64,000 bases of DNA from an uncultured delta proteobacterium. GTDB taxonomy: Bacteria > Myxococcota_A > Polyangia > Fen-1088. Where the stretch lies: the NCBI GenBank assembly GCA_963737265.1, contig CAVTRY010000007.1:256001-320000 (forward strand), written 5' to 3'. Within the stretch, counting starts at the first letter, position 1; the number at the start of each line of letters is the position of its first letter. Positions 1 through 64,000 of the stretch are shown piece by piece. The notes under the pieces are model-generated. The model was not told where the DNA came from. It saw nothing but the letters and a program-made list of their open reading frames with translations, and did no database searches. The translations under genes were made by a program, and so were the position numbers.

Positions 1-274
1 GGTTGGCCGGATCCTTGTCGGTCGTGATCTTGATGACGCTGATGGGGCACGCGCGCTCGCACGCCATGCACCCCGTGCAGACATTCATGTCCACTTCGAG
101 GAGGCCGCGGTAGCGCGACGGCAACGTGTCCGCCACGCGTTTTTCCGTGCGATCCGGGTACTGCACGGTGATCGGCCGGCGAACCATGTAGGACAGCGTG
201 ACCGATAGGCCTTCCCAGAACGTCTTCACGACATCCGTGATATGGCCGAAATATTCGCGAACCGATTCAGCCAT
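1..274 (-). CDS. nuoI: NADH-quinone oxidoreductase subunit I (runs off window edge)
   Basis: Manual translation MAESVREYF...TVQYPDR...RYRG...CTGCMACERACP gives a ferredoxin motif; lies directly downstream of nuoH. Confidence 0.9.
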   Translation of the reverse strand, partial: MAESVREYFGHITDVVKTFWEGLSVTLSYMVRRPITVQYPDRTEKRVADTLPSRYRGLLEVDMNVCTGCMACERACPISVIKITTDKDPAN

Positions 275-280
275 GGCACA

Positions 281-1663
281 TCACCAATTGGTCAGATCCA
301 CGCGATCGCCCGTGACCCGATCGATATTCCGGCGCGTGTCGCGCAAGAACTTGACCAGGAGAGCACCCGCGCAAATGGTGAGAAGAATGCCGGTGATCTT
401 GGACCCAAGCGGCGGGACGAGCAGTTGCCACAGCAGGGTCACGATAAAGCACAGGAATGCGCCGGGCACGAGGTACTTCCAACACAACGACATCATCTGA
501 TCGACACGAACCCGCGGTAACGTCCAGCGCAGCCAGATAAAGAGGAAGACGAGCGCCCAGGTCTTGACGATGAACACGACCATCGATGCGGCCTGCAGCA
601 GGAACCACGGCGGCCCAGGAAGAAGGCCAACGCCGCGCGCGTGTTGGTACATTTCGGGCGAGACAAAGGGGATCTGCCAGCCACCCAAAAACAGCGTCAC
701 CGCCAGACCCGCCATAATCCACATGTTGGCCCACTCGACCATGAGGAAGATGGCGAGGCGGAAGCCCGAATACTCGGCGTGGTAGCCGGCGACAAGCTCG
801 GATTCGGCTTCGGGCAGATCGAAGGGCGTGCGGTTGCCTTCGGCGAGCGAGCTGGTCACACTGATGAAAAAGGCGACCAAGGCGGCCGGATTGCGAAAGA
901 CGAACCACTCCCACGGAAGCCCGCCCTGGGCGCGCACGATGCCCTGCATGGACAGCGTTCCCGCCATCAGCACCGGAACCATGAGGGCAATGCCGGCCGG
1001 GATTTCATAGGACAACACCTGCGCGGCGCCACGAATGCCTCCAAAGAGCGCCCACTTGGAATTGGACGCCCAGCCCGACACCAAAATGCCCACCACCACG
1101 AACGCGGTTACTGCGGTCACGTAAAACACGCCGACGTTCATGTCCGTGACCACGGTGCTTTCGCCGAACGGCAGCACCACGAAGGGCAACAGCAGGCCGA
1201 CCATGGAGAAATACGGGGCAGCGCGGAAGAGAAGATTGTCGGCCGATCCCGGAATCGTGTCTTCCTTGAGCACCATCTTCACGGCATCGGCTACCCAGGC
1301 CAGAAAGCCCGCCGCGCCGGTGCGATTGGGCCCGATGCGGCTTTGCATGCGGCCAGCCACGCGGCGCTCGACCCAGGTCGAGACCCCGCCGAAGACCGCG
1401 GTGTAATTCACGGCGATGAAGGCAACCAACAGCAGGAAGCCGGCGTAGACCAGATTGCGATAGGGCGACGTCGCCAGATCCCAGCCGAGCCACTCCTTCG
1501 CGAGCGCATTGAGAATCTCGGGCCGGTTGAGCGGAAAAACGGCCAGCGCCCCGACGTACAGCCCGAGCGGCACGCCGAACGCCATGAACAGCGTGACCAG
1601 AATCGCGAGGCGCGGATAGCGCCGGGTGAGCGACGTTGAATCGAGCGCGAGCGAAATCTTCAC
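281..1663 (-). CDS. nuoH: NADH-quinone oxidoreductase subunit H
   Basis: [33 protein letters not shown] and LPRVRVDQ motifs; GTG start overlaps the nuoD stop (GTGA). Confidence 0.93.
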
Positions 1664-2817
1664 CGGTCCACCTCCGGAGCGACGACGTCGAGGGACGCGA
1701 TGATGGCAATGAGGTCGGCCACCATGATGCCCTGGGAAAGCTCCTCGATAATCCCCATGGCCATGAAGCTGCCGGTGCGCACGCGCAGGCGATAGGCCTT
1801 TTCCGAACCGTCGGATACGACGTAGTAGAGCATCTCGCCGCGTGCGGATTCGACGCGGCCCACGGCTTCGCCCGCTTCGGGCTTGAGCTTGCGCGCAACC
1901 TTGGCCTGAATGTCGCCCTCGGGCAGCTTGGCGAGCGCTTGGCGGGCGATTTTCGACGATTCGACGATTTCCTGCACGCGCACGAAGAAGCGATCCCAGC
2001 AGTCGCCCACCGTGCCCGCGCGACCGGTGCCCACCGGCACGTTGAAGTCGAAGTCGGGATAGGCGCCGTAGGGCATGTCGCGCCGGATGTCCCACTTCAC
2101 GCCCGATCCGCGCAGGTTGGGACCAGCCAAGCCGTAGTCGATGGCCAGCGCGCGACTGATGACGCCCACGTTGGCCAGACGCTGGACGAAGATTTTGTTG
2201 AACGTGATCAGGCGATCCCATTCCTGAATGTAGCTGTCGAGATGATCGAGGAAGCGCAAGACCTTGGTGCCCCAACCTTCAGGCAGGTCGAAGGCCACGC
2301 CGCCGATGCGGTGGAAGTTGAAGGTCAGGCGCGCGCCGCACAGCTCTTCAAGCAGATCGTTGATGGATTCGCGTTCGCGCAAGGCGTGGGTGAGCGGCGT
2401 GGCCGCGCCGATGTCTTGCGCCATCGTGCCGATGGAAATGAAGTGGTTGGAAATGCGGCACAGCTCGCCGGCGATGGCGCGAATGTATTGCGCGCGCGGC
2501 GGTGGCTCGACGCCAAGCAGGCGCTCGATGGCGACGGCGTAGCCCTCGTTGGCGAACATGGCCGCCAAGTAGTCGATGCGATCGGTGAAGGGCATGTACC
2601 CTGGGTAGGGCACCATTTCTCCGATCTTTTCCAGGCCGCGATGAAGATAACCAATCTCGGGCACCGAGCGACGAATGACTTCGCCGTTGGTCTGCGTGAC
2701 GAAGTTGATGACCCCGTGGGTGGACGGGTGTTGCGGGCCGAAGTTGACGACGATTTCTTCCTCCGTCGTCGTGGTTCGACGAAGAATGTGGCGGTCGAGC
2801 TCCATGTCGATGGGCAT
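1660..2817 (-). CDS. nuoD: NADH-quinone oxidoreductase subunit D
   Basis: [22 protein letters not shown]-terminal EVDR; no Ni-binding CxxC motifs. Confidence 0.95.
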
Positions 2818-2819
2818 GG

Positions 2820-3530
2820 CTAGACCTTCCCTTCGGTCGAGGGCGCCTGCGAGGCAGCCGGAGGAGGCGAAGAAACCGATCCCGTGGCCGTGGCCGTGGT
2901 CGTGGTCGTGGCCGTGGCCGTGGCCGTGGCCGTGGTCGTGGCCGTGGCCGTGGCCGCCTTCACTTCTGGCGCTGGAGCCGCGGCCGCCACCGCAGCCGCA
3001 ACTGCCTTGCGCTTCTCATCGGTGATCTTCGAAAGCTGCACCAGCGGATCCGGCCGTTCGTTGCCCATGCCGTGGTAGCCCCCGGCTTCCTGGTAGTCCT
3101 TGCGCAGCGGATAACCAACCCAGTCGTCGGGCAGAAGAATCCGGCGCAGATCCGAGTGGCCGACGAAATTCACACCAAACAGGTCGTAAATTTCCCGCTC
3201 CAGCCAAGTGGCGGCTTTCCACACGCTTTCGACCGACGCAATCGACGGTGCCGCACGATCGGTTTCGACCTTGATAACCAGGCCATGGCGATGCACCAGC
3301 GAATAGAGGTGAAAAACCACCTCGATGACATTACGCGCCGGCCAGTCCACGGCAGTTACGTCCTGACAGTAGTCGAATTCCAGCCCGGCAGTGCTTTTCA
3401 GGAACTGGCATACCTCGACAATCTTCTCCCCCTTGACCACCACGAACTTGTCGCCCTTGGTCTCCGACAGGACGCCCACGGCTTCACCGAAGCGCTCCTT
3501 GAGCTGGGCGCAGACTTCTTCCGCCGTCAT
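2820..3530 (-). CDS. nuoC: NADH-quinone oxidoreductase subunit C with Ala/Thr-rich tail
   Basis: [12 protein letters not shown]...GYPLRKDY motif. Confidence 0.95.
2883..2954. repeat. Hexamer tandem repeat (CGTGGC/T)x12 in the nuoC tail
   Basis: Read directly; encodes ATATATTTATAT... Confidence 0.9.
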
Positions 3531-3531
3531 G

Positions 3532-4113
3532 TCACTTGGCCTTGCTTGCCGGAATCGGCGCCGGAATCGGCGCCGGAATCATCATGGGTGAATTTGGATC
3601 GACGCGGCCAGGGCGCATCTTGGTTTTCCAGCGCTCGCACATCATGATGTCCTGAATGCGCAGCAGCCCCTCGGTAAGCGCCTCGGGCCTCGGCGGGCAG
3701 CCCGGCACATAAACATCGACTGGGATGATCTTGTCCACGCCCTTGCACACCGAATACGAAGCCTGAAACAGGCCGCCGCAGTTCGCGCAGGACCCCATGG
3801 ACAGAACGTACTTGGGCTCGGCCATCTGGTCGTAGAGCAGCTTGGTACGCACGGCCATCTTGTAGGTCAGCGTGCCAGCGACGATCATGAGATCGGACTG
3901 GCGCGGACTGGCACGAAAGATGGCGGCGAAGCGATCGAGATCCGCGCGCGGTCCACCCGTCTGCATCAGCTCGATTCCGCAGCAGGCGAGACCGAACAGC
4001 AGGTAGTGGATGGAGTTCTTGCGCGCCAAATTGATGGCGTCGTCGAGCAGGCTCGTGTTGGTGAGCAAGACGCCCGTGCCGGGCTCGGCCTGATAGAAGT
4101 TTTGATCGGTCAT
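3532..4113 (-). CDS. nuoB: NADH-quinone oxidoreductase subunit B
   Basis: [19 protein letters not shown] and PGCPPRPE motifs. Confidence 0.96.
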
Positions 4114-4135
4114 CGGCGACTTTTTCGGCGCCAGC

Positions 4136-4591
4136 TTACGCGCTTAGCGGTAGCGGAGCTTTTTCTTCCTTTTGATGGGTCGCTTGATCGCTTGCGGCGC
4201 GCGGCGCCTGCGACAGCTTCTTGATCCATTCCAAATCGCCGTGCGCCCAGGCCCAAGCCAGCCCCACCAGCAGCACCGCAGTGAAAAGTATTAGTTCGCT
4301 AAACGCTACCCAGCCGGTCCCCTTTTGAATCCAAGACGCGTACACCACCACCACCGGGAAGGTCAGCGCGATATCGACCTCGAAAATGATGAACACCAGC
4401 GCGATGAGGTAGAAACGCGGATTGAAATTGTACCAAGCCGAGCCGATGGGCCGCTCGCCGCACTCGTAAATAGAAAGCTTGTTGGCGCTGGGAAAACGCG
4501 GCCGCAAGAATCCACCGACGATCAGCATGACCAAGGCGAACAGGATTGCGACGATGGCAAACGCGAGCACTGCGCCGAATTGGTAACCCAT
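4136..4591 (-). CDS. nuoA: NADH-quinone oxidoreductase subunit A
   Basis: YECGE and FIIFEVD motifs, three TM helices; start codon uncertain. Confidence 0.93.
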
Positions 4592-4750
4592 ATTCACCTT
4601 CTGACCCGAGGATTTCCTGAGCCTTTCGGACGCCATTAGTAGACGCTTGGGCCACGGACGTCAAGTGTCCCAGGAAAACCGGATGAAAACAGGAGTTGCG
4701 TCGCCTTTCTTTTTGTTAACGCGACGAAAAGCCGCGCTATCCTACGCGCC

Positions 4751-5959
4751 ATGAGCGATTCCGACCGGAACGAGTCACCCGAAACTCCGCCTCCGGCAAG
4801 CACCATCACCGAACCCGCCACCGGCAAGACGCGTTTTGGCAACGAGGCCATCGCGCCCTATTTCTTCGTCGTCTTGTTCGTGCTGGCGTTCTTTGCGGTG
4901 GGCTACGTGCTGCTGCCGTTCTTCGGCGACATGGTGATCGCGTTTCTTTTCGTGATCATGCTGACGCCCGTGTATGCGCGCGTGTGCCGGGTGCTGGGAG
5001 ACAGGCAGGTGCTGGCCTCAGGCCTCGTCGTGGTGGGACTGGTGGCGGTGGGCGCCGTGCCCCTGTTCCTCATCGCTTCGGCGCTCCTGCGGGACATCGG
5101 CGAAGCCTCGATCGCGTGGGGCAGCGCGGGCCGCTCGCTTGCGTTGCGGGCCATCGCTGGGCGCAACGGGGTGATCATGAGTGGCGTGTCCAATCTGGCC
5201 TCGCGGCTCGGCATCACCCTGGCGCCCGAATGGGTGGAACAGGCGCTGCTCGATACCGGCCGCAGCCTGACCCAGTGGCTCGCCACGCGCGCCAATACCT
5301 TTGTTTCCAGCCTTCTTTCGACGGCGCTGCACGTCGTCATCACGCTTTTCTCAATCTTCTACCTGTTCATCAACGGCGATCGGCTGCGCACCTTCATCTA
5401 CCGGTTGTCGCCGCTCAAACACGACGAGGACCAGATCTTCATCAACAAGCTGGGCGAGGTGGGCCGGGCCATTCTCGTCGGCAGCGGAACCGCCAGCGCA
5501 CTGCAAGGCCTGGTTGCGGGCGTCGCCTGGGTCGCGGTGGGCCTGCCCTCGCCCGTTCTGTGGGGCATCCTCATGGCCGTCGCGGCGTTTCTGCCGCTGG
5601 TCGGAATCGCGGCGGTGGTCCTTCCGGCGACGATCTACTTGTGGGTCGACGGTCGCCCTATCGCCGCGACGATGTTTCTCGTCTTCTGCATGGGCCAATC
5701 GTTCTTCTTCGAGTACGGGGTCAAGCCGCGCATCATGGGCTCCTCGATGCGCATGAACAATCTGCTCGTGTTCCTCAGCCTGCTTGGCGGAATCATGGGT
5801 TTCGGGATGGCGGGCTTGCTCTACGGACCGCTCATCATGACCCTCTTCTTGGCCCTGGTTCAGCTGTACGAAACCCGCTACAAGCTGCACATTGCCCGTC
5901 GCCTTTCGGTGACACTGCCGGCTGGCGCGGGGGTCGAGGAGAAAACGAGGATATTCTAA
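4751..5959 (+). CDS. AI-2E family transporter
   Basis: Multi-TM protein with family motifs P..G, KPRIMG and SLLGGIMGFGMAGLLYGP. Confidence 0.88.
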   Translation: MSDSDRNESPETPPPASTITEPATGKTRFGNEAIAPYFFVVLFVLAFFAVGYVLLPFFGDMVIAFLFVIMLTPVYARVCRVLGDRQVLASGLVVVGLVAVGAVPLFLIASALLRDIGEASIAWGSAGRSLALRAIAGRNGVIMSGVSNLASRLGITLAPEWVEQALLDTGRSLTQWLATRANTFVSSLLSTALHVVITLFSIFYLFINGDRLRTFIYRLSPLKHDEDQIFINKLGEVGRAILVGSGTASALQGLVAGVAWVAVGLPSPVLWGILMAVAAFLPLVGIAAVVLPATIYLWVDGRPIAATMFLVFCMGQSFFFEYGVKPRIMGSSMRMNNLLVFLSLLGGIMGFGMAGLLYGPLIMTLFLALVQLYETRYKLHIARRLSVTLPAGAGVEEKTRIF

Positions 5960-6031
5960 GGCCAAGATCTTCCGCCCGGTGGCGACGCGATTCGCGCACG
6001 GCGATGATACAATGGCGGAAAGGTTCTCCTC

Positions 6032-9000
6032 GTGCCGTCGCTCAAGGTCATCTGCCCGAAATGTGTCAAGGGACAGCAAGTGGTTGGCGATATTCCGCCA
6101 AGCGGAATCGACCAAGTCTGCATCTATTGCAAAACCACGTTCAAGGTCAGGCGGCCGGCGGCTTCGGTCGTCGATGACTTGCCTGCCGCCCGCGAGGCGA
6201 TTCCCCGCCCAACCGATCTGCCGGTTTCTCGCGATACCGTCCCACGCTCAGGCGATCTGCCGGTTTCTCGCGATGCCGTCCCGCGCCCAGGCGACCTGCC
6301 GGTTTCTCGCGATGCCGTCCCGCGCCCAGGCGACCTGCCGGTTTCTCGCGATGCCGTCCCGCGCCCAGGCGACCTGCCGGTTTCTCGCGATGCCGTCCCG
6401 CGCCCAGGCGACCTACCGGTTTCTCGCGATGCCGTCCCGCGCCCAGGCGACCTACCGGTTTCTCGCGATGCCGTCCCGCGCCCCACCAACCTTCCCGCGC
6501 CAAAGGGGCCGTCGTACGGCCCGAATCTTCCCACGACCACATCCGAGCGGACGCCTTCCAAGACACCCCCGCTCGGGCTCGCCTTGGAGCTGTCTTTCCA
6601 TCAAGACTTTCGGGCAGCGCAGGGCTCGCAAGGTCTCGGGTCTTCCGGCGAAATTGGCTCGCTCGACCTGGGATTGCCCCCCATCCCTCCCGGCGTTCCC
6701 AAGGGACCACCCGATCTGCGCAAGCCACCGCCCATTCCCAGTCTGGGGGGCAGCGCAGGACCGCCCGCCCCGCGGCCAGAGCCTCCGGCACGCACACCGA
6801 GCCGCAAGACTGGAGCCGCGGCATCCGCTGGGAATCTGGACCTCGGCTTCAGCTTGGAGCTCGAGGGCGACGCAGACGCACCATCGGATGCCGGGCGCGC
6901 CGCCATTCCGTTCCCGGGCGCGCGCGTGGCAAGCCAAGGCCTGGCGGAATCGGCTGCGGCCGGCATCAATGACGTGCCGGCCCTGGCGCCAGTCACCAGT
7001 CGAGGAGCGTCGGCGACGCAAGCGCTGCGTCCCGTGGCGCAGAAAATTCCAGTTCCCAAATGGCTGTTCTTTGCGGGCGGAGGCCTAATCGTGGCAGTTG
7101 CCGCGGCTTTTGTCCTCATGCCCATCTTGCATTCCGCGCCGAATCCCGAGAGCGTGATGAGGCCGTTCTTGCCAGAGTTGGCGAAAGACAATCTTCTGGC
7201 CTACGGCAACGCTGCCGATCATCTGGCCAAACGCGCCGCCGAATTCAAGAACGGCAACGCAAGGCTGCGCATCAAAGCCGCTGAATTGATCCTGACGGCG
7301 CTCGCCGTGCACGGGGAGGATCCCGCGAAGGCACGACGCGCGGAGGAGTTGCTGGAAGGCATCATACCGCAGCCCAAATTAGCGTCGGCCCTCGGCCGCG
7401 CACGCGCCCTTTTGGCCATCGCCAAGGGCAAGGCGCGGGATGTCGATGGCTTGCTCGCCGACCGCTCCGCTCCAGAAAGCCAGCTCATCCTCGGCATCGC
7501 CCGTATCGCCGAAGACAAGGCCGGCGCAGCCGTAACGCCACTTCGCCAATTCGTCGTGGCCCGACCGGCGGAGGCTGTCGGCCACTATCTGCTCGGCAAG
7601 GCCCTGGCCGCCAGCGCCGGCCCGGAGGCCCGCAAGGAATTCGAGGCCGTCTTGGCTGCGAACCCCACCCACGTGGGGGCGAAAGTGGGGCTGGCCCGTC
7701 TTGAGGAAACGCCGGAGAAACGCCTCGCAGCCGCCCGCGCGATCGTCGACCAGAAAGCGCAAGGCGCGGGCGCCACCGAGATGGCCGAGCTGCAGCTGCT
7801 GCTCGGCCAATCGGCCCAGGCGCTCGGGCGCACACCCGAAGCCGCGGACGCATTCCAGCGGGCGATTGCCTTCGACAAGCGTCTCATCGCCGCGCACCTC
7901 GCCCTCGGCGAGTCGCTGTTGTACGAAGGCAAATACCCACAGGCGCTGGAGCGGCTCAAGACGCCTGGACCGGCCCTGGAGGCAACCCCGGCGGGCAAGT
8001 TTGGTTTGGGCGGCGCACTCCTCGCCACCGGAAACGCAGAACGCGGATTGGCGTTGGTGAATGCCGCGGCCAAGGAACGCCCCGAGGATCCGCGTGGACC
8101 TTTCTGGCTTGGCTTTGCCAACACCCTCAAGAATCCCCCCAATCTGCCTGCCGCCGAGCAAGACTACCGCGATGCGATCAAGCGCGATGCCAAGTTCCTG
8201 CCTGCTTCGCTGAGGCTCGCGGCGCTCTTGCAGCAGGAGAACAGGGCAGACGATTCCCTCGCCGTGTTGCGCGCCGCCGAGGAAGCCGGCGCCCCGCCAT
8301 CCGTGTTGCAGTTGGCCTGGGGCGAGGCCCTCATCGTCGCCAAAGAGCCGGGCAAAGCCGAGGAGATTTTTCGCACGGCTCTCGCTGCCGATCCCGGCTC
8401 GGTGTCGGCGCGGCTGGGAATTGCCTCCGCGCTCGAAGCCCGGGGCAAATTGGCCGAGTCCAAGGAGTCTCTGGAAGACACGCTCAAATCGTCGCCAGAA
8501 ACCCTGGGCTTGCGCGAACGTCTGGCGCAGATATGCCTAAAATTAGGGGACAAGACCCAAGCGCTCGCGCGTTTCCAGGAGGAAATTCAGGCCGGTCACG
8601 CCACGCCCGCTTTGCGACTGGCGGTTGCACGGATTGCCCTCGACCTCGGCAAGCTTGAGCTCGCTCAGAGTGAAGTGAAGAAGGTTCTGGACGACAATCC
8701 GCGCAACGCCGAAGCCACCTTCGATTTGGCCCGCGTCTATGAAGCGCGCAACGAAGTCGGCGCGGCACTGCAGGAGTACCGCCACGCCACCACCTGGGAA
8801 AACGCGCCGGCCTATGGGCTCGCCTACGGCCGTCTGCTTGCCAAGGTCGGCAAGGAACACGAAGCCCTGATGGCCCTCGACGTGGCGACGTCCCAGGCGG
8901 ATGGCCGAATGGAACGCGGTCGGATCTACTATCGCCGGGGTGAATTGGAAGACGCGCTGGCCGATTTCCAGGCCGCGTCCAAGATGACCCCCGGCGAGGC

Positions 9001-9379
9001 CGAGCCCCTCATTTTGCAGGGACTTTGCTACGACAAGATCGGGCAACCAGCGAAGGCCGAGGAGGCCTGGCGGGCGGCATTGCGCGCGGATCCCGATGCC
9101 CCCGAACCCCACTACCGCCTAGGCCGCACGGAAATGGATCGCGGAAAACCGGCCGGCGCGATCGAGCACTTCCGCAAGGCGGAGGCCAAGGCGCCCGAGA
9201 AAGCGCCTTGGCGGGCCGAGCTGTACTTCCAGTTGGCCCAAGCCGAGCTTCTCACCGGGTCGAAGGCGGCCGCCCTCGCCGGGTTCAAGAAGTACTTGGA
9301 GCTCGCCCCACCAGACGCGCCCGCGCGACCCGAGGCGACCCACCAGATCGCCCGCCTAGCGAACAACGCCAAGAAGTAG
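6032..9379 (+). CDS. Zinc-ribbon / Pro-rich linker / single TM / multi-TPR protein
   Basis: N-terminal CPKC...CIYC, DLP repeats, TM segment WLFFAGGGLIVAVAAAFVLM, many TPR-like helices. Confidence 0.85.
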   Translation: MPSLKVICPKCVKGQQVVGDIPPSGIDQVCIYCKTTFKVRRPAASVVDDLPAAREAIPRPTDLPVSRDTVPRSGDLPVSRDAVPRPGDLPVSRDAVPRPGDLPVSRDAVPRPGDLPVSRDAVPRPGDLPVSRDAVPRPGDLPVSRDAVPRPTNLPAPKGPSYGPNLPTTTSERTPSKTPPLGLALELSFHQDFRAAQGSQGLGSSGEIGSLDLGLPPIPPGVPKGPPDLRKPPPIPSLGGSAGPPAPRPEPPARTPSRKTGAAASAGNLDLGFSLELEGDADAPSDAGRAAIPFPGARVASQGLAESAAAGINDVPALAPVTSRGASATQALRPVAQKIPVPKWLFFAGGGLIVAVAAAFVLMPILHSAPNPESVMRPFLPELAKDNLLAYGNAADHLAKRAAEFKNGNARLRIKAAELILTALAVHGEDPAKARRAEELLEGIIPQPKLASALGRARALLAIAKGKARDVDGLLADRSAPESQLILGIARIAEDKAGAAVTPLRQFVVARPAEAVGHYLLGKALAASAGPEARKEFEAVLAANPTHVGAKVGLARLEETPEKRLAAARAIVDQKAQGAGATEMAELQLLLGQSAQALGRTPEAADAFQRAIAFDKRLIAAHLALGESLLYEGKYPQALERLKTPGPALEATPAGKFGLGGALLATGNAERGLALVNAAAKERPEDPRGPFWLGFANTLKNPPNLPAAEQDYRDAIKRDAKFLPASLRLAALLQQENRADDSLAVLRAAEEAGAPPSVLQLAWGEALIVAKEPGKAEEIFRTALAADPGSVSARLGIASALEARGKLAESKESLEDTLKSSPETLGLRERLAQICLKLGDKTQALARFQEEIQAGHATPALRLAVARIALDLGKLELAQSEVKKVLDDNPRNAEATFDLARVYEARNEVGAALQEYRHATTWENAPAYGLAYGRLLAKVGKEHEALMALDVATSQADGRMERGRIYYRRGELEDALADFQAASKMTPGEAEPLILQGLCYDKIGQPAKAEEAWRAALRADPDAPEPHYRLGRTEMDRGKPAGAIEHFRKAEAKAPEKAPWRAELYFQLAQAELLTGSKAAALAGFKKYLELAPPDAPARPEATHQIARLANNAKK
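6176..6487 (+). repeat. 39-bp in-frame tandem repeat x8 (DLPVSRDAVPRPG)
   Basis: Seven near-identical units plus one degenerate unit, read directly. Confidence 0.95.
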
Positions 9380-9421
9380 CGGAGCCCGCACGTGGCGCGG
9401 GCGCAGCCGGTGTGTGAACTC

Positions 9422-9900
9422 TCACATCCTACCAAGGTTGGCCTCGATGCACTTCACCGCTGCAGCTTGCTCCTTGTCGCAGAATGGATCACGGATGGCA
9501 CTGACCCCGTTTTCGTCGCATTCCCAGTGCTCGAACCGGCTGCCGAAGCAAGCAGTCATACATGCGGCTCAGCTCGGCCTTGCAAATCGGCCCCGTGGCC
9601 ATGGACTCGCATCCCTGAACACATTCGTCTTGGTGACTGCAATGGAGCGACGCTGGTATCCGGCAGATCTCTTCGCACTTGCGTGCCTTGTCGCTTGTCG
9701 GGATTGCTTGTCGCTGTTCGACAACCGCTGCTGGCGGCGCCGTTGGCACTGCGGCCTTCACGGTGGGCGCCTTCGGCACAACCGCCGCATCCCGCTGAGG
9801 CGCGACGGTGCGGGTGTGGGTCAGCTGTGGATTTAGGCTTGGTTTGCATCCGGCAACAGCCATACATACCAGCGCCGCGACACTGGCGCGCAGCCCAAGC
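9422..9900 (-). pseudogene. Cys-rich lipoprotein, frameshifted near 9532
   Basis: VAGC lipobox and Cys-rich body; LLRQPV continues in another frame as EHWECDENG...CDKEQAAAVKCIEANLGRM*; start approximate. Confidence 0.65.
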
Positions 9901-9997
9901 CGGGCCTGCGTCAGACAGCAGAATAGGGTGACGTTCTTAATACGGCGACCCAGCACTAAATCTCCTTCCCTGCGACTCGAAGGAAAGCATCCTGGCC

Positions 9998-10954
9998 CTA
10001 TTGAAGCAGGGAGAGGTCGATCTTGTCGGAGTCTAGCCATTGCCTATCCATATCATCGTTGAACAGCCCTCGCGATGACGCCAGGTCGTCGATGGACGAG
10101 TAAGGCGCGAGCCCGGAAACCTGGCAGGTGTAGGTTACGCCTGCCGGGAACGCCACCCCGATCGCACCAAGGTCCGGCCAGAGAAGTTGTGTCGCCGAGG
10201 TATAGACCTGGATATGAGGTGAGGCGACCGTAGGGTTGTCAGGGCTCAGGTCGAGCATGTACACCTCGTTCGAGATGCCCGTCCATGACAGTTTCGAGTC
10301 CTTGGTAATAGGCTCCATCACGCAGACTCCAGATTGGCATTGCACATAATAGGTGCACGGGGAATTGACCGCACGACTGCCTGGCACCGAACACTCTGCC
10401 GGGAGTCGCAGTAAATAGTCGCCGTAACTCTGTGCCGTCAGCGCCTGAGCACAGGCAGCAAGCCCGATTGGAGTCATGTTGCTCCCCGCGCTGGCCATCC
10501 GCGCTTCGCAAGCGGCACCTCCATATCGACCTTCACAATTCTCCTCGGTGCCGAATTTCATCTTGAGGTATTCTGGGCTATGCGCCATCATCCCGCATAG
10601 CGCCTTCGCATATGCCGAACAAGCTGCCGACCATGAAGCGGAATCCGACGCGTCGGTCGACACACCGGTGCCCGCCTGCGCGTCGAGCTTTGCGCCGATG
10701 TCGGCGCTCACGTCTCTGCTCGGGCCAGCGTCCGCACCTGTATTCGCGCCCACCTCGTCCTTCCCATCACTTGTGGACATCCCCACATCGCTTGTACTCG
10801 CGCGCGGAGCTGCATCCAGATTCCCCCCATCCTGTCCGCTGGCGTGGCTACCCGACTCGCGGCAGGCAGAACCCAAACATAGAACGCACCAAGCAGCCGC
10901 CACGAGCCATCGGCTGCCACCGCGCACCCGCATCACGTGCTCGCTCTTCGTCAT
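9998..10954 (-). CDS. Cys-rich lipoprotein, probably an internally deleted or chimeric gene
   Basis: LGSAC lipobox, D-G repeats and Cys-rich region, then an abrupt switch to a beta-rich tail after CQSGVC. Confidence 0.55.
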   Translation of the reverse strand: MTKSEHVMRVRGGSRWLVAAAWCVLCLGSACRESGSHASGQDGGNLDAAPRASTSDVGMSTSDGKDEVGANTGADAGPSRDVSADIGAKLDAQAGTGVSTDASDSASWSAACSAYAKALCGMMAHSPEYLKMKFGTEENCEGRYGGAACEARMASAGSNMTPIGLAACAQALTAQSYGDYLLRLPAECSVPGSRAVNSPCTYYVQCQSGVCVMEPITKDSKLSWTGISNEVYMLDLSPDNPTVASPHIQVYTSATQLLWPDLGAIGVAFPAGVTYTCQVSGLAPYSSIDDLASSRGLFNDDMDRQWLDSDKIDLSLLQ

Positions 10955-10966
10955 TTGCCACTTCTC

Positions 10967-11486
10967 CTAACGAAAGTCGTCATCTCAAGAACCTGCACGC
11001 GCACTGGCACGCACTTGCAGGGTTGCCCGACACGTCCACAACAGCTCCTATGAGGGTGTCCGACGGTCCCTTGCCCCCGGCAACCTCCAAGAGCACCAGC
11101 CTCTCCTCGGCCGAAGCACCTGATCTGATCCGAGAAGCGAGAATATCATCCACCAACGGATCCTGCATCGGCCGAAGAGCTCGAATAGCGGCGATGCGAA
11201 CAATCGGATCCGGGTCGTCGAAATACCGCTACACGGTACCGACTGCGGGCGAATATCCCGAGTTTTCGATAGCCCGCAACGCCGTGATCTTGTTCGTCGC
11301 ATTATGGGCCTTCCAGAGCTTTTGAATCAGAAACTCGCCCACTTCAGCCGCCTTCTCGTTGTTTCCCTGCTTGGCAAACCGCCTGGCATAAGCCCCGAGC
11401 CCGTAGAGGCCGGTTTGACTGAAGGGCTCCTCAGCCAGCAATGATTTCATCGCGGCCACACCCTTGTCGTCAGGCCTGGGCGTCAT
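10967..11486 (-). pseudogene. HEAT-repeat protein fragment with in-frame stops
   Basis: ALRAIENSG...V*RYFDDPDPIVRIAAIRALR reads through TAG at 11229-11231. Confidence 0.6.
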
Positions 11487-12766
11487 CGATAGCGCATAGA
11501 GGATACGGAGCCTGAGCCCCAGCTGGCCTTGTACAGCGTTGCGTTCGAATGCTTTGTTCCATCCGGATCATCAGCCGGATTGATCGATGAGTTGATGATG
11601 GGAACGTAGTCATCGATCGGGACGTACAAGCCGAAGAGCTCCAGTTTGGTGTCGTCCGTCCGGAAATTACAACGTTCGAGGACGATGCTCGCGCCGGCGT
11701 AGAGTACTGTCTTCTCCATCGCCGGCATTCCCATGAACGAGTTGATCTTCACCGTCGCGCCCATGCTCGCCCCTGCGGTGATCTTGAGGTTGGTCTCGCC
11801 CAACGCAAGTGGCTTGGCGTCGATATTGAAGGTGAGGTTTGGGTCGAAGCTAAGACTGATCGCCTTGCTCTGATCGGTCTTCGCGCTCGGGCTGCCGTTG
11901 CCCGGCTGGTCCGCCACGGGAAACTGCGGATTCTGCGTGGTGAACTTGCACCACGGATGGTCCACGCCCGCATCCGCTTGGCCCGGAGTTGGATCTTGTT
12001 CAAACGTCGTCGACGGGCTCGCGTTGGGTACTTTGCCACCCGGGAACAGTGTCCCCGGATCAAAAGCTGGCGGATCCCACCGAGTATCCGGATCCACTCC
12101 GGCGTCTTGCTCGGTGCCCGGATTGCAGATGTTGATCTCGTCGCACGGGTTGTTGTCTCCGGGGAGTACTAGTCCTGAACAGTCAACAGAAACGCACCAG
12201 GCGTGTTCAGCGCAGCGTGCGTCGGTTCCTGGCTGCAGCGTCGCTGGGCACGTGGCGACGTCCATGATCTCGCGACACAAGTAAGAGGCGCCAAATTGCG
12301 ACTGGCATTCCTGGTCGCTGGTACATTCGCGCGTCGTTCCTCTGTCAAGTGGAATTTGACGCTTGTCCGCGTACGTACATCCTTCGCCGTTCTTTCCGGT
12401 TCCTATGGCAAGGCTCCCCGCGTCGGGCTGCGGAGGACATCCAGACGTGGGTGGGTTCGCAGTCGCACCGATTCCCGCATCGGGGTGTGCTATCAGCCAC
12501 TTCAGCTCGTCTTGGGCGGCAAAGATCGCGGCATCCGTTGCAGGATTCCCAACAGGCGTCGGCAGTTGGGATGCGACCTGGTCCTCCGGTTTGCAATTGG
12601 GCATCGGGGGCGCGTTCTGTGGAACTGCGGGGTCATTGAGAGGCTGGGAACTCGCAACCCAGATACAAGGTGAGAAGCCCGCTGATAGCACCAGCCAGAA
12701 CTGCATGCGGCCTACGGGCTCCGAAGATATTTCGCATGCGCGTCCCCTTCCTATGGCACGGCGCAT
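11483..12766 (-). pseudogene. Fragment of a large secreted Cys/Pro-rich protein
   Basis: PDAG motifs and ECTSDQEC Cys module; both termini look non-native. Confidence 0.45.
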
Positions 12767-13014
12767 TTGTATTACGACTCCCTGAGCCAGGTAAACCCGG
12801 TATTTAGATACTTCTTTGAAAGAATTTTCTATTCAGCTGAAACATATTGATTTCGCACGAGAAAAGTCCCCAGTCGTCGGCAGGGATTGAGATCGCGAGC
12901 GGAGGCACTCAGTCCCAGCCTGCAGGGCCACAAGCTTCGTGCGCTTCGGTCGTGGTCTAGCTTGAACGAGCAGCGCTGCTTGTATTTCGCGGGGGACTCG
13001 CTAGGGTGGAAATC

Positions 13015-14259
13015 ATGAGCACGCTGATTTCCGCCGCCATGGCTGCCGCGTGTGCTGCCCTGTTTGCCGGTGGGTGCGCCACCACCGGCTTCAAGGCCCC
13101 GACCTTCAACGCCTCGACCGTAGACGGCGCGGTCAAGGCCAGCAATGCCTTCGGCTTTGCTCTCTACCGCCAGGCCCGGAAAGGCCAGGACAACTTCGTG
13201 TGCTCGCCGGCCGGGGCTGCCATCGCCCTGACCATGGTCGCTGCCGGCGCTCGCGGCGAAACCCAGGCCGAGATGTTGCACACCCTGCACATCGATCCCG
13301 CGAACCCCGACCAGACTTACGGATCGTTTGCTACCATCCTGGCGGCGCTTAAATCGCGCGATGGAGACGACGACCTAGTGATGAACGTGGCCGATCGCGT
13401 GTGGGTACAGAAAGACCTCAAGCTCTGGCCCGACTACGTTTCGCTGCTTCGCGACGGTTTTCGCGCACCGCTGGCCGAGGTGGACTTCAAGACGGACAGC
13501 GAAGCTGCGTTGTCGGCCATCAACCAATGGGCCTCGGACGAGACCCACGGCCGCATTCCGCAAATCCTCGCAGGACTAAACGATGCGGTCCGTATGGTCC
13601 TGGCCAACGCCGTCTATATGATGGGTGCGTGGCAGCAGCCGTTCGAGGAAAACGATACCCGCAACAGCAAGTTCGCCACAGTGAACAAAGAGTCCACGGT
13701 CAGGATGATGAGGCAGGTCTCAACCTTCCGGTTCGCAGAAGTGCACGGCGCGAAGCTGATCGAGCTGCCCTACAAGGGCGGACTATCGATGATTGTGGTG
13801 CTCCCGAAAGACGTCGACGACTTGGCCAAGATCGAGGAGCGACTTAGCGACTCCTATCCCGATTGGATCGGAGCATTGAAATACAGAGAGGTCGATCTGG
13901 AGTTGCCCCGTTTCACCGTAACGACGGAGCTGCCGCTAATACCCATGCTTACAGCGATGGGGATTCGGCGGGCCTTCGACCCAGATCGCGCGGACTTTTC
14001 GGGGATGGCCGTACCCGAGGTTACTCTCTTCGTCGGGAATGCGATCCAGAAGGCCTGGATTGAGACGAACGAGATGGGGACGGAGGCCTCGGCGGTGACT
14101 GTGGTCGAGGTGCATGCCGTGCTGATCCGTGCCATCGACAGACCGCCGCCTCCGCCACCGGTCATCTTCCATGCGGACCATCCGTTTTTGTACCTGATCC
14201 GCGATATGAAGAGCGGCGCAATTCTGTTTCTTGGACGCATGGTGAAGCCGGCGCAGTGA
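13015..14259 (+). CDS. Serpin family lipoprotein
   Basis: NFVCSP, INQWASDETHGRI, LANAVY, hinge NEMGTEASAVT, FHADHPFLYLIRD; AGGC lipobox. Confidence 0.95.
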   Translation: MSTLISAAMAAACAALFAGGCATTGFKAPTFNASTVDGAVKASNAFGFALYRQARKGQDNFVCSPAGAAIALTMVAAGARGETQAEMLHTLHIDPANPDQTYGSFATILAALKSRDGDDDLVMNVADRVWVQKDLKLWPDYVSLLRDGFRAPLAEVDFKTDSEAALSAINQWASDETHGRIPQILAGLNDAVRMVLANAVYMMGAWQQPFEENDTRNSKFATVNKESTVRMMRQVSTFRFAEVHGAKLIELPYKGGLSMIVVLPKDVDDLAKIEERLSDSYPDWIGALKYREVDLELPRFTVTTELPLIPMLTAMGIRRAFDPDRADFSGMAVPEVTLFVGNAIQKAWIETNEMGTEASAVTVVEVHAVLIRAIDRPPPPPPVIFHADHPFLYLIRDMKSGAILFLGRMVKPAQ

Positions 14260-14360
14260 GCGCGCGGTGGTCAGGCAAGCGGGCCGCATATCGGATCTCG
14301 TGTGCTTCTTGTTTGCCGAGGCACTGCGAAGCTGCGAGTATGGCGGTTCTGAGGAAGAAC

Positions 14361-15571
14361 ATGCGCCACACCATCACTGCCATCCCGTTTGCTGTCTCGC
14401 GATTGTCCATCTGGGTGCCTGCCACAGCTCGAGTCCGCCGAGCTCGGGCGAAAGTGGGGCCGGCGGCAGCGCTACCGGGACGGGCGGCGCAGTTGGAGGA
14501 ACCGCAGGCGGCGGAGGAACCTCCAGCCAGGGCGGTGCCCCAGCCATGGGCGGCTCGTCAGCAAGCACGGTTGCGGCGGGCACCTGCGATGTCCCAGCCG
14601 AGGCCGGACCCGAGCCGACGACCGGCGCGACCGTGGTCGGCGACGGCACGCCTGCGAGCTGCACGGCGGCGGCATTCGAGACTGCCGTGCAAAAGGGCGG
14701 CCCCGTCACGTTCAACTGCGGCCCCGATCAGGCCACCATCACGCTCGACCATCAAATCGAGCTCCTGAACAACGCCGGGCCCGGCGCTCTTGGCCACAGG
14801 GTCATCGACGGAGGAAGCAAGGTGACGCTAAGCGGTGGCGACATCACCAGGCTCTTCTACCAGGACGCCTGCGATCCGAGCCTCGGACAGGTTGCCGGCG
14901 ATTGTACCAACTCGCCCAATCCCTCGTTGGTCATTCAGAATTTGGCCCTCGCCAATGCCTATGGGCCCTCTGCCTATTCGTCCTCCTCCGACGGGCTTGG
15001 CGGAGGAGCAATCTACTTGCGCGGCGGCAGTCTCAAGGTCTTTTTTAGTTCATTTTGCAACAACGTGACCGATCAGTCTGGATACCAGTATGCCGGGGGG
15101 GCATCTACGCAGAACACGCGTATGGGCGGGTCTACATCGTCAACAGCCTCTTCGGTGGAAGCCCTGGCTGCGCCAACCGATCGGCCAGTGGCGGCGCCCT
15201 GGGCGGAAGCTCAACATCCTTTACGATTCTCAACAGCCAGTTGACCTACGGTGGCGCAAACAGCTTTGGCGGAATCCCGCCGGCGCCGAACACACCTGGG
15301 GGCGGCTGCGGCGGCGCCATCTTCGCTCATGGCAACGGTATCAACCTGACCATCTGTGGCTCGAACGATTTCGAACAACGAAGCCGTGGCGGTTGGGGGT
15401 GCGGTCTACTATTCCGCCGACGATCTGCTTGGCAGCGTCCAGATCGACCGTTCGGTGTTTGCGGGGAATAGTCCGGACAGCAACCTGCCCTCGCCGGGCC
15501 GTGCAGAGAAGGGCGTCTTCTTGCAGACCGCCACGGCCAACATAACCATCACCAACACGACATTCAACTGA
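14361..15571 (+). pseudogene. Lipoprotein with GGAI beta-helix (Pmp-like) repeats, three frameshifts
   Basis: RBS GAGGAAG before the ATG; frames join at about 14386, 15100 (G7 run) and 15365; GGAIY, GGAIF and GGAVY motifs. Confidence 0.75.
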
Positions 15572-15817
15572 CCGAAGCAGGGGTGGAAGGTGCCACGCCG
15601 CGCGGAAAAATTGGGGGCGTCATTGGCATAAAGCAAAGGCTTTGGTCTTGTTGAAGCGATTCATCCCTGAATCTTAAAGAGATCCGGACGGCGTTGCACC
15701 TCATCGAGAACCACCAAGCAACGGCGACCTCACCGCCGCGTTGCGCGGGTGTGCCTTCCACCACCCCTCCCTAGGAAGGCGCGGGCACCCCACGGCGCTG
15801 GTGCTATAAAAAGCTCG

Positions 15818-17173
15818 ATGTCCCTGCCCACGGTTTACGTCGAAACCTACGGCTGCCAGATGAATGTAGCCGACACCGAGATGGTGCTGCGCCTGCTCGA
15901 ACAGGGTGGCTACGCGCGCACGCTGGATCCGGCCGGCGCCGACGTAATCCTCATCAACACCTGCGCCGTGCGCGAACGCGCGGTGGAGCGCGTGCGGGGT
16001 CGGGCCAGCATGCTGGCCCAGTACAAGTCGCACGACAAGCGCGTGGTCCTTGGCATCACCGGCTGCATGGCCGAGCACCTGCGTGGCGAGCTGCGCGAAC
16101 AAGCGCCCTACGTCGATCTGGTGGTCGGGCCGGACAGTTACCGGCGCCTGCTCGACCACATCGAACGAGCACGAGCGGGCGAGTTCGTGCAGGACACTGG
16201 GCTCGATCCCTTCGAAACCTACGCAGGACTGAATCCCACGGCCACCATCACGAGCGGCACCAGCATGACCGGTGGTGTGACGGGAAACGTGCCGATTCAG
16301 CGTGGCTGCGATCGCTTCTGCACCTTTTGCGTGGTTCCCTTCACGCGCGGCCGCGAGCGAGGGACGCCGCCCGACGAGGTGGTGCGCCAGGTGCGGGTGT
16401 TGGCGGAGAACGGGTTTCGCGAAGTCCAACTACTCGGCCAGACCGTCAATTCGTACCGCTTCGGCGACGTAAGCTTTGCCGACCTTCTGCGCCGTGTGGC
16501 CGAGGTCGACGGCATCGATCGCATCCGCTTCACCTCGCCCTACCCGCTCGACTTTTCGGCGGACGTCATCGCCGCCATGGTCGAGCTACCGAAGGTCTGC
16601 AAGCACGTGCACCTTCCCTTGCAGTCCGCCTCGGATTCGGTGCTGGAGCGCATGCGCCGCGGCTACAGCTTCACCGAGTACGCGACGCTGGTGGAGGCCC
16701 TGCGCACGGCGATGCCCGACGGTGCGATTACCACCGATCTCCTGGTCGGTTTCTGCGGCGAGACCGACGCGGAATTCGAGCAGACGTTTCGCGCCGTGAC
16801 CGACATTCGCTTCGACAATGCCTTCACCTTTGCCTATTCCGAACGCAAGGGAACGCTGGCGGCGCGCAAGATTCCCGACGACGTTCCGGCCGAGGTCAAA
16901 CAGCGGCGCCTGGCACGTGTCATCGAAGAGCAGCGACGAATCACCGCGGAGATCTACGCCGCCGAGGTCGGGCGGCGCGAACGCGTGCTGTGCGAGTCGC
17001 CCTCGCGCCGGACGCCTACCGAGCTGCTCGGCCGCACCGAAACCTACCGACCGGTCATCGTGACGCCTGGCCAAGGCGTCGCCGTCGGCGATTTGCTCGA
17101 TGTTCTCATCGATAGGGCCGGCCCGGGAACGCTCTACGGCCGGCCGCTTGCGGGAGTTTCCGGCCGTGAGTGA
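15818..17173 (+). CDS. miaB: tRNA-2-methylthio-N6-dimethylallyladenosine synthase
   Basis: ETYGCQMN, NTCAVRE, radical SAM motif CDRFCTFC, C-terminal TRAM domain. Confidence 0.95.
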   Translation: MSLPTVYVETYGCQMNVADTEMVLRLLEQGGYARTLDPAGADVILINTCAVRERAVERVRGRASMLAQYKSHDKRVVLGITGCMAEHLRGELREQAPYVDLVVGPDSYRRLLDHIERARAGEFVQDTGLDPFETYAGLNPTATITSGTSMTGGVTGNVPIQRGCDRFCTFCVVPFTRGRERGTPPDEVVRQVRVLAENGFREVQLLGQTVNSYRFGDVSFADLLRRVAEVDGIDRIRFTSPYPLDFSADVIAAMVELPKVCKHVHLPLQSASDSVLERMRRGYSFTEYATLVEALRTAMPDGAITTDLLVGFCGETDAEFEQTFRAVTDIRFDNAFTFAYSERKGTLAARKIPDDVPAEVKQRRLARVIEEQRRITAEIYAAEVGRRERVLCESPSRRTPTELLGRTETYRPVIVTPGQGVAVGDLLDVLIDRAGPGTLYGRPLAGVSGRE

Positions 17174-17678
17174 GCGCAAACGCGAGGGCAAGCCGGTCGC
17201 CATCAGCTTCGTGTGCATGGGCAACATCTGTCGGTCGCCGACCGCCGAAGCGGTCATGCGAAGTCTGGTGCGCGAGGCCGGTCTCGGCCACGCCATCGCC
17301 ATCGACAGCGCGGGAACGGGCGCGTGGCACATCGGCGAGGAACGCGACTCGCGCAGCCGGGCCGTGGCCAAACAACGAGGAATGCCGATCACCGGGGTCG
17401 CGCGCCAGTTCGTGCGCACTGACTTCGATCGCTTCCACCTTGTGCTGGCGCTCGACGAAGACAACCAGCGCGACCTGCAGCGCCTTGCCCCGAGCGACGA
17501 GGCGCGGGCGAAGATCCATCTTCTGCGCGAGTTCGATCCCGACGCTCCGCCCGGCGCCGAGGTACCCGATCCTTACTACGGTGGTCCGGACGGTTTCGAG
17601 CAGGTCTTCGACATTTGCGTTTCGGCCTGCCGCGGGCTTTTGCAGCACCTGCGACGCGTGCATCAACTCGACCCATGA
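17166..17678 (+). CDS. Low-molecular-weight protein tyrosine phosphatase
   Basis: VCMGNICRSP and DPYYG motifs. Confidence 0.95.
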   Translation: MSERKREGKPVAISFVCMGNICRSPTAEAVMRSLVREAGLGHAIAIDSAGTGAWHIGEERDSRSRAVAKQRGMPITGVARQFVRTDFDRFHLVLALDEDNQRDLQRLAPSDEARAKIHLLREFDPDAPPGAEVPDPYYGGPDGFEQVFDICVSACRGLLQHLRRVHQLDP

Positions 17679-18439
17679 GCCGCGAGCCCTTCGTTCCGTC
17701 CATCGAGCGCGCGCTCGGCAGCAGGATCGTCGCCATGGACGCCGTCACGGGCGGCGACATCAACCGGGCGCACGAGGTCCGACTGGCGGACGGACGCGTG
17801 GTCTTCGTGAAAAGCAACGCCCAGGCACCGGCCACCATGTTCGAGGTCGAGGCACGTGGGCTGGCGTGGCTGGGGCATGCGCAAGCGCTGCGCGTGCCGG
17901 CGGTGATCGCGCAGGGCGAGGATTTCCTTGTCTTGGAATTCATTCGCCCCGGACATCGCCAGCCTGATTTCGACAAGAACCTGGGACACGGTTTGGCGAC
18001 GCTGCATCGTGCGGGCGCGCCCGGCTTCGGCCTCGACCACGACAACTTCATCGGTCGCCTTGCCCAGGCCAACGCCCCGCTTCCGACGTGGGCCGAGTTC
18101 TATCGCGAGCGGCGGCTGCTACCGCAACTTCGCCTCGCGCTCGACGGCCATCTGGCGAGCCCGGCCATGCGGCGAGGATTCGACCGCTTGCTTGCCGGCC
18201 TGGAGGAGCTGGTCGGACCGCCCGAGCCGCCGTCGCGCCTGCACGGCGACCTGTGGGGCGGCAACGCCATGGTCGACGAGCGCGGCCTGCCCTGTCTCAT
18301 CGATCCCGCCGCGTACGGCGGCCATCGCGAAGTCGATCTGGCCATGATGCGCCTGTTCGGCGGTTTTGGCGCTCGCGTATTCGCGGCGTATGAAGAAGCC
18401 TTTCCGCTCGCGCCCGGCCACGAAGAACGCGTGGCCCTC

Positions 18440-20221
18440 GGGTGGGTTGCACGGGCCCGGGTTCTGGTGGCGGCTGAAGGGCCCGTTTTCCGAGCGCGCT
18501 ACGGGACGTTGATTCGAGGGCGAGTTGGTGGGTGGCGCGCTCGGAAAACGGGCCCTGGCGTGGTTCCCAAAATGGAAGGAATTTGCGTAGGAAGGAGATT
18601 CATGGCGATGCCTTCAGCTATCCAAGAAGGAGGCACCGCCATGAGACGACCCAATGTCGCAGGATTGACTTTGCAGGCTCTGGAACCGCTCGTCCAGAAA
18701 TTGAACGAGCTCGAACAACAAGCGCTGCGCGGCGATGGCATGTCCGTGGCGACGCTGGGGGCTGCGCTGGCGACGACGTTGTCGACTGTGGGCCGAAGAG
18801 CCATGGAACTGGTCATCCAGCAGGCCGCGCGGGCTCATGGACCTGGACAAGTCTGCACCTGTGGAAAGCAAGCCAAATCCAGAGGATTTGAGAGAACGAC
18901 GTTCGTGGCGAGATTCGGTCGGGTGGAAGCCGATCGTCGACGCAACGAGTGTGTTTGCGGCCGCAGCTGGTTTGCCTTTGACGAGGCTTGGGGCCTTCCT
19001 GCGGGCGAATACGCCGACGATGTGCGCGAGGCGACCGAAAGGCTGGCCTGCCGGATGGGCAGCTTCGACGAGGCCGTCGAGGAACTCCGTTACCTGTGGG
19101 CCGTGGCTCCCGACGGGAGCACCGCCAAGCGATGGGTGACCGAAGATGGAACGCGTGCCGCCCAGGCCGCCCAGGCCGATGCCGAAGCCCATTGGAGCAA
19201 GTACGACCAACAGGTGCACGCCCAGGCTCGCGGTGACCTGTGTGCGCCCAAGCGTACAGAGGGCTTCGGCGTGATCGAGGTTGACGGTGTTCACGTCCTG
19301 ACCTGGAAACCAGGACAAGAGCCACGGCGCAAAGCGACCGACGAGGCGAAGGCGCCGTCTGCGGTCCCGAACGCCACACAGTCGGCAGCGGTCAGCGAGA
19401 CCGGCGAACGTGCCCTTCGCCATCAGGCGCCGAGTACCCTGTCCGAGGTCGCTGGCTCGCCCATGGGGCCCACCGGGCGCTCACCACGGGTCGCCGGCCG
19501 CGAGGTGTGCATGGGACTGACCTACCTCGGGGAACACGCCTGCGAGGAGAGCCCCGGCCGAGGCGTCTTGCTGGACCGGCGCTACGTCGCAACACTCAAC
19601 GACCGAGACGGCTTTTGGCACAAGCTGCACGCCGCCGCCACGACCCAGGGCGTGCTGTCTCGCCAGAAGGTAGTCCGTGTCTCCGACGGTGGCGCTTACT
19701 TCATCGAGCACAGCGACGAGATCTTCTGCGACCAGCCGTTGCTTGGCATCCTCGACTGCCAGCACGCCAAGCAGCATGTCTGGGAGGCAGGTCACAAGGT
19801 CGTGCCGGACAAGAAAGCAGTGCCATCTTGGGTCTTGCCACGTACCGAGGCCATCATGGACGGCAAGGTCGACCAGGTGCTCTCGGGCCTCGCCCAAGAG
19901 CGGCAGCGCTCCACCGGCAGCCAAGCGGTCAAAGCCCTCGACGACTTGACCGGCTACCTGAGCCGCCACAAGCACATGATGGACTACCCCGCATACCACG
20001 CTGCCGGCTATCCGCTGGCCAGTGCCGCCATCGAAAGCACCAACAAGCGCCTCGTCGGCCGGCGCTGCAAGCAAGGCGGCATGCTCTGGAGCGAGGTCGG
20101 CCTTGAAGCCATGGTCGCGCTCAGGGTTGCCTTCTACAACCCGGGGGCCTGGCTCGCCCTCTGGCCTCACACCCAAGCCCAGGCCGCCCAGTCATGAAAC
20201 CCGGACCCGTGCAACCCACCC
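18440..20221 (+). mobile_element. Complete ISKra4/ISLre2-type (Mutator-like DDE) insertion sequence, 1782 bp
   Basis: 24-bp terminal inverted repeats GGGTGGGTTGCACGGG(C/T)CCGGGTT; 9-bp target duplication GTGGCCCTC at 18431-18439 and 20222-20230. Confidence 0.93.
18641..20197 (+). CDS. ISKra4/ISLre2-type transposase
   Basis: RBS AAGGAGG; EVDG, SDGG, LDCQHA and SAAIESTNKRLVGRRCKQGGMLWS motifs. Confidence 0.88.
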   Translation: MRRPNVAGLTLQALEPLVQKLNELEQQALRGDGMSVATLGAALATTLSTVGRRAMELVIQQAARAHGPGQVCTCGKQAKSRGFERTTFVARFGRVEADRRRNECVCGRSWFAFDEAWGLPAGEYADDVREATERLACRMGSFDEAVEELRYLWAVAPDGSTAKRWVTEDGTRAAQAAQADAEAHWSKYDQQVHAQARGDLCAPKRTEGFGVIEVDGVHVLTWKPGQEPRRKATDEAKAPSAVPNATQSAAVSETGERALRHQAPSTLSEVAGSPMGPTGRSPRVAGREVCMGLTYLGEHACEESPGRGVLLDRRYVATLNDRDGFWHKLHAAATTQGVLSRQKVVRVSDGGAYFIEHSDEIFCDQPLLGILDCQHAKQHVWEAGHKVVPDKKAVPSWVLPRTEAIMDGKVDQVLSGLAQERQRSTGSQAVKALDDLTGYLSRHKHMMDYPAYHAAGYPLASAAIESTNKRLVGRRCKQGGMLWSEVGLEAMVALRVAFYNPGAWLALWPHTQAQAAQS

Positions 20222-20346
20222 GTGGCCCTCTACCAGCTTTACTTCCTGATGGTCCACGTGAATCTCTTCGGCGGCTCCTACGTTGCTTCGGTCGAACAGG
20301 CCCTGGCCAGGGTGTGTTCCTGATCTGTAACCGGCATCGCCTTCTT

Positions 20347-21597
20347 TCAGGGCGTGGCGGAACGTCTTACCATCCTATCGACGTTGCGCATCTGCACGAG
20401 GGTGAGAAGCATGGCTCCGATGACGACCCAGCCCAGCACGTGGTAGTTCTCGATGCGCCCGGACGCGCTCTGGACCACGAGCAGGCCGGAAATCGACGAC
20501 GACACGGCGCCAGCAAACTGTTGCATGGATGAGCTGACCGACATGTACGCGCCGCGGTCGGGAAGCGCCGGCACGCCCGAGATGAGCGCCATGGTCGAGA
20601 CCTGCCGACCCGCGATGGTGGCGAACAGCGTGCAGTTTCCGACCATCGCGAGCCACAGGGGCACGCCGTCGAGTCCGGTCCACCACCACACCACCAACAT
20701 GCCCGCAAAAGAGGCGATGGCGAGCAGACGGAATTTGCCGATGCGGTCGGCGAGCCGACCTAAGAGAGGGCCTGCGGCCATGCCCACGATGCCGGAGGCC
20801 ATGTAAATCATCGGGAGATGATTGAGCGACACGCCCAGGTTGTGAACCACGAAGTTACTGGCGAAGGGCTGGAGCATAAAGCCGCCGGTGGCTACCAACA
20901 TGGTGGCCGCGAAGCCGACCAGATAGCGTCGGTTGGTAGCGGTATTGAACAGGTGACGCAGCGGATTCCGGCCTCGCCCAGCTTCCAGGTGGGCCGTGAT
21001 GGGCTTTAACTTCCAAACCAACACGATTCCCACCAACACGCCGACCGCCACGATCATGCGGAACGGTCCGTGCCATCCGAAATGACTGGCCAGAAACAGC
21101 CCAATGGGAATTCCCATCACTTGGCTCGCGGCGAAGGCGCTCTGAATGGTGCCCATCGCCCGGCCGCGCGCCTGCAGCGGAAACAGGTCGGCGACGATCG
21201 CAAAGCTGATCGAACCGATCACGCCACCAAACAGCCCGGTGACCACGCGCGCTCCGAGCAGAAACGGGTAATTGGGCGCGATCCCGCACAGAAACGTCCC
21301 GGCTAGGAATCCCGCGTAGAACATCAGGAGCAGTCGTTTTCGATCGAGCTTGTCGGCGAAGCCCGCCGCCAGGATTCCCGCGATGCCTGCGCTGAACGCG
21401 TAGGCGCTCACCACCAGGCCGAACTGGCGCGCGTTGATTGCGAGCTCGGGCATCAAGATGGGACCCATCGGCGAGAGGATCATGAAATCGAGAACGATGG
21501 TGAACTGCAGGAACGCCAAAAGAACCACCACCAGTTTCTGATAAGTCGAAAAGGTGGGCGGTGGCGGTTTTGCGCCAGGGGACGTGGACATCATCAA
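20347..21597 (-). CDS. MFS transporter
   Basis: About 12 TM segments; motif A ADKLDRK and GRLADRIGK. Confidence 0.92.
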   Translation of the reverse strand: MMMSTSPGAKPPPPTFSTYQKLVVVLLAFLQFTIVLDFMILSPMGPILMPELAINARQFGLVVSAYAFSAGIAGILAAGFADKLDRKRLLLMFYAGFLAGTFLCGIAPNYPFLLGARVVTGLFGGVIGSISFAIVADLFPLQARGRAMGTIQSAFAASQVMGIPIGLFLASHFGWHGPFRMIVAVGVLVGIVLVWKLKPITAHLEAGRGRNPLRHLFNTATNRRYLVGFAATMLVATGGFMLQPFASNFVVHNLGVSLNHLPMIYMASGIVGMAAGPLLGRLADRIGKFRLLAIASFAGMLVVWWWTGLDGVPLWLAMVGNCTLFATIAGRQVSTMALISGVPALPDRGAYMSVSSSMQQFAGAVSSSISGLLVVQSASGRIENYHVLGWVVIGAMLLTLVQMRNVDRMVRRSATP

Positions 21598-21621
21598 CCT
21601 CGTGTGGAGTGAACGGACTGC

Positions 21622-22857
21622 TCAAACAGGCAACGCCGCCAGGAACGCGGATGCATCTAGCACACGAACATCCCCGGCGGTGCCCGCTTCGATGTGATCT
21701 CCGACCACCAGAAACCTATGTCGGATGCCCAATCGGCTGGCGAAGTAGCGAATCGATGCGCCAGGGTTGGTCTTGCTCGCCTTCACCTCGATGATCAGCC
21801 AAGGCTTTCCTTCGCGGCTCACCAGGAAGTCTACTTCACGCCCTTCCTTGTCACGAAGATAGTGCAGATCCAGCCGTGGGTAGCCCCAATCCTGGGTGAA
21901 CTGGCACCACTTGAGCAGATGACTGGCGATCAGGTTTTCGAGGCGTGCGCCAGGCTGAGACACGGCCGACCAGTCCCACAAAAACACCTTGGGCTCACGA
22001 CGCAAGGTTCTGGCCATCCGGCCAGCAAACGGCCGAAGCAAGTAGAGGTAGTACAGTCGTTCGAGGTAGCTGACCCACAGGCGCACCGAGTCCAGTGCAA
22101 CCTGCAAGTCCTCGCGTAGGGAATTGTATGACAAGACTCCGCCACATCGCGAGTCGAGCAGTTCGACGAGTTGTTCGACATGGGAGATAAGCTGGATTCG
22201 CGAGAGATCCCGCAGATCCTCCCGCAGCAAGAGATCCTTCCGTTCGCGGTGCCACAGACGCAAGCGTCGTTCGTTTTGATCCAGGAATGGTTCTGGAAAT
22301 CCCCCGAATCGATGTAGGGACTCGAAAGCCTCGCGCACGGCGGGTTCGGGGCGGCCGCCAAGGCTGTCCAGCCGTTTCAAGGTGTCATCGAGGTCGTACT
22401 TCTGTGAGGGGCTGTTGGGATCAAGCAATTCGCGCACGGACAGCGGGTGCATTCGATACTGGTGGTAGCGGCCAAGCAAGCTGTCGCCGCCACGCTGATA
22501 GACATCGAGACGACCACTTCCGGTAACGAACACGTCACACCGGTCCTTGCGAGTATCCCAAAGCCCCTTGAGAAACCGCTTCCAGCGGGGATACCGATGA
22601 ATTTCGTCAAGCACGACGAGCGGCCTTTCGCCCGGTTTGTGCGTCCGGTACTGGTCGACAAAGGCAAAAGGCTCACGGGCAAAGGCCGAGCGCCAAGCCG
22701 GGTCGTCCCAGTTCCGATAGAGGTCTTTCGAGTGCCGGATTTCCAGCAGCGCATGCCCGAGCGTGGTCTTGCCCACCTGGCGTGGACCCACGACAAAAGC
22801 CATGCGACGCTGGGGAAAGTGGCCCTTCAACAGAAGGTGTTCGAGACTCCGCTGCAC
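21622..22857 (-). CDS. AAA_14 ATPase with DUF4143 C-terminus
   Basis: GPRQVGKT, LDEIH, TGS, GGFPE and EVDF...IEVK motifs. Confidence 0.9.
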   Translation of the reverse strand: MQRSLEHLLLKGHFPQRRMAFVVGPRQVGKTTLGHALLEIRHSKDLYRNWDDPAWRSAFAREPFAFVDQYRTHKPGERPLVVLDEIHRYPRWKRFLKGLWDTRKDRCDVFVTGSGRLDVYQRGGDSLLGRYHQYRMHPLSVRELLDPNSPSQKYDLDDTLKRLDSLGGRPEPAVREAFESLHRFGGFPEPFLDQNERRLRLWHRERKDLLLREDLRDLSRIQLISHVEQLVELLDSRCGGVLSYNSLREDLQVALDSVRLWVSYLERLYYLYLLRPFAGRMARTLRREPKVFLWDWSAVSQPGARLENLIASHLLKWCQFTQDWGYPRLDLHYLRDKEGREVDFLVSREGKPWLIIEVKASKTNPGASIRYFASRLGIRHRFLVVGDHIEAGTAGDVRVLDASAFLAALPV

Positions 22858-22999
22858 ATGACCAAGTTCTAATATCCTGGTAGAAAGTCAAGACCATTTA
22901 CCAGAAGGCTGGTAGAAGGTCGTATGCCATTTAAGCATTCGCTCGCCCTGGCGGTGGGCTCGGAAAAGTGTAGAACGTCGTGATTCCCCCCGTCCTCCC

Positions 23000-23530
23000 A
23001 TGATCCAGTCCCTCGAGCTTTGGCTTGTGCGCCACGGAGAATCGACCTTCAACGCCGAAGGACGATTCGCGGGCTGGTCGGATCCGCCTCTCACACTGGC
23101 GGGCGAGGCGATGGCGCGAGCGCTGGTTCCCCGGTTGGCCGGTATTCACTTCGATGGAATCTGGCGCTCCGATCTCATTCGGACGCGCGAGACGGCGCGC
23201 CTCGCCGGTTTTTCCGACGTTCCCGCCGACGCGCGCCTGCGCGAGATCCACTTCGGCGACTTGGAGGGCCGGACCTTCGTCGAGATGGACGACGAATGGC
23301 GGGAGCGCCTGCGATCCTTTGCCGACTTCGTTGCTCCTGGCGGTGAGTCGGCCGCGCAGCTCCGATGGCGCGCCGAAGCCTTCGTCGCGGGCCTGGCCCC
23401 AGGCCGCCACCTGATATTCTCGCATGGAGGTTGGATCCGAAGCCTCATGGCAGTGTGCAGATCCGATCGCTTCCCGGATAAGGCCGAGCTGGTGAAAATC
23501 GACTGGCCGAGGCGCGAGATTCTTCCGTGA
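23000..23530 (+). CDS. Histidine phosphatase family (CobC/PGM-like)
   Basis: RHGES, LREIHFGDLEG and SHGG motifs; coupled to cobQ. Confidence 0.9.
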   Translation: MIQSLELWLVRHGESTFNAEGRFAGWSDPPLTLAGEAMARALVPRLAGIHFDGIWRSDLIRTRETARLAGFSDVPADARLREIHFGDLEGRTFVEMDDEWRERLRSFADFVAPGGESAAQLRWRAEAFVAGLAPGRHLIFSHGGWIRSLMAVCRSDRFPDKAELVKIDWPRREILP

Positions 23531-24981
23531 GCGCGAAGGCGATCATGGTCTGGGGATGTACCTCCGACGCGGGGAAGTCGTTTCTCGCCACGGCGCTGTG
23601 CCGTTGGTTTTCCAACCAGGGACTGAAGACGGCGCCGTTCAAAGCCCAGAACATGAGCAACAACGCGCGGGTCGCGATGGGCGGCGAGATGGGAAGCGCG
23701 CAGTGGCTGCAAGCCAAGGCGGCCCGGCGCGAGCCCGAGGTACGCTTCAATCCCATCCTGCTAAAACCCGAACGCGACACCGCGAGCCAGGTGGTGGTGC
23801 TCGGCCAGGTGGATCAGGAACTGTCCGAGATGGAGTGGCGGCGCCGCTCGCCCCTGCTGTGGGAGCGGGCGCGCCCGGCATTGCACGATTTGATGGCGGA
23901 CAACGACGTCGTGGTGATCGAAGGAGCGGGAAGCCCGGCGGAGATCAACCTCGCCGATGCGGACTACGTGAACCTTGAGACTGCGCGCGAGTCCAAGGCG
24001 CGCTGCCTGCTCATTTCCGACATCGACCGCGGCGGCGCCTTCGCCCATCTCTTCGGCACATGGTCGCTGCTTCCCGCGGATCTGCAACCGCGGCTTTCTG
24101 GGTTCGTGCTCAACAAGTTCCGGGGCGATGCATCCCTGCTCGAACCAGGCCCGCGCGAGCTGCACGCGCGCACCGGGATTCCCGTGCTTGGAACCATCCC
24201 CCTTGTCGCCCACGAATTGCCCGACGAGGACGCGGTGGCACTGGACCATTTCCCATCACCCGACCGAGACGGGGAAAGATTCCGCGTAGGCGTCGTGGCG
24301 TGGCCGCGCATCTCGAACTTCGACGAGTTCCGTCGCTTGGGCTCGTGGCCGGGCGTGCGCCTGCGCTTGGTGCGACGCCCGGAGCAGGTCGACGGCCTGG
24401 ACCTTTTGATCCTGCCCGGATCCAAGCACGTCCCCAGCGACCTCGGCTGGCTGCGCGAGCGCGGCCTCGATTCGGCGGTGCACGCCTTCGCGCGCGCCGG
24501 GAAACCAGTGCTTGGCGTGTGTGGCGGGATGCAGGCGCTAGCGGGCCGCATCGACGATCCCTCTGGCCGAGAGGGAAAAGCGGTGGGTCTCGGACTGCTG
24601 CCGTTTTCCACGATCCACGGGTCGCACAAGATCGTGCGCAAGTCCGAAGTCGCCGTTCCGGTTTTGGGCGGTTTCTGGAAACCGCTGGCGCAACGAAGAC
24701 TGACGGGCTACGAGATCCGCACCGGCACCGTGGCGGGCGTTGATCCGGATTCGATCCAGGCGTCAGTCCAAGCCCGCGGAAATGTCCTCGGCATTTACTT
24801 GCACGGCGTCTTCGAGCACGCGGAAATCCTGGCCGCGCTCTTCGGCGGCGACGCTAGCTCCCCCGATCCGCTGGAGAAGACCTTCGAGGATTTGGCCCGC
24901 CTTGCTGGGGAACACGTGGACATGAAGACCATTTCCGAGTGGGTCGATCCCACCTGCCCTGAATTTCCCGACAAGCTCTAG
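23527..24981 (+). CDS. cobQ: Cobyric acid synthase
   Basis: SDAGKS, PFKAQNMSNN, EGAGSPAEIN, GVCGGMQ and YLHG motifs. Confidence 0.95.
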   Translation: MSAKAIMVWGCTSDAGKSFLATALCRWFSNQGLKTAPFKAQNMSNNARVAMGGEMGSAQWLQAKAARREPEVRFNPILLKPERDTASQVVVLGQVDQELSEMEWRRRSPLLWERARPALHDLMADNDVVVIEGAGSPAEINLADADYVNLETARESKARCLLISDIDRGGAFAHLFGTWSLLPADLQPRLSGFVLNKFRGDASLLEPGPRELHARTGIPVLGTIPLVAHELPDEDAVALDHFPSPDRDGERFRVGVVAWPRISNFDEFRRLGSWPGVRLRLVRRPEQVDGLDLLILPGSKHVPSDLGWLRERGLDSAVHAFARAGKPVLGVCGGMQALAGRIDDPSGREGKAVGLGLLPFSTIHGSHKIVRKSEVAVPVLGGFWKPLAQRRLTGYEIRTGTVAGVDPDSIQASVQARGNVLGIYLHGVFEHAEILAALFGGDASSPDPLEKTFEDLARLAGEHVDMKTISEWVDPTCPEFPDKL

Positions 24982-25051
24982 CGAGACGCTTCAGGGCAGG
25001 AGTTCCCGGTTGTGCCTGTGCCAAGGCCAGCAAGGTAGGTATACTTCGTCC

Positions 25052-25633
25052 ATGGCCGACGCAGCGGGGAAGGTTGCAACGTACGACGACGTGCTGGCCG
25101 CACCTCCGCACATGGTGGCGGAGATCGTGGATGGCGAGCTGATCCTTTCACCCAGACCCGCGTCGCCGCACGGGGCGGCCGCCAGCACGCTGGGCGAGGA
25201 ACTGGGACCACCCTTCAAGCGAGGACGCGGCGGACCTGGAGGCTGGATTATCGTCGACGAGCCCGAGCTGCATTTCGCGGGTAACGTGCTGGTGCCCGAT
25301 CTGGCGGGCTGGCGGCGCGAGCGCATGGCGCTGTTGCCGGACGCGCCCTTTCTGACCCTGGCCCCGGACTGGATTTGCGAAGTCCTTTCCCCCGGCTCGG
25401 CGCGCTTCGATCGCAAGAAGAAGATGCCCATCTACGGCCAAGAAGGCGTGCGCAACGCTTGGCTGGTGGATCCCGTGGAACGGACCTTGGAGGTCTACCG
25501 CCTGGCCGACGCGCACTGGTCGCTGCTGGCCACGTTTTCCGACGACGAGCACGTGCGGGCCGAACCCTTCGACGCCATCGAGCTTGAGCTTGGCCTGCTG
25601 TGGGCCGACGTCGAGCTGGCCTCAGCAAAGTAG
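25052..25633 (+). CDS. Uma2 family endonuclease
   Basis: EIVDGEL, VPDLAGW, PDWICEVLSP and WLVDP motifs. Confidence 0.92.
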   Translation: MADAAGKVATYDDVLAAPPHMVAEIVDGELILSPRPASPHGAAASTLGEELGPPFKRGRGGPGGWIIVDEPELHFAGNVLVPDLAGWRRERMALLPDAPFLTLAPDWICEVLSPGSARFDRKKKMPIYGQEGVRNAWLVDPVERTLEVYRLADAHWSLLATFSDDEHVRAEPFDAIELELGLLWADVELASAK

Positions 25634-25651
25634 CGCCCAATCGCGGCACGA

Positions 25652-25993
25652 TCACGAGCCCATTTGCAGGACTTTGGTCAGCTTGGTGATGAGCGTCGAG
25701 TCGCCGGTGATCTTGAGTTTGCCGGCGAGGAAGATCTGCATGGCGGCTTGCAAGCCGCCATCGATCATGGCGCAGAAGTCAGTATCCGCCACCTCGATGG
25801 TGCATTGGGGTTGGCCGGATTCGCCGGGCGTGCACGTGGGCGGCGTCGCCTGCAAATCCGCGGTCCATGTGCCGCCGTCGTTGCCACCGATCTTGAACAG
25901 GTAGGTAGCGGCGACATCCTTGGCCCGGCTGGGATTGGCCAGCAGGGCGGCGGGTACGCGTTTGTCGAAAAATTCCTTCACCGATGTGGCCAT
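25652..25993 (-). CDS. SCP2 sterol/lipid-binding domain protein
   Basis: GGTWTADL and FLAGKLKITGD motifs. Confidence 0.88.
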   Translation of the reverse strand: MATSVKEFFDKRVPAALLANPSRAKDVAATYLFKIGGNDGGTWTADLQATPPTCTPGESGQPQCTIEVADTDFCAMIDGGLQAAMQIFLAGKLKITGDSTLITKLTKVLQMGS

Positions 25994-26013
25994 CCGGTCC
26001 TCCCAGTGCGTCT

Positions 26014-27435
26014 TCAGCGCGAAGCTTTCTTCCGGCTGTGGTAACGCTCGGCCAAACGGTCAGCGTACCCGTCGATCTGCTTACACGGAACGCGCGAAAT
26101 AGCCAGCGCCCCATCGCGAACGTCTTCAATGATGGTTGCGCCCGCGGCCACCACCGCGCGCTTGCCCACGCGCACCGGCGCGACCAATTGCGTGTCGGAG
26201 CCGATGAAGGCACCGTCTTCGATGATGGTTTGGCATTTCTCGTAGCCGTTGTAGTTGCACGTGATGGTGCCGGCACCCACGTTGACCTTCTCGCCGACAA
26301 TCGTGTCGCCGAGGTACGTTAGGTGGTTCGCCTTGCTGCCGCGGCCGAGACGCGTCTTCTTGGTCTCGACGAAATTGCCCACGTGCACCTCGGGGCCGAG
26401 CTCGGTTCCCGGTCGCAGATGGGCGAACGGACCGACCTTGGCGTTCTCGCCGATGGTCGCCTGGCTGGCGACGCAGTAAGGAAGCAGCTGCGCGCCTTTG
26501 CCGACGACGGTGTCGCTCAGGTTCACGCCGTCGCCGACGCGCGCGAAGGCGGCGATGCGGGTGTTTCCACGCAGCACGACGTTGCGGCCGATCTCGGCGT
26601 CGGGTTCGATGGTCACCGAAGCCTCGACCACGACGTCGTCCGGCGCGCGGAAGGTCGCGCGCTCCATGTGTCCGTCGACGATGCGACGGCAAAGGATCTT
26701 TTCCGCCGCCGCCAACTGCGCGCGATCGTTGACCCCGGACACTTCCTCCACTGCGACGTCGACCGATACCACCCCGATGCTCGACGCGGCCCTGGCGACG
26801 ATGTCGGTCAGGTAGTATTCGCCCTGGGCGTTGCGCGCCGACAGCTTACTCGTCGCCTGGCGCAGGAACTCCGCCGGCGCGGCGTAAATGCCGGCATTGA
26901 TCTCGGCAATCTCGCGTTGTTTGGACGTGGCGTCCCGGTGTTCGACCACCTCGCGGATCTTGCCGCGCTCGTCCCGTACCATGCGGCCGTAGCCCGTCGG
27001 ATCGGGCACCACCGAGGTCAGCATCGCCAGCGATCCGCTCTGGGTTGCTTTCTTCACCAGGGCCATCAGCGTTTCCGTGCGCAGCAGCGGAACGTCGCCA
27101 TACAGGATCACCACCATGCCGTTGAAATTCGCCAGCGGTTTCAGCCCTAGTCGCACCGCATGGCCGGTTCCCTTCTGCTCCTTCTGATTGACCACCGTGA
27201 CGCAGTTCGGTCCGAAGCGGCTTTCGAGCGTCTTCGCCACGTCGTCGATCTGATGCCCGAGCACCGCCACGATGGGCGACGCGCCGAGATCCCGAGCGCG
27301 CTCGACGGCGTAGGCCGCCATGGGAACGCCGAGCAACGTGTGCAGGACCTTGGTTTTGGCCGAATTCATCCGGGTTCCCTTCCCGGCGGCGAGGATGAGA
27401 CATGCGGTTTTCACTTTTGCGGGACGTCGGCTCAC
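26014..27435 (-). CDS. glmU: Bifunctional UDP-GlcNAc pyrophosphorylase / GlcN-1-P acetyltransferase
   Basis: LAAGKGTRM, GTGHA, QGEYYLTD, GNFVETK and hexapeptide repeats. Confidence 0.96.
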   Translation of the reverse strand: MSRRPAKVKTACLILAAGKGTRMNSAKTKVLHTLLGVPMAAYAVERARDLGASPIVAVLGHQIDDVAKTLESRFGPNCVTVVNQKEQKGTGHAVRLGLKPLANFNGMVVILYGDVPLLRTETLMALVKKATQSGSLAMLTSVVPDPTGYGRMVRDERGKIREVVEHRDATSKQREIAEINAGIYAAPAEFLRQATSKLSARNAQGEYYLTDIVARAASSIGVVSVDVAVEEVSGVNDRAQLAAAEKILCRRIVDGHMERATFRAPDDVVVEASVTIEPDAEIGRNVVLRGNTRIAAFARVGDGVNLSDTVVGKGAQLLPYCVASQATIGENAKVGPFAHLRPGTELGPEVHVGNFVETKKTRLGRGSKANHLTYLGDTIVGEKVNVGAGTITCNYNGYEKCQTIIEDGAFIGSDTQLVAPVRVGKRAVVAAGATIIEDVRDGALAISRVPCKQIDGYADRLAERYHSRKKASR

Positions 27436-27533
27436 AGGGGGAACTCCTTCGCGGTGCGGGGCATTCTACGTCAAAGTCTCGCTCTGGCGTCTTTTCCGCG
27501 CGAATCACGAATACGGTATAGAATCTCTCGTCG

Positions 27534-29558
27534 ATGGCACCCTACGTGCTCGTGGTCGAGAGCGACCCCGAATTGCAGCGTCGCATCGGGGATACCCTCT
27601 CCGAAGCGCACTACGCGCTTGCCGCCGAGGCCGAAATCGGCTGGGCCAAGCGCAGCATGCTCATCCAGCCGCCCGACGCCGTGGTGGTCGACACAGCCTT
27701 GCCCGATGGCAGCGGTTTCATGCTTGCCGAGGAAGTCCGCCGGGTGGCAGAAACCGAAAATACACCCATCTTCTTCGTGGCGACGACCCACCGCGGGGCC
27801 AGTCACGCCAGCGAGGCCAAGCGGCGCTTCGCCCCCGCCGAGTATCTGACCGCGCCGCTCGACGTGTCCCGCCTGCTGGCGCTGCTGCTCGAAATGGTTC
27901 CCCCCAGCGAGCCGACGACGCTGGAGCCGGTGGTTGCCGACTATCCGGGCTCGGCCATCGTCGATCTCGACGACGTCAGTGACGTCGATGACCTCGATCA
28001 AAAGCGCGAGCGCCGCCACGTCGAATCGACGGCCAAGCATATGGTTCCGAGCCACGCCGACTTGCGCGGATCGCTGGCGCGTCAGCCGTTCGCCCATGTT
28101 TTGCAGCGGATCTACGCTGGCCGTCTGTCCGGCGCGCTCTTGCTCACGAATGCGTCGGTCAAGAAAATCGTCTCCATGGAAGGCGGTTACCCGGTCGCCG
28201 TGCGCTCCAACGTTCCCACCGAGTGCTTGGGGCAGATTCTGCTCCAGCAACGGATGATTTCAGCCGAGAGCCTCGCCGAATCGCTGCGCCAAATGAAGCT
28301 GAGCAAGCGGCGCCAGGGCGAGCTTCTGGTCGAGATGGGCGCCCTCTCTCCTTACAATCTGTCGCGCGCCTTGGTGTTGCAGATGGAGGCCAAGCTGCTC
28401 GAGGTGTTCTCGTGGCGCGATGGCCGCTTCTCGTTCAAGAAGGGTCAGCCGGGGCACGACCAGCAGGTGCGGCTGGATCGCTCGCCGGCGGCGCTCATCC
28501 TTGAAGGCATTCGGCGCAGCTACGACGCCGAACGCATGCACAGCGTGCTTGGCCCCTTTATCGGTCTATACCTCATGCCGTCCCCCGATCGCCGGCAGCG
28601 CCTGCAGGACATCACCGCCGATCCCAACGAGCAGCGCTTCATCGACAGCCTCGACGGCAGCGTGAAGTTCGAAACCGCGCTCGCCTCGACCATGGTTCCC
28701 ACCGATCGTGCTCGGCTGCTGCTGGTGGCGATGGCCGAGGCGGGCATGATCATCCCTGCCCGCCAGTCTACGCGCCAGCCCACCCAACCGCACGTGCCTG
28801 CCTCGGCCCAACAACCTGAGCCCGCGGAGGACTCGCAGCCTCATCTGTCCGCTGGCGAGCGCAGTCGCGACGATCTTGCGGCGATCCTGGAAGTCATGCG
28901 CCACCAGACCCACTTTGAAGTGTTGGCCCTGGATCGAGAGGCGACGCAGACCGAGGTCGATACCGCGTACGAGGTCCGCGCGCGCGACTTTCACCCCGAT
29001 CGCTTTCGCCCGCGGCCGGAAGACGTGCGCGTGGTGGCGGAGCGTATTTTCGAACGCCTGGAAGAGGCGCACGCCGTGCTTTCGGATGCGACCGCGCGTC
29101 GGCGTTACATCGCGCAGCTCGACCGGGCGAAGACGCAGAAGGCCGCCGGTGGGGCCGAGCCCGCGCCAACCGGCGAGTCCCCGCAGGTGGTCGCCGAACG
29201 TATCTATTTTCAGGGCGTGGCGCATCTGCGGGCGCGCCGCTACCGCGACGGCGCCGAGGCGTTCCGCCAGGCCACCGCCTTGGCCCCGGCCCAGGCCAGC
29301 TATCGCAGCGCGCTTGGCTGGGCCCTGTACCGCCAGGCCCCGGCGGATGCGCGCGCGGTGGCCGCGGGACTTGCCGAATTGCTCCGCGCCGTCGATTCCG
29401 ACTTGAAGAATCCGTGGTCGCGCGTTTCCCTCGGCCGCTTCTACGCCGAAACCGGGATGCCCGACGAGGCCATCCGGGTTTTCGAGGAAGTTCTGCGCAT
29501 GAGCCCCGGATTATCTGATATCGAAGAGGAAATTCGCCGTCTCAGAGGAGCATCATGA
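27534..29558 (+). CDS. Receiver / DUF4388 / DnaJ / TPR multidomain protein
   Basis: N-terminal receiver-like domain, FSWRDGRFSF (DUF4388-like), HPD motif, C-terminal TPRs. Confidence 0.8.
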   Translation: MAPYVLVVESDPELQRRIGDTLSEAHYALAAEAEIGWAKRSMLIQPPDAVVVDTALPDGSGFMLAEEVRRVAETENTPIFFVATTHRGASHASEAKRRFAPAEYLTAPLDVSRLLALLLEMVPPSEPTTLEPVVADYPGSAIVDLDDVSDVDDLDQKRERRHVESTAKHMVPSHADLRGSLARQPFAHVLQRIYAGRLSGALLLTNASVKKIVSMEGGYPVAVRSNVPTECLGQILLQQRMISAESLAESLRQMKLSKRRQGELLVEMGALSPYNLSRALVLQMEAKLLEVFSWRDGRFSFKKGQPGHDQQVRLDRSPAALILEGIRRSYDAERMHSVLGPFIGLYLMPSPDRRQRLQDITADPNEQRFIDSLDGSVKFETALASTMVPTDRARLLLVAMAEAGMIIPARQSTRQPTQPHVPASAQQPEPAEDSQPHLSAGERSRDDLAAILEVMRHQTHFEVLALDREATQTEVDTAYEVRARDFHPDRFRPRPEDVRVVAERIFERLEEAHAVLSDATARRRYIAQLDRAKTQKAAGGAEPAPTGESPQVVAERIYFQGVAHLRARRYRDGAEAFRQATALAPAQASYRSALGWALYRQAPADARAVAAGLAELLRAVDSDLKNPWSRVSLGRFYAETGMPDEAIRVFEEVLRMSPGLSDIEEEIRRLRGAS

Positions 29559-30472
29559 TTCAGTCCGATTTCGCCTGGATGAACGGGAAGCTCATCCCCT
29601 TCGCCCAAGCGACCACCCACATTTCCGCCTTCACCTTGCACTACGGGGTGGCTGCCTTCGAAGGCATCCGCTGCTACAAACGCGCGGACGGCCGCAGCGC
29701 CGTGTTTCGCCTGCGCGAGCACATCGAACGCCTATTCGCCTCCATGAAGGTATGCGGCAACGACGTGCCGTATTCGGTAGAGCAAGTCGAAGCCGCATGT
29801 CTTGAAGTGCTGCGCGCCAACAAGCTCGACGAAGCCTACCTGCGCCCGCTGGTCTATGCCGGAGCCGGATCGCTGGGGCTCGGCGCGAAGGACGCGCCCA
29901 TCGAGACCGTGGTTATCGCCTTTCCCTGGGGCGCCTACCTTGGCGAGGAAGCTTTGGCCAAGGGGATTCGCGCCCACGTTTCCACCTTCGTGCGCGGGCA
30001 CGTGAACCACACCATGAGCAAGGCCAAGATCTCGGGCCAGTACGTGAATTCGGTGCTGGCCAAGCGCGAGGCGCAGCGCCAGGGCTTCGACGAGGCCATT
30101 ATGCTCGACGCCGACGGCCGCGTGGCCGAGGGCACGGGCGAGAACATCTTCGCCGTGCACAAGGGGCGCATCTACACCCCGCCGCTCGACATGCCCATTC
30201 TCGAAGGCATCACGCGCGACGCGGTCATCACCCTGGCCAAGGCCGCCGGCTTCGAAATCGTCGAGCAGTCGTTTACGCGCGACTTCCTCTATCAAGTGTC
30301 CGAGGTTTTTTTCACCGGCACCGCCAGCGAGGTCACGCCGGTACGCGAAGTCGACCGTCGCACCATCGGCACCGGGCAGCCCGGGCCGGTCACGCGCAAG
30401 TTGCAGGCGGCCTATTCCGCGGTGGTGAAGGGGCCAGGCGAACCTCATCCCGAATGGCTTGCGTACGCCTAA
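29555..30472 (+). CDS. ilvE: Branched-chain amino acid aminotransferase
   Basis: [25 protein letters not shown] and LEGITR motifs. Confidence 0.95.
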
Positions 30473-30487
30473 GATTGGCCTTGTAAC

Positions 30488-31444
30488 ATGAATCGTAAAC
30501 GCGTCCTGGTGACCGGAGGAGCGGGCTTCGTGGGCTCGCATTTGTGCGAACGCTTGCTCGCCGACGGACACGAAGTCGTATGTCTCGACAATTTTTTCAC
30601 CGGCACCCACGCCAACGTCGCCCACCTGCGCGACAACCCGCGCTTCGAACTGTTCCGCCACGACGTCCAGGAAAGCCTCACCATGGAGGTGGACCAGATT
30701 TTCCACTTGGCTTGCCCTGCCTCGCCCATCCACTACCAGCGCAATCCCGTGCGCACGATTCGCACGGCGGTCGAAGGCACGCTCAATCTACTCGACGTGG
30801 CTCGCGAGTGCGGCGCGCGCATGCTGATTGCTTCGACCTCCGAGGTATACGGCGATCCCGCCGAGCATCCGCAGACCGAAGCCTACTGGGGCAACGTCAA
30901 TCCCATCGGCCCGCGCGCCTGCTACGACGAAGGCAAGCGTTGCGCCGAGGCCCTGGCCACCGCCTACGCCAGCCAATACGGCGTCCAGGTTCGCATTGCG
31001 CGCATCTTCAATACCTACGGCCCGCGCATGCACGAGAACGACGGTCGCGTGGTTTCCAACTTCATCGTGCAAGCCCTTGCGGGCAAGCCGCTCACCCTGT
31101 TCGGCGACGGCAAGCAGACGCGCTCGTTCTGCTACGTCAGCGATCTCGTCGAGGGCTTCGTCCGCCTGATGGCCAGCGAGCACGGCTGCGATCCGGTGAA
31201 CCTCGGCAATCCGCGCGAAAGCACCATGGTCGAATTGGCGACGCTCATCCGGAGCATGGCGGGCTCGACCTCCGAGCTTGTCCATGCGCCTTTGCCCAAG
31301 GACGATCCCGTGCGCCGCAACCCCGACATCAGCCGCGCCAAGAAGCTTCTGTCCAACTGGGCGCCCGCCGTTCCCCTCGAACAGGGCCTCGCCGCAACCA
31401 TCGCGTACTTCAGAACCGTGCTCTACCCGCCATGCCCAATCTAG
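30488..31444 (+). CDS. UDP-glucuronic acid decarboxylase (SDR family)
   Basis: [26 protein letters not shown] and YDEGKR motifs. Confidence 0.93.
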
Positions 31445-32682
31445 AAAGTGGCACGGAGGCAACCTCCGCGTCTCCGCGCAAAACCCTGATCGTCCTCGCT
31501 GCCTTTGCGCTCGCCGGGGTCGCGTTCGCCGGGGTCTCGTCGTACGACTTCATCGCGCATCTCGACCGCCAGGTGCACGCAATCACCTGTTCGATCGTGC
31601 CTGGGCTCGGGCCGCGCGACGCCAGCGGCGCGTCCGGCTGCCACACCGTGCTGATGAGCCCATACTCGTCGGTGCTGCGCGATCTGACGTGGGGCGGAAT
31701 TCCCATTGCGCTGCCCGCATTCGGCGTCTTTGCGTTTTTGCTCTTTCGCGCCGTCGACCTGCTGCTGCGCAAGCGCATGGTGCGCAGCGAGACCGGCTTC
31801 ATGGTGGTGGCCACAGTCTTGCCGGTGTTGACGTCGATCGCCTATTCGATCGTGTCGGCGACAAAGATCGGGACGTTCTGCAAAGTCTGCGTGGGGATTT
31901 ACGCATCATCGCTGGGCGTGTTCGTGGCCGCGATCACCGCTCACCTGCTGACCAGCCCAAGCGCGGAGGGGCACGCCCGAAAGGGTTCGACGTTGAGCCT
32001 GTGGGCATTCTACTTCGTCGAGGGCGTGGCCCTGGTCGCGCTGCCGCTGCTACTCTACCTAGCGCTTAAGCCGGCGTACGCCGATTCCCTGCTGCGCACG
32101 TCGGGGCTGCGCCACCCCGACGACAAATACGGCGTGATGATCGACGCGCACAGCGGCGGCCACGTGCCAGCCGTGGAAGTGTTGGATCCGCTGTGCCCAG
32201 CCTGCAAGGGATTTTCCGAGCGCCTAGCCGCGAGCGGCCTCGGCGATCAGTTGCAGATAAAGTTCGTCCTTTTTCCGCTGGACAAGGAGTGTAACTGGAT
32301 GGTCGGCGAATCGTTGCACGCCGGTGCCTGTGCCGTCAGCGAGGCACTTTTGTGCGCGGGCGAGCGCGCTGGCGGGGTTCTTGCGTGGGCCTTCGAGCAT
32401 CAAGCCGAGCTGCGCGCCCTGGGCGGCCAGGGACAGCCCGCCATCTATGCCCGCATCAAACAGGATTTCCCCAACCTTGCCACGTGCGTGGGCCAGCCCA
32501 TGGTGCGCGCTCGCATCAACAAGGGATTGCGCTGGATTGTCGCCAATTCGTTGCCCGTGCTGACGCCGCAACTGTTCGTGCGCAACCAGAAGATTCCCGA
32601 CGAAGACACGGATCTCGGCCTCGACTACGTCCTGTCGCGCGTGCTGGCGCAGGATTCATCGGCCGGCGAAGTACGACGATGA
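31432..32682 (+). CDS. VKOR domain fused to a thioredoxin/DsbA-like domain
   Basis: TM region with loop Cys pair and CKVC; C-terminal CPAC...FPLDKECN. Confidence 0.85.
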   Translation: MPNLESGTEATSASPRKTLIVLAAFALAGVAFAGVSSYDFIAHLDRQVHAITCSIVPGLGPRDASGASGCHTVLMSPYSSVLRDLTWGGIPIALPAFGVFAFLLFRAVDLLLRKRMVRSETGFMVVATVLPVLTSIAYSIVSATKIGTFCKVCVGIYASSLGVFVAAITAHLLTSPSAEGHARKGSTLSLWAFYFVEGVALVALPLLLYLALKPAYADSLLRTSGLRHPDDKYGVMIDAHSGGHVPAVEVLDPLCPACKGFSERLAASGLGDQLQIKFVLFPLDKECNWMVGESLHAGACAVSEALLCAGERAGGVLAWAFEHQAELRALGGQGQPAIYARIKQDFPNLATCVGQPMVRARINKGLRWIVANSLPVLTPQLFVRNQKIPDEDTDLGLDYVLSRVLAQDSSAGEVRR

Positions 32683-33392
32683 ACGCGACGGTGAACGCGA
32701 CGATGAATACCGGACGGGCTCATCTTGTTTTGGTCCTGGCCGCCTTCGCTGGCGTCGGAGGCGCGGTGTCTTCGTGGACGCACGCGGCGGCCGTTCGCCT
32801 AGCCGAAACGCAAGGCAAGGCGCCTGATGTAGCCACCGCCAGCGCTTCGGACATGGGCTACTGTACCGGCGACCTCAAGGTAATCTTGAAACGCGTGCTC
32901 ACCTCGTGCGGTCTCGTCTCCGAAGGGAGCTCGCGCGGGTGCCAACCGCTGCAGGCGCGCCAGGTGGCCGCGATGTCGGGCGGCGATTTCAACGCGCTCT
33001 TCACGCCGCTCGCCGAGCGCGCCGCCATCATCCAGTTCGACAAGGACAACGCCGAGCTGGACGCCGCCGCCGCCCTGCTGCTCGAAAAGACCTTCGCCGA
33101 CCGGCGCGGCGCTTCGTACTTCTTCGTCGTATCGCGCGCCTCGCCCGAGGGCTCGGTCGAGCACAATCGCGATCTCAGCCATCGCCGTGGCACCGCCGTG
33201 CTTGACTACATCAAGGGCAAATTTCAGGATCCCGACGTCGACCAAGAGGTCGGGCTGCTTTGGCTGGGCGAGGAGTTCGCACAACTCGACCAACAGTTTT
33301 GCAGGTGGCAGCGCTCGCGCGCGGGCGACGCCTGCAGCACGGCGGAACTGAATCGCTCGTCCTTCATCGCGTGGATCGATTGTCGGCTGTGA
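32679..33392 (+). CDS. Secreted Cys-containing protein with an OmpA-C-like domain
   Basis: Signal/TM segment; FDKDNAEL...ASPEGSVEHNRDLSHRR...NR pattern. Confidence 0.6.
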   Translation: MNATVNATMNTGRAHLVLVLAAFAGVGGAVSSWTHAAAVRLAETQGKAPDVATASASDMGYCTGDLKVILKRVLTSCGLVSEGSSRGCQPLQARQVAAMSGGDFNALFTPLAERAAIIQFDKDNAELDAAAALLLEKTFADRRGASYFFVVSRASPEGSVEHNRDLSHRRGTAVLDYIKGKFQDPDVDQEVGLLWLGEEFAQLDQQFCRWQRSRAGDACSTAELNRSSFIAWIDCRL

Positions 33393-33985
33393 GGCGTTCG
33401 TTGCTGGCGCTGGCGCTTGCCCTCGGCGCGTGCGCCGGCTGCAACGAAAAGCACGAGGCGATCGTACCTTCGTCGCGCTACGAGGCCGTGAAGGCCGTCG
33501 CGGACTCGCCCTCGCGCTGGTGCGACTCCACGTTTTCCGGTGCGGCTTCGCGTTTGACCCTGCCACCTCTCGCTGCCGCCCGCCCGGGCATGGCCCCGCT
33601 CGCGCTGCCCAAGGGCAAGCGCCTCTGGGTGAACCTGTGGGCGACCTGGTGCAAGCCCTGCCTGCGCGAAATGCCACTTCTTATCAAGTGGCGGGACGAA
33701 TTGCGCAAGGACGGCGTGGAGGTCGAGATCGCCTTCCTGTCCATCGACGAGGACGCGGAGACGCTTGATCGATTTCTGTTCGCACGCAAAGACATCCCGG
33801 CGGCATCGGTTGCGCGCGTGGCGTCTCAGCACGACTACGAGCAGTGGGTGAAGGCGTACGTGAAAGATCCGGCGACGCCCATTCCCATTCACCTGCTCGG
33901 CTCGGCCGACGGCAACCTGCGCTGCATTCGCAGCGGATCGCTCCGTGAAGGCGACTATCCGGCTGCGAAATCGGCGCTGCGCTAG
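33389..33985 (+). CDS. TlpA-family thiol-disulfide oxidoreductase lipoprotein
   Basis: NLWATWCKPCLREMP; lipobox. Confidence 0.9.
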   Translation: MRRSLLALALALGACAGCNEKHEAIVPSSRYEAVKAVADSPSRWCDSTFSGAASRLTLPPLAAARPGMAPLALPKGKRLWVNLWATWCKPCLREMPLLIKWRDELRKDGVEVEIAFLSIDEDAETLDRFLFARKDIPAASVARVASQHDYEQWVKAYVKDPATPIPIHLLGSADGNLRCIRSGSLREGDYPAAKSALR

Positions 33986-34036
33986 TCGGCGGCGATGAAA
34001 GACGACTGTCCCCAATGGTGGCAAGATGGGGTAGCA

Positions 34037-35851
34037 ATGGAAAACCTGCACCGATACCGCCCACGCACAAGAATCCCGATGGGCTGCCTCGTTGGGGTCC
34101 TGGCCGCCGCGCTCGCCTCGGCGCCCGCCGGGGGCCATGCCGCTCCGGTGGCGATGACCGCGGGCGATTTCTCACTTGCCGTCTATCCTTCCGGCGCGAC
34201 TTCGTCGAATAGCTCGGATCTCACCGGATTCTTCACCGAGCATCGGTGCCTCTGTCCCGTCAGCTTTACGGCGCAGTTGCAACTCACGTCTTCCGGCGTG
34301 ACCGACGTGAGTAGCTCGACGGTCGTGGTCAGCTTTCTGCTCGGGGGCAGTTGCGCGGGTTCCACCTCGTCTGCGTCGTGCGTCTCCATGGGGCAGGCGT
34401 CCTTGTCTGCGGCCCAGTCGTCGGTATCGGTGACGTTCAACAGCAGCGAAGTCTTTCAGGTGGCGGCTGGCGGCGCTACCGTGAGCTGCGCGAGCTTGAC
34501 GGCGGATTCGACTACGGTGTGGGCCGTACTTGTTCAGGACGGAGTCGCGCTCTCCTTCGCTCCATCCGTCGAGCTCCCCGTGACCGCGACCGTAGTCGGC
34601 TCCCCGACTGCCGTCACCGCTCAGCCCGCCAACAACGGAATTCTCGTTACCTGGACGCCCCCGGCGGACACGTCGCAGGTCGCCGGGTATCAGGTGCTTT
34701 GCTTGCCTCGTCCGGATGTGGCGTCGACCGCCGCCTATGAAAGCTGCGGGCTGACCAGCAGCACGGGCGGATCGATTCTGACCCCAGGCGACGAAACCCA
34801 GGTTTGTTCAATCGAGCTACCCGCCACAGCGACATCGGTTCGTCTGGCCGGCTTGATAAATGGCACTTCCTACACCGTCGCCGTGATCTCCATCGATCCG
34901 AGCGGCGGCGTCAGCGCGCTGTCAGCGCCGGCCGTGGCCACCCCCCAGCCGACCCTCGGCTTCTACGACGTTTACAAGAACGACGGTGGGGCCGCCACCG
35001 GGTGCGCGGTTGCTCCGTCGCCGCGTTTAGGACCGTCAGGTCTGTTCTGGATCGCGTTCGCCGCGGCTTTGTTCCTTGGTCTCTGCCGACGCTCGCGTCG
35101 CCGCCATCGCCGTCGAGACATCGCCGGTATCGGCGTTTCCGTCCTCGCTCTGCTCGCGCCGAGCGCCACGGTTCGCGCGCAAGACTCGCGGGATGGGTTC
35201 GGCGCTGACTGGCCGTCGGATTCATCGGCGCGGCGGTTCAGCTCGGCACCTGATTGGGGCTTCGAGCTCGGCATCTCGTTCTATCGTCCCGCGGTCGATA
35301 GCGAGTTCGGAAACGGGCCGCATCCCTTCGCCGACACGTTTTCGTCCACGCGCCATGTCCTCACGGAGGGTGAATTGGACCGCTACCTTGTCCACCACTT
35401 CGGAACCTGGGGCGTGGGCCTGCGCGCTGGCTACTACAAGGTGACGGGGGCGGCCTTCCTCGCCTCCGGAATGCGCAGCGGAGACGAGACTTCCCTGCGT
35501 CTCATTCCCTTGTCGCTGTCCTTGCTCTATCGAGCGGATGGGCTGGCGGGCCTGCGGGAAGTGCCGCTGATTCCGTACGTGAAGGCCGGACTCGACGGCG
35601 TGACCTGGACCGCGACCAGCACGGGTGACAGCGCGTCTCACAGCGGCTTCACGCCCGGATGGCACGCCGCCGCGGGCCTGGCGCTCGGCCTCAAGTTCCT
35701 TGGCGTCGGCAACCTGAACCCGGGAGCGCTCCCCGACCCGTTCGCGCTCTTTTTCGAATGGGACTACGCCGCAATCAACGGTCTTGGCCTCAGCGGCAAG
35801 CTACACGTTGGCGACAACATCTGGTTCGCCGGCGCGGTGTTCGACCTGTGA
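34037..35851 (+). CDS. FN3 domain + MYXO-CTERM-like segment + outer-membrane beta-barrel (MXAN_2561/2562-like fusion)
   Basis: WTPP...GLINGTSYTVAV (FN3); GCAVA...TM...RRRHRRR; barrel ending AVFDL; start uncertain. Confidence 0.65.
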   Translation: MENLHRYRPRTRIPMGCLVGVLAAALASAPAGGHAAPVAMTAGDFSLAVYPSGATSSNSSDLTGFFTEHRCLCPVSFTAQLQLTSSGVTDVSSSTVVVSFLLGGSCAGSTSSASCVSMGQASLSAAQSSVSVTFNSSEVFQVAAGGATVSCASLTADSTTVWAVLVQDGVALSFAPSVELPVTATVVGSPTAVTAQPANNGILVTWTPPADTSQVAGYQVLCLPRPDVASTAAYESCGLTSSTGGSILTPGDETQVCSIELPATATSVRLAGLINGTSYTVAVISIDPSGGVSALSAPAVATPQPTLGFYDVYKNDGGAATGCAVAPSPRLGPSGLFWIAFAAALFLGLCRRSRRRHRRRDIAGIGVSVLALLAPSATVRAQDSRDGFGADWPSDSSARRFSSAPDWGFELGISFYRPAVDSEFGNGPHPFADTFSSTRHVLTEGELDRYLVHHFGTWGVGLRAGYYKVTGAAFLASGMRSGDETSLRLIPLSLSLLYRADGLAGLREVPLIPYVKAGLDGVTWTATSTGDSASHSGFTPGWHAAAGLALGLKFLGVGNLNPGALPDPFALFFEWDYAAINGLGLSGKLHVGDNIWFAGAVFDL

Positions 35852-35875
35852 CGGTCCGCGCTGGCGCGGTGTCCA

Positions 35876-35904
35876 TTGGCTTAGTCCATCATGGATGGTA
35901 CAAT
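35876..35904 (+). promoter_or_regulatory. Sigma70 promoter of marR-hlyD-emrB with a palindrome in the spacer
   Basis: TTGGCT-N17-TACAAT with extended -10 TG; palindrome TCCATcATGGA at 35885-35895 (putative MarR operator). Confidence 0.65.
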
Positions 35905-35911
35905 GATGGGC

Positions 35912-36373
35912 ATGTCAATGAACGTGCTGGACGCCATCATCCAACTGCGGCGTGCGCTTGCGCGCGCGTTCGCCGTGACCTTCACGGGTGATATCAGCGG
36001 CCGGCAGTCGGTGATTCTGCGCGAGATCGGAATCTGCGGTCCGGTGTCGCAGGTGGCCCTGGCGCGCGCCACGGCGAGCGATCCGTCGGCACTCGTACGG
36101 CTGCTCGACGATCTCGAAGCGCGTGAGCTCGTCGAACGACATCGTAGCGAGACGGACCGACGGGAGATGGTGGTGTCGCTGACGAGCCAAGGACGCAAGA
36201 CGCTCAAGCCTCTGGAGGTGGCGCACAAGCGATTGGCGGATACCGCCGCGGGGGCTCTCACCGTGGATGAAAGGCGCGTCTTTGTGGCCCTGGCCGCGAA
36301 GATCCAAAACCGTCTCACCACGCTGGTGGAAGGCGAGGTTGTTCTCTCGAAAGGTGCCGATGGGCAGAGCTAA
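35912..36373 (+). CDS. MarR family transcriptional regulator
   Basis: wHTH with LVRLLDDLE...DRREMVVSLT. Confidence 0.9.
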   Translation: MSMNVLDAIIQLRRALARAFAVTFTGDISGRQSVILREIGICGPVSQVALARATASDPSALVRLLDDLEARELVERHRSETDRREMVVSLTSQGRKTLKPLEVAHKRLADTAAGALTVDERRVFVALAAKIQNRLTTLVEGEVVLSKGADGQS

Positions 36374-37643
36374 GCCAGCGGTTGAGGAGCCTATAGCGAC
36401 GGAATCCGCCGAAGTTTCGTCCGCAAGGCTCTATTTTCTCCGGCACCCGATCCTCCAGCATTCGCGCTTTCGGCGCGTCGTGGCCGCTCTCGCCCTGGTT
36501 CTGGCTGGCTTGGGCTTGCTGTGGTGGTTCCACTATCGCCCCTATGTCTCGACCGACGACGCGCGCGTCGCCGCTCCTTTGATCGTCATCGCGCCGCAGG
36601 GCTCGGGTGGTCGGGTGGACCGCGTTCTCGTGCGCGAGGGTCAGACGGTGCAAGCCGCCGAGCCGCTCGTCGAGCTGGATGCAAGCGCCGAGCGTTCCCA
36701 GGTCGACCGGGCTCGTGCTCTCCTCGCGCTCGCGGACGCGCGCGTGGGCGAGGCCGAGGCGCAGCTTCGCCTCGAACGCCGCCTGTCGGAGGCCACCGAG
36801 CGGCGGGCACGCGCCACTGTGCATTCGGCGCAGGCCTCTCAAGAGCGTACCACGCGCGGAGCACGCACCGAGGAAGTCGCCAAGGCGCGTGCCGACGTTT
36901 CCGCGGCCGAAACCCTTGCGGTTCAGGCCGGCCGCGACCTCGACCGGGCCGCGATGCTGGCGCGCGAAGGCGCCATCGCCGAAGTCAGTCTGGAAACCGC
37001 GCGAACTGGCGAAGCAGCAGCGCGCGCGTCGCTCGCATCGAAGCAAGCCATGCTCGACCTCCTTGAGCACGGCAATCGCTCCGAGGATATTTCCATCGCC
37101 CAAAGCGGCGTGCTGGCCGCCCAAGCCGGCCTTCTCGACGCCAGCGGCGGCACGGATCGTGTCGCTTTCCGCAGCCGCCAGGTCGAGGCTGCGCGTGCCC
37201 AGGCCGCGCAGGCGCGAGCCGAGCTGACGCTTGCCGAGGTCGCGCTCGCACGCATGACCTTGAAGAGTAGCGTCGGCGGCGTGGTCGTCCGCGTGCCGGT
37301 CGATCCCGGCGACTACCTATCGCCAGGGCAGGGCGCGGTGACCGTCGTCGACATCGCCCACGCCTGGATCGCCGCCAATGTCGAAGAGACGGCGTCGGGG
37401 CTGCTGCGTCTCGGGCAGGCCGCCGATATTTCCATCGACGAAGGTGGCGATCTGTCGGGGCGAGTCGACGTCATCACGCAGTCGGCGGCGTCCGCGTTCG
37501 CGCTCATTCCGGCCGACAACGCCGCCGGCAACTACACCAAGGTGGTCCAGCGCATTCCTATCCGCATCGCCATCGATGCCAGCCCGCGGGTTCGAGCCTT
37601 GCGCGCCGGCCAGTCGGTGGTGGTGAGGATCCGGGTTCGATGA
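36360..37643 (+). CDS. HlyD/EmrA family membrane fusion protein
   Basis: VSTDDA and PADNAAGNYTKVVQRIPIRI motifs. Confidence 0.93.
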   Translation: MGRAKPAVEEPIATESAEVSSARLYFLRHPILQHSRFRRVVAALALVLAGLGLLWWFHYRPYVSTDDARVAAPLIVIAPQGSGGRVDRVLVREGQTVQAAEPLVELDASAERSQVDRARALLALADARVGEAEAQLRLERRLSEATERRARATVHSAQASQERTTRGARTEEVAKARADVSAAETLAVQAGRDLDRAAMLAREGAIAEVSLETARTGEAAARASLASKQAMLDLLEHGNRSEDISIAQSGVLAAQAGLLDASGGTDRVAFRSRQVEAARAQAAQARAELTLAEVALARMTLKSSVGGVVVRVPVDPGDYLSPGQGAVTVVDIAHAWIAANVEETASGLLRLGQAADISIDEGGDLSGRVDVITQSAASAFALIPADNAAGNYTKVVQRIPIRIAIDASPRVRALRAGQSVVVRIRVR

Positions 37644-39235
37644 GTCCGCCGCCTGTGCCCATCGGCCCGCCCGTGGACGACGGGTATCGCTGGCGCGTTC
37701 TTGGCGTGGTCATGCTGGGCACGGTAATGTCGGCGCTCGATTCGAGCATCGTCAACGTGTCGCTGCCCAACATGATGGCCAGCTTCGGCGCAAGCGTCGA
37801 CGACATCGAATGGGTCGTGACCGGTTACATGCTCGGCTTCTCGACCTTCATGCCCTTGACAGCGTGGCTTCGCGATCGCGTGGGTTACAAGGTGCTCTAT
37901 GTCGCCAGCCTCGCTGTTTTCATCGGTGGCTCCGCGCTGTGCGGACTCGCCCCCAACCTGCCGGCGCTGATCTTGGCTCGCGTGGTTCAAGCGTTCGGCG
38001 GCGGCGCCATCACCCCCACCGGCCTGGCCATGATCGCCGAGGTCTTCCCGCCCAAAGAGCGAGGGCGCGCGCTTGGCCTGTGGGGCGTCGGTGTCGTGGT
38101 TGGGCCCGCTTTCGGCCCCACCCTGGGCGGATACCTCACCGAGACGCTCGGCTGGCGCAGCATCTTCAACATCAACCTTCCCATCGGCGTAGTCGGCCTT
38201 CTCGCCGCCTCGCGGATACTTCGCGCCGACAAGCCGCACGCCGCGAGCCATCGTGGCTTCGATCTACCCGGGTTCGTGTTGCTCACCGCCTTTCTCGTCG
38301 GCGCACTACTCGGTCTCTCCAACGGCAATCGGGAAGGTTGGACCTCGAACTACGTCGTTGCCTGCGCGCTTGTGAGCAGCGTCTCGTTCGTGCTTTTCCT
38401 CGCCGTCGAAAGCATCGTCTCCGAGCGCATTCTCGATCTCGGGCTATTCCGCAAACCCCAGTTCACCGTGGCCATGGTGGTGACGTCCGCGCGCTCGGTC
38501 GCCTTGTTCGGTGGCATCTTTTTGTTGCCACTTTTCCTGCAGGATCTGATGGGCCGGAGCGAGATCGACACCGGGTTATTACTGCTTCCCGGCGCCTTGG
38601 TCATGGGGCTGGTCATGCTGGTCTCCGGCCGGATCGCGGATTGGCTCGGCACGCGCGTTTGCACGATTCTCGGCCTCTTGTTCATTGCTTGGTTCATGTG
38701 GACCTACCGCAGGCTCGACGTGACGACGAGCACGTGGGCCGTGCTCTACCCGACCCTGGTACGGGGTGTCGGGCTGGGTCTGCTGGTGACGCCGGTCATG
38801 ACCGCAGCTATCAATGCCGTGCCGACGCCGAAAGCCGGCATGGCTTCTTCGATGTTGAGCTTGATTCAACAAATATCGGGCTCGCTCGGCATCGCCGTGC
38901 TTGCCTGCGTACTCGGCCGGCGTGCCACCTTCCACCTCGCGGTGGTGGGTCAGGGCCTGGATGCCGCGCGACCGGCCCTCGCCGGCGCAACCCGAGCCCT
39001 CGCCACGCGCGCGCTCGAGCTTGGAACGCCGCCCGCCGCGGCAGGCCTAGTCGCGCGCTCGCTCGTCGCGCGCCAGATCGCCGGAGCGGCGTCGGTGCTC
39101 GCATTCAACGATGCCTTTCTAATCGGCGCGGCCATCGTCGGCGCGGGAGCCATCCCCGCGCTTTTTCTCGCATCCAAGTCGAAGTCCAAGGCACGCGCGC
39201 ACGGAGCCGCAGCGCAGGTCGAGGTTGTGGAGTAG
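37640..39235 (+). CDS. DHA2 (EmrB/QacA) MFS efflux permease
   Basis: LDSSIVNVSLP, GPTLGG and WRSIFNINLPIG motifs; about 14 TM segments. Confidence 0.93.
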   Translation: MSPPPVPIGPPVDDGYRWRVLGVVMLGTVMSALDSSIVNVSLPNMMASFGASVDDIEWVVTGYMLGFSTFMPLTAWLRDRVGYKVLYVASLAVFIGGSALCGLAPNLPALILARVVQAFGGGAITPTGLAMIAEVFPPKERGRALGLWGVGVVVGPAFGPTLGGYLTETLGWRSIFNINLPIGVVGLLAASRILRADKPHAASHRGFDLPGFVLLTAFLVGALLGLSNGNREGWTSNYVVACALVSSVSFVLFLAVESIVSERILDLGLFRKPQFTVAMVVTSARSVALFGGIFLLPLFLQDLMGRSEIDTGLLLLPGALVMGLVMLVSGRIADWLGTRVCTILGLLFIAWFMWTYRRLDVTTSTWAVLYPTLVRGVGLGLLVTPVMTAAINAVPTPKAGMASSMLSLIQQISGSLGIAVLACVLGRRATFHLAVVGQGLDAARPALAGATRALATRALELGTPPAAAGLVARSLVARQIAGAASVLAFNDAFLIGAAIVGAGAIPALFLASKSKSKARAHGAAAQVEVVE

Positions 39236-39241
39236 AGGCCG
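37929..39241 (+). repeat. First copy of a 1313-bp direct repeat (second copy 47708-49020)
   Basis: Colinear at offset 9779 with about ten substitutions. Confidence 0.95.
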
Positions 39242-39315
39242 CGACCGGGTACCTCCTGTCTATTGGTCATGCCAGTCGCACCCCTGCCCCACGCGGCTGC
39301 GCCGCGCCCGTCGCT

Positions 39316-39560
39316 GAGCCGCCCAAACTCTGGCCCGCACGACCGCCTCCCTCGCGACCTGGTGGCGAGGGCGGAGACTGGCTGAACTGACGGCACGTCG
39401 ACCAGGTCGGGATGGAGTCGACTGCCCTGCGTGCTCGAGAAAGACCCCGTCAGCCCCAGAAACCGGATCAAGCGCGCTGCGCCAACGCGATCGGGGCCAA
39501 CCTGATGCGTTCCGGCAGGGTTCTCCGACGCTCAAAACACCCTTTGATTTGCCTATGGTC
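39316..39560 (+). mobile_element. 3' end / oriIS of an IS91-family element
   Basis: Homologous to 55899-56145 (transposase tail PKLWPARPPP...GGDWLN* plus downstream region); ends TTTGATTTGCCTAT|GGTC. Confidence 0.8.
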
Positions 39561-39621
39561 ACGGCCCTCGTCTGTTCTTTTTACTTGCACTGCCTACGAG
39601 AGCTGCAACGGCATGTTGGAC
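39557..39621 (-). other. attC site 4, half only (truncated by the IS91 end)
   Basis: R'' GTCCAAC, then ATGCCGTTGCAGC; shares CTCGTAGGCAGTGCAAGTAAAAAGAACAG with attC3. Confidence 0.85.
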
Positions 39622-39645
39622 GGCGCGATGTTCCCGGGTGCTCGC

Positions 39646-40113
39646 CTACGAAGGCTTTTCCCCCGCCGCCATTGCTCTCACCTGCGCCACCAGAGCGTCG
39701 ATGTCAATACCACCGAGCGCGAGAGCGAGCTTGTATGCATCCAGGACCGCGGCGTGGATCTGCTCAAGATCCTCCAGCATCCGCATCCGCCCTTCTTCAG
39801 AGAATTTGGCGAATCCGTGCCGGCGGTAGAATGAATGGGCCAGTCGATTTCGTGCAGCCAAAGCCGTAGCGAACACGCCATCAGCATCATGGAACTGAGG
39901 GTGCTTGTCCTTGAGTCTCCGGAAGATCTGCCCGAGCGTGCTTCGATTGATCTTCCGCAGAATCTGCGTTGCCTCTTCCCCACGGTCGCCAAGGAAGGCG
40001 TCGATCTCCTCGGCCTGCAAGATCAGTAGGTGAGTGCCCAGCTCCGTCTCGAGGAGCTGGGCAGCCTGGGAAGCATCTCCGAACTTGCGGAATATCTCGT
40101 CCATCGATGGCAT
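39646..40113 (-). CDS. Cassette 4: HEPN-like helical protein
   Basis: AQLLETEL near the N-terminus and RNRLAH (Rx4H). Confidence 0.6.
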   Translation of the reverse strand: MPSMDEIFRKFGDASQAAQLLETELGTHLLILQAEEIDAFLGDRGEEATQILRKINRSTLGQIFRRLKDKHPQFHDADGVFATALAARNRLAHSFYRRHGFAKFSEEGRMRMLEDLEQIHAAVLDAYKLALALGGIDIDALVAQVRAMAAGEKPS

Positions 40114-40129
40114 GAGCCGATCTTCGTCC

Positions 40130-40253
40130 GTCCAACGCCTTGGCGTTAAGCTGCGGGCGGCCGTCTGCGACCGCCCATCTGCCCAGACGACCCGAATCAC
40201 TCCCTGTTCTTTTTACTTGCACTGCCTACGAGCGCTTCAACGGCCTGTTGGGC
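40130..40253 (-). other. attC site 3
   Basis: GCCCAAC-AGGCCGTTGAAGC...GCAGCTTAACGCCAAGGC-GTTGGAC. Confidence 0.92.
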
Positions 40254-40262
40254 GGCGCACAC

Positions 40263-41741
40263 TCAGAACGCGAAGGCCTGTTGTGGTGAGCGGGCCAATC
40301 TAGGTCGCGGACCGAGGCCTTCGGCTCGCAGTAGCGCATCCAGAGAAAGCGACTGCAACAAAGCCTTATTGATTGGCCTCTTAGCGTCCCAGAAGATTCG
40401 AGCTGTGAAGAATGCAGATGCCTTTTCGCCGTTGAGAACACACGCCAGCTCGGCGGCTTCTTCTTCTGTCTTGCATGGAAGGAAGTACGCCGTATCGTCA
40501 ACCATCACGGGCTGTCCATCGATTGGCCGAACAACAGTGAATGCGATCCTTTTGTACAATCCACAGATTGCGACTTTGTATGGCGAGAAGGAATAGTCGC
40601 CGACCCCGAAAATCGCGAATGGTGGCTGATCTCGATAGATGCTGCTCTTACGCGCATCCAGATGTTCACGGTGGGAAATGAGATAGGCCCACGTAGAGGG
40701 AGCACGGTCTCGAATAGCGCCAGTATTTTCGCCAAGCGACCTTTGTGGGACAACAACGCGACGACGCGCAGTCATACGCCCGTTGGCCAGATCGGATCCC
40801 TTGAGGAGCGGATAGACGTACTCACGTTCGAGGTCAACTCGCTTCCCCATGCCATTGACCAAGTGGTCATCCACGATCTCAAGTTCCATGATGCGAGCAC
40901 AGTCATGCTTGATCCCGGAACGCCATTCTACCTCGGACGGGCCTTCGAGATTACGGGTTGCAAGATATGCGTCGACGTCACTGCAGAGCTGTCCATCCAC
41001 GACGCCCATGTGTTTGGATGGCGCAGAAGCGGTGATGCTTTCGTAGACGGACCATTTGTGAGCGTGACCCTTTTGAAGCGCGGAACTCGGGCGGTGAACA
41101 GTAAGGAGAACGGCGTCGACAGCAGCTGCGAAGTGCATGCGCGCGTCGATCGCGTGAACGGAGCCTTGGAGGTTCCAGCGTTGCAAAGCAACGTGCTCCA
41201 TAACTTTGCGAGCGACCCCTGCCTTACAGAGCATCGCCAGTGTTGTGTCGCTACCGTTGGCGGCCTGTAACAAGCGCAGGAGCATCCATTCCGAGATGTC
41301 AAAGTTGCTCTTCCCGGTCATCGCATCAAGCCCGCTCAGGTTCTTGAAGTTGGTCTTCGCCGGAAGGTTGCCGGCATCGAGCGCGCCTAGCGCGGAGTTG
41401 GTCACCCAGGGTGGATTGCCGATGACAAGCACCGGGGACGGGAGGCGAGCCAGGACGTTCTCCCATTTCACTTGAAAGAAGTCGGCAACTGCGATCTCTG
41501 CGTCGTAGCCGGTGAGTGCGTCGCGGGCATCGCGCACGTAGGATTCATTCAGATCGAACCCGAAGAGTCGCGCCTTCGGGAACACGGCGGCAGCTGCCGC
41601 GAGGAACGCGCCGCGGCCGCACGTGGGCTCCAGAATCGAAGCGGGAACACGAACATTGCTCGCCAGCAAAGAAACCACTCCCTCGGCCAGTTCTTGCGGC
41701 GTTTGCCAGTCACCAAATTCGATTCGTTTCTCATCACGCAT
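40263..41741 (-). CDS. Cassette 3: N6-adenine DNA methyltransferase (gamma class)
   Basis: LEPTCGRGAF (motif I) precedes GNPPW (motif IV). Confidence 0.9.
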   Translation of the reverse strand: MRDEKRIEFGDWQTPQELAEGVVSLLASNVRVPASILEPTCGRGAFLAAAAAVFPKARLFGFDLNESYVRDARDALTGYDAEIAVADFFQVKWENVLARLPSPVLVIGNPPWVTNSALGALDAGNLPAKTNFKNLSGLDAMTGKSNFDISEWMLLRLLQAANGSDTTLAMLCKAGVARKVMEHVALQRWNLQGSVHAIDARMHFAAAVDAVLLTVHRPSSALQKGHAHKWSVYESITASAPSKHMGVVDGQLCSDVDAYLATRNLEGPSEVEWRSGIKHDCARIMELEIVDDHLVNGMGKRVDLEREYVYPLLKGSDLANGRMTARRRVVVPQRSLGENTGAIRDRAPSTWAYLISHREHLDARKSSIYRDQPPFAIFGVGDYSFSPYKVAICGLYKRIAFTVVRPIDGQPVMVDDTAYFLPCKTEEEAAELACVLNGEKASAFFTARIFWDAKRPINKALLQSLSLDALLRAEGLGPRPRLARSPQQAFAF

Positions 41742-41758
41742 GGTGCAAGGTCCAGGGT

Positions 41759-42421
41759 CTAGAGGCGAGCGACACCCTCGACAGAGCCGGCCTCGCGTAT
41801 CGCGTGACCGTACTGAAGTCTCCACTGGAGCGCGTTTGAGATGGTCAAGTAGCCCTGTGCGGGCGAGCTCTTGAGGACGTCGCGAGCAATATTGCGCAGC
41901 TCTATTTCTTCCACGGGAAGATTGCGGTCGGTCAGGTAAGCAACAACATCATCCTCATTGGCATCGTCGCTGATCATCTCCCGGAGCCTGCGAGTCATCG
42001 TGAAGTCGCCAGTTGCCCGCGCTTCAACGAAGATGGTGTGGAGGATTCTGAGATTAGCGGTTCGGTTTTGACGATCGTCCTTCTTGTCGTAGACGAAGAC
42101 CAAGAGGGAGTACCCGAGCCCAAAGATCTTCTGCCGAGCGGACTTGAACGGGCATGATGACTGCGGCTGCTTCTCGCTGGTGACCTTGATGTCGACGTTG
42201 ACGTCGGGGAAGTCGATACCCTTTGCCGAGTTGCCTTCTTCGAGGGCGTAGCGGTCTGCAATATAGGCCCGAAATTTCTGTTCCAGGTAGGTGCCGACGG
42301 CTTTGCCGTCGGTCACCCCGAAGAGACTCGGTTCGGCGTGCAGACTCTCCTTCTCAGAAGAACCGCGTGCTTCCTGCCGAAGCAGGGCTTCTGTGAGCTT
42401 ACGTTTCGCGGTGCGCGTCAT
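41759..42421 (-). CDS. Cassette 3: type II restriction endonuclease, NspV-like
   Basis: GVTDGKAVGTY.EQKF, IDFP...DIKVTS, QPQSSCPFKSARQKI and ISNALQWRLQY resemble R.NspV as recalled. Confidence 0.8.
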   Translation of the reverse strand: MTRTAKRKLTEALLRQEARGSSEKESLHAEPSLFGVTDGKAVGTYLEQKFRAYIADRYALEEGNSAKGIDFPDVNVDIKVTSEKQPQSSCPFKSARQKIFGLGYSLLVFVYDKKDDRQNRTANLRILHTIFVEARATGDFTMTRRLREMISDDANEDDVVAYLTDRNLPVEEIELRNIARDVLKSSPAQGYLTISNALQWRLQYGHAIREAGSVEGVARL

Positions 42422-42544
42422 GGTGAACAGACGTACAGTATGCTACCAGGTACTGGGACAACTGGCCACCGGGAACCGCACGCATGAGAAACACATGCAT
42501 CCACACCGCTTTGCGAGGTCCATCGTCGTCCGCCCAACGCTTTG

Positions 42545-44430
42545 ATCGGCATAGGGGCCTCGACAGATCGTCAAGGACCCCTGCCACACCACCCGGCGTG
42601 CGGGTCCGCACCGGGCGGTTCGGGAAGTTGAGGTTACGTGGCCAGCCGGGGTACCCCCAACTGGTCAAAGTAGCGAATGGGAAATGCCACGTTCATCATA
42701 CTAGCCGAGTTTTTCCACCAGCGGCGACAGTTCACGGCCACTACGCCTGCTGCGTCATGGGACATCCCCCGAGCCCGCAGTTCCCGATAGACGGTCGATT
42801 GTTGTCCCCAGTGTTTCAAGTGGAGAGCCCGTAGGCGACGGCGAATCCATTTGTCCAAGTTGCCAAAGACCCGAGGCGTGTCCGCGAGCCGGAAGTATTC
42901 CTTCCAACCACGCAGATATTCCCCCAGCCGTTTGCAGACCTGGCCAATGCTTTGCCCGCCCGTCCGCCTCGTGATGTTCCGGACTTTGTCCTTCATCGTG
43001 GCAAGGGCTTTGTCTGCCACCGCGCGCTTCACCGTTCCTTCCCGGTTTACCCAGAATGTGTAACCCAGGATTTTCCGGTTCCACGCCAAGCCCACCGCGC
43101 TTTTCGTTTCATTGACTTGAAGTCGCAGTCCCGCGTAGAGCCGCCGTAGCAGCCCCATCACACGCTCGCCCGCACGCCGCGACCGAAGGTATACGTTGCA
43201 GTCATCAGCGTACCGGCAGAATGCGTGCCCGCGTTTCTCCAGCTCCTTGTCCACTTCGTCGAGCAGCACGTTGGCTAGCAGCGGTGACAAGGGGCCGCCT
43301 TGTGGCGTTCCCTCGTACCGCTCCGTCGCCACCCCGCCAGCCATAATGCCGGCCCCGAGGTAACGCCGGATGAGCCCCAGCAAACGACGGTCGCCGATGC
43401 GTTTCGCCAGTCTTCCCATCAGCACGTCGTGGTTCACGCGGTCAAAGAATTGCTCCAAGTCCACGTCTACCACCCACTTGCGTCCGCCCTGGATATACCC
43501 CTGCGCCTCGACGATGGCGTCGTGCGCACGGTGCCCAGGCCGGAAACCGTGGCTGTGCTTTGAGAAGTCCGGGTCGAACATCGGTTGCAGAACCTGCAAT
43601 ACAGCCTGCTGGATGAATCGGTCGACCACCGTCGGAATGCCAAGCTTGCGCATTCCTCCGCTGGCCTTCGGTATGAGTTGCTCCTTCACAAGCGCGGGCT
43701 GGTACGTCCCCGCGAGCAGTTCCTCGCGCAGCCGTGGCCAGTATTCGCGCAGGTGTATCGGCAATTCATCCACCGTCATCCCGTCGATGCCGGGACTGCC
43801 CTTGTTCCTTCTCACTCGCTTCAGCGCGGCCAAAAGGTTCGGGCGTTCGCACACCCTCTCCATCAGGCCGCTCGCTCCCGAGCGCTCGTTTTCACACGTC
43901 GCCGTCGGCGCTTCCTCGCTTCGTTTTCCCGTCGGGGTTTCACCCCTATTTGAAAACGTTAGCTCCAGTTGCCTGGTCATCTGAGGCCGTTTGCTTCCGA
44001 GACGCATGTTCGTTTCGCTCTCCTTCTCGTTCAGTCCTTCGCATCGCCAAAGACTTCCGGCGTCGGTGATATCGCCGCCCCGGCTTCGACTTCGCTACTA
44101 CGACCTCTGCTGACTTCTCGCCCCGTCGCGTCCGCGCCGTCGCCCTTTCAGGCACAAGGCGAGATCTCCCCAGGTAAGTACGTCGTCCTTCCCCGCACGA
44201 CCGCCGGATCTACGTAGCCTGAGCTTTGACCATCGAGGCTTTGTGGCAACGGGCCCACTCGCCCCGCTCGGCGCCGCCTCTTATCCGGTTTTTGTTCATC
44301 AGCCCGCGGTTTCGCTCCCTGCTTCCTCCCCACGATTGGTCGCCCTTTCGCAGTTGCAGTTCGCTTCGTTTGGGATGGTCTCCTTTCGGGGGGACTTGCA
44401 CCCCCAAGACGACGCCCATGCTGGGCGCAC
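42545..44430 (-). mobile_element. Complete group IIC intron, 1886 nt, inserted in attC2
   Basis: 5' end GTGCGCCCAGCATGGGCG; short domain V GAACCGCCCGGTGCGGACCCGCACGCCGGGTGGT; 3' end CTATGCCGAT; flanks rejoin into an attC. Confidence 0.95.
42634..44007 (-). CDS. ltrA: Group II intron reverse transcriptase/maturase, no endonuclease domain
   Basis: LGIPTVVDR, GTPQGGPLSPLL, RYADD and GWKEYF motifs. Confidence 0.95.
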   Translation of the reverse strand: MRLGSKRPQMTRQLELTFSNRGETPTGKRSEEAPTATCENERSGASGLMERVCERPNLLAALKRVRRNKGSPGIDGMTVDELPIHLREYWPRLREELLAGTYQPALVKEQLIPKASGGMRKLGIPTVVDRFIQQAVLQVLQPMFDPDFSKHSHGFRPGHRAHDAIVEAQGYIQGGRKWVVDVDLEQFFDRVNHDVLMGRLAKRIGDRRLLGLIRRYLGAGIMAGGVATERYEGTPQGGPLSPLLANVLLDEVDKELEKRGHAFCRYADDCNVYLRSRRAGERVMGLLRRLYAGLRLQVNETKSAVGLAWNRKILGYTFWVNREGTVKRAVADKALATMKDKVRNITRRTGGQSIGQVCKRLGEYLRGWKEYFRLADTPRVFGNLDKWIRRRLRALHLKHWGQQSTVYRELRARGMSHDAAGVVAVNCRRWWKNSASMMNVAFPIRYFDQLGVPRLAT

Positions 44431-44551
44431 CCGTTCAGCGGCAAGCCCGCCGCCGAGTCGGCGCTTCTATTCTACACGATGTCCCTGCGGCGGGATTGTC
44501 AGCTGCAACGGCTTGTTCGACAGCGCGTCGGGGGCGCGGTTGGTTGCGCTC

Positions 44552-44926
44552 CTACTTCTTGGGCGGCTTCTTGCTCACCGTCATCGATCCCTTGGTCATA
44601 CGTGCGCCACCACCCTGGTCCAGCAGAACGGTCAACTCCGCCGAAGCGTCGACATTCAGCTTCTTCGGCGCGTTCGTCGAGATGACGATCGTCTGTTGGC
44701 CGAGATGAAAAGTGGTGGTACCAGACTCGATGGTGACGATCAGTGCTACGTTCGTCTGGTTCTTCACTTTCAGCTCAAGCTTGGCTCCTTCCTCCTTGGC
44801 CGTGAAGGTGAGGGCGAGCTGACCTGCGTCGAAGCCGTCCTTCAGCAGCACCGTTTCGCCGGCGAGGGCGGATCCGGCTGCCACGATCGTCATCACCAGC
44901 GCCATGACCATGAAGAGCTTTGTCAC
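44552..44926 (-). CDS. Cassette 2: small secreted beta-rich protein
   Basis: RBS AAGGAG, GTG start, signal peptide ending ALA, followed by attC. Confidence 0.75.
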   Translation of the reverse strand: MTKLFMVMALVMTIVAAGSALAGETVLLKDGFDAGQLALTFTAKEEGAKLELKVKNQTNVALIVTIESGTTTFHLGQQTIVISTNAPKKLNVDASAELTVLLDQGGGARMTKGSMTVSKKPPKK

Positions 44927-45115
44927 CGGAGGTCTCCTTTGTAGCCTCGCTGAGTCGACACGCTTGCCCTGTTGTTCGCTTACAGGGCCTGCGCGAGCAA
45001 GGAAACCGACCTATATCACGAACTCCCGGTCGAGCCTACCCTCAATGCCGGTTACTCAAGTGGTCCCCCAACGGTGAGATCGTAGGCGGCAGCGGTCCAT
45101 ACCACTCCCCAGTCT

Positions 45116-45219
45116 GTCGAACGCCTTGCCGTTCAGCTGCAAGCCCGCCGCCGAGTCGGCGCCTCGATTCTACACGATATCTCTGCGGCGGGATTGTCAG
45201 CTGCAACGGCTTGTTCGGC
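45116..45219 (-). other. attC site 1
   Basis: GCCGAAC-AAGCCGTTGCAGCTGAC...GCAGCTGAACGGCAAGGC-GTTCGAC. Confidence 0.93.
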
Positions 45220-45379
45220 GGCACACTGCCGAAAGATAGCATCGAGATCCGGGGACCCGATCGCCTCGGGGCAGTGTGCTTACGACGTGGCCTCCGCGAT
45301 GCCCCCTATGCCACCATCCCCAATCACCGACGGAAACAGGCCGTTTTTGAATCAGTAGTGCCAAATCCCATACCCAGGT

Positions 45380-46300
45380 CTACTTCACCAGTTGGACCTT
45401 AAAGTACACCGCCTTGGCAAGGATACCGGCGCCAACCCGAAGGGTAATTTGCTTCGGAGATTTCTCAAAGCCGTAGGTCAACTTGCATTTGAAGACGCCA
45501 TTTGGCGGTAGCGTGCCGTCGCACTTCGACTTCATCAAATCCAGCTCGCCCTGGTCGCCCTCCTCGGAAAGCGCCTCGAAAAATACAAGAGACGAAATCG
45601 TCTCCTCCTTTTCGGACTGGTTTTGTACTACCAACCCGAGGCTGGCCGTCTTGTTCTTGAGCGACGCTTCCTTGAGAGTCACCAACGTCTTTGCCCAGCG
45701 CTTCTGTGTACCGATTGGGTCGAGCGCGGTCTGAACCGCTGGCGACGCAGGTACAGACGGGTTTTCGATGAGGGGGACAGTAGCCGTGCACGCCTTCACC
45801 GATGAGAAGGCAATCTCGTACACAGGCGCGGTAATGGCGCCCTTCTCCGTGAGGCTTCGTTCCCGGCCATTGATCTTTCCGGAAAAGAGGACACAGCCGC
45901 CTTCCTGGAGGCTGCTTGCGGCTTGGTAGACTTCACTGCTGGACTTGATCTTGTCGAATAGCCCATAGCCCTGTTCGAACGTAATCTTGGCAGCGCCCCG
46001 GCCGATTGCGACGCGTAGCTTTAGTTTCGTCCCACCGTGGTTGGTCTCCAGTCTATCGACCCAGCCCTCCCAGTTCGTCACACGATGTTGCAAATCAGCG
46101 AAGAAGCGATCTTCGAATGCACGCGCCTCATTGAACACTTGGGACTTCTTGATTTCATTTGGCGCTGCATTGTACCTGTCCCTGAACTTCGCCATCTCGG
46201 ACGCGAAGTCTTGTGGGTGGCCGCTTGATGGCTCAGGCGTGACGGCGGCCGTGAAGAATGCCAGGAAGAACCCGGCCGCAGTCGATAAGGTTGTTTCCAT
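45380..46300 (-). CDS. Cassette 1 gene 2: exported two-domain protein (C-terminus possibly DUF4352/Ig-like)
   Basis: RBS AGGAG, hydrophobic N-terminus, Pro linker, beta-rich C-terminal domain. Confidence 0.65.
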   Translation of the reverse strand: METTLSTAAGFFLAFFTAAVTPEPSSGHPQDFASEMAKFRDRYNAAPNEIKKSQVFNEARAFEDRFFADLQHRVTNWEGWVDRLETNHGGTKLKLRVAIGRGAAKITFEQGYGLFDKIKSSSEVYQAASSLQEGGCVLFSGKINGRERSLTEKGAITAPVYEIAFSSVKACTATVPLIENPSVPASPAVQTALDPIGTQKRWAKTLVTLKEASLKNKTASLGLVVQNQSEKEETISSLVFFEALSEEGDQGELDLMKSKCDGTLPPNGVFKCKLTYGFEKSPKQITLRVGAGILAKAVYFKVQLVK

Positions 46301-46313
46301 ATTGCGACTCCTT

Positions 46314-47186
46314 CTAATGCCTGATGTTCTGCAGGAACTCCGGATCGGCACGAACTCTGGCAATCCAGGCCCGATGCGCGGTTCCGAAGGCTGGGATGGT
46401 CCTGACCGCGGCAGGATGAGCAAGAGGGAGCCACGCGACAGAACGACCGCCGAGACGCAGGCTCACGGCCTTTCCGTAATCGTGACCCGCTGACAGGGCG
46501 GTAGGTGCAACCGAGCCGCCGTCCTTCGCCAGAAGCGTACGCAGCACGCGAAGGGCGGCATTCCCCAGGGTTACGATGACCTTGGGCTGAGCCTTCTCGA
46601 GCTCAGCCATCAACCGACGGCGCTGTGGTTGTTCCAGACCTTCTTGCACGATCGCATCCTCAGAAGGGTGGTGGGCAAGGGCTGCTGGCGGCGCCTTCGC
46701 GGCTGCAGCAAAGTGTGCGTAGGTATCTGCGATACGTTCTTCAGCACCCTCGCTGGCACGGTAGGTGTCCAGCACATCGGTGATCCAGACATCGCTGCGG
46801 ACAACCCCCAGCGGTGCTAGGAAATCGTGTGCTAGCTCAACTCCTGAGGAGCCGTTCAGTTTGCCGGTTGGTTCGACCCTGCCCCATTGGTTCTCGTCGA
46901 ACCTGACCTTGCGCTTCCACTCAGCGACTACTTCTACTTCGTCCGATCCCTGCCAAAAGGGCTCGGGTTCATTGTCCACGGGGAGCGCGCGCACGGTCTT
47001 GCCTGCCCTCGGCGGCGTCCATTGAACGTGAACGGCACTTGGGTAGGCACCTAGCACGAAGAGCAAACGCGGCGTGGATGCAGATGGCGGCCGCCGAAGA
47101 ACATGCGCTCCGAAGGGAAACCTATATTCTGGTAAATGGTCACCGGCGGTGTCCGTCGAGCTGGCGGCGATTCGGGCTGAGTTCAT
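46314..47186 (-). CDS. Cassette 1 gene 1: uracil-DNA glycosylase superfamily protein
   Basis: FVLGAYP, WITDV, ELEKAQPKVIVTLGNAA and LAHP motifs; start may be as far upstream as 47321. Confidence 0.7.
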   Translation of the reverse strand: MNSARIAASSTDTAGDHLPEYRFPFGAHVLRRPPSASTPRLLFVLGAYPSAVHVQWTPPRAGKTVRALPVDNEPEPFWQGSDEVEVVAEWKRKVRFDENQWGRVEPTGKLNGSSGVELAHDFLAPLGVVRSDVWITDVLDTYRASEGAEERIADTYAHFAAAAKAPPAALAHHPSEDAIVQEGLEQPQRRRLMAELEKAQPKVIVTLGNAALRVLRTLLAKDGGSVAPTALSAGHDYGKAVSLRLGGRSVAWLPLAHPAAVRTIPAFGTAHRAWIARVRADPEFLQNIRH

Positions 47187-47333
47187 TCGCTCTTCTCCAC
47201 CGTCTCCTGCCAAAGTCAGTTTGCTCGCGACCAGAACCGTCAGCGCTGCGCCCAGCGAGCAAAGCGTACTGCCAGTCTGGGGCACGGACAGCATCATCTC
47301 ACTTTTCGAACGCAAATACATCGAGGTTTGTCC

Positions 47334-47365
47334 GCCGAACTACCATTATCCCACGAAAAATAATC
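47334..47365 (-). other. Putative attI site
   Basis: AT-rich ...GGGATAATGGTA-GTTCGGC; core GTTCGGC is the exact complement of the attC1 R'' box GCCGAAC. Confidence 0.75.
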
Positions 47366-47534
47366 AATATCCCAACGCTGGATGCACGCCGTGATGGCTG
47401 AAAGCGGGGGTGCCGTTCCAGTCATTTCGCGGACTTGGATGCGTCTGCTTCATGAGAGGCCACCAGCCGGCCTGCCGGATAAAGACGGCGCGGCGGCCGG
47501 ATAAATATGGGAGCCACGTTCTTTGCGCCCGTTG

Positions 47535-47707
47535 TCAGTGGTCGAGAGGGCTTCGGACTCCACCAGCGCCGCGGTTCAGGACGTGGGTGTAGACCATGGT
47601 CGTGGCCACGTCTTTGTGGCCTAGCAACTCCTGAATCGTGCGGATGTCGTAGCCGTCTTCCAGCAGGTGGGTGGCGAAGGAATGACGCAAGGTGTGGGGG
47701 CTGACCA
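47535..47707 (-). pseudogene. intI: Integron integrase, C-terminal fragment only
   Basis: [50 protein letters not shown]; cut off by the emrB duplicate. Confidence 0.9.
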
Positions 47708-49020
47708 GCTCCGCGCTGTGCGGACTCGCCCCCAACCTGCCGGCGCTGATCTTGGCTCGCGTGGTTCAAGCGTTCGGCGGCGGCGCCATCACCCCCACCG
47801 GCCTGGCCATGATCGCCGAGGTCTTCCCGCCCAAAGAGCGAGGGCGCGCGCTTGGCCTGTGGGGCGTCGGTGTCGTGGTTGGGCCCGCTTTCGGCCCCAC
47901 CCTGGGCGGATACCTCACCGAGACGCTCGGCTGGCGCAGCATCTTCAACATCAACCTTCCCATCGGCGTAGTCGGCCTTCTCGCCGCCTCGCGGATACTT
48001 CGCGCCGACAAGCCGCACGCCGCGAGCCATCGTGGCTTCGATCTACCCGGGTTCGTGTTGCTCACCGCCTTTCTCGTCAGCGCACTACTCGGTCTCTCCA
48101 ACGGCAATCGGGAAGGTTGGACCTCGAACTACGTCGTTGCCTGCGCGCTTGTGAGCAGCGTCTCGTTCGTGCTTTTCCTCGCCGTCGAAAGCATCGTCTC
48201 CGAGCGCATTCTCGATCTCGGGCTATTCCGCAAACCCCAGTTCACCGTGGCCATGGTGGTGACGTCCGCGCGCTCGGTCGCCTTGTTCGGTGGCATCTTT
48301 TTGTTGCCACTTTTCCTGCAGGATCTGATGGGCCGAAGCGAGATCGACACCGGGTTGTTACTGCTTCCCGGCGCCTTGGTCATGGGGCTGGTCATGCTGG
48401 TCTCCGGCCGGATCGCGGATTGGCTCGGCACGCGCGTTTGCACGATTCTCGGCCTCTTGTTCATTGCTTGGTTCATGTGGACCTACCGCAGGCTCGACGT
48501 GACGACGAGCACGTGGGCCGTGCTCTACCCGACCCTGGTACGGGGTGTCGGGCTGGGTCTGCTGGTGACGCCGGTCATGACCGCAGCTATCAATGCCGTG
48601 CCGACGCCGAAAGCCGGCATGGCTTCTTCGATGTTGAGCTTGATTCAACAAATATCGGGCTCGCTCGGCATTGCCGTGCTTGCCTGCGTACTTGGCCGGC
48701 GTGCCACCTTCCACCTCGCGGTGGTGGGTCAGGGCCTGGATGCCGCGCGACCGGCCCTCGCCGGCGCAACCCGCGCCCTCGCCACGCGCGCGCTCGAGCT
48801 TGGAACGCCGCCCGCCGCGGCAGGCCTAGTCGCGCGCTCGCTCATCGCACGCCAGATCGCTGGAGCGGCGTCGGTACTCGCATTCAACGATGCCTTTCTA
48901 ATCGGCGCGGCCATCGTCGGCGCGGGAGCCATCCCCGCGCTTTTTCTCGCATCCAAGTCGAAGTCCAAGGCACGCGCGCACGGAGCCGCAGCGCAGGTCG
49001 AGGTTGTGGAGTAGAGGCCG
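47708..49020 (+). pseudogene. 5'-truncated duplicate of the EmrB/QacA gene
   Basis: Copy of 37929-39241 lacking the first ~96 codons. Confidence 0.95.
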
Positions 49021-49528
49021 GGAGGCTGCTTTGCTATACATCCGTCCGAGCTGGATGGCGCCTTCGAGGGTGGACATCTTCTTATCGAAGGTCAGCGTGT
49101 TGGCGCCCTCGGAGCGATGGCGTGCGTGAATGAGGCGATTCGCGAGGCCGGCGCCGACGCCGGGATCGAGCGCAGCTGCCGCCTCGGACTTCCTTGGCTT
49201 CGGCGTTTTGGCGCGAGGTCTCGCCCAACTCTTCTGTCCTACCTGCCACGAGCGCTACGTTGTGGCCTGGAGCTGCAGAGGGCGCGGGTTCTGTCCAAGC
49301 TGTGGCGGCCGACGAATGAACGCGGGCGCGTTCAATCTGCTAGATCACCCCCTGCCCGAGGTGCCCTCGCGACAGTTTGTGATCACGGTGCCTTTCTCGC
49401 CGAGTTTCCGTTGGCCTTCGACCGGAAACTAAGTCCTGCGCATCTTCATCGACACCGTGGCGGCAAACGACCGCAGGCGTATGGCGGATCGATGCTGGAC
49501 GTCAACTACATTCACCCGGTGACGTCAA

Positions 49529-50377
49529 TTACATCGCCCCATTGTTGTCGGGGGTAGTTGTCGTTGGTTGATCGGTAGTTGTCGTAGTTGTCGCTGGGGT
49601 GGTGACGCCTCTCTTTCGTGCTTCTTCGCTGCGGTAGCTGGGGCCGGTCATCTCAAGGATGACCGCGTGGTGGACCAGTCGGTCGATGGCGGCGGCGGTG
49701 GTCATGGGATCCTTGAAAATGCGGATCCAATCGCTGAAGACCAGGTTGCTGGTGATGAGGACGCTCTTGCGTTCGTACCGCTCGGCCAGGAAGGTGAAAA
49801 GGACCTCCATTTCATCGCGGCTCTGCTGGACGTAGCCGATGTCGTCGAGGATCACGGCGTGATAGATGTTGAGCGCGGCCAGTTCTCGTTCCAGGCGAAG
49901 GTCGCGCTTGGCGGCCAGCAGCCTCTGGACAAGCGCGAAGGTCGGCGTGAAGAGGACCCGGTAGCCGCGCCGGATGAGTTCGTGGCCGATGGCAGCCACA
50001 ACGTGACTTTTGCCTCGGCCGGGCAGTCCGAAGACGAGCAGGTTCTCCCCACGTTCGACAAAGCCACCCTCACACAGGCTCGCCATCTGCTTCATCACCT
50101 TGGGTGACAGCCGACCACGTTCCAGGGTGGCCAGGGTTTTCTCCGTGGGAAGGTCCGAATCGCGAAGCGCGCGATCGATGCGACGGGTTCGGCGCTCTTC
50201 GATTTCCAGTTCGGCCAGGTGCTGGAGGTATTGGCTGAAGGTCCACCCCTCGCGGCTGGCCTTGATCGCGATCTCCTCGGCGTGCCGGGTGAAGGCAGGC
50301 AGCTTGAGCGCGCGCAGAAGCACCAGCAGAGCGTCGAGCGCGCTCGGCTTGACCGTGTCTACGGAGACGTTGGTCAT
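49529..50377 (-). CDS. istB: IS21 helper ATPase
   Basis: GLPGRGKSH, LDDIGY, ITSN and AAIDRLVHH motifs. Confidence 0.95.
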   Translation of the reverse strand: MTNVSVDTVKPSALDALLVLLRALKLPAFTRHAEEIAIKASREGWTFSQYLQHLAELEIEERRTRRIDRALRDSDLPTEKTLATLERGRLSPKVMKQMASLCEGGFVERGENLLVFGLPGRGKSHVVAAIGHELIRRGYRVLFTPTFALVQRLLAAKRDLRLERELAALNIYHAVILDDIGYVQQSRDEMEVLFTFLAERYERKSVLITSNLVFSDWIRIFKDPMTTAAAIDRLVHHAVILEMTGPSYRSEEARKRGVTTPATTTTTTDQPTTTTPDNNGAM

Positions 50378-51873
50378 GATGCCACCTGTTCGAGGAGCAG
50401 GTCGTAGGACGCGAGATCGACCAGCGGTGCTTCGAGCGCGGGGACGCTCGGTGGATAGGTACTGTCCGTCGCCTGTGTGCATCTCTTCTTGGTTGCATCC
50501 GCCGTCAAGATGGTCCCATCGGCAAGCAGAGTCGTGAGCGCTTGCTCGACATCGGCTTCCATCGTGCTGGCGGCCAGGTGAAGAATGCGCAGGTATTCAA
50601 CGTCGCCTTTGATTCCAGGCTTGGTCGCCTGGATCGCGTCGTATGCCCGCCTGAAAGTCACGCTTGGAAACAGCTCTTCTCGGTAGACGTAGCGAGAAAA
50701 CGCGCCCGGCTTGCGCACCAAAGACCAGATGACGTGCCGGTAGTCGATGCGCGCGGTCTTGCCTCGCAGCCTGTCGCAGGCCAATTCCAAGTTGTCGGCG
50801 TAGTACACCTCGATTCGGTGCTCGAACACGCGGACTCTCACCCGTGCGCCGATCAGCCTCGACGGCACCGAGTAGGCGCACGACTTGACCCGGATGGTGC
50901 TCGTCGACGCCACAGGTGCCGTCATTTCTGCGTACTCCGGCAAACGCTCCACCACCAGCGGCCGCATGGCTTCGATCTCCTCGGCGACGCGCGGGCCTCG
51001 CGAAGCGTTGGCTTTGCGGACCACCTTGGCTACGAAGCGTTCGTAGTCGTCTTGGTCCGCGAAGTCGCGGCTGCCACGCACCAGCAACGCTTGTTCAAGC
51101 CGACGCTTGAGCGCGCCGTTGCTGGCCTCCACATCGCCGTTTTGTTCCTTGGCCCCGACGGCTGTAGTTCGTGGCTCCATTCCGAGGTGCCGCATGACCG
51201 CCTTGTATTCATCGTTGAAAGTGCGATCTTCCGCATCGCGAGCGATCTGATGTGTCGCCGCCGTCGAGTGGTCGGTTTGGTGGTATCGCGGCACCCGCCC
51301 AAGCTGGAACAGCGCCGACTGGATCCCTCGCCGAAGCGCTGCCAGAGACTCCGACAGACACGCGGTCGCCCATTGCCAGTTCGAGTACGGCAGCACCGTC
51401 ACGCACAAAAGGTGCACAAATAGCTGGCCCACGATCGTCACACCAAGCTCCGCCGTCGACGTGAAGTCGGTTTGCGCGGCTTCACCGGGCCGATGCGCCT
51501 GCGTGAACCAAATCTCACGCGCAGGACCATGCTCGGCCCGCCAGCGACGGATTCGCCGCTGCATTGTCCGAAGATGGCTCTCGTTGTACCGCCCTGGCTG
51601 CTTCGCCTCCAGCAGCTCCAGCACCGTCTGAGCCTCCAGCCCAGGCGTTTCCTCCAGCAACTTGGCCACGGCTGGCCAGTCCTCGGCGAACGCGTCAGGG
51701 CGCGTCCGCCACCACCGCGGCTGCCGTAGCTCCGACGGTAGCTTGCCCGCGGCGATGTATCGCCGCCCTGTCTTCCGGTCCATGCCCGCCTTCATGGCGG
51801 CCTGGCCTACTTTTCCAATCTTGCTCATCTCTTCCATCAAACGCCTCACTTGGGCGTCGGTGACCGGCTTCAA
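50374..51873 (-). CDS. istA: IS21 transposase
   Basis: GEAAQTDF, QTDH, NGDVE and YSVPSRLIG motifs; ATGA overlap with istB. Confidence 0.95.
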   Translation of the reverse strand: MKPVTDAQVRRLMEEMSKIGKVGQAAMKAGMDRKTGRRYIAAGKLPSELRQPRWWRTRPDAFAEDWPAVAKLLEETPGLEAQTVLELLEAKQPGRYNESHLRTMQRRIRRWRAEHGPAREIWFTQAHRPGEAAQTDFTSTAELGVTIVGQLFVHLLCVTVLPYSNWQWATACLSESLAALRRGIQSALFQLGRVPRYHQTDHSTAATHQIARDAEDRTFNDEYKAVMRHLGMEPRTTAVGAKEQNGDVEASNGALKRRLEQALLVRGSRDFADQDDYERFVAKVVRKANASRGPRVAEEIEAMRPLVVERLPEYAEMTAPVASTSTIRVKSCAYSVPSRLIGARVRVRVFEHRIEVYYADNLELACDRLRGKTARIDYRHVIWSLVRKPGAFSRYVYREELFPSVTFRRAYDAIQATKPGIKGDVEYLRILHLAASTMEADVEQALTTLLADGTILTADATKKRCTQATDSTYPPSVPALEAPLVDLASYDLLLEQVAS

Positions 51874-52706
51874 AGGTGCCTCCTGCCCGCTTGCGGGCTT
51901 GGAGGTCTACCTCACGGTCACCGTCGCGCCTCAAAGCGGGGCGACGTAGCTGTCGTCTTTGGGGAGATGTAATTGTCGCTCAGCAGATCGAGGCATTCCC
52001 GGCAGCAAGCATGGCGCGGTCGCAGTCATCCAGTGCGCCAACAGCGACCTGCGCTGTAACCCTCATTCTACCGGGCGGTGGCGACGTCGCTTCCCACCTG
52101 CACGTGGCGCGCGGTGTGCCGCCGGGCCGAACGACAGTGCGCCTGGCCGCAACCGAAAACCTGGGCTCGCAGGTCGTTCCTTATCTCAACCGGCTTTCTT
52201 TGCTGCTGTTCTCGATGGGCAAGCCACCCTTGACGGTGTGCCAGCACTGCTCGACACGCATGAGCTGCTTGTAGCCAAGCGCCAGCCAAGGCCATCCTAG
52301 AGAAGAACGGCTTTTCCGACGTCACCAATGCCGGAGGGCTCAAGGACATGCCGCCCCGCTAGTCTTGTGTGACACGTTCACGTACGAACGGCAGCACCTT
52401 CTTGTGTCTGGCTCAACGTGCATGCCCACGTGCGCGTGGGCGCCAATGACCGCGACGGACTCGAGCACCTGTGCCGGTACCTTGCCAGGACGCCGATTGC
52501 GAACGCGGTCTGCAAGTAGGCGCCCCAGTGCCAGCGCCGCGGGTGGAGCAACCCTCGGCGCTTCACCTCGGTGGCAATCTCCTCGTCACTCAGACCTGCC
52601 GAGAACAGCGCCGCGATGGCTTGCTCCACCTCGACGGAGGATCGATACCATCCGGACCCGCGTCCCAGCCGCGCAACGGTCAGCTCGCTCACCGCTCCCG
52701 TCTGCC

Positions 52707-53390
52707 CTACATCGTCGCGAACAAGCCTTGCAGCATGCCGGCGAGGGCGGTCAGAAGTTGCTCCACGTCGAGCGCGGGCGGATGGTGCACGAGCGTGCGG
52801 CCTACGTTGCCCAAGGTCACGCACGCGAGCCAGGCCATGGGGCGAACACTGTCCTCCGTGCGATTGAAACGTGTGGCGAAGATTCTGGTGGTGGCTTCCG
52901 AGAAGGACTGAATCTCCGCGCCCGATATCTCTTCCTGCAGCTCTTCCGAAATCGCTCGCAGGCGCGCAGGCGCATCCGCGTGCAGCTCGGCCATTGCACG
53001 CGTCAATCCGACCATGACATCGACCATGTCCAGTCCAGGATCCGCAAGGCGAGCCAGCGTGTGCTGAATGAGAGGCATCACCTGGTCGCGGTGTCGTTCT
53101 TGTAGTGCCGCGAAAATCGCCTCCTTGTTGGGAAAGTATTGGTAGAGCGAGCCGATGGACACGCCGGCGCGTTCCGCGACCGCATTGGTGGTCACCCCGA
53201 GCCTGCCGTGCTCTACCAGCAATCGGCCGGCCGCCTCGACGATGGCGTCCACGGTTTGGCGGGACCGATCTTGCGCCGGGTCTCGTCGTGGACGACGGTC
53301 GAGCCGAGGTCCCGGAATGTGAGCCGGCGCTGCCCTTATGGGGCGTGCCTGTCGCGTTCCGATCGGTGTTTTGCGGGTTTTGCCGTTCAT
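52707..53390 (-). CDS. TetR/AcrR family regulator
   Basis: TTNAVAERAGVSIGSLYQYFPNK HTH. Confidence 0.93.
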   Translation of the reverse strand: MNGKTRKTPIGTRQARPIRAAPAHIPGPRLDRRPRRDPAQDRSRQTVDAIVEAAGRLLVEHGRLGVTTNAVAERAGVSIGSLYQYFPNKEAIFAALQERHRDQVMPLIQHTLARLADPGLDMVDVMVGLTRAMAELHADAPARLRAISEELQEEISGAEIQSFSEATTRIFATRFNRTEDSVRPMAWLACVTLGNVGRTLVHHPPALDVEQLLTALAGMLQGLFATM

Positions 53391-53479
53391 GGGGAAAGGC
53401 GAGTTTTCACGGTAAAAACAAACGTGCATGCTTTCAGCGAGAACCTAGCCCGCACAGCGGGCAGCAAGGAGCGAGTGCC

Positions 53480-54070
53480 ATGCAACCATCGAAGGCAACC
53501 GAGAGCAAGATCGTTCACACCTGTCCAGTCTGGATTGGCCACCTATTGGCTAGCCCTCTGCGACGCCTGTTCGAGAACCCGGCCACCGTTGTCCTGCCGT
53601 TGCTCAGACCCAAGGATCGCGTGCTCGAGCTTGGCCCGGCGCTGGGATTCTTCACCCTCCCGGTCGCCGAGGCGCTGGGTCCTGAAGGAAAGCTCGTGTG
53701 CGTCGACGTGCAGGAAGGCATGCTGCGACGATTGCGCAGACGCCTCGAGAAACGCGGGCTCGCCGGCCGAACCGAGTTGCGCCAATGCACGCACGAAGAT
53801 CTCGGGCTTGCTGACCTCGAAGGAACCTGCGATCTCGTGCTCGCGCTTCACGTGATCCACGAGACCGTTTCGCCTGCCGGAACCATGAAGGCACTGGCCA
53901 GATGCTTGAAGCCCGGCGGTCGCCTGTTGCTGGTTGAACCGCCCGGGCATTGCTCGCCCGCCGTTTTTCAATCAGAGGTCGAGGCAGCGGGAGCAGCAGG
54001 CCTGGAACGAGCTCCGCACCCGCGCGCCGAGGGCCGCAGGAACCTCGCGCTGTGGAGGCGACCCGCATAG
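53480..54070 (+). CDS. Class I SAM-dependent methyltransferase
   Basis: VLELGPALG, VDVQ and LKPGGRLL motifs; RBS AAGGAG. Confidence 0.9.
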   Translation: MQPSKATESKIVHTCPVWIGHLLASPLRRLFENPATVVLPLLRPKDRVLELGPALGFFTLPVAEALGPEGKLVCVDVQEGMLRRLRRRLEKRGLAGRTELRQCTHEDLGLADLEGTCDLVLALHVIHETVSPAGTMKALARCLKPGGRLLLVEPPGHCSPAVFQSEVEAAGAAGLERAPHPRAEGRRNLALWRRPA

Positions 54071-54199
54071 GCAACCCTCTTGATGTGCACTGCCTACGTT
54101 CCGTTCGGAGTGCGGATACTGGAGGGGCGCGACAAGTAGGTGGGATTCGAAGTGCCGTGAACGATGTGAAATGAGCTGTAGATAACTCGACCACAGCCT

Positions 54200-54715
54200 T
54201 CGTCGGACGACGACTTCACCGGCGTGTCAATCGTGAAATGCTTGGCAGCGCGGAATCGCAAGGCGATGCGCCAGTTGGTGCTGGCGGTGGGGCCAGCGAT
54301 GTTGCGGGCGGTTCGCAAAGTGCTCGGGGGCGCGACGGCGCGGAAGACGTATTGCAGGACGCGGTCGAGGGACCGCTTCATGCTATCCGAGGATTCGGTG
54401 GCCCGTTCAGAGTCGCGCCCGCGACGGCAGGCGACTGCAGCTCCGGCGCCAAAGAAAGACGACGCCGCAGCGCCGTTCGCCGAAGCGAATGCCGTGCGTC
54501 GGGCGGGCGAGTTACGACAGGCCGTGGGGCTCTATCAGTCATTGCGACGGCAGTTCCCGGAATCGGGCCAAGCGTTGCTTGCCTCGCTGTCGGTCGCGGA
54601 TATTCTTCTCGATCTCGGCGATCCTGCGGGCGCCATCGGGGCGTATGATTCGTATCTGAATCGCAACCCGCCCGGCGCGCTGACCGAAGAAGCCTTGTTC
54701 GGCCGAGCCGAACTG
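54200..54715 (+). pseudogene. Fused remnants: ECF sigma factor N-terminus and TPR tail of a FecR/anti-sigma-type protein
   Basis: AVRKVLG/AEDVLQDA (region 2) abuts FAEANAVRRAG...GALTEEALFGRA. Confidence 0.55.
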
Positions 54716-54849
54716 CGCTCAGATCGATTTTTAGCCCACCCCACGGTGCCTGGCGCAGGTAGCGCGCGAAACGCGGGGTCGATAGAAGTTCGCAGGTTCG
54801 CCTCCAGCGCTCGCTTGGCATCTTGTGTGGGCGCGACCTTGTAGGCTTT

Positions 54850-55053
54850 GTAGTCGCAACTTTTTCGCGCCGTCTCCGCATCGACGTGTTTACGCAAAGG
54901 CGCTAGCACCTCGGTCCCCGCGGCACGCAGCTTGCGCAAATGGCGAATATTGAGCAGCACGAGGCCCGCCTCCACCGCCCACCAGCACGGCGGCACCGGA
55001 TCGAGAATGTTCGCGGTGGCTATGAACATCACCTTCGACAGATCGAACGGCAG
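54850..55053 (-). pseudogene. Gene scraps: Lon protease (~21 aa) and possible M48/Ste24 peptidase N-terminus
   Basis: PFDLSKVMFIATANILDPVPP is a Lon motif; LNIRHLR...VDAET.RKS.DY is Ste24-like. Confidence 0.55.
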
Positions 55054-55088
55054 CAACTTCTGTAACCCGCTGACCGACATCCTCCTTC

Positions 55089-56141
55089 GTGGAGGCAGCG
55101 GCATGCGCAAAACCTGCGACCGGTTACACCTATGCCCGCCGGGAGCCGGAAAAGACTGCCCTTTTCCAGGTGCTCCAGCAGCACCTTCTGACCTTCGAGC
55201 AAGAGTGGACCGACAAGTCCGACGGCCGCACGCTGCCCAGCTTCGTGACTGACGAGCTGCACGACTTCCTAGGCTGTGGAATCTTGGCGCGAGGCTTCGC
55301 ACAACTTCTTTGCAAGACCTGCCACGAGCGGTATGCGGTCGCTTGGAGCTGCAAGGGTCGCGGCTTCTGTCCAAGCTGCGGCGGCAGACGCATGAACGCG
55401 GGCGTCCTGACTCTGGTCGACTACGTCCTGCCCGAAGTGCCCATCCGACAATTCGTGCTGACCGTGCCTTTCTCGCTGAGATTTCCCTTGGCCTCCGACG
55501 GAAAATTGCTCGGCCAAGTCCTGCGCATCTTCATCGACACCGTGGCGTCCAACTATCGCAGGCGCCTGGCAGATCGGGGTATTGCCGACGGCGAGTCTGG
55601 CGCCGTCACGCGATCATCCCCCCTCCGCGTCGTCATGTCGTCAGATATTCGGGGGTCATCTCAGCACACTCCAGCCTCCGCAGCCAAGTCGTCCCAGTCC
55701 CGGCCGCGGCCACGCCCGAGGAAAACGACAAGCCTTCACTGCTCCTTTCACACTACATTTCTTGGAGCCAGCTCCTAAAAAAGACATTCGACATCGACAC
55801 GATCTGCCCGTGCTGCCAAGAGCCCGCTGCGCCTCATCGCCATGATCGAGACCGAGGACACCATCAAAAAGATTCTCTCTGCCATGGGGCTACCCATCGA
55901 GGCGCCCAAGCTCTGGCCCGCACGGCCGCCTCCCTCGCAATCTGGTGGCGAGGGCGGAGACTGGCTGAACTGACGGCACCTCGACCAGGGCGGGATGGAG
56001 TAGACTGCCCTGCGTGCTCGAGAAAGACCCCGTCAGGCCCCAGAAACCCGGTCAAGTGCGCTGCGCCAACGTGATCGGGGCCGACCTGATGCGGTCCGAC
56101 AGGGTTCTCCAACGCTCAAAACACCCCTTCGAAATGCCTAC
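55089..56141 (+). mobile_element. Internally deleted IS91-family element with oriIS end
   Basis: Zinc domain SCKGRGFCPSC, QFVLTVP; jumps to PPPRRHVVRYSG...W.QLLKKTFDID.CP; HUH/Y core missing; ends TTCGAAATGCCTAC|GGTC. Confidence 0.88.
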
Positions 56142-56274
56142 GGTCAAGCGCCCCTGGATGCAGGATCTCGTGGTGCGCTGAACCTGAGACGCTTCACTTC
56201 AAGGCAGATTTGCGATGCCGCCAGTCAATGAAAAACATCATCTGGTCTGAGCTTTTTCATGGTACTTTCAGCCG

Positions 56275-57423
56275 GTGATTCATCGCTCGGTCTATGAAGC
56301 ACTGGTGCGGCGGGCACTGACGCGTAGCCCTGTCGTTTCCGTGCTTGGGCCCCGCCAAGTGGGAAAGACCACCCTTGCTCGAACCGTTGCGCGCGTCCCC
56401 AGGGTGACGGTCTTCGATCTGGAAAACCCCGCCGATTTTGCTCGGCTTTCGGCGCCCATGCGTGCACTCGAACCCCTGCGTGGACTCGTGGTCATCGACG
56501 AGATCCAGCGGTTGCCGAAACTTTTCGAAATTCTTCGCGTCCTTGCAGATCGGCCCCGGACCCCGGCAAGGTTCTTAATCCTGGGCAGTGCCGATCCGCG
56601 CCTGGTGCGCGGGGTATCCGAGAGCCTCGCGGGTCGTGTCAGTCACGTCGACGTCGGCGGGTTCGACCTTCATGAAGTTGGCGTGGACAGCTTCATTCGG
56701 CTTTGGCTTCGCGGCGGCTTTCCACGCTCGTTCCTGGGGAAATCGGACGGCGCCAGCCTGTCGTGGCGCCGCGACTATGTGCGGGACTTTCTTCAACGCG
56801 ATCTGAGCGAGCTGGGGGTGACCATTCCGGCCGCTACCTTGGGTCGCTTTTGGAACATGGTCGCCCACTATCACGGCGGGATCTGGAATGCCGCGGAGTT
56901 TGCCCGGTCCCTCGGAACATCGGAAAACACCGCTCGACACTACCTCGACATTCTCTCTGGTGCTTGGGCCGTGCGCGTCCTGCAGCCGTGGTTCGAGAAT
57001 CTGGGCAAGCGGCAACTCCGCTCCCCCAAGATCTATGTCCGCGACCCTGGGTTGCTGCACGCTTTACTTGACGTCGAGAGCCACCACCAACTGATGGGGC
57101 ATCCGAAGGTGGGCGCATCTTGGGAGGGCTTCGCCATCGAGCAAGTTCTTGCGGTCCTCGGAGTTCGCGAGGCCTATTTCTGGGGCACGCACCAAGGGGC
57201 CGAGCTTGATCTCCTGGTCACGCGCGGCGGGAGGCGCTACGGGTTCGAGATGAAGATGGCCGATGCTCCGACCGCTTCCAAGTCCATGCGGATTGCGATC
57301 GGGGATCTCAAATTGGAGCGACTCTTCGTGGTCTACCCAGGTCGGCAATCGTATCCGATAGACCGGCACATCGAGGTGCTTTCGATTCTAGACTTGCCGG
57401 CACGCCTTTCGGCTTTGAAATGA
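56275..57423 (+). CDS. AAA_14 ATPase with DUF4143 C-terminus
   Basis: GPRQVGKT, IDEIQ, LGSA, ESLAGR and ELDL...FEMK motifs. Confidence 0.92.
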   Translation: MIHRSVYEALVRRALTRSPVVSVLGPRQVGKTTLARTVARVPRVTVFDLENPADFARLSAPMRALEPLRGLVVIDEIQRLPKLFEILRVLADRPRTPARFLILGSADPRLVRGVSESLAGRVSHVDVGGFDLHEVGVDSFIRLWLRGGFPRSFLGKSDGASLSWRRDYVRDFLQRDLSELGVTIPAATLGRFWNMVAHYHGGIWNAAEFARSLGTSENTARHYLDILSGAWAVRVLQPWFENLGKRQLRSPKIYVRDPGLLHALLDVESHHQLMGHPKVGASWEGFAIEQVLAVLGVREAYFWGTHQGAELDLLVTRGGRRYGFEMKMADAPTASKSMRIAIGDLKLERLFVVYPGRQSYPIDRHIEVLSILDLPARLSALK

Positions 57424-57764
57424 ATCTCGTTACCCGAGGCGCGGGGGATGTGTCGCGAGAGGGGTGTCTGCTAGTCTTTCCTGGCCATCCGGCCGAAACG
57501 GAGCAATCCGACCAGGGCAGCCTCCCGCCACGCCGAGGCCGGAGCTATCCGTGCGAATCTCTCGGTAGAGGACACCAAGGGTTGGAATCGCGAAGTCGGC
57601 GATAGGGTCCGTGTCGATTGCCGTTGTAACTTGTATTGAAGACCCAGCTACGAGCCAGGACCTCCTGGAGTTATGGCGTCGCAAATGCAACAAGTGTGAA
57701 ATTGCAGAGGAAATTACGCCTTGGCTGACTTGCCCCGCGAGCCCGGCGAAAGCATCGTTGTCGC

Positions 57765-58411
57765 ATGTCCACCTCGCTCTGCCGTAACGCGTATGACCAC
57801 CGGCTTCGCGACATCACTTGCGAAGAAGGTGACCCCATGCTGTTCCGTGACCTCGGTGTGCCGCGCTCCACTGCGGCCAGCTGGATTCGCCGCGGCCAGC
57901 GCCCGGTCGTTTCCGCCCAGGTCCTTGCCTTGGACCAGCTCGAACTCCAGGCCGAGGTCCTCGCTCTTGAGCGCAGGATTAAGTTCCTCCTTGCCGTCAT
58001 CCGCTTGGCCTTCCTCCTTGTGCGCCTCTCCGGTTTTCGTCTCGACACCAAGCACGTGCCTGACGGCGCCACCAAGCGGTCCATCCTGGACGCCATCGCG
58101 CACGCCACGAAGGTTATCCCGCTTGCCGTGGCTCTCCGGGTGTTGCGGCTGTCCGCTGCAAGGTTTCATGATTGGAGCAAACGCCCGCCAGACTGCTCTC
58201 TCGACGATCGTTCGAGTTGCCCTCACACGTCGCCCACGCAGGTCACCGCCAAAGAGATTTCCGACATGCGGGACATGGTCGTCTCGAATCCAATCGAGAT
58301 CTGTCCTGTGAAGCGTGTCGACTACCGGTCCAAGACACGCCCGACACCTCGGATTCCTCTGCAATCTCCAGCGTGTTGCAATTGCGCGAAGGATCGGCTG
58401 CAATGTCCTGA
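57765..58411 (+). pseudogene. Internally deleted transposase remnant
   Basis: N-terminal HTH VPRSTAASW, LRLSAARFHDW, SCPHTSPTQ; no DDE core visible. Confidence 0.5.
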
Positions 58412-58602
58412 TTCGCAGCCGTGTTCTGCACTTTGTGAACATTGCGTCTCACGCGGCCGAGGCGCCTGCGAACCGGACCGGCGAGGACGAGATTGCGCTG
58501 TTCCTCGAGACTTGGTTCACCACACGCGCGCGCAGCGTTCCGTCAACAGCCCTCACGCGAACGCGAAGAAATTGGTTCGGGCCGGTGGACCTTCATGCCA
58601 CC

Positions 58603-60625
58603 ATGCCCGGAATGGAATCGGGCTTCGAGGCAAGCCAAAACAACAGGCCATGGCGCGGGTGGCTGCTCCTCGTGGGTTGCGCGGTGGCCCTGCTGGCCGC
58701 CCTGGGCGCGTACCGCGTGGTCGACGACCCGGATCTGTTTTGGCACCTCAAGGTTGGCGAACAAATCCTGGCCGAGCACGCGGTGCCGACCACGGATCGC
58801 TATTCGTACACCTTCGAAGGTCGTCCATTTCCCATCGTCGATTGGGCCGCCGAGGCGACGATGGCCTGGCTTCATCTGCGCTTCGGCGCTGGCGGACTCT
58901 TTGCCATGGCCGCGCTGTTGGCCGCGGCTACCATGCTCTTGGTGGCGCTTCGTATGCGCGCCGCCAGCGAACGGCATTCGCCCACGTTGGCTGCGCTGTT
59001 TCTGCTTCTGGTCTACGCCGTCGCGACTTTTCGATTCACGCCCAGGCCGCAAACCTTTCTTTGGGTCTGCCTTGGCGTTCTTCTGGCGCTTTTAGAACGG
59101 GCGCGGGACAATCGAGCTCTTGCGCCGGTCTGGCTGGTTCCGCCGTTGGCCGTGGTGTGGGCCAATCTCCACTCCTCGTCGATTCTTGCGTTGGTATTCC
59201 TGGGCGCCTTCGTCACGGGCGAGCTGTGGACGGAACGCGCGCATGTTCGCCCGCGCTTGGCGAAGACCTGGCGCGCCTTGCTTGGGCTGGGCCTGCTCAG
59301 CATCGCCGCGTGCTTCGTGGTGCCCCACGCGGGCGGCCGATTGCATGCTACGTTCGCTGCGTTTTTCTCGCCGTATTCCACCAGCGTGCTTTCGGAGTGG
59401 CAACCGACGACGCTGGACCAGTGGCTCGCGCCGAGCGGGCTTTTGCTGGTGCTGACCACAATGGGACTGGTTCTCGATCGCCGTCGCACGCACGCCTCCG
59501 AAGTGTTGGCTTTTGCCGTTGCCGCGTGGCTTGGATTTCGTCATATCCGCTTCCTGCCTATTCTGGCGCTGGTGGGCGCCCCCCTTGCGTACCGGCACTG
59601 GTTGAATCTGCTTTTCCGTCGAAGTCGACCGGGCGATGGCGGAGCGCCGCCACGCTGGACTCGAATCTGGGCGCGTGTCGATGGCTGGAGCGCGGTGGCC
59701 ATGATCGCGGGCTTCGCCTGGGCGACCATGCTTGCGGACAGCAGGAGCCCGTGGCTGGGCGGGTTGGGGAAGCCCCACGCCGACTTCGCGGGCATGGCGT
59801 ATCCCGTGGGAGCGACGGATTTCCTGGCCCGGGAACGTCCCGGCGGGCACATGTACAACACTTTTCACTTCGGCGGCTATTTGCTCTACCGGCTGGGACC
59901 AGAGGTGAAAGTGTTTGTCGATGGGCGCACATCCAACGTTTACGACGACGCGCACATGCGTGATGTCATGGAAATTCGTTCGAGGTGGCGCCACACCTTT
60001 GCCCGCTGGGATATCCAGTACGCGGTGGTTCAGCACGGGGAAATCGAAGACCAGCTCGCGGCGGATCCTCGCTGGTCGTTGGTCTACCTCGACGATGCAG
60101 CGTTGGTGTTCGTGCGCAAGGATGGCGTGAACGCGGCCTTGGCGGGCAGGTTGGCATACCGCGCGTTGCGACCGCCGTTCGCTCGGCCGCCCGCCGACGA
60201 AGCCGAACGAACCCTGTTTGTCGAAGAGTGCGAGCGCGCGGTTCGCGAAGCGCCTCGTTCAGCGCTGGCGCGTATCCTGCGTGGACGGGCGCGGGCGGCC
60301 ACCGGTGATGTGCCGGGATTCGAGGCGGACATGCACGAGGCAAGGACCTTGGATCCGACGCGTGCCGAACCATGGATTCGGCTGGGGCTGCTCGCCTTCG
60401 GCCGAGGACGGATGTTGGAAGCGGCCGAGAGCCTGGCGCGCGCTGCGGTGCTGGAAAGGAACCCCAACGTTTTCGGCATGCAAAGGGCCGCCGCGAACCT
60501 GGCGTTGGGAAATCGGAGTGCCGCGCTCGAACATTCTGCGCCCTCTGGTCAACGAAGGTCACGGCATCGAGGATCTTCTGTCGACAGCGACCGCGCTGGC
60601 GTCCGGGGGCGGAAGCAAGCCCTAG
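58603..60625 (+). CDS. Polytopic membrane protein (possibly GT-C-like) with C-terminal TPRs; probable frameshift near 60530
   Basis: DPDLFWHL, RPQ, WANLH, GGYL and FVDGR motifs; C-terminus continues NILRPLV... in another frame. Confidence 0.7.
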
Positions 60626-60844
60626 CGACGGGCTAAGCGAGGGGCCAGGTCGCCGCGCTGGTGCTTTTCCCGGGCGGTGAAGTCGAGACGGACACGTCTT
60701 CTCCAATCGTGCCATCCTGGAGAGGCGCCCCTTTCTGCCGCCTTCCGCGACGTCGCTGCGCTTGTCGCGAGATTACGGGGGGAACTACTACGCTTGCCTT
60801 ACTCGTCAGTAGATTGGTAAGGCAAAGCTGCGAGGCTACGGGGG

Positions 60845-61507
60845 CTATTTCGCGCCCGCTTTCTGCGCGCGGACGGCCTCGCGCCATTCGTAGAGTTGCT
60901 CGCGATAGGCTTCGGCGATATCGTGAGCCTTGAGCTGCTGCTCCTGCGCGAGCAACGCTTCGGCATCGAAATACGCCTTGGTGTCGTTCTCGTCCATTTG
61001 TGCCTGCGCATCCGGGTGTTTGGCCTCACTGCTCGATGAGCCGCCGGGCAACGCGTGCCGAAAGCCTCCGCCTCTTCCCATTCCACGTCCGCCTCCCCCG
61101 CCAGGCCCGCGACCTCCGCCGCCGCCTCCGGGCGAATTTGAATCCTGGCCGTTGTTGGTCGGCGCGCTTGCTGGAGCGGCCTCGCTGCTCTTGCCGGAGC
61201 TCGGCGCGGCCGTCTTCTTACTGTTGCCGCCAGGCTGATTGGCGGCGCGAATAGCCTCGTTGGCGGCCAGCATTTGCCGGTCGATGTCTTCCAGCTTCGT
61301 CGTTTGCTCCAGGGTCAGTTGCAATTCACCTTGGTGGGCCAAAACTGCTGCGACTGACGAATGAAACAGCGGAGGCTTCGGGGCTGGTGCGGGCGCCGCC
61401 AAGACAGGCTGGGCTACCGGTTCGAGCGGCGCCTCGGCGCATGCCATGGTCAGTACCAGCAGCGTCGTCAAACATGTCCTGCCAATTGTTGCGCTACACG
61501 CGGACAT
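60845..61507 (-). CDS. Hypothetical lipoprotein with Spy/CpxP-like helices and a Gly-rich insert
   Basis: TMAC lipobox; ELQLTLEQ...L..EQQ pattern. Confidence 0.55.
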   Translation of the reverse strand: MSACSATIGRTCLTTLLVLTMACAEAPLEPVAQPVLAAPAPAPKPPLFHSSVAAVLAHQGELQLTLEQTTKLEDIDRQMLAANEAIRAANQPGGNSKKTAAPSSGKSSEAAPASAPTNNGQDSNSPGGGGGGRGPGGGGGRGMGRGGGFRHALPGGSSSSEAKHPDAQAQMDENDTKAYFDAEALLAQEQQLKAHDIAEAYREQLYEWREAVRAQKAGAK

Positions 61508-61638
61508 GGGCGGCAATCTACTCCTTGTTGGTCGTGCAATGTGCGGCCACAGCAGCAAAGCAGAACGGGCGGCCAGGGGCGAGTGACTGCCGAATTCGCA
61601 CTCTCCTTGCAGCAAGGATTCTGGAGTAAGAAGAGCGC

Positions 61639-62262
61639 ATGAAGACCTTCAATGGCGTCGAAGTCTACGAAAGCCTCAACGAAATCGTCGATTCGTCCCA
61701 CAGTTGTCTCGTGGTTTGGGACGTACAACAGGGGCTGGTCAACCGCATCTTCAACAAGGATGCTTTTCTGGCTTCGTTGGCGTGCTTGCTGGATGGGTTA
61801 CGGGGGAAAATCCCCATCGTCTACACCCTCATCACGCCCTTGCCCCAGGCGTACCAATCGGGCTGGAATCTGCTTTCAATGATGCGAAGGTGGCAAGTCG
61901 ACGACCCGGCGAAACTGCCGGCATTCATGGCACCGGGCTCCCCGGAAAGCGAGATTCCGCAGGCTATAAAGCCGCATGCCGGCGATATCCAGATCGCAAA
62001 ATCCACGCCCAATATTTTTCTCGGCACCAACGTCGAGCTGATGATGAAGAATCGGGGCATCAAGAGTCTGATTTTTACCGGCATCGCCACCGAAATGGGG
62101 GTTGAGCATTCCGCCCGCGATGCGGGTGCACGTGGGTTCTACCCGGTGGTCGTGACCGACTGTGTTTCTTCCATGAGCCGCGAAGGGCACGAAAGATCCC
62201 TGGCCAATCTGGCAAGGCTGACGACGACGGCTAGTTGCAAGGAGATTCTCGACTGCTACTGA
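61639..62262 (+). CDS. Isochorismatase / cysteine hydrolase family protein
   Basis: VWDVQ, AK, TGIATEMGVEHSARDA and DC motifs. Confidence 0.9.
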   Translation: MKTFNGVEVYESLNEIVDSSHSCLVVWDVQQGLVNRIFNKDAFLASLACLLDGLRGKIPIVYTLITPLPQAYQSGWNLLSMMRRWQVDDPAKLPAFMAPGSPESEIPQAIKPHAGDIQIAKSTPNIFLGTNVELMMKNRGIKSLIFTGIATEMGVEHSARDAGARGFYPVVVTDCVSSMSREGHERSLANLARLTTTASCKEILDCY

Positions 62263-62286
62263 GTCGAAGGTGCGAGGACGCTTCCG

Positions 62287-62952
62287 CTACTCGCTCAGAC
62301 TTTCGAGTGTGTTCCGGTCAAGGATACGCAGGCGTTTGTCGTCGATCAGCTCGACCACGCCGTTGTCGGCCAGCTTGCGCAGTACGCGCGAGAAGGTTTC
62401 GCTGGTCAGGTTGAGCTGCGAGGCAATGTGTTTCTTGAGCCCGGCGAGTCCCACCCCACCGCGCGCGTCCTGGCCGGCCTGGAGAATGTGGCGGGCCACG
62501 CGGCCGCTGGCGTCGCGCAAGGCGATGTCTTCGATGAGGTCGGTCAAGCGGCGCACCCAGTGACTCATGCCCACGAGCAGCTCCAGGCAAAACGCGTGCT
62601 CCTCGCGAAGCATGGCCAGGATCGCCGTCGCCGGCAGTAGCGCACACTGCGCGGCTTGCGTGACCTCGGCGTAAGCCGGGCACGGGAAGCCCCCGATGAC
62701 CGCGACCTCGGCAAAGGTTTGCCCGGCGCCCGCCATGTGCAGCGTGTGCTCTTTGCCGCCCGCGCCGATCCGGTACACGCGCACAACGCCGCTGCCCACG
62801 CAGTAAATTCCGGGACAGGGATCCTCTTGCCGGAAAACCAGCGTGCCCGCCGCGAAGGTCACCCTGCGCGCCATGTCCACCAGCCGGCGCTTGTGCGCCG
62901 GGCTGACGTCGTGAAAAAGCGAGCAGGCTGAGATGATGGCGCCCTTGTCCAT
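62287..62952 (-). CDS. Crp/Fnr family regulator (HcpR/Dnr-like)
   Basis: cNMP-binding domain and LTSETFSR HTH; divergent from hcp. Confidence 0.9.
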   Translation of the reverse strand: MDKGAIISACSLFHDVSPAHKRRLVDMARRVTFAAGTLVFRQEDPCPGIYCVGSGVVRVYRIGAGGKEHTLHMAGAGQTFAEVAVIGGFPCPAYAEVTQAAQCALLPATAILAMLREEHAFCLELLVGMSHWVRRLTDLIEDIALRDASGRVARHILQAGQDARGGVGLAGLKKHIASQLNLTSETFSRVLRKLADNGVVELIDDKRLRILDRNTLESLSE

Positions 62953-62974
62953 GGCGCGAAGAATGCGCGGGCGC

Positions 62975-62988
62975 TTGATCCAGATCAA
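62975..62988. promoter_or_regulatory. FNR/DNR/HcpR box TTGAT-N4-ATCAA
   Basis: Perfect consensus TTGATCCAGATCAA between the regulator and hcp. Confidence 0.9.
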
Positions 62989-63051
62989 GGCGCCCAGCAC
63001 GTGAAATTGCCATCGTGGGGCATACCACCACCTACCAAAGGAGATCGCCCC

Positions 63052-64000
63052 ATGTTCTGCAATCAATGTGAGCAATTCAGCCGCGGCTGCGCCAGCGCGG
63101 GACCCGGAGTCTGCGGCAAGGATCCGGACGTGCAGTCGCTGCAGGAAACCATTCTGTTCGGCCTCAAAGGCATGGCTGCCTATGCGCACCACGCGCGCCG
63201 CCTGGGCATGGTCGACGAAACCGTGAACGCCTTCATGGAGGAAGCGCTCTTCGCCACCATGACCAACGTGAACTTCGACCTCGCGTCCCTGTTCCAGATC
63301 GCCATGGAGCTCGGCAAGGCGAACTTGCGCGTGATGCAGATGCTGGACGCGGGTCACGTGAAACGATTCGGTCAGCCCTCGCCCCTCGAGGTTTCGGAAG
63401 GCACGCAGGCGGGACCCGGCATCCTCATCACCGGCCACGACCTGGTCGACCTCGACGACCTGCTTCGCCAGTGCAGCGGTACCGACGTCAAGGTCTACAC
63501 CCACGGCGAGATGCTGCCGGCGCACATGTACCCGAAGCTTCGCAACCACCCGAACCTGGCCGGACACTTCGGCGGCGCCTGGCAGAACCAGCGCAGCGAG
63601 TTCGCTGCCTTTTCGGGCCCCGTGCTCGCCACCACCAACTGTGTGGTCATCCCGCCGCAAAGCTACGCCGGCCGTTTCTTCACCACGCGCGTGACCGCCG
63701 TGCCGGGCGGCACGCGCCTCGCCAGCAACGATTTCTCCGCGGTCATCGCCAAGGCCAAGGCGTGTCCGCCCCTGCAGAGGCCGGGCCTATCAAGAGGTCG
63801 ACCGTCGGTTTCCACCACTCGGCGATTTTGGCCCTGGCCCCCACCATCGTGGACGCTGTCAAGGCCGGCAAGATCAGCCGCTTCTTCGTCATCGGCGGCT
63901 GCGACGGCGCTGAAGCCGGCCGCAACTACTTCGCCGATTACGCTAAGCTGACCCCGCCCGACTCGTTCATCCTGACCCTCGGCTGCGGCAAGTTCCGCAT
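63052..64000 (+). CDS. hcp: Hydroxylamine reductase / hybrid cluster protein (partial, frameshift near 63775)
   Basis: MFCNQCEQ...GVCGK, GHDL, YTHGEMLPAH, TTNC; GGCDG and GCGK lie in the shifted frame. Confidence 0.93.

Follow-up and report, generated by a model that had tools for sequence, protein, structure and literature searches.

How a four-cassette integron array came to lie between two copies of the 3′ end of a chromosomal efflux gene is the question raised by this locus of a soil metagenome-assembled genome (25 contigs, 7.6% contamination), which was analyzed in a 64,000-nucleotide stretch referred to here as the window. The DNA around the array is best read as an island assembled by several mobile-element events, in which ISCR/IS91-type elements probably moved the integron piece; the sequence cannot prove the precise course of these events.

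The emrB locus and its empty counterpart in relatives

The island lies downstream of a native efflux operon, and the two are composed of the following features, together with the integron and insertion-element parts described below.

35891..39235, plus strand: native marR, emrA-like, and emrB-like operon (Pfam matches; synteny with relatives), with the MarR gene first and the emrA-like (HlyD family) gene at 36267-37643, both plus strand and upstream of emrB
37640-39235, plus strand: complete emrB-like gene, 531 aa (MFS_1, Pfam)
37929..39244, plus strand: repeat copy 1, the 3′ 1,307 bp of emrB and 9 bp (self-BLAST)
39242..39280, no strand: orphan 39 nt, origin unassigned
47708..49023, plus strand: repeat copy 2 (emrB′), 5′-truncated, sharing a GCT overlap with the integrase gene fragment intI′ (self-BLAST)
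49021-49186: 166 nt, origin unassigned, between emrB′ and the decayed element IS91-X
52707-53429, minus strand: TetR-family gene
53105-54070, plus strand: methyltransferase gene
54224-54844, plus strand: TPR protein gene
56147..61627, no strand: remainder of the island (Pfam, PADLOC)
56275-57423: AAA_14/DUF4143 ATPase gene (PADLOC PDC-S01)
61639..62262, plus strand: isochorismatase-family gene, native right neighbor of emrB

An empty emrB site was sought in relatives and found in G010, G002, and G008, where the marR-emrA-emrB stretch is syntenic and 77-78% identical and where, in all three loci compared, emrB is followed by a short spacer and then the isochorismatase gene. The homology of the window to the relatives resumes at 61628 (BLAST), and everything between emrB and the isochorismatase gene constitutes a 22.4-kb mosaic island (39236-61627). 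Its right part contains the TetR, methyltransferase, and TPR genes (52707..54844) upstream of the second ISCR-like copy, followed by the segment 56147..61627, which is absent from the emrB locus of the relatives compared and in which the ORFs other than the ATPase gene gave no family match.

The duplication of emrB that the initial annotation had described as bracketing the array is borne out. Positions 37929-39244 and 47708-49023 form a 1,316-bp direct repeat with 99.16% identity and 11 mismatches (self-BLAST of the window), which encloses 8,463 bp of unique DNA, and the repeated unit, consisting of this unique DNA and one copy of the emrB 3′ end, amounts to 9,779 bp. Copy 2 carries most of the derived differences, in the form of GC-to-AT transitions, a bias that also fits slow in-place decay of a pseudogene. 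The sequences downstream of emrB and emrB′ are unrelated from 6 nt past the stop codon onward: emrB is followed by the 39 nt, for which blastn-short of the genome returned the self match alone, and an oriIS remnant, and emrB′ is followed by the 166 nt and a different decayed copy that is 77-79% identical. Thus, either the source of emrB′ differed from the resident locus or a deletion came later, and this divergence needs one extra event whatever the model.

The integron segment

The unique DNA between the emrB copies is mainly an integron segment read on the minus strand.

39562..39633, minus strand: truncated attC (attC4), read from sequence and fold
39634..40130, minus strand: cassette 4, a single ORF (39646-40113, or to 40200) of no assigned function
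40125..40258, minus strand: complete attC of ~130 nt, read from sequence and folded
40263..42421, minus strand: cassette 3, a type II restriction-modification pair (NCBIfam, PADLOC), methyltransferase 40263-41825 and endonuclease 41759-42421, both minus strand
42544..44439, minus strand: group II intron of 1,896 bp inside the attC that follows cassette 2 (Pfam, Rfam), with a reverse transcriptase/maturase ORF at 42634-44007, minus strand (RVT_1 and GIIM)
44525..45128, minus strand: cassette 2, ORF 44552-44926
45119..45222, minus strand: complete attC (fold)
45223..47325, minus strand: cassette 1, two minus-strand ORFs, 45380-46423 (no assigned function) and 46314-47321 (weak UDG-superfamily match)
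47326..47534, minus strand: attI region (by position and similarity), between the intI stop codon and the first cassette
47535..47710, minus strand: intI 3′ fragment (intI′), the last 57-58 codons and stop, oriented as the cassettes

Of attC4, R″ (GTCCAAC), the 5′ arm, and a 24-nt loop remain, but the 3′ arm is cut down to 8-11 nt and R′ is missing; positions 39572-39626 are 93% identical to 40204-40258, and eight related sites occur elsewhere in the genome. The complete attC at 40125..40258 shows 92-93% identity to sites in the arrays on contigs C17 and C11, and that at 45119..45222 folds with a z-score of −3.5, with equally good folds in 0 of 200 shuffles. Among the cassettes, the pair in cassette 3 was recognized by NCBIfam NF052465 (327.5 bits) and by the PADLOC models MTase_II (503.8 bits) and REase_II (311.1 bits), the region of cassette 2 (44431-45128) is 99.86% identical to C11:1170195-1170892, part of another array, and the ORF of cassette 4 had no match in Pfam, NCBIfam, or PADLOC.

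The intron (Rfam RF02001, 100.6 bits at 44178-44349, minus strand) has a copy with 99.8% identity at C14:93212-95107. In three genomic arrays, a group II intron encoding a reverse transcriptase/maturase lies just past the 3′ arm of an attC stem, a position that recalls the group IIC-attC introns. In the part of the source consulted (PMC3001079), the IIC-attC introns occupy the bottom strand and run against the cassette genes, whereas the intron in the window is co-oriented with the cassette ORFs.

The attI region is 97-98% identical to the flank of a complete intI at C17:93509-94588 (TIGR02249, 455.7 bits) and to C11, and the intI 3′ fragment is likewise 97-98% identical to two other genomic loci. 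A search of the whole assembly for the 5′ piece of intI, which the initial annotation had suggested might lie elsewhere in the genome, found none.

ISCR/IS91-like elements in the island and in the genome

Three ISCR/IS91-like copies lie in the island, all in one orientation, and one of them is interrupted by another insertion sequence.

39281..39560, plus strand: 3′ remnant with the last 25 tnpA codons and an oriIS-like end ...CCTATGGTC
49187..52504, plus strand: IS91-X, a decayed copy (tblastn)
49493..51985, minus strand: IS21-family element of 2,493 bp, istA 50374-51873 and istB 49529-50482 (Pfam)
55018..56146, plus strand: second copy, with an internal deletion of ~620 bp and an oriIS-like end ...CCTACGGTC

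The full-length element of this family is 1,919 bp long and encodes a 501-aa protein with Zn_Tnp_IS91 and Y2_Tnp domains. Its best NCBIfam match is ISCR clade Ia, at 291.8 bits over residues 7-472 against a model cut-off of 925, and it reaches 86.5 of the 125 bits required by the canonical IS91 model; the ISCR-like nature proposed for the elements is accordingly supported at the domain level. The genome contains 42 matches to the transposase and three intact full-length tnpA genes (two on C23 and one on C8). The remnant at 39281..39560 is 92-95% identical to other copies and includes the whole of the last ~110 nt, the part of the oriIS end conserved across 25 aligned copies. IS91-X, the DNA of which is 77-79% identical to other copies, preserves TnpA residues 64-171, 164-193, and 318-348, lacks the first 63 codons and the 3′ end, and is split by the IS21-family element, which is flanked by a 6-bp target duplication, GATCGA; this element has 18 other full-length copies in the genome at ≥99.8% identity. 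Self-BLAST aligned 39316-39561 with 55899-56146 (248 bp, 91.1% identity) and 49187-49491 with 55263-55576 (77.4% identity).

The order given in the initial annotation, emrB, IS91 3′ end, half attC, four cassettes, attI, intI fragment, emrB′, and IS91 remnant, is correct. The remnant after emrB′ is present, but it had been merged with a second element: the oriIS end at 56146 belongs to the internally deleted copy at 55018-56146 and not to the copy that follows emrB′. emrB′ lies upstream of an ISCR-like copy, on the terIS side, which is the side mobilized by read-through. Elsewhere in the genome, copies with a fixed oriIS end carry 0 bp (C14:444505), 792 bp (C14:449187), 1,297 bp (C23:545023), or at least 1,736 bp (start of C23) of the 3′ part of the same upstream glycoside-hydrolase gene, with downstream flanks that differ wherever both are visible. 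This nested series is the apparent footprint of read-through transposition by the ISCR-like family in this genome.

Terminal tetranucleotides and the joints

GGTC had been reported to follow both oriIS-like ends; it is present at 39557-39560 and 56143-56146, but as the last four bases of the ends themselves. In complete oriIS ends, these four bases are GGTC in 17 of 22, GGCC in 4, and GGGC in 1, as drawn from 25 of 29 BLAST hits, the remaining 4 being partial or at a contig edge. GGCC occurs in the four 'CGAATCGCC' copies, so the tetranucleotide co-varies with the subfamily and seems to belong to the element, not to the target sites. emrB′ starts with GCTC at 47708, and the other left ends that could be read start with TGGC..., GCCAGG..., and ATGC..., none of the three being GNTC or sharing a tetranucleotide with GCTC. 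GNTC is found at 2.2% of window positions, or ~9% when four possible joint positions are allowed. The supposed preference for GNTC targets is not supported by these data.

Nor does the joint at which emrB′ and its element are proposed to have entered intI show a GGTC-like target. Past the breakpoint, the intact intI reads TTGGGAATG, with neither GGTC nor GGCC, and the intI′/emrB′ joint contains a 3-nt microhomology, GCT, which is typical of illegitimate recombination. At the other end of the integron segment, the oriIS remnant joins attC4 within the attC 3′ arm without filler, if the 11 nt after GGTC are the start of this arm. A cut at this place is compatible with an attC hairpin that imitates terIS.

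Possible origin of the island

The entry of a circle through emrB, combined with a read-through rolling-circle origin of that circle, is the best explanation of the 9,779-bp unit, at a little under even confidence. The circle most likely came from read-through: an earlier event of this kind may have placed emrB′ into intI together with the oriIS-bearing element, and the oriIS remnant could then have been driven in trans by an intact transposase gene, of which the genome has three, in a one-ended rolling-circle reaction, with read-through running leftwards over emrB′, intI′, and the array and stopping within the attC 3′ arm. The resulting circle would have carried emrB′, the 39 nt, the ISCR/IS91-like remnant of 280 bp, in which the conserved oriIS end is complete, and a platform without integrase consisting of the half attC, four cassettes, attI, and the last 58 intI codons. 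Insertion into the resident emrB by a single Campbell-type homologous crossover would leave the complete emrB on the left and the 5′-cut emrB′ on the right. The layout is L-A-[insert]-A′-R, with a native left repeat copy and the isochorismatase gene to the right of copy 2 only, which matches circle entry by homologous recombination. Entry of a ~9.8-kb circle in this manner is the best reading of the repeat, and the rolling-circle origin of the circle is plausible but unproven. The geometry agrees with the recombination into emrB that the initial annotation had envisaged; the divergence past the stop codon does not follow from it and adds a further event.

A rather unlikely alternative is that the three novel joints (emrB stop+6/39 nt, oriIS remnant/attC4, and intI′/emrB′) arose in a donor replicon or strain by microhomology-mediated or otherwise non-transpositional breaks, and that the product, whether a circle, a piece of plasmid, or transformed DNA, later entered by way of the homologous emrB sequence; the ISCR-like remnants would be mere bystanders. 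The GCT microhomology and the intact intI sequence at that joint are in keeping with such illegitimate joins, as is the orphan DNA at both emrB ends. Furthermore, the genome is crowded with repeats, including the IS21-family and ISCR-like copies counted above, so that remnants lie near many genes. The integron platform occupies differing chromosomal sites in four relatives, and a second 5′-cut intI on C11 has no adjoining ISCR-like copy; truncation of the integrase therefore occurs without these elements. Against these points, the end of the inserted segment matches the conserved oriIS end to the base, emrB′ is exactly on the read-through side of an ISCR-like copy, and the family makes read-through products in the same genome.

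Tandem one-ended transposition without homologous recombination, in which a 16.6-kb unit (39561-56146) moved beside the GGTC of a resident oriIS remnant downstream of emrB, is improbable. This unit, comprising the array, attI, intI′, emrB′, the decayed copy, the tetR-methyltransferase-TPR genes, and the copy ending at 56146, would start in attC4 and finish at an oriIS end. Co-oriented clusters like that of the island occur elsewhere: an 11-kb part of C14 contains three copies, a 6.5-kb part of C23 contains two, and one contig of relative G008 has 12 (11 full-length) on its plus strand, which suggests insertion beside existing copies. In this scenario, the emrB duplication would be incidental. 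However, a unit bearing emrB′ must land by chance ~330 bp from the resident emrB; two differing emrB-downstream contexts are still required; and the copy at 56146 has its 620-bp internal deletion, while the DNA past 56146 would have to be what formerly bordered the remnant.

An assembly artefact, in which two strains or haplotypes 0.8% apart in emrB were stitched into one contig, is very improbable: the 25 contigs, the contamination, the 11 differing sites, and the public runs, which yielded only short assembled contigs at ~2-5x depth on unique parts and contain no piece bridging the joints among the matches listed, would fit it, but the contig crosses 2.5-kb IS21 copies 99.8-100% identical to 18 others, implying long reads that would easily span a 1.3-kb repeat, the intI′/emrB′ and oriIS/attC4 joints must occur on some molecule anyway, and a short-read contig of run X1 begins at 47712, as expected with two left contexts of emrB in that sample.

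Relation to known systems

Toleman et al. (2006) reportedly put forward a model for ISCR1-linked complex class 1 integrons. The present locus resembles these integrons in having an IS91-family element without inverted repeats beside an integron and a segment present in two copies, one to either side of the insertion, arrangements that the consulted part of PMC3575428 explains by read-through rolling-circle transposition and rescue by homologous recombination. In contrast, the repeat here is the end of a chromosomal efflux gene and not the 3′-conserved segment, the integron is not of class 1, with its 5′-cut integrase gene in the same direction as the cassettes, the cargo is an array with attI and not a resistance gene, the element stays far below the cut-off of the ISCR clade Ia model (291.8 of 925 bits), and the host genome was assembled from a soil metagenome.

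As described in the portion of PMC13181058 consulted, termination of IS91-family elements fails in 1-14% of events, circles arise in which oriIS is linked to the point of termination, no target is duplicated, and up to 40 kb can be moved. The elements studied here share with IS91, IS801, and IS1294 a Y2 HUH transposase in which a zinc domain is N-terminal, an oriIS end that is distinct from terIS and bears a conserved tetranucleotide, and nested copies with variable upstream DNA, and no target duplication was seen in the flanks of ISCR-like copies that were read. They differ in ending with GGTC or GGCC, compared with 5′-CTTG, GTTC, or GTCC, in each of which the second base is T, in the same portion of that source (PMC13181058), in scoring below the cut-off of the IS91 model (86.5 of 125 bits), and in that their transposition is inferred from sequence alone.

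The array also resembles CALIN or degraded integrons, as it has no working integrase of its own and a complete integron integrase is present elsewhere, on C17. Unlike these, it retains attI and the intI 3′ end, and a rearrangement that can be traced accounts for its position. The locus adds an environmental case to a class of rearrangement that is already known. The attI and intI 3′ end of the array have stayed 97-98% identical to the complete platform, and the array may therefore still be served in trans.

Structure of the island downstream of emrB

Domain scans of the window identified a MarR/HlyD-type/MFS operon with a complete emrB-like gene (531 aa, end at 39235) and a second, 5′-cut copy at 47708-49014, referred to here as emrB′. 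The marR-emrA-emrB locus is present in same-genus species at 77-80% identity, and in all three relatives compared (G010, G002, and G008) the emrB stop codon is followed by a short spacer and then by an isochorismatase-family gene, which corresponds to 61639-62262 in the window; the empty emrB site that the initial annotation proposed to look for in relatives is therefore represented in all three. Because this neighbor directly follows emrB in the relatives, the DNA from 39236 to about 61627 (22.4 kb) is inserted, a mosaic island of which the flagged structure takes up the two thirds on the left. A 20-nt stretch just before 61628 (…CTGGAGTAA) was considered as a relic of the emrB end and set aside, its likeness to the relatives being too short to count. 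Self-comparison of the window aligned 37929-39244 with 47708-49023 (1,316 bp, 11 mismatches), 39316-39561 with 55899-56146 (91% alike), and 49187-49491 with 55263-55576 (77% alike). The order claimed previously, from emrB through an IS91-like 3′ end, a half attC, four cassettes, attI, an intI fragment (intI′), and emrB′ to an IS91-like remnant, holds.

Features of the island, from left to right
after complete emrB: 6-9 shared bases, then 39 nt found nowhere else in the genome
39281-39560: ISCR/IS91-like 3′ remnant, 280 bp, ending ...CCTATGGTC
39562-39633, minus (cassette) strand: truncated attC (attC4), in which a 24-nt loop separates R″ (GTCCAAC) and the 5′ arm from what is left of the 3′ arm, its first 8-11 nt
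minus strand: cassette with an unknown ORF
40263-42421, minus strand: cassette with a type II restriction-modification pair
minus strand: small cassette with a 99.86% identical counterpart in a different array, on contig C11 of the same genome
minus strand: cassette with two ORFs
42544-44439: group II intron, 1,896 bp, just past the 3′ arm of one attC, with RT/maturase (Rfam RF02001, 100.6 bits)
attI region plus the 3′-terminal 57-58 codons of intI; two other loci share this stretch at 97-98% identity
47708 onwards: emrB′
directly after emrB′: 166 nt of unknown origin
after the 166 nt: decayed ISCR-like copy, starting at codon 64, with internal losses and without its 3′ end
within the decayed copy: IS21-family element, 2,493 bp, a clean insertion with a 6-bp target duplication (GATCGA)
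between the decayed and the second ISCR-like copy: tetR/methyltransferase/TPR block
second ISCR-like copy, which has lost 620 bp internally and has an oriIS end of its own at 56146
last 5.5 kb of the island: further foreign genes

The single IS91 remnant previously placed after emrB′ resolves into two separate ISCR-like copies, one decayed and one internally deleted and ending at 56146. The IS21-family element carries the integrase-core gene istA (PF00665/PF22483) and the ATP-binding gene istB (PF01695) between the two GATCGA copies, and 18 other full-length copies of it are found in the genome. In the last part of the island, an AAA_14/DUF4143 ATPase at 56275-57423 scores 265.5 bits with PDC-S01, a candidate defence family of PADLOC, and the large ORFs beside it (57765-60636) gave no family match. 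Elsewhere in the window, self-comparison showed a tandem repeat at 6191-6483 with a 78-bp period (about 3.7 copies, 90-93% identity).

Integron platform, cassettes, and group II intron

The window contains an attI region and an array of attC-ended cassettes co-oriented with intI, of which only the last 57-58 codons are retained; its attI region is 97-98% identical to that beside a complete intI. This complete integron integrase (TIGR02249, 455.7 bits; cut-off 265) is encoded on contig C17 of the same genome, the only one of the two other loci sharing the attI/intI end at 97-98% identity that has it. The integrase scores 346.5 bits against the class 1 equivalog NF011946 (cut-off 435), its best match is the general integron model, and the record titles of the nearest integrases read Myxococcales or delta proteobacterium. 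No qac or sul family was found among the island ORFs by Pfam, NCBIfam, and PADLOC scans. The intI gene on C11 is likewise 5′-cut and adjoins a topoisomerase gene. Sequences upstream of the integrase in four relatives (loci L021, L022, L023, and L025) match four different contigs of the present genome (C23, C14, C12, and C11); the chromosomal site of the integron platform is therefore not conserved in this group.

R″/R′ cores and paired arms, identified by eye, define the attC sites, the boundaries of which are approximate. Among six stretches folded, those at 44410-44550 and 45105-45245 gave z values of -1.8 and -3.5, and those containing attC4 and the 40125-40258 attC folded no better than shuffled sequences (z of +0.57 and +1.25). 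The 11 nt that follow GGTC at the end of the 3′ remnant were read as attC sequence rather than filler because they pair with the 5′ arm.

The restriction-modification pair (40263-42421) is complete and forms one integron cassette. The permafrost metagenome run X4 has a 2,338-nt contig that corresponds to 40220-42544 (about 96%) and is bounded by the two attC sites; this indicates that the cassette circulates beyond the present genome. A 1.9-kb unit containing two ORFs, of 185 and 362 aa and both without a Pfam match, starts inside an attC of the class of attC4; its copies lie in the arrays on C17 and C11 (L017:4996-6891 and L018:6347-8242, 100% identical, and L017:10008-11895, 97.6%), and the attC-class module from its start occurs also twice on contig C13. 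Such a unit may represent either a cassette that was duplicated or an element that targets attC.

The RT ORF (42634-44007) and the Rfam match (44178-44349) of the group II intron are on the minus strand, like the cassette ORFs. Such co-orientation was found in all three arrays of the genome (window 42544-44439, L017:7173-9170, and L018:8247-10212), and a fourth intron copy, 99.8% identical, is located at C14:93212-95107. According to PMC3001079, group IIC-attC introns occupy the bottom strand and so run counter to the cassette genes; in contrast, the window intron is on the same strand as the cassettes and thus departs from that group in strand.

ISCR-like element family

The full-length element measures 1,919 bp, and its 501-aa product combines Zn_Tnp_IS91 and Y2_Tnp domains, both of which score above their cut-offs in the full copy at L019:5847-7352 (PF14319, 55.5 bits; PF04986, 81 bits). 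The window itself holds transposase fragments only, namely PF14319 at 55089-55778 and pieces found by tblastn. The best curated model, that of ISCR clade Ia (NF052416), gave 291.8 bits with a cut-off of 925, and the canonical IS91 equivalog (NF033538) gave 86.5 bits with a cut-off of 125; since both scores are below cut-off, the element is considered an ISCR-like relative belonging to neither named clade. Its ends are unlike each other (left ATGCAAACGCAC..., right ...CCCCTATGGTC) and are not inverted copies, and the flanks of C14:444505-446421 (...GGCCTCGGT / AGCTCATCC) show no target duplication, as judged from the two independent left flanks available. The genome has three full-length tnpA genes with an open frame, so the transposase can act in trans. 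The family is present in 11 of the 12 other genomes of the genus, and one contig of G008 (C9, 7.6-130.7 kb) carries 12 transposase copies, 11 of them full-length and 92-93% identical to the query, all on the plus strand.

The last ~110 nt of the 3′ end are conserved among 25 aligned copies (25 of 29 BLAST matches, the four left out being partial or at contig edges). Complete ends terminate in GGTC (17 of 22), GGCC (four, which form one subfamily in the alignment), or GGGC (one), and the sequence beyond varies by copy. The tetranucleotides given for the IS91 family in PMC13181058 are CTTG, GTTC, and GTCC, whereas that of the present element is mostly GGTC and could belong to either the target or the element. 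Some of a ~55-nt insert that characterizes one subfamily is present in the 3′ remnant in the window. This GC-rich mini-insert (…CTAGGGCCTGCCC…CCCCTGCCCCACGCGGCTTCGCCGCGCCCGTCGC) occurs at 39281-39315 and at 18 other places in the genome, in both orientations and at several different positions, mostly inside ISCR-like transposase gene copies. Identity to the main family is 92-95% for the 3′ remnant, whereas the 5′ part of the copy after emrB′ shows only 77-79%; on these values and the subfamily insert, it was judged unlikely that the same element stands behind both emrB copies.

Elsewhere in the genome, four copies with one common oriIS end carry increasing lengths of upstream DNA, all from the 3′ part of one glycoside-hydrolase family 2 gene, and their downstream flanks differ wherever both are visible.

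Nested copies and the upstream DNA that they carry
C14:444505: 0 bp
C14:449187: 792 bp
C23:545023: 1,297 bp
C23 start: at least 1,736 bp

By its form, this nested series is the footprint expected of one-ended (read-through) transposition, for which it provides indirect evidence. For IS91, IS801, and IS1294, PMC13181058 describes termination that fails in 1-14% of events, circles joining oriIS to terIS, insertion that leaves the target unduplicated, and transport of up to 40 kb.

Junctions

The initial annotation had argued for transposase cutting from a shared GNTC. The motifs themselves, GGTC at 39557-39560 and 56143-56146 and GCTC at 47708 where emrB′ starts, are as described, and GGTC does prevail among the tabulated genomic oriIS ends (17 of 22); however, the three other left ends read in the genome begin TGGC..., GCCAGG..., and ATGC... 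instead of GNTC. Moreover, GNTC occurs at 2.2% of window positions and at about 9% when four equivalent joint positions are allowed, and the tetranucleotide argument is therefore not supported. At the intI′/emrB′ joint, GCT is common to both parents, and intact intI runs on TTGGGAATG, without GGTC or GGCC. Given this 3-nt microhomology, illegitimate joining would be no worse a fit than a transposase cut. The 5′ part of intI, expected elsewhere if intI had been split by an insertion, was sought by tblastn with the complete integrase, and no separate 5′ fragment was found in the assembly; the reciprocal side of the proposed insertion is thus missing.

At the left joint, the conserved end of the oriIS remnant adjoins the interior of the attC4 3′ arm. 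A read-through stop at or after the hairpin and an ordinary attC insertion with loss of the 5′ part of the element would fit this arrangement equally well. An integrase-made break was rejected, since the break lies inside the 3′ arm and not at the G/TT of R′.

As stated in the initial annotation, the two emrB copies diverge right after the stop codon: their ends part 6 nt past it, into unrelated DNA on both sides, and native sequence follows neither. This divergence requires, in any model, either two downstream contexts in the population or one further deletion, the left end of which would by definition coincide with the end of the repeat. Ten of the 11 differences between the copies are in the coding part, where eight of the 10 fall on third codon positions and two alter the protein. 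Polarized with three outgroups, about seven changes are derived in copy 2, all GC-to-AT transitions, and two in copy 1, a pattern that would fit import from a diverged strain or slow in-place pseudogene decay alike. The first 371 bp of the repeat are without differences. Placement of a crossover from the 11 differences was attempted and abandoned, because copy-1- and copy-2-derived alleles interleave with no switch point. That the structure is not recent follows from the decay of the transposase gene and the subsequent insertion of IS21; together with the 0.8% divergence of the emrB repeats, these led us to judge the joints to be old.

Proposed formation of the repeat-bracketed segment

The history was reconstructed from one metagenome-assembled genome. 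As the last step, a circle carrying emrB′ would enter the resident emrB by a single homologous crossover, and this entry is probable because it is the simplest account of a repeat around unique DNA, of native context on the outer sides only, and of the co-location of emrB and emrB′. The circle would arise by read-through from the oriIS remnant, an origin that is supported by the behavior of the ISCR-like family and by the exact coincidence of the segment end with the oriIS end. None of the joints bears a diagnostic signature, and the whole chain, from a read-through-born circle to crossover into emrB, is held only tentatively, at somewhat short of an even chance.

Non-transpositional joins followed by homologous recombination would share the final step and accommodate the microhomology at intI′/emrB′; the coincidence with the oriIS end speaks for read-through instead, and this alternative seems rather unlikely. 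Tandem one-ended transposition of a 16.6-kb unit beside a resident remnant is considered improbable. A strain-chimeric assembly is very improbable. The matches listed from four public runs, which comprise short assembled contigs at low depth, include no piece bridging the four joints, and an exact 24-nt pattern from the emrB 3′ end had no match in the metagenome contigs; in the best-matching run, a contig starts at 47712, which would be consistent with two left-hand emrB contexts. Two further schemes were discarded: tandem duplication, because the second copy matches the first over only 1,316 bp of the 9,779-bp period, and a local model (a read-through product inserted into a nearby integron, then deletion), because the native emrB neighbor lies to the right of emrB′ and not beside the complete emrB.

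Relation to known systems and biological meaning

Among known systems, the ISCR1-linked complex class 1 integron comes closest. A read-through rolling-circle model with rescue by homologous recombination was reportedly put forward by Toleman in 2006. One-ended transposition of the IS91 family with such rescue (PMC3575428) is the closest known mechanism. Unlike the ISCR1 system, which combines a class 1 integrase, a duplicated qacEdelta1-sul1 3′-conserved segment, and ISCR1, the present structure comes from a soil metagenome-assembled genome, its integrase is not class 1 and is co-oriented with the cassettes, the repeated segment is the chromosomal gene emrB, the cargo is the array with attI, and the element is a distant ISCR relative with a GGTC end; it is thus not a member of that system. 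Among the titles and abstract openings covered, none described environmental bacteria in which ISCR/IS91 had captured a chromosomal cassette array.

A broader reading, which is doubtful at present, is that ISCR-like elements in these soil Myxococcota-like bacteria routinely copy integron platforms, each consisting of attI, a cassette array, and a dead integrase stub, to new sites. The platforms would be fixed there by homologous recombination via co-captured host gene fragments, one integrase would serve several dispersed arrays in trans, and attC hairpins would stop read-through. If true, it would provide a way in which "sedentary" chromosomal integrons are multiplied and moved independently of the clinical ISCR1/class 1 system. 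The main reading of the structure, by contrast, is narrower, and its practical value is limited. If it is right, it would bear on the origin of cassette arrays without their own integrase and on the differing chromosomal places of "sedentary" integrons in related species, as in the four relatives here. The ISCR1-type route of read-through rolling-circle capture and rescue by homologous recombination would then not be an invention of clinical plasmids; chromosomal integrons in uncultured soil bacteria would be subject to it as well, and it could relocate the attI-plus-array module.

Follow-up and report, generated by a model that had tools for sequence, protein, structure and literature searches.

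A recurrent group IIC intron lineage inserted in the top strand of integron attC sites

Here, we describe an intact group IIC-like intron that is located in an attC site in sense orientation relative to the gene cassettes and belongs to a real, recurrent lineage that homes to the top strand of attC. In the textbook view, attC-associated introns are a single lineage that inserts into the bottom strand, the recombinogenic one, and reads antisense to the cassettes; transcription of the cassettes is then blocked, unless compensated for by an internal promoter that points outward. In the window (i.e., the whole stretch of 64,000 nucleotides of an uncultured delta proteobacterium that was analyzed), we found that the intron divides attC2 between L' and R' and is sense to the cassettes. 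Altogether, our findings make it likely that the coding-sense (top) strand of attC is the homing target of an intact, recently mobile, endonuclease-less IIC intron. The relevant features are as follows:

45116..45219, minus strand: attC1, intact, with the empty target AACGG/CAAGGC; folded top strand, -31.7 kcal/mol, z -3.96
44552..44926, minus strand: cassette 2 ORF, 124 aa
44431..44521, minus strand: 5' part of attC2, repeat family D3, 93% to attC1, with a hairpin fold
42545..44430, minus strand: group IIC intron, 1886 nt, 5' GUGCGCC ... CCGAU 3', with boundaries from the sequence
44248..44252, minus strand: EBS1, CCGUU in the loop GGGC-CCGU-UGCCAC, pairing with IBS1 (A)ACGG
42634..44007, minus strand: intron-encoded RT/maturase, 457 aa, YADD
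42547..42619, minus strand: domains V (42588-42619) and VI (42547-42586)
42532..42544, minus strand: 3' part of attC2, spacer CAAAGC and R' GTTGGGC
40263..42421, minus strand: cassette 3, type II restriction endonuclease and methyltransferase
40130..40253, minus strand: attC3, R'' GCCCAAC ... L' GCTTAAC GCCAAGGC R' GTTGGAC
39572..39621, minus strand: attC4, 5' half only, R'' GTCCAAC and L'' GTTGCAGC, with a remnant of a second element behind it
47326..47710, minus strand: truncated 3' end of an integron integrase gene (47538-47708) and its flank

On the minus strand, the divided site reads GTCGAAC AAGCC GTTGCAGC ... GCTGAACGG / GTGCGCCCAGCA (intron) CCCCTATGCCGAT / CAAAGC GTTGGGC. The 5' part comprises R'' GTCGAAC (44521-44515), L'' GTTGCAGC (44509-44502), a loop, L' GCTGAAC (44439-44433), and the GG (44432-44431) that ends IBS1; the first base of the 3' part, C, is the putative IBS3. 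The coordinates that the initial annotation had given for the intron and for the split attC (42532..44521) were recovered exactly on this strand. Its proposal of a top-strand, sense insertion in the L'-R' spacer is likewise borne out by the split-site sequence and by the strand of the ORFs, as the RT and the cassette ORFs (124, 220, 520, and 184 aa) are all encoded on the minus strand. The stops of the cassette ORFs are located 4-30 nt upstream of R''. Moreover, the site is colinear with the aadA1 attC read downstream of its gene, i.e., R''(7)-5 nt-L''(8, GTTNNAGC)-loop-L'(7, GCTNAAC)-spacer-R' GTTRRRY, and the extra base is in L''. When the top strand is folded, the five bases at the exon end, AACGG, are paired with CCGTT; therefore, the intron is located at the 3' foot of the stem, immediately after CCGTT...AACGG, as initially suggested.

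The attC sites are imperfect palindromes with the order R''-L''-loop-L'-R' and an R' of the form GTTRRRY, and their hairpins have z-scores of -4.0 and -4.7. R'(n-1) and R''(n) are complementary at 7/7 positions in all cases (GTTCGAC/GTCGAAC, GTTGGGC/GCCCAAC, and GTTGGAC/GTCCAAC), R' of attC2 being the exact complement of R'' of attC3. Intact attC1 (GCTGAAC GGCAAGGC GTTCGAC) reads as first noted. The cassette 2 ORF has no family match; together with its attC, it recurs as a 100% identical copy from C11:1170195 onward, and the unit common to contigs C7 and C11 at 100% is cassette 2 plus the downstream attC, while the upstream attCs differ. Cassette 3 encodes an endonuclease (41759-42421, 220 aa) and a methyltransferase (40263-41825, 520 aa); NF052465 (327.5 bits; cut-off 290) and PADLOC (REase_II, 311 bits; MTase_II, 503.8 bits) identify them as a type II pair, in agreement with the restriction-modification cassette predicted downstream of attC2. 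A second, uncharacterized 1.9-kb element inserts after L'' of the same attCs; attC3 retains 78 nt of the second attC-inserting element, and we found no L' or R' of attC4. The integrase in the window is a 57-residue remnant (TIGR02249, 106 bits, residues 258-314) followed by 212 nt, and this region is 97.7% identical to the stretch after a full intI on contig C17 (TIGR02249, 456 bits; cut-off 265). The integron integrase is represented by this full intI, which is followed by attCs of the same family. At three loci, intI is located near the arrays in the same orientation as the cassettes.

The intron begins with GUGCG and ends with GAU, matching the group II rule (5' GUGYG, 3' AY). It is matched by Rfam RF02001 (group-II-D1D4-3) with 100.6 bits (gathering score 32) and scores 34.6 bits with RF01998, just below the cut-off of 35. 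The Rfam D5-D6 model did not match the intron at E<=0.1; domains V and VI are shown instead by folding and conservation. They fold with -48.6 kcal/mol (z -5.11; 0/200 shuffles as good), have an unpaired A in domain VI 7 nt from the 3' splice site, and are kept in homologues. In the RT ORF, we detected RVT_1 (E 8.3e-37) and GIIM (E 1.5e-19), no Pfam family beyond these two, and no endonuclease domain. Based on the ribozyme ends and domains, the RT and maturase (X) without endonuclease, and the grouping of the RT with class C RTs, we conclude that the intron is group IIC-like.

CCGU of EBS1 forms 4/4 Watson-Crick pairs with ACGG. For 64 distinct insertions, we scored the 4 nt that follow GGGC against the final 4 nt of the exon; on average, 3.42/4 positions pair, compared with 1.86 +/- 0.13 (maximum 2.33) in 2000 shuffles. 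This covariation confirms the EBS1 assignment and, thus, one of the two pairings initially proposed, EBS1 with ACGG. The other, EBS3 with C, did not gain support, as a mutual-information scan of the first base of the 3' exon against each column of a domain I alignment with 60 rows revealed no convincing covarying column for EBS3; this base is C or T in 55/60. A hairpin is located directly upstream of the insertion point, and because IBS1 is part of the lower stem, where it is paired with CCGTT, the foot of the stem must open.

The genome, a 25-contig assembly with an estimated contamination of 7.6%, contains five copies, of which one is deleted and four are full (listed at 100% identity, with an open RT frame). 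L'(GCTKAAC)GG/CAARGC-GTT is the site of four of these insertions. Because only about 18 of the 5,514 AACGGC hexamers in the genome are in attC context (14 empty, 4 occupied), this is more than expected by chance. The sole non-attC copy, C14, follows a plain hairpin with only 3/4 EBS1 pairs, and the intron is therefore not strictly attC-specific. On both sides, the sequences flanking the four full copies are unrelated (22-31%, about 25%, ungapped identity). The GC skew of the intron sense strand around the five copies had mixed signs (-0.014 to +0.033) and was too weak to assign the lagging-strand template.

Relatives share this junction, on the 5' and 3' sides in L100 and L104 and on the 3' side only in L102 and L114. 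In the order, it occurs at 8 places in 5/89 genomes, with related genomes among the 89 being non-independent samples. The mirror junction on the bottom strand, searched with a matched pattern, was found in 0/89 of these genomes, although folding shows that this strand also offers a stem followed by AACGG/C. In metagenomes, 56 contigs carry the same junction; they comprise 45 different 5' exons, and 36 of these exons have an L'' motif at a distance of 9-63 nt upstream. As the L' motif was the basis of both the metagenome and the pattern scans, they show recurrence and not the share of copies in attC. CCGU of EBS1 is kept across genera in this lineage.

We analyzed the RT in an ML tree that has two actinobacterial RTs as the outgroup and includes no named type intron such as B.h.I1. 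The window RT and L100 (99*) sit within a 76-row environmental clade, and an 89-row clade (99*, stem length 1.78) takes in the window RT together with the IIC-attC introns of class 1 integrons. The four bottom-strand introns of class 1 integrons form their own 99* clade, which excludes the window RT. The window RT is, thus, outside the classical IIC-attC clade and among introns that are mostly located after terminators: in homologues with 57-79% aa identity, 44/54 non-attC exons are terminator-like. The phylogeny that the initial annotation had called for accordingly separates this RT from IIC-attC and places it nearest to terminator-targeting IIC introns. Both outcomes that would have counted against the original proposal were seen in part. 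A predominance of homologues after terminators was indeed observed, but the insertion is not a one-off, being multi-copy and present in other genera and in metagenomes; top-strand or sense insertion in attC is documented for other IIC introns, but not for this clade or position. Environmental attC-top introns fall at three places in the tree, and the registers in the environmental clade are AACGG/C, GAA/CGG, and TAT/CGG. For the introns of the second register, L106 and L126, the 5' ends were not found, and the L106 region looks disrupted. An AU test of a group named after the tree was seen did not reject a single clade of these attC-top introns (p 0.08).

As described in PMC7923331 and PMC3001079, IIC-attC introns of the S.ma.I2 type insert in the bottom strand at R'' (TTGT/T), antisense to the cassettes. 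The window intron shares with them an endonuclease-less class C-type RT and an insertion into attC that splits the site; IIC-attC introns use the attC hairpin together with a 4-nt IBS1 and a 1-nt IBS3, a mode of recognition that the window intron may share. In contrast, the window intron is in the top strand, sense, at ACGG/C in the L'-R' spacer; it therefore has the attC insertion of the IIC-attC lineage but neither the bottom-strand TTGT/T site nor an RT of the monophyletic subset. Plasmid class 1 integron copies of IIC-attC introns are represented by L096, L097, L099, and L128; the first three have an antisense ltrA and a T as the first base of the 3' exon. The RTs of the class 1 integron introns are 39-48% identical (aa) to the window RT.

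Sense insertion in attC has been reported. An IIC intron of E. cloacae (2012), as described in PMC7923331, is a sense/top-strand precedent, and S. algae KC-Na-R1 (L132; PMC9229058) carries a sense-oriented attC intron. Both are of lineages other than that of the window intron, and the reports present them as isolated cases rather than as a multi-copy homing lineage. The L132 intron interrupts R' of attC(aadA1), at GCGT/TAGAT, 6 nt downstream of the position of the window intron; its RT is 48.6% identical to the window RT and falls in the other major clade, and its junction was found in 8 plasmid records. UHB.I2, a single case (Sonbol and Siam 2021, PMC7923331), resembles the window intron in being sense in a cassette array beside an attC hairpin; however, it is of class IIB/CL1 and is located just downstream of attC, not within it. 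Terminator-targeting IIC introns (L001, L003-L005, and others) share with the window intron the RT clade (57-79% aa), the intron architecture, the EBS1 loop, and an insertion point that follows a DNA hairpin by a few nt. Their hairpins are GC-rich with T-rich tails, whereas the attC sites have 1-3 T in the last 8 nt, and the hairpin preceding the window intron is an attC, with IBS1 belonging to its L' box. We found no described multi-copy top-strand attC lineage in the open-access literature. Altogether, the initial suggestion of a different targeting mode stands with regard to strand, position, and RT clade compared with IIC-attC introns, but not with regard to sense insertion as such, which is already known for other IIC introns, though not for this clade or position.

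The relationship to terminator-targeting introns raises the question of whether the window intron is a generalist, i.e., a terminator-type IIC intron with an EBS1 that happens to fit a motif repeated in this attC family, such that occupancy reflects many identical sites and not adaptation to attC or to one strand. The terminator-like exons of the nearest relatives (44/54), the C14 copy after a plain hairpin, and the three tree places with different registers, which suggest easy retargeting, are in favor of this explanation. However, the bottom strand, with the same stem and AACGG/C, is left unused (0/89 genomes versus 8 places in 5), and the conservation of CCGU across genera, the 45 distinct metagenome exons at the same junction, and the concentration of 4/5 insertions in the ~18 attC sites also argue against it. 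Therefore, we consider this explanation unlikely.

Two further explanations are far less probable. If the sites were to be read from the plus strand of the window, the intron would be in the bottom strand like the classical IIC-attC introns. An attC is near-palindromic, the R'(n-1)/R''(n) complementarity cannot fix the orientation because it is symmetric, and intI is co-directional with the cassettes, unlike in the common divergent layout. Nevertheless, the layout with an 8-nt L'' and a 7-nt L' fits the aadA1 attC only in the minus-strand reading, the cassette ORFs are all on this strand with attC right after the stops, the shared cassette unit is an ORF with its downstream attC, the site is ACGG/C in the spacer and not TTGT/T in R'', and the RT is outside the IIC-attC clade; a misassigned strand is, thus, very improbable. 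Even less probable is that a one-off ectopic insertion occurred or that cassette duplication or integron recombination spread the intron passively instead of retrohoming. The duplication of cassette 2 between C7 and C11 demonstrates that cassettes move or duplicate in this genome. However, the intron is downstream of cassette 2 in C7 and upstream of the same cassette in C11, the full copies, four in number, have unrelated sequence on either side, and the junction recurs in other genera and in metagenomes.

For homing into the top strand, we infer the following scenario. The single-stranded top strand would fold into the attC hairpin, which the intron ribonucleoprotein may use by analogy to the way other IIC introns use terminator hairpins. 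EBS1 CCGU[U] pairs with (A)ACGG, i.e., the last L' bases and GG; reverse-splicing would then take place at the boundary of GG and C, which is 6 nt upstream of R'. Because the intron lacks an endonuclease, priming is presumed to be linked to replication. Being sense to the cassettes, the intron could in principle be co-transcribed with them and spliced out, giving the predicted joint GCTGAACGG-CAAAGCGTT. At the DNA level, R' is displaced by 1.9 kb from L' and R'', and IntI should therefore no longer use attC2, a loss that would tie cassette 2 to the restriction-modification cassette. In two DNA and two metatranscriptome runs, for which contigs were searched over 42300-44700, no contig joined 44431 to 42544; because this search covered contigs only and the RNA-library contigs are mostly from relatives (90-95%), the result speaks neither for nor against splicing. 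One loose contig end at 44431 resembles attC1 and not an empty attC2. We also considered cassette genesis by recombination of a terminator copy with an attC copy and dismissed this idea because C14, the sole non-attC copy, is antisense to the adjacent gene.

More broadly, we tentatively speculate, just short of favoring it, that soil and peat bacteria carry IIC lineages with a specialization for the attC top strand of chromosomal integrons. According to this model, terminator-targeting ancestors may have given rise to such lineages on more than one occasion; the sense introns would be spliced from cassette transcripts, yet freeze neighboring cassettes at the DNA level; the choice of strand would reflect the side of the bulged base or lagging-strand-template exposure in sedentary arrays; and, together with the 1.9-kb element, attC hairpins would be a shared landing pad for several unrelated mobile elements that differ in the strand and position they use.

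Given a recurrent sense lineage, attC recognition by IIC introns is not bound to the bottom-strand structure used by IntI. A sense intron that can be spliced from the operon transcript would differ in its cost to the host and in its effect on cassette expression, and, when placed between L' and R', an intron should hold cassettes together and stabilize arrays, as here for the restriction-modification cassette and its upstream neighbor. The strand asymmetry (8 places versus 0 with matched motifs) provides a handle on what the IIC ribonucleoprotein reads in the hairpin and allows the role of replication strand exposure in strand choice to be tested. Finally, such an intron could be of use in work on attC top strands, either as a marker or as a tool.

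In agreement with the initial annotation of a group IIC intron inserted in an attC, we found that an intron splits attC2; its boundaries and the intact attC1 were confirmed at the coordinates first given. The 5' exon is GTCGAAC-AAGCC-GTTGCAGC-(63 nt)-GCTGAAC-GG and the 3' exon is CAAAGC-GTTGGGC, while attC1, 700 nt upstream of the split site, is 93% identical to attC2 across 94 nt.

Features of the cassette array, the intron and the second attC-inserting element (window coordinates unless a contig of the same genome is named)
47708-47538, minus strand: intI remnant, last 57 codons, plus 212 nt downstream; stretch 97.7% identical to C17
45219-45116, minus strand: attC1, intact, GCCGAAC-AAGCC-GTTGCAGC-...-GCTGAAC-GGCAAGGC-GTTCGAC
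44430-42545, minus strand: group II intron, 1886 nt, starts GTGCGCC, finishes CCCCTATGCCGAT
44007-42634, minus strand: intron ORF, 457 aa, RVT_1 and maturase domain GIIM
40253-40130, minus strand: attC3, downstream of attC2
39621-39602, minus strand: attC4, 5' half, downstream of attC3
40180-40257 (attC3) and 39572-39625 (attC4): remnants of the second element, first 54-78 nt only
C17:95011-96890, C17:100007-101894, C11:1166346-1168241 and C13:374889-376785: second element, full copies

The intron matches the Rfam group II domain I-IV model RF02001 at 44349-44178 (100.6 bits; gathering score 32), and the second D1-D4 model, RF01998, scores 34.6 bits, narrowly below its cut-off of 35. The Rfam D5-D6 model gave no match at E≤0.1; by folding, the final 81 nt give a domain V-like hairpin of 34 nt and then a domain VI hairpin, in which an A located 7 nt before the 3' end is left unpaired (z -5.1 at -48.6 kcal/mol; equalled by 0 of 200 shuffles). 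RVT_1 and GIIM were the only domains detected in the intron ORF, and a domain search found no endonuclease domain.

At each step of the array, R' perfectly complements R'' of the next site (GTTCGAC/GTCGAAC, GTTGGGC/GCCCAAC, GTTGGAC/GTCCAAC). Such successive complementarity is the signature of integron cassettes. A full integron integrase (TIGR02249, 456 bits against a cut-off of 265) is encoded on C17, where attCs of the same family follow immediately downstream. The cassette 2 product (124 aa) has no family match, and the type II restriction-modification cassette encodes a REase (NF052465, 327.5 bits) and an MTase (PADLOC MTase_II, 503.8 bits).

Three platforms in the genome (window 47326-47710; C17:94413-94797; C11:1165285-1165664) share the intI 3' end plus 212 nt at 97-98%, and among them only C17 has a full intI. 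In these platforms intI is co-directional with the cassettes, a layout termed inverted-integrase. A 1316-bp direct repeat (window 37929-39244 and 47708-49023; 99.2% identity, 11 mismatches), comprising the 3' part of an MFS transporter gene, flanks the truncated intI and the entire array; its right copy begins exactly at the end of the intI remnant (47708-47710), pointing to a rearrangement that cut intI. Just past the duplicated MFS fragment lies an IS21-type pair on the minus strand (IstB, 49529-50482; rve/Mu-transposase-C protein, 50374-51873).

The R'/R'' complementarity is symmetric and gives no strand call; therefore, the strand was assigned from four other lines. The minus-strand reading of attC2 is colinear with the aadA1 attC downstream of its gene in the class 1 integron of Shewanella algae KC-Na-R1 (locus L132). 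Both have the layout R''(7)-5 nt-L''(8 nt, GTTNNAGC)-loop-L'(7 nt, GCTNAAC)-spacer-GTTRRRY, in which L'' contains the extra base; a plus-strand reading would invert this 8/7 asymmetry. The minus strand encodes all cassette ORFs, each ending at a stop codon 4-30 nt ahead of R''. Cassette 2 occurs twice in the genome (C7 and C11), the 100% identical unit being the ORF with its downstream attC, while the upstream attCs differ. Finally, the orientation of intI relative to the arrays is constant at three loci. Together, these lines uphold the earlier placement: the intron is in the attC2 top strand, sense to the cassettes, between L' and R' and 6 nt upstream of R'.

This insertion is one of several. 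Within the 25 contigs (6.55 Mb) of the genome there are four full intron copies, each listed at 100% identity, and one internally deleted copy; three full copies and the deleted copy lie at L'(GCTKAAC)GG|CAARGC-GTT (the bar marks the insertion point), each in a different attC, and the fourth full copy, on C14, follows a plain 8-bp GC hairpin at CATCGG|. On either side, the four full copies have flanks unrelated to one another (ungapped identity 22-31%). AACGGC hexamers number 5,514 in the genome, merely 14 empty and 4 occupied ones being in this attC context. In related genomes, the same lineage occupies attC top strands with both junctions present at two loci (L100, L104) and the 3' junction at two more (L102, L114). 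Scanning 89 genomes of the order for the exact junction pattern gave 8 places, spread over 5 genomes, and 45 distinct 5' exons were represented among 56 metagenome contigs that also have it; these scans were defined by the L' motif and thus measure recurrence, not the fraction of all copies in attC. The L'' motif CCGTTGNAGC (≤1 mismatch) lies 9-63 nt upstream in 36 of the 45 exons, and among the remaining nine, two are attCs with visible degeneration. The bottom strand of these sites has the same stem, again with AACGG|C after it (GCTGCAACGG|CTTGTTCG); however, the matched bottom-strand pattern was found 0 times in the same 89 genomes versus 8 for the top strand, a comparison in which related genomes are not independent samples and the direction is uniform. 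Decayed insertions at the same attC position (C12:259177-259202, L089; C11:1197594-1197663, L087) preserve just a short stretch of the 3' end, from this intron or a relative of it, and then continue as CAAGGCGTTCGGC or CAAGGCCTTGCG.

GTDB genomes contain 80 homologous introns with RTs 57-79% identical to the window RT. Among 62 distinct 5' exons of at least 60 nt from all sources, eight are attC top strands and 54 are not; 44 of these 54 are terminator-like (60-nt MFE ≤-20 kcal/mol and ≥3 T in the last 8 nt), and in 52 of 54 the last paired base is ≤9 nt from the junction. Two GTDB loci, L044 (GCTGAA|CGGCAAGGC-GTTCGAC) and L008 (GCTTAT|CGGCCAGCC-GTTGGGC), also have attC top-strand insertions, 3 nt farther upstream in a register that their EBS1 fits, and L106 and L126 have the 3' exon of this register. 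The L044 intron (L044:693-1365) is an ORF-less group II intron of 673 nt (5' GTGTGCCCAGCA ... CCCCTATGCCGAT 3'), and its contig carries a second, RT-bearing intron with the same kind of 3' exon.

In a 92-row RT tree (quick IQ-TREE, SH-aLRT support), L100 is the partner of the window RT (99); next to these two (98) come L001, a terminator-following intron, and L002, for which the locus does not include the 5' exon, all within a 76-row environmental clade. Four reference introns antisense to the cassettes of class 1 integrons (L096, L097, L099, L128) form their own clade on the other branch (99). Environmental attC-top introns occupy three places in the tree; a single origin is not rejected by the AU test (p 0.08).

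Domain I sequences from 72 insertions were aligned. In one hairpin loop, the tetranucleotide on the 3' side of a conserved GGGC covaries with the exon's final four bases (AACG/CGTT, ATGT/GCAT, CGCT/AGCG), the window intron having CCGT/ACGG, the EBS1 pairing whose test was suggested initially. Over 64 distinct insertions, pairing averages 3.42 of 4 (2000 shuffles, 1.86 ± 0.13, maximum 2.33); in the C14 copy, 3 of 4 positions pair. EBS3 was not found in the domain I alignment; of 60 3' exons, 55 start with C or T, a preference that a conserved G would explain. DNA folding of the top strand places the final five bases of the exon (AACGG) opposite CCGTT, with which they form the foot of the L stem. 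IBS1 is the 3' foot of this stem and the opposing L'' arm is identical in sequence to EBS1, so the foot must open; the upper stem would then be followed by 5 free nt. The geometry is the same at terminators of close relatives, where the stem ends 4-7 nt before the junction (L001, L003-L005, L009, L013, L014).

The window intron has been mobile recently, and its targeting shows a strand bias, EBS1-IBS1 pairing and a hairpin directly upstream of the insertion point, which it probably recognises. By analogy with endonuclease-less IIC introns, the ribonucleoprotein would reverse-splice into single-stranded DNA at a hairpin plus 4-5 nt of pairing, with priming that would depend on replication. Strand choice may depend on which side carries the bulged base or on which strand the fork exposes; GC skew did not discriminate between these two candidates.

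According to PMC3001079 and PMC7923331, IIC-attC introns are a monophyletic subset inserting in the bottom strand at R'' (consensus TTGT/T), against cassette transcription. In contrast, the window intron lies in the top strand, in the L'-R' spacer and sense. PMC7923331, citing Rodriguez-Martinez et al. 2012, mentions an earlier sense, top-strand attC intron in Enterobacter cloacae, and PMC9229058 describes the S. algae intron as oriented like the cassettes. Reading L132 directly, we located this intron inside R' of attC(aadA1), at GCGT|TAGAT, a junction found in 8 plasmid records; its RT differs from the window RT (48.6% identical, other clade). Isolated cases of sense, top-strand insertion are thus already on record. 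In the open-access literature, we found no account of a multi-copy lineage that, in environmental chromosomal integrons, homes to the attC top strand at the L'-R' spacer. The earlier observation is correct and its interpretation largely right. Compared with what was expected initially, the finding gains in that targeting is systematic, beyond a single event, and loses in that others had already recorded insertion in the top strand.

A second element, roughly 1.9 kb long, enters the same attC family. All its insertions directly follow L'' (GTTGCAGC|GCTCGTAGGCAGTGC...) and point the same way as the cassettes. Its two ORFs (185 and 362 aa) have no match in Pfam, NCBIfam or PADLOC. The 362-aa ORF has only one homologue among 5.8 billion proteins, which disfavours an IS1111-attC identity. 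At C11:1166352-1170220, one attC is occupied twice, by this element after L'' and by the group II intron after L'GG.

Contigs of two metatranscriptome runs, which derive from relatives and may include DNA carry-over, gave no RNA support for splicing. Contigs 90-95% similar stack on domains V-VI (window 42543-42623, summed depth about 1000-1440); depth over the attC part of the 5' exon (44406-44567) is about 105-188. Given its orientation, the intron could be co-transcribed with the cassettes and then removed by splicing. At the DNA level, R' is displaced by 1.9 kb, and therefore IntI should be unable to use attC2; this would make a single unit of cassette 2 and the type II restriction-modification cassette.
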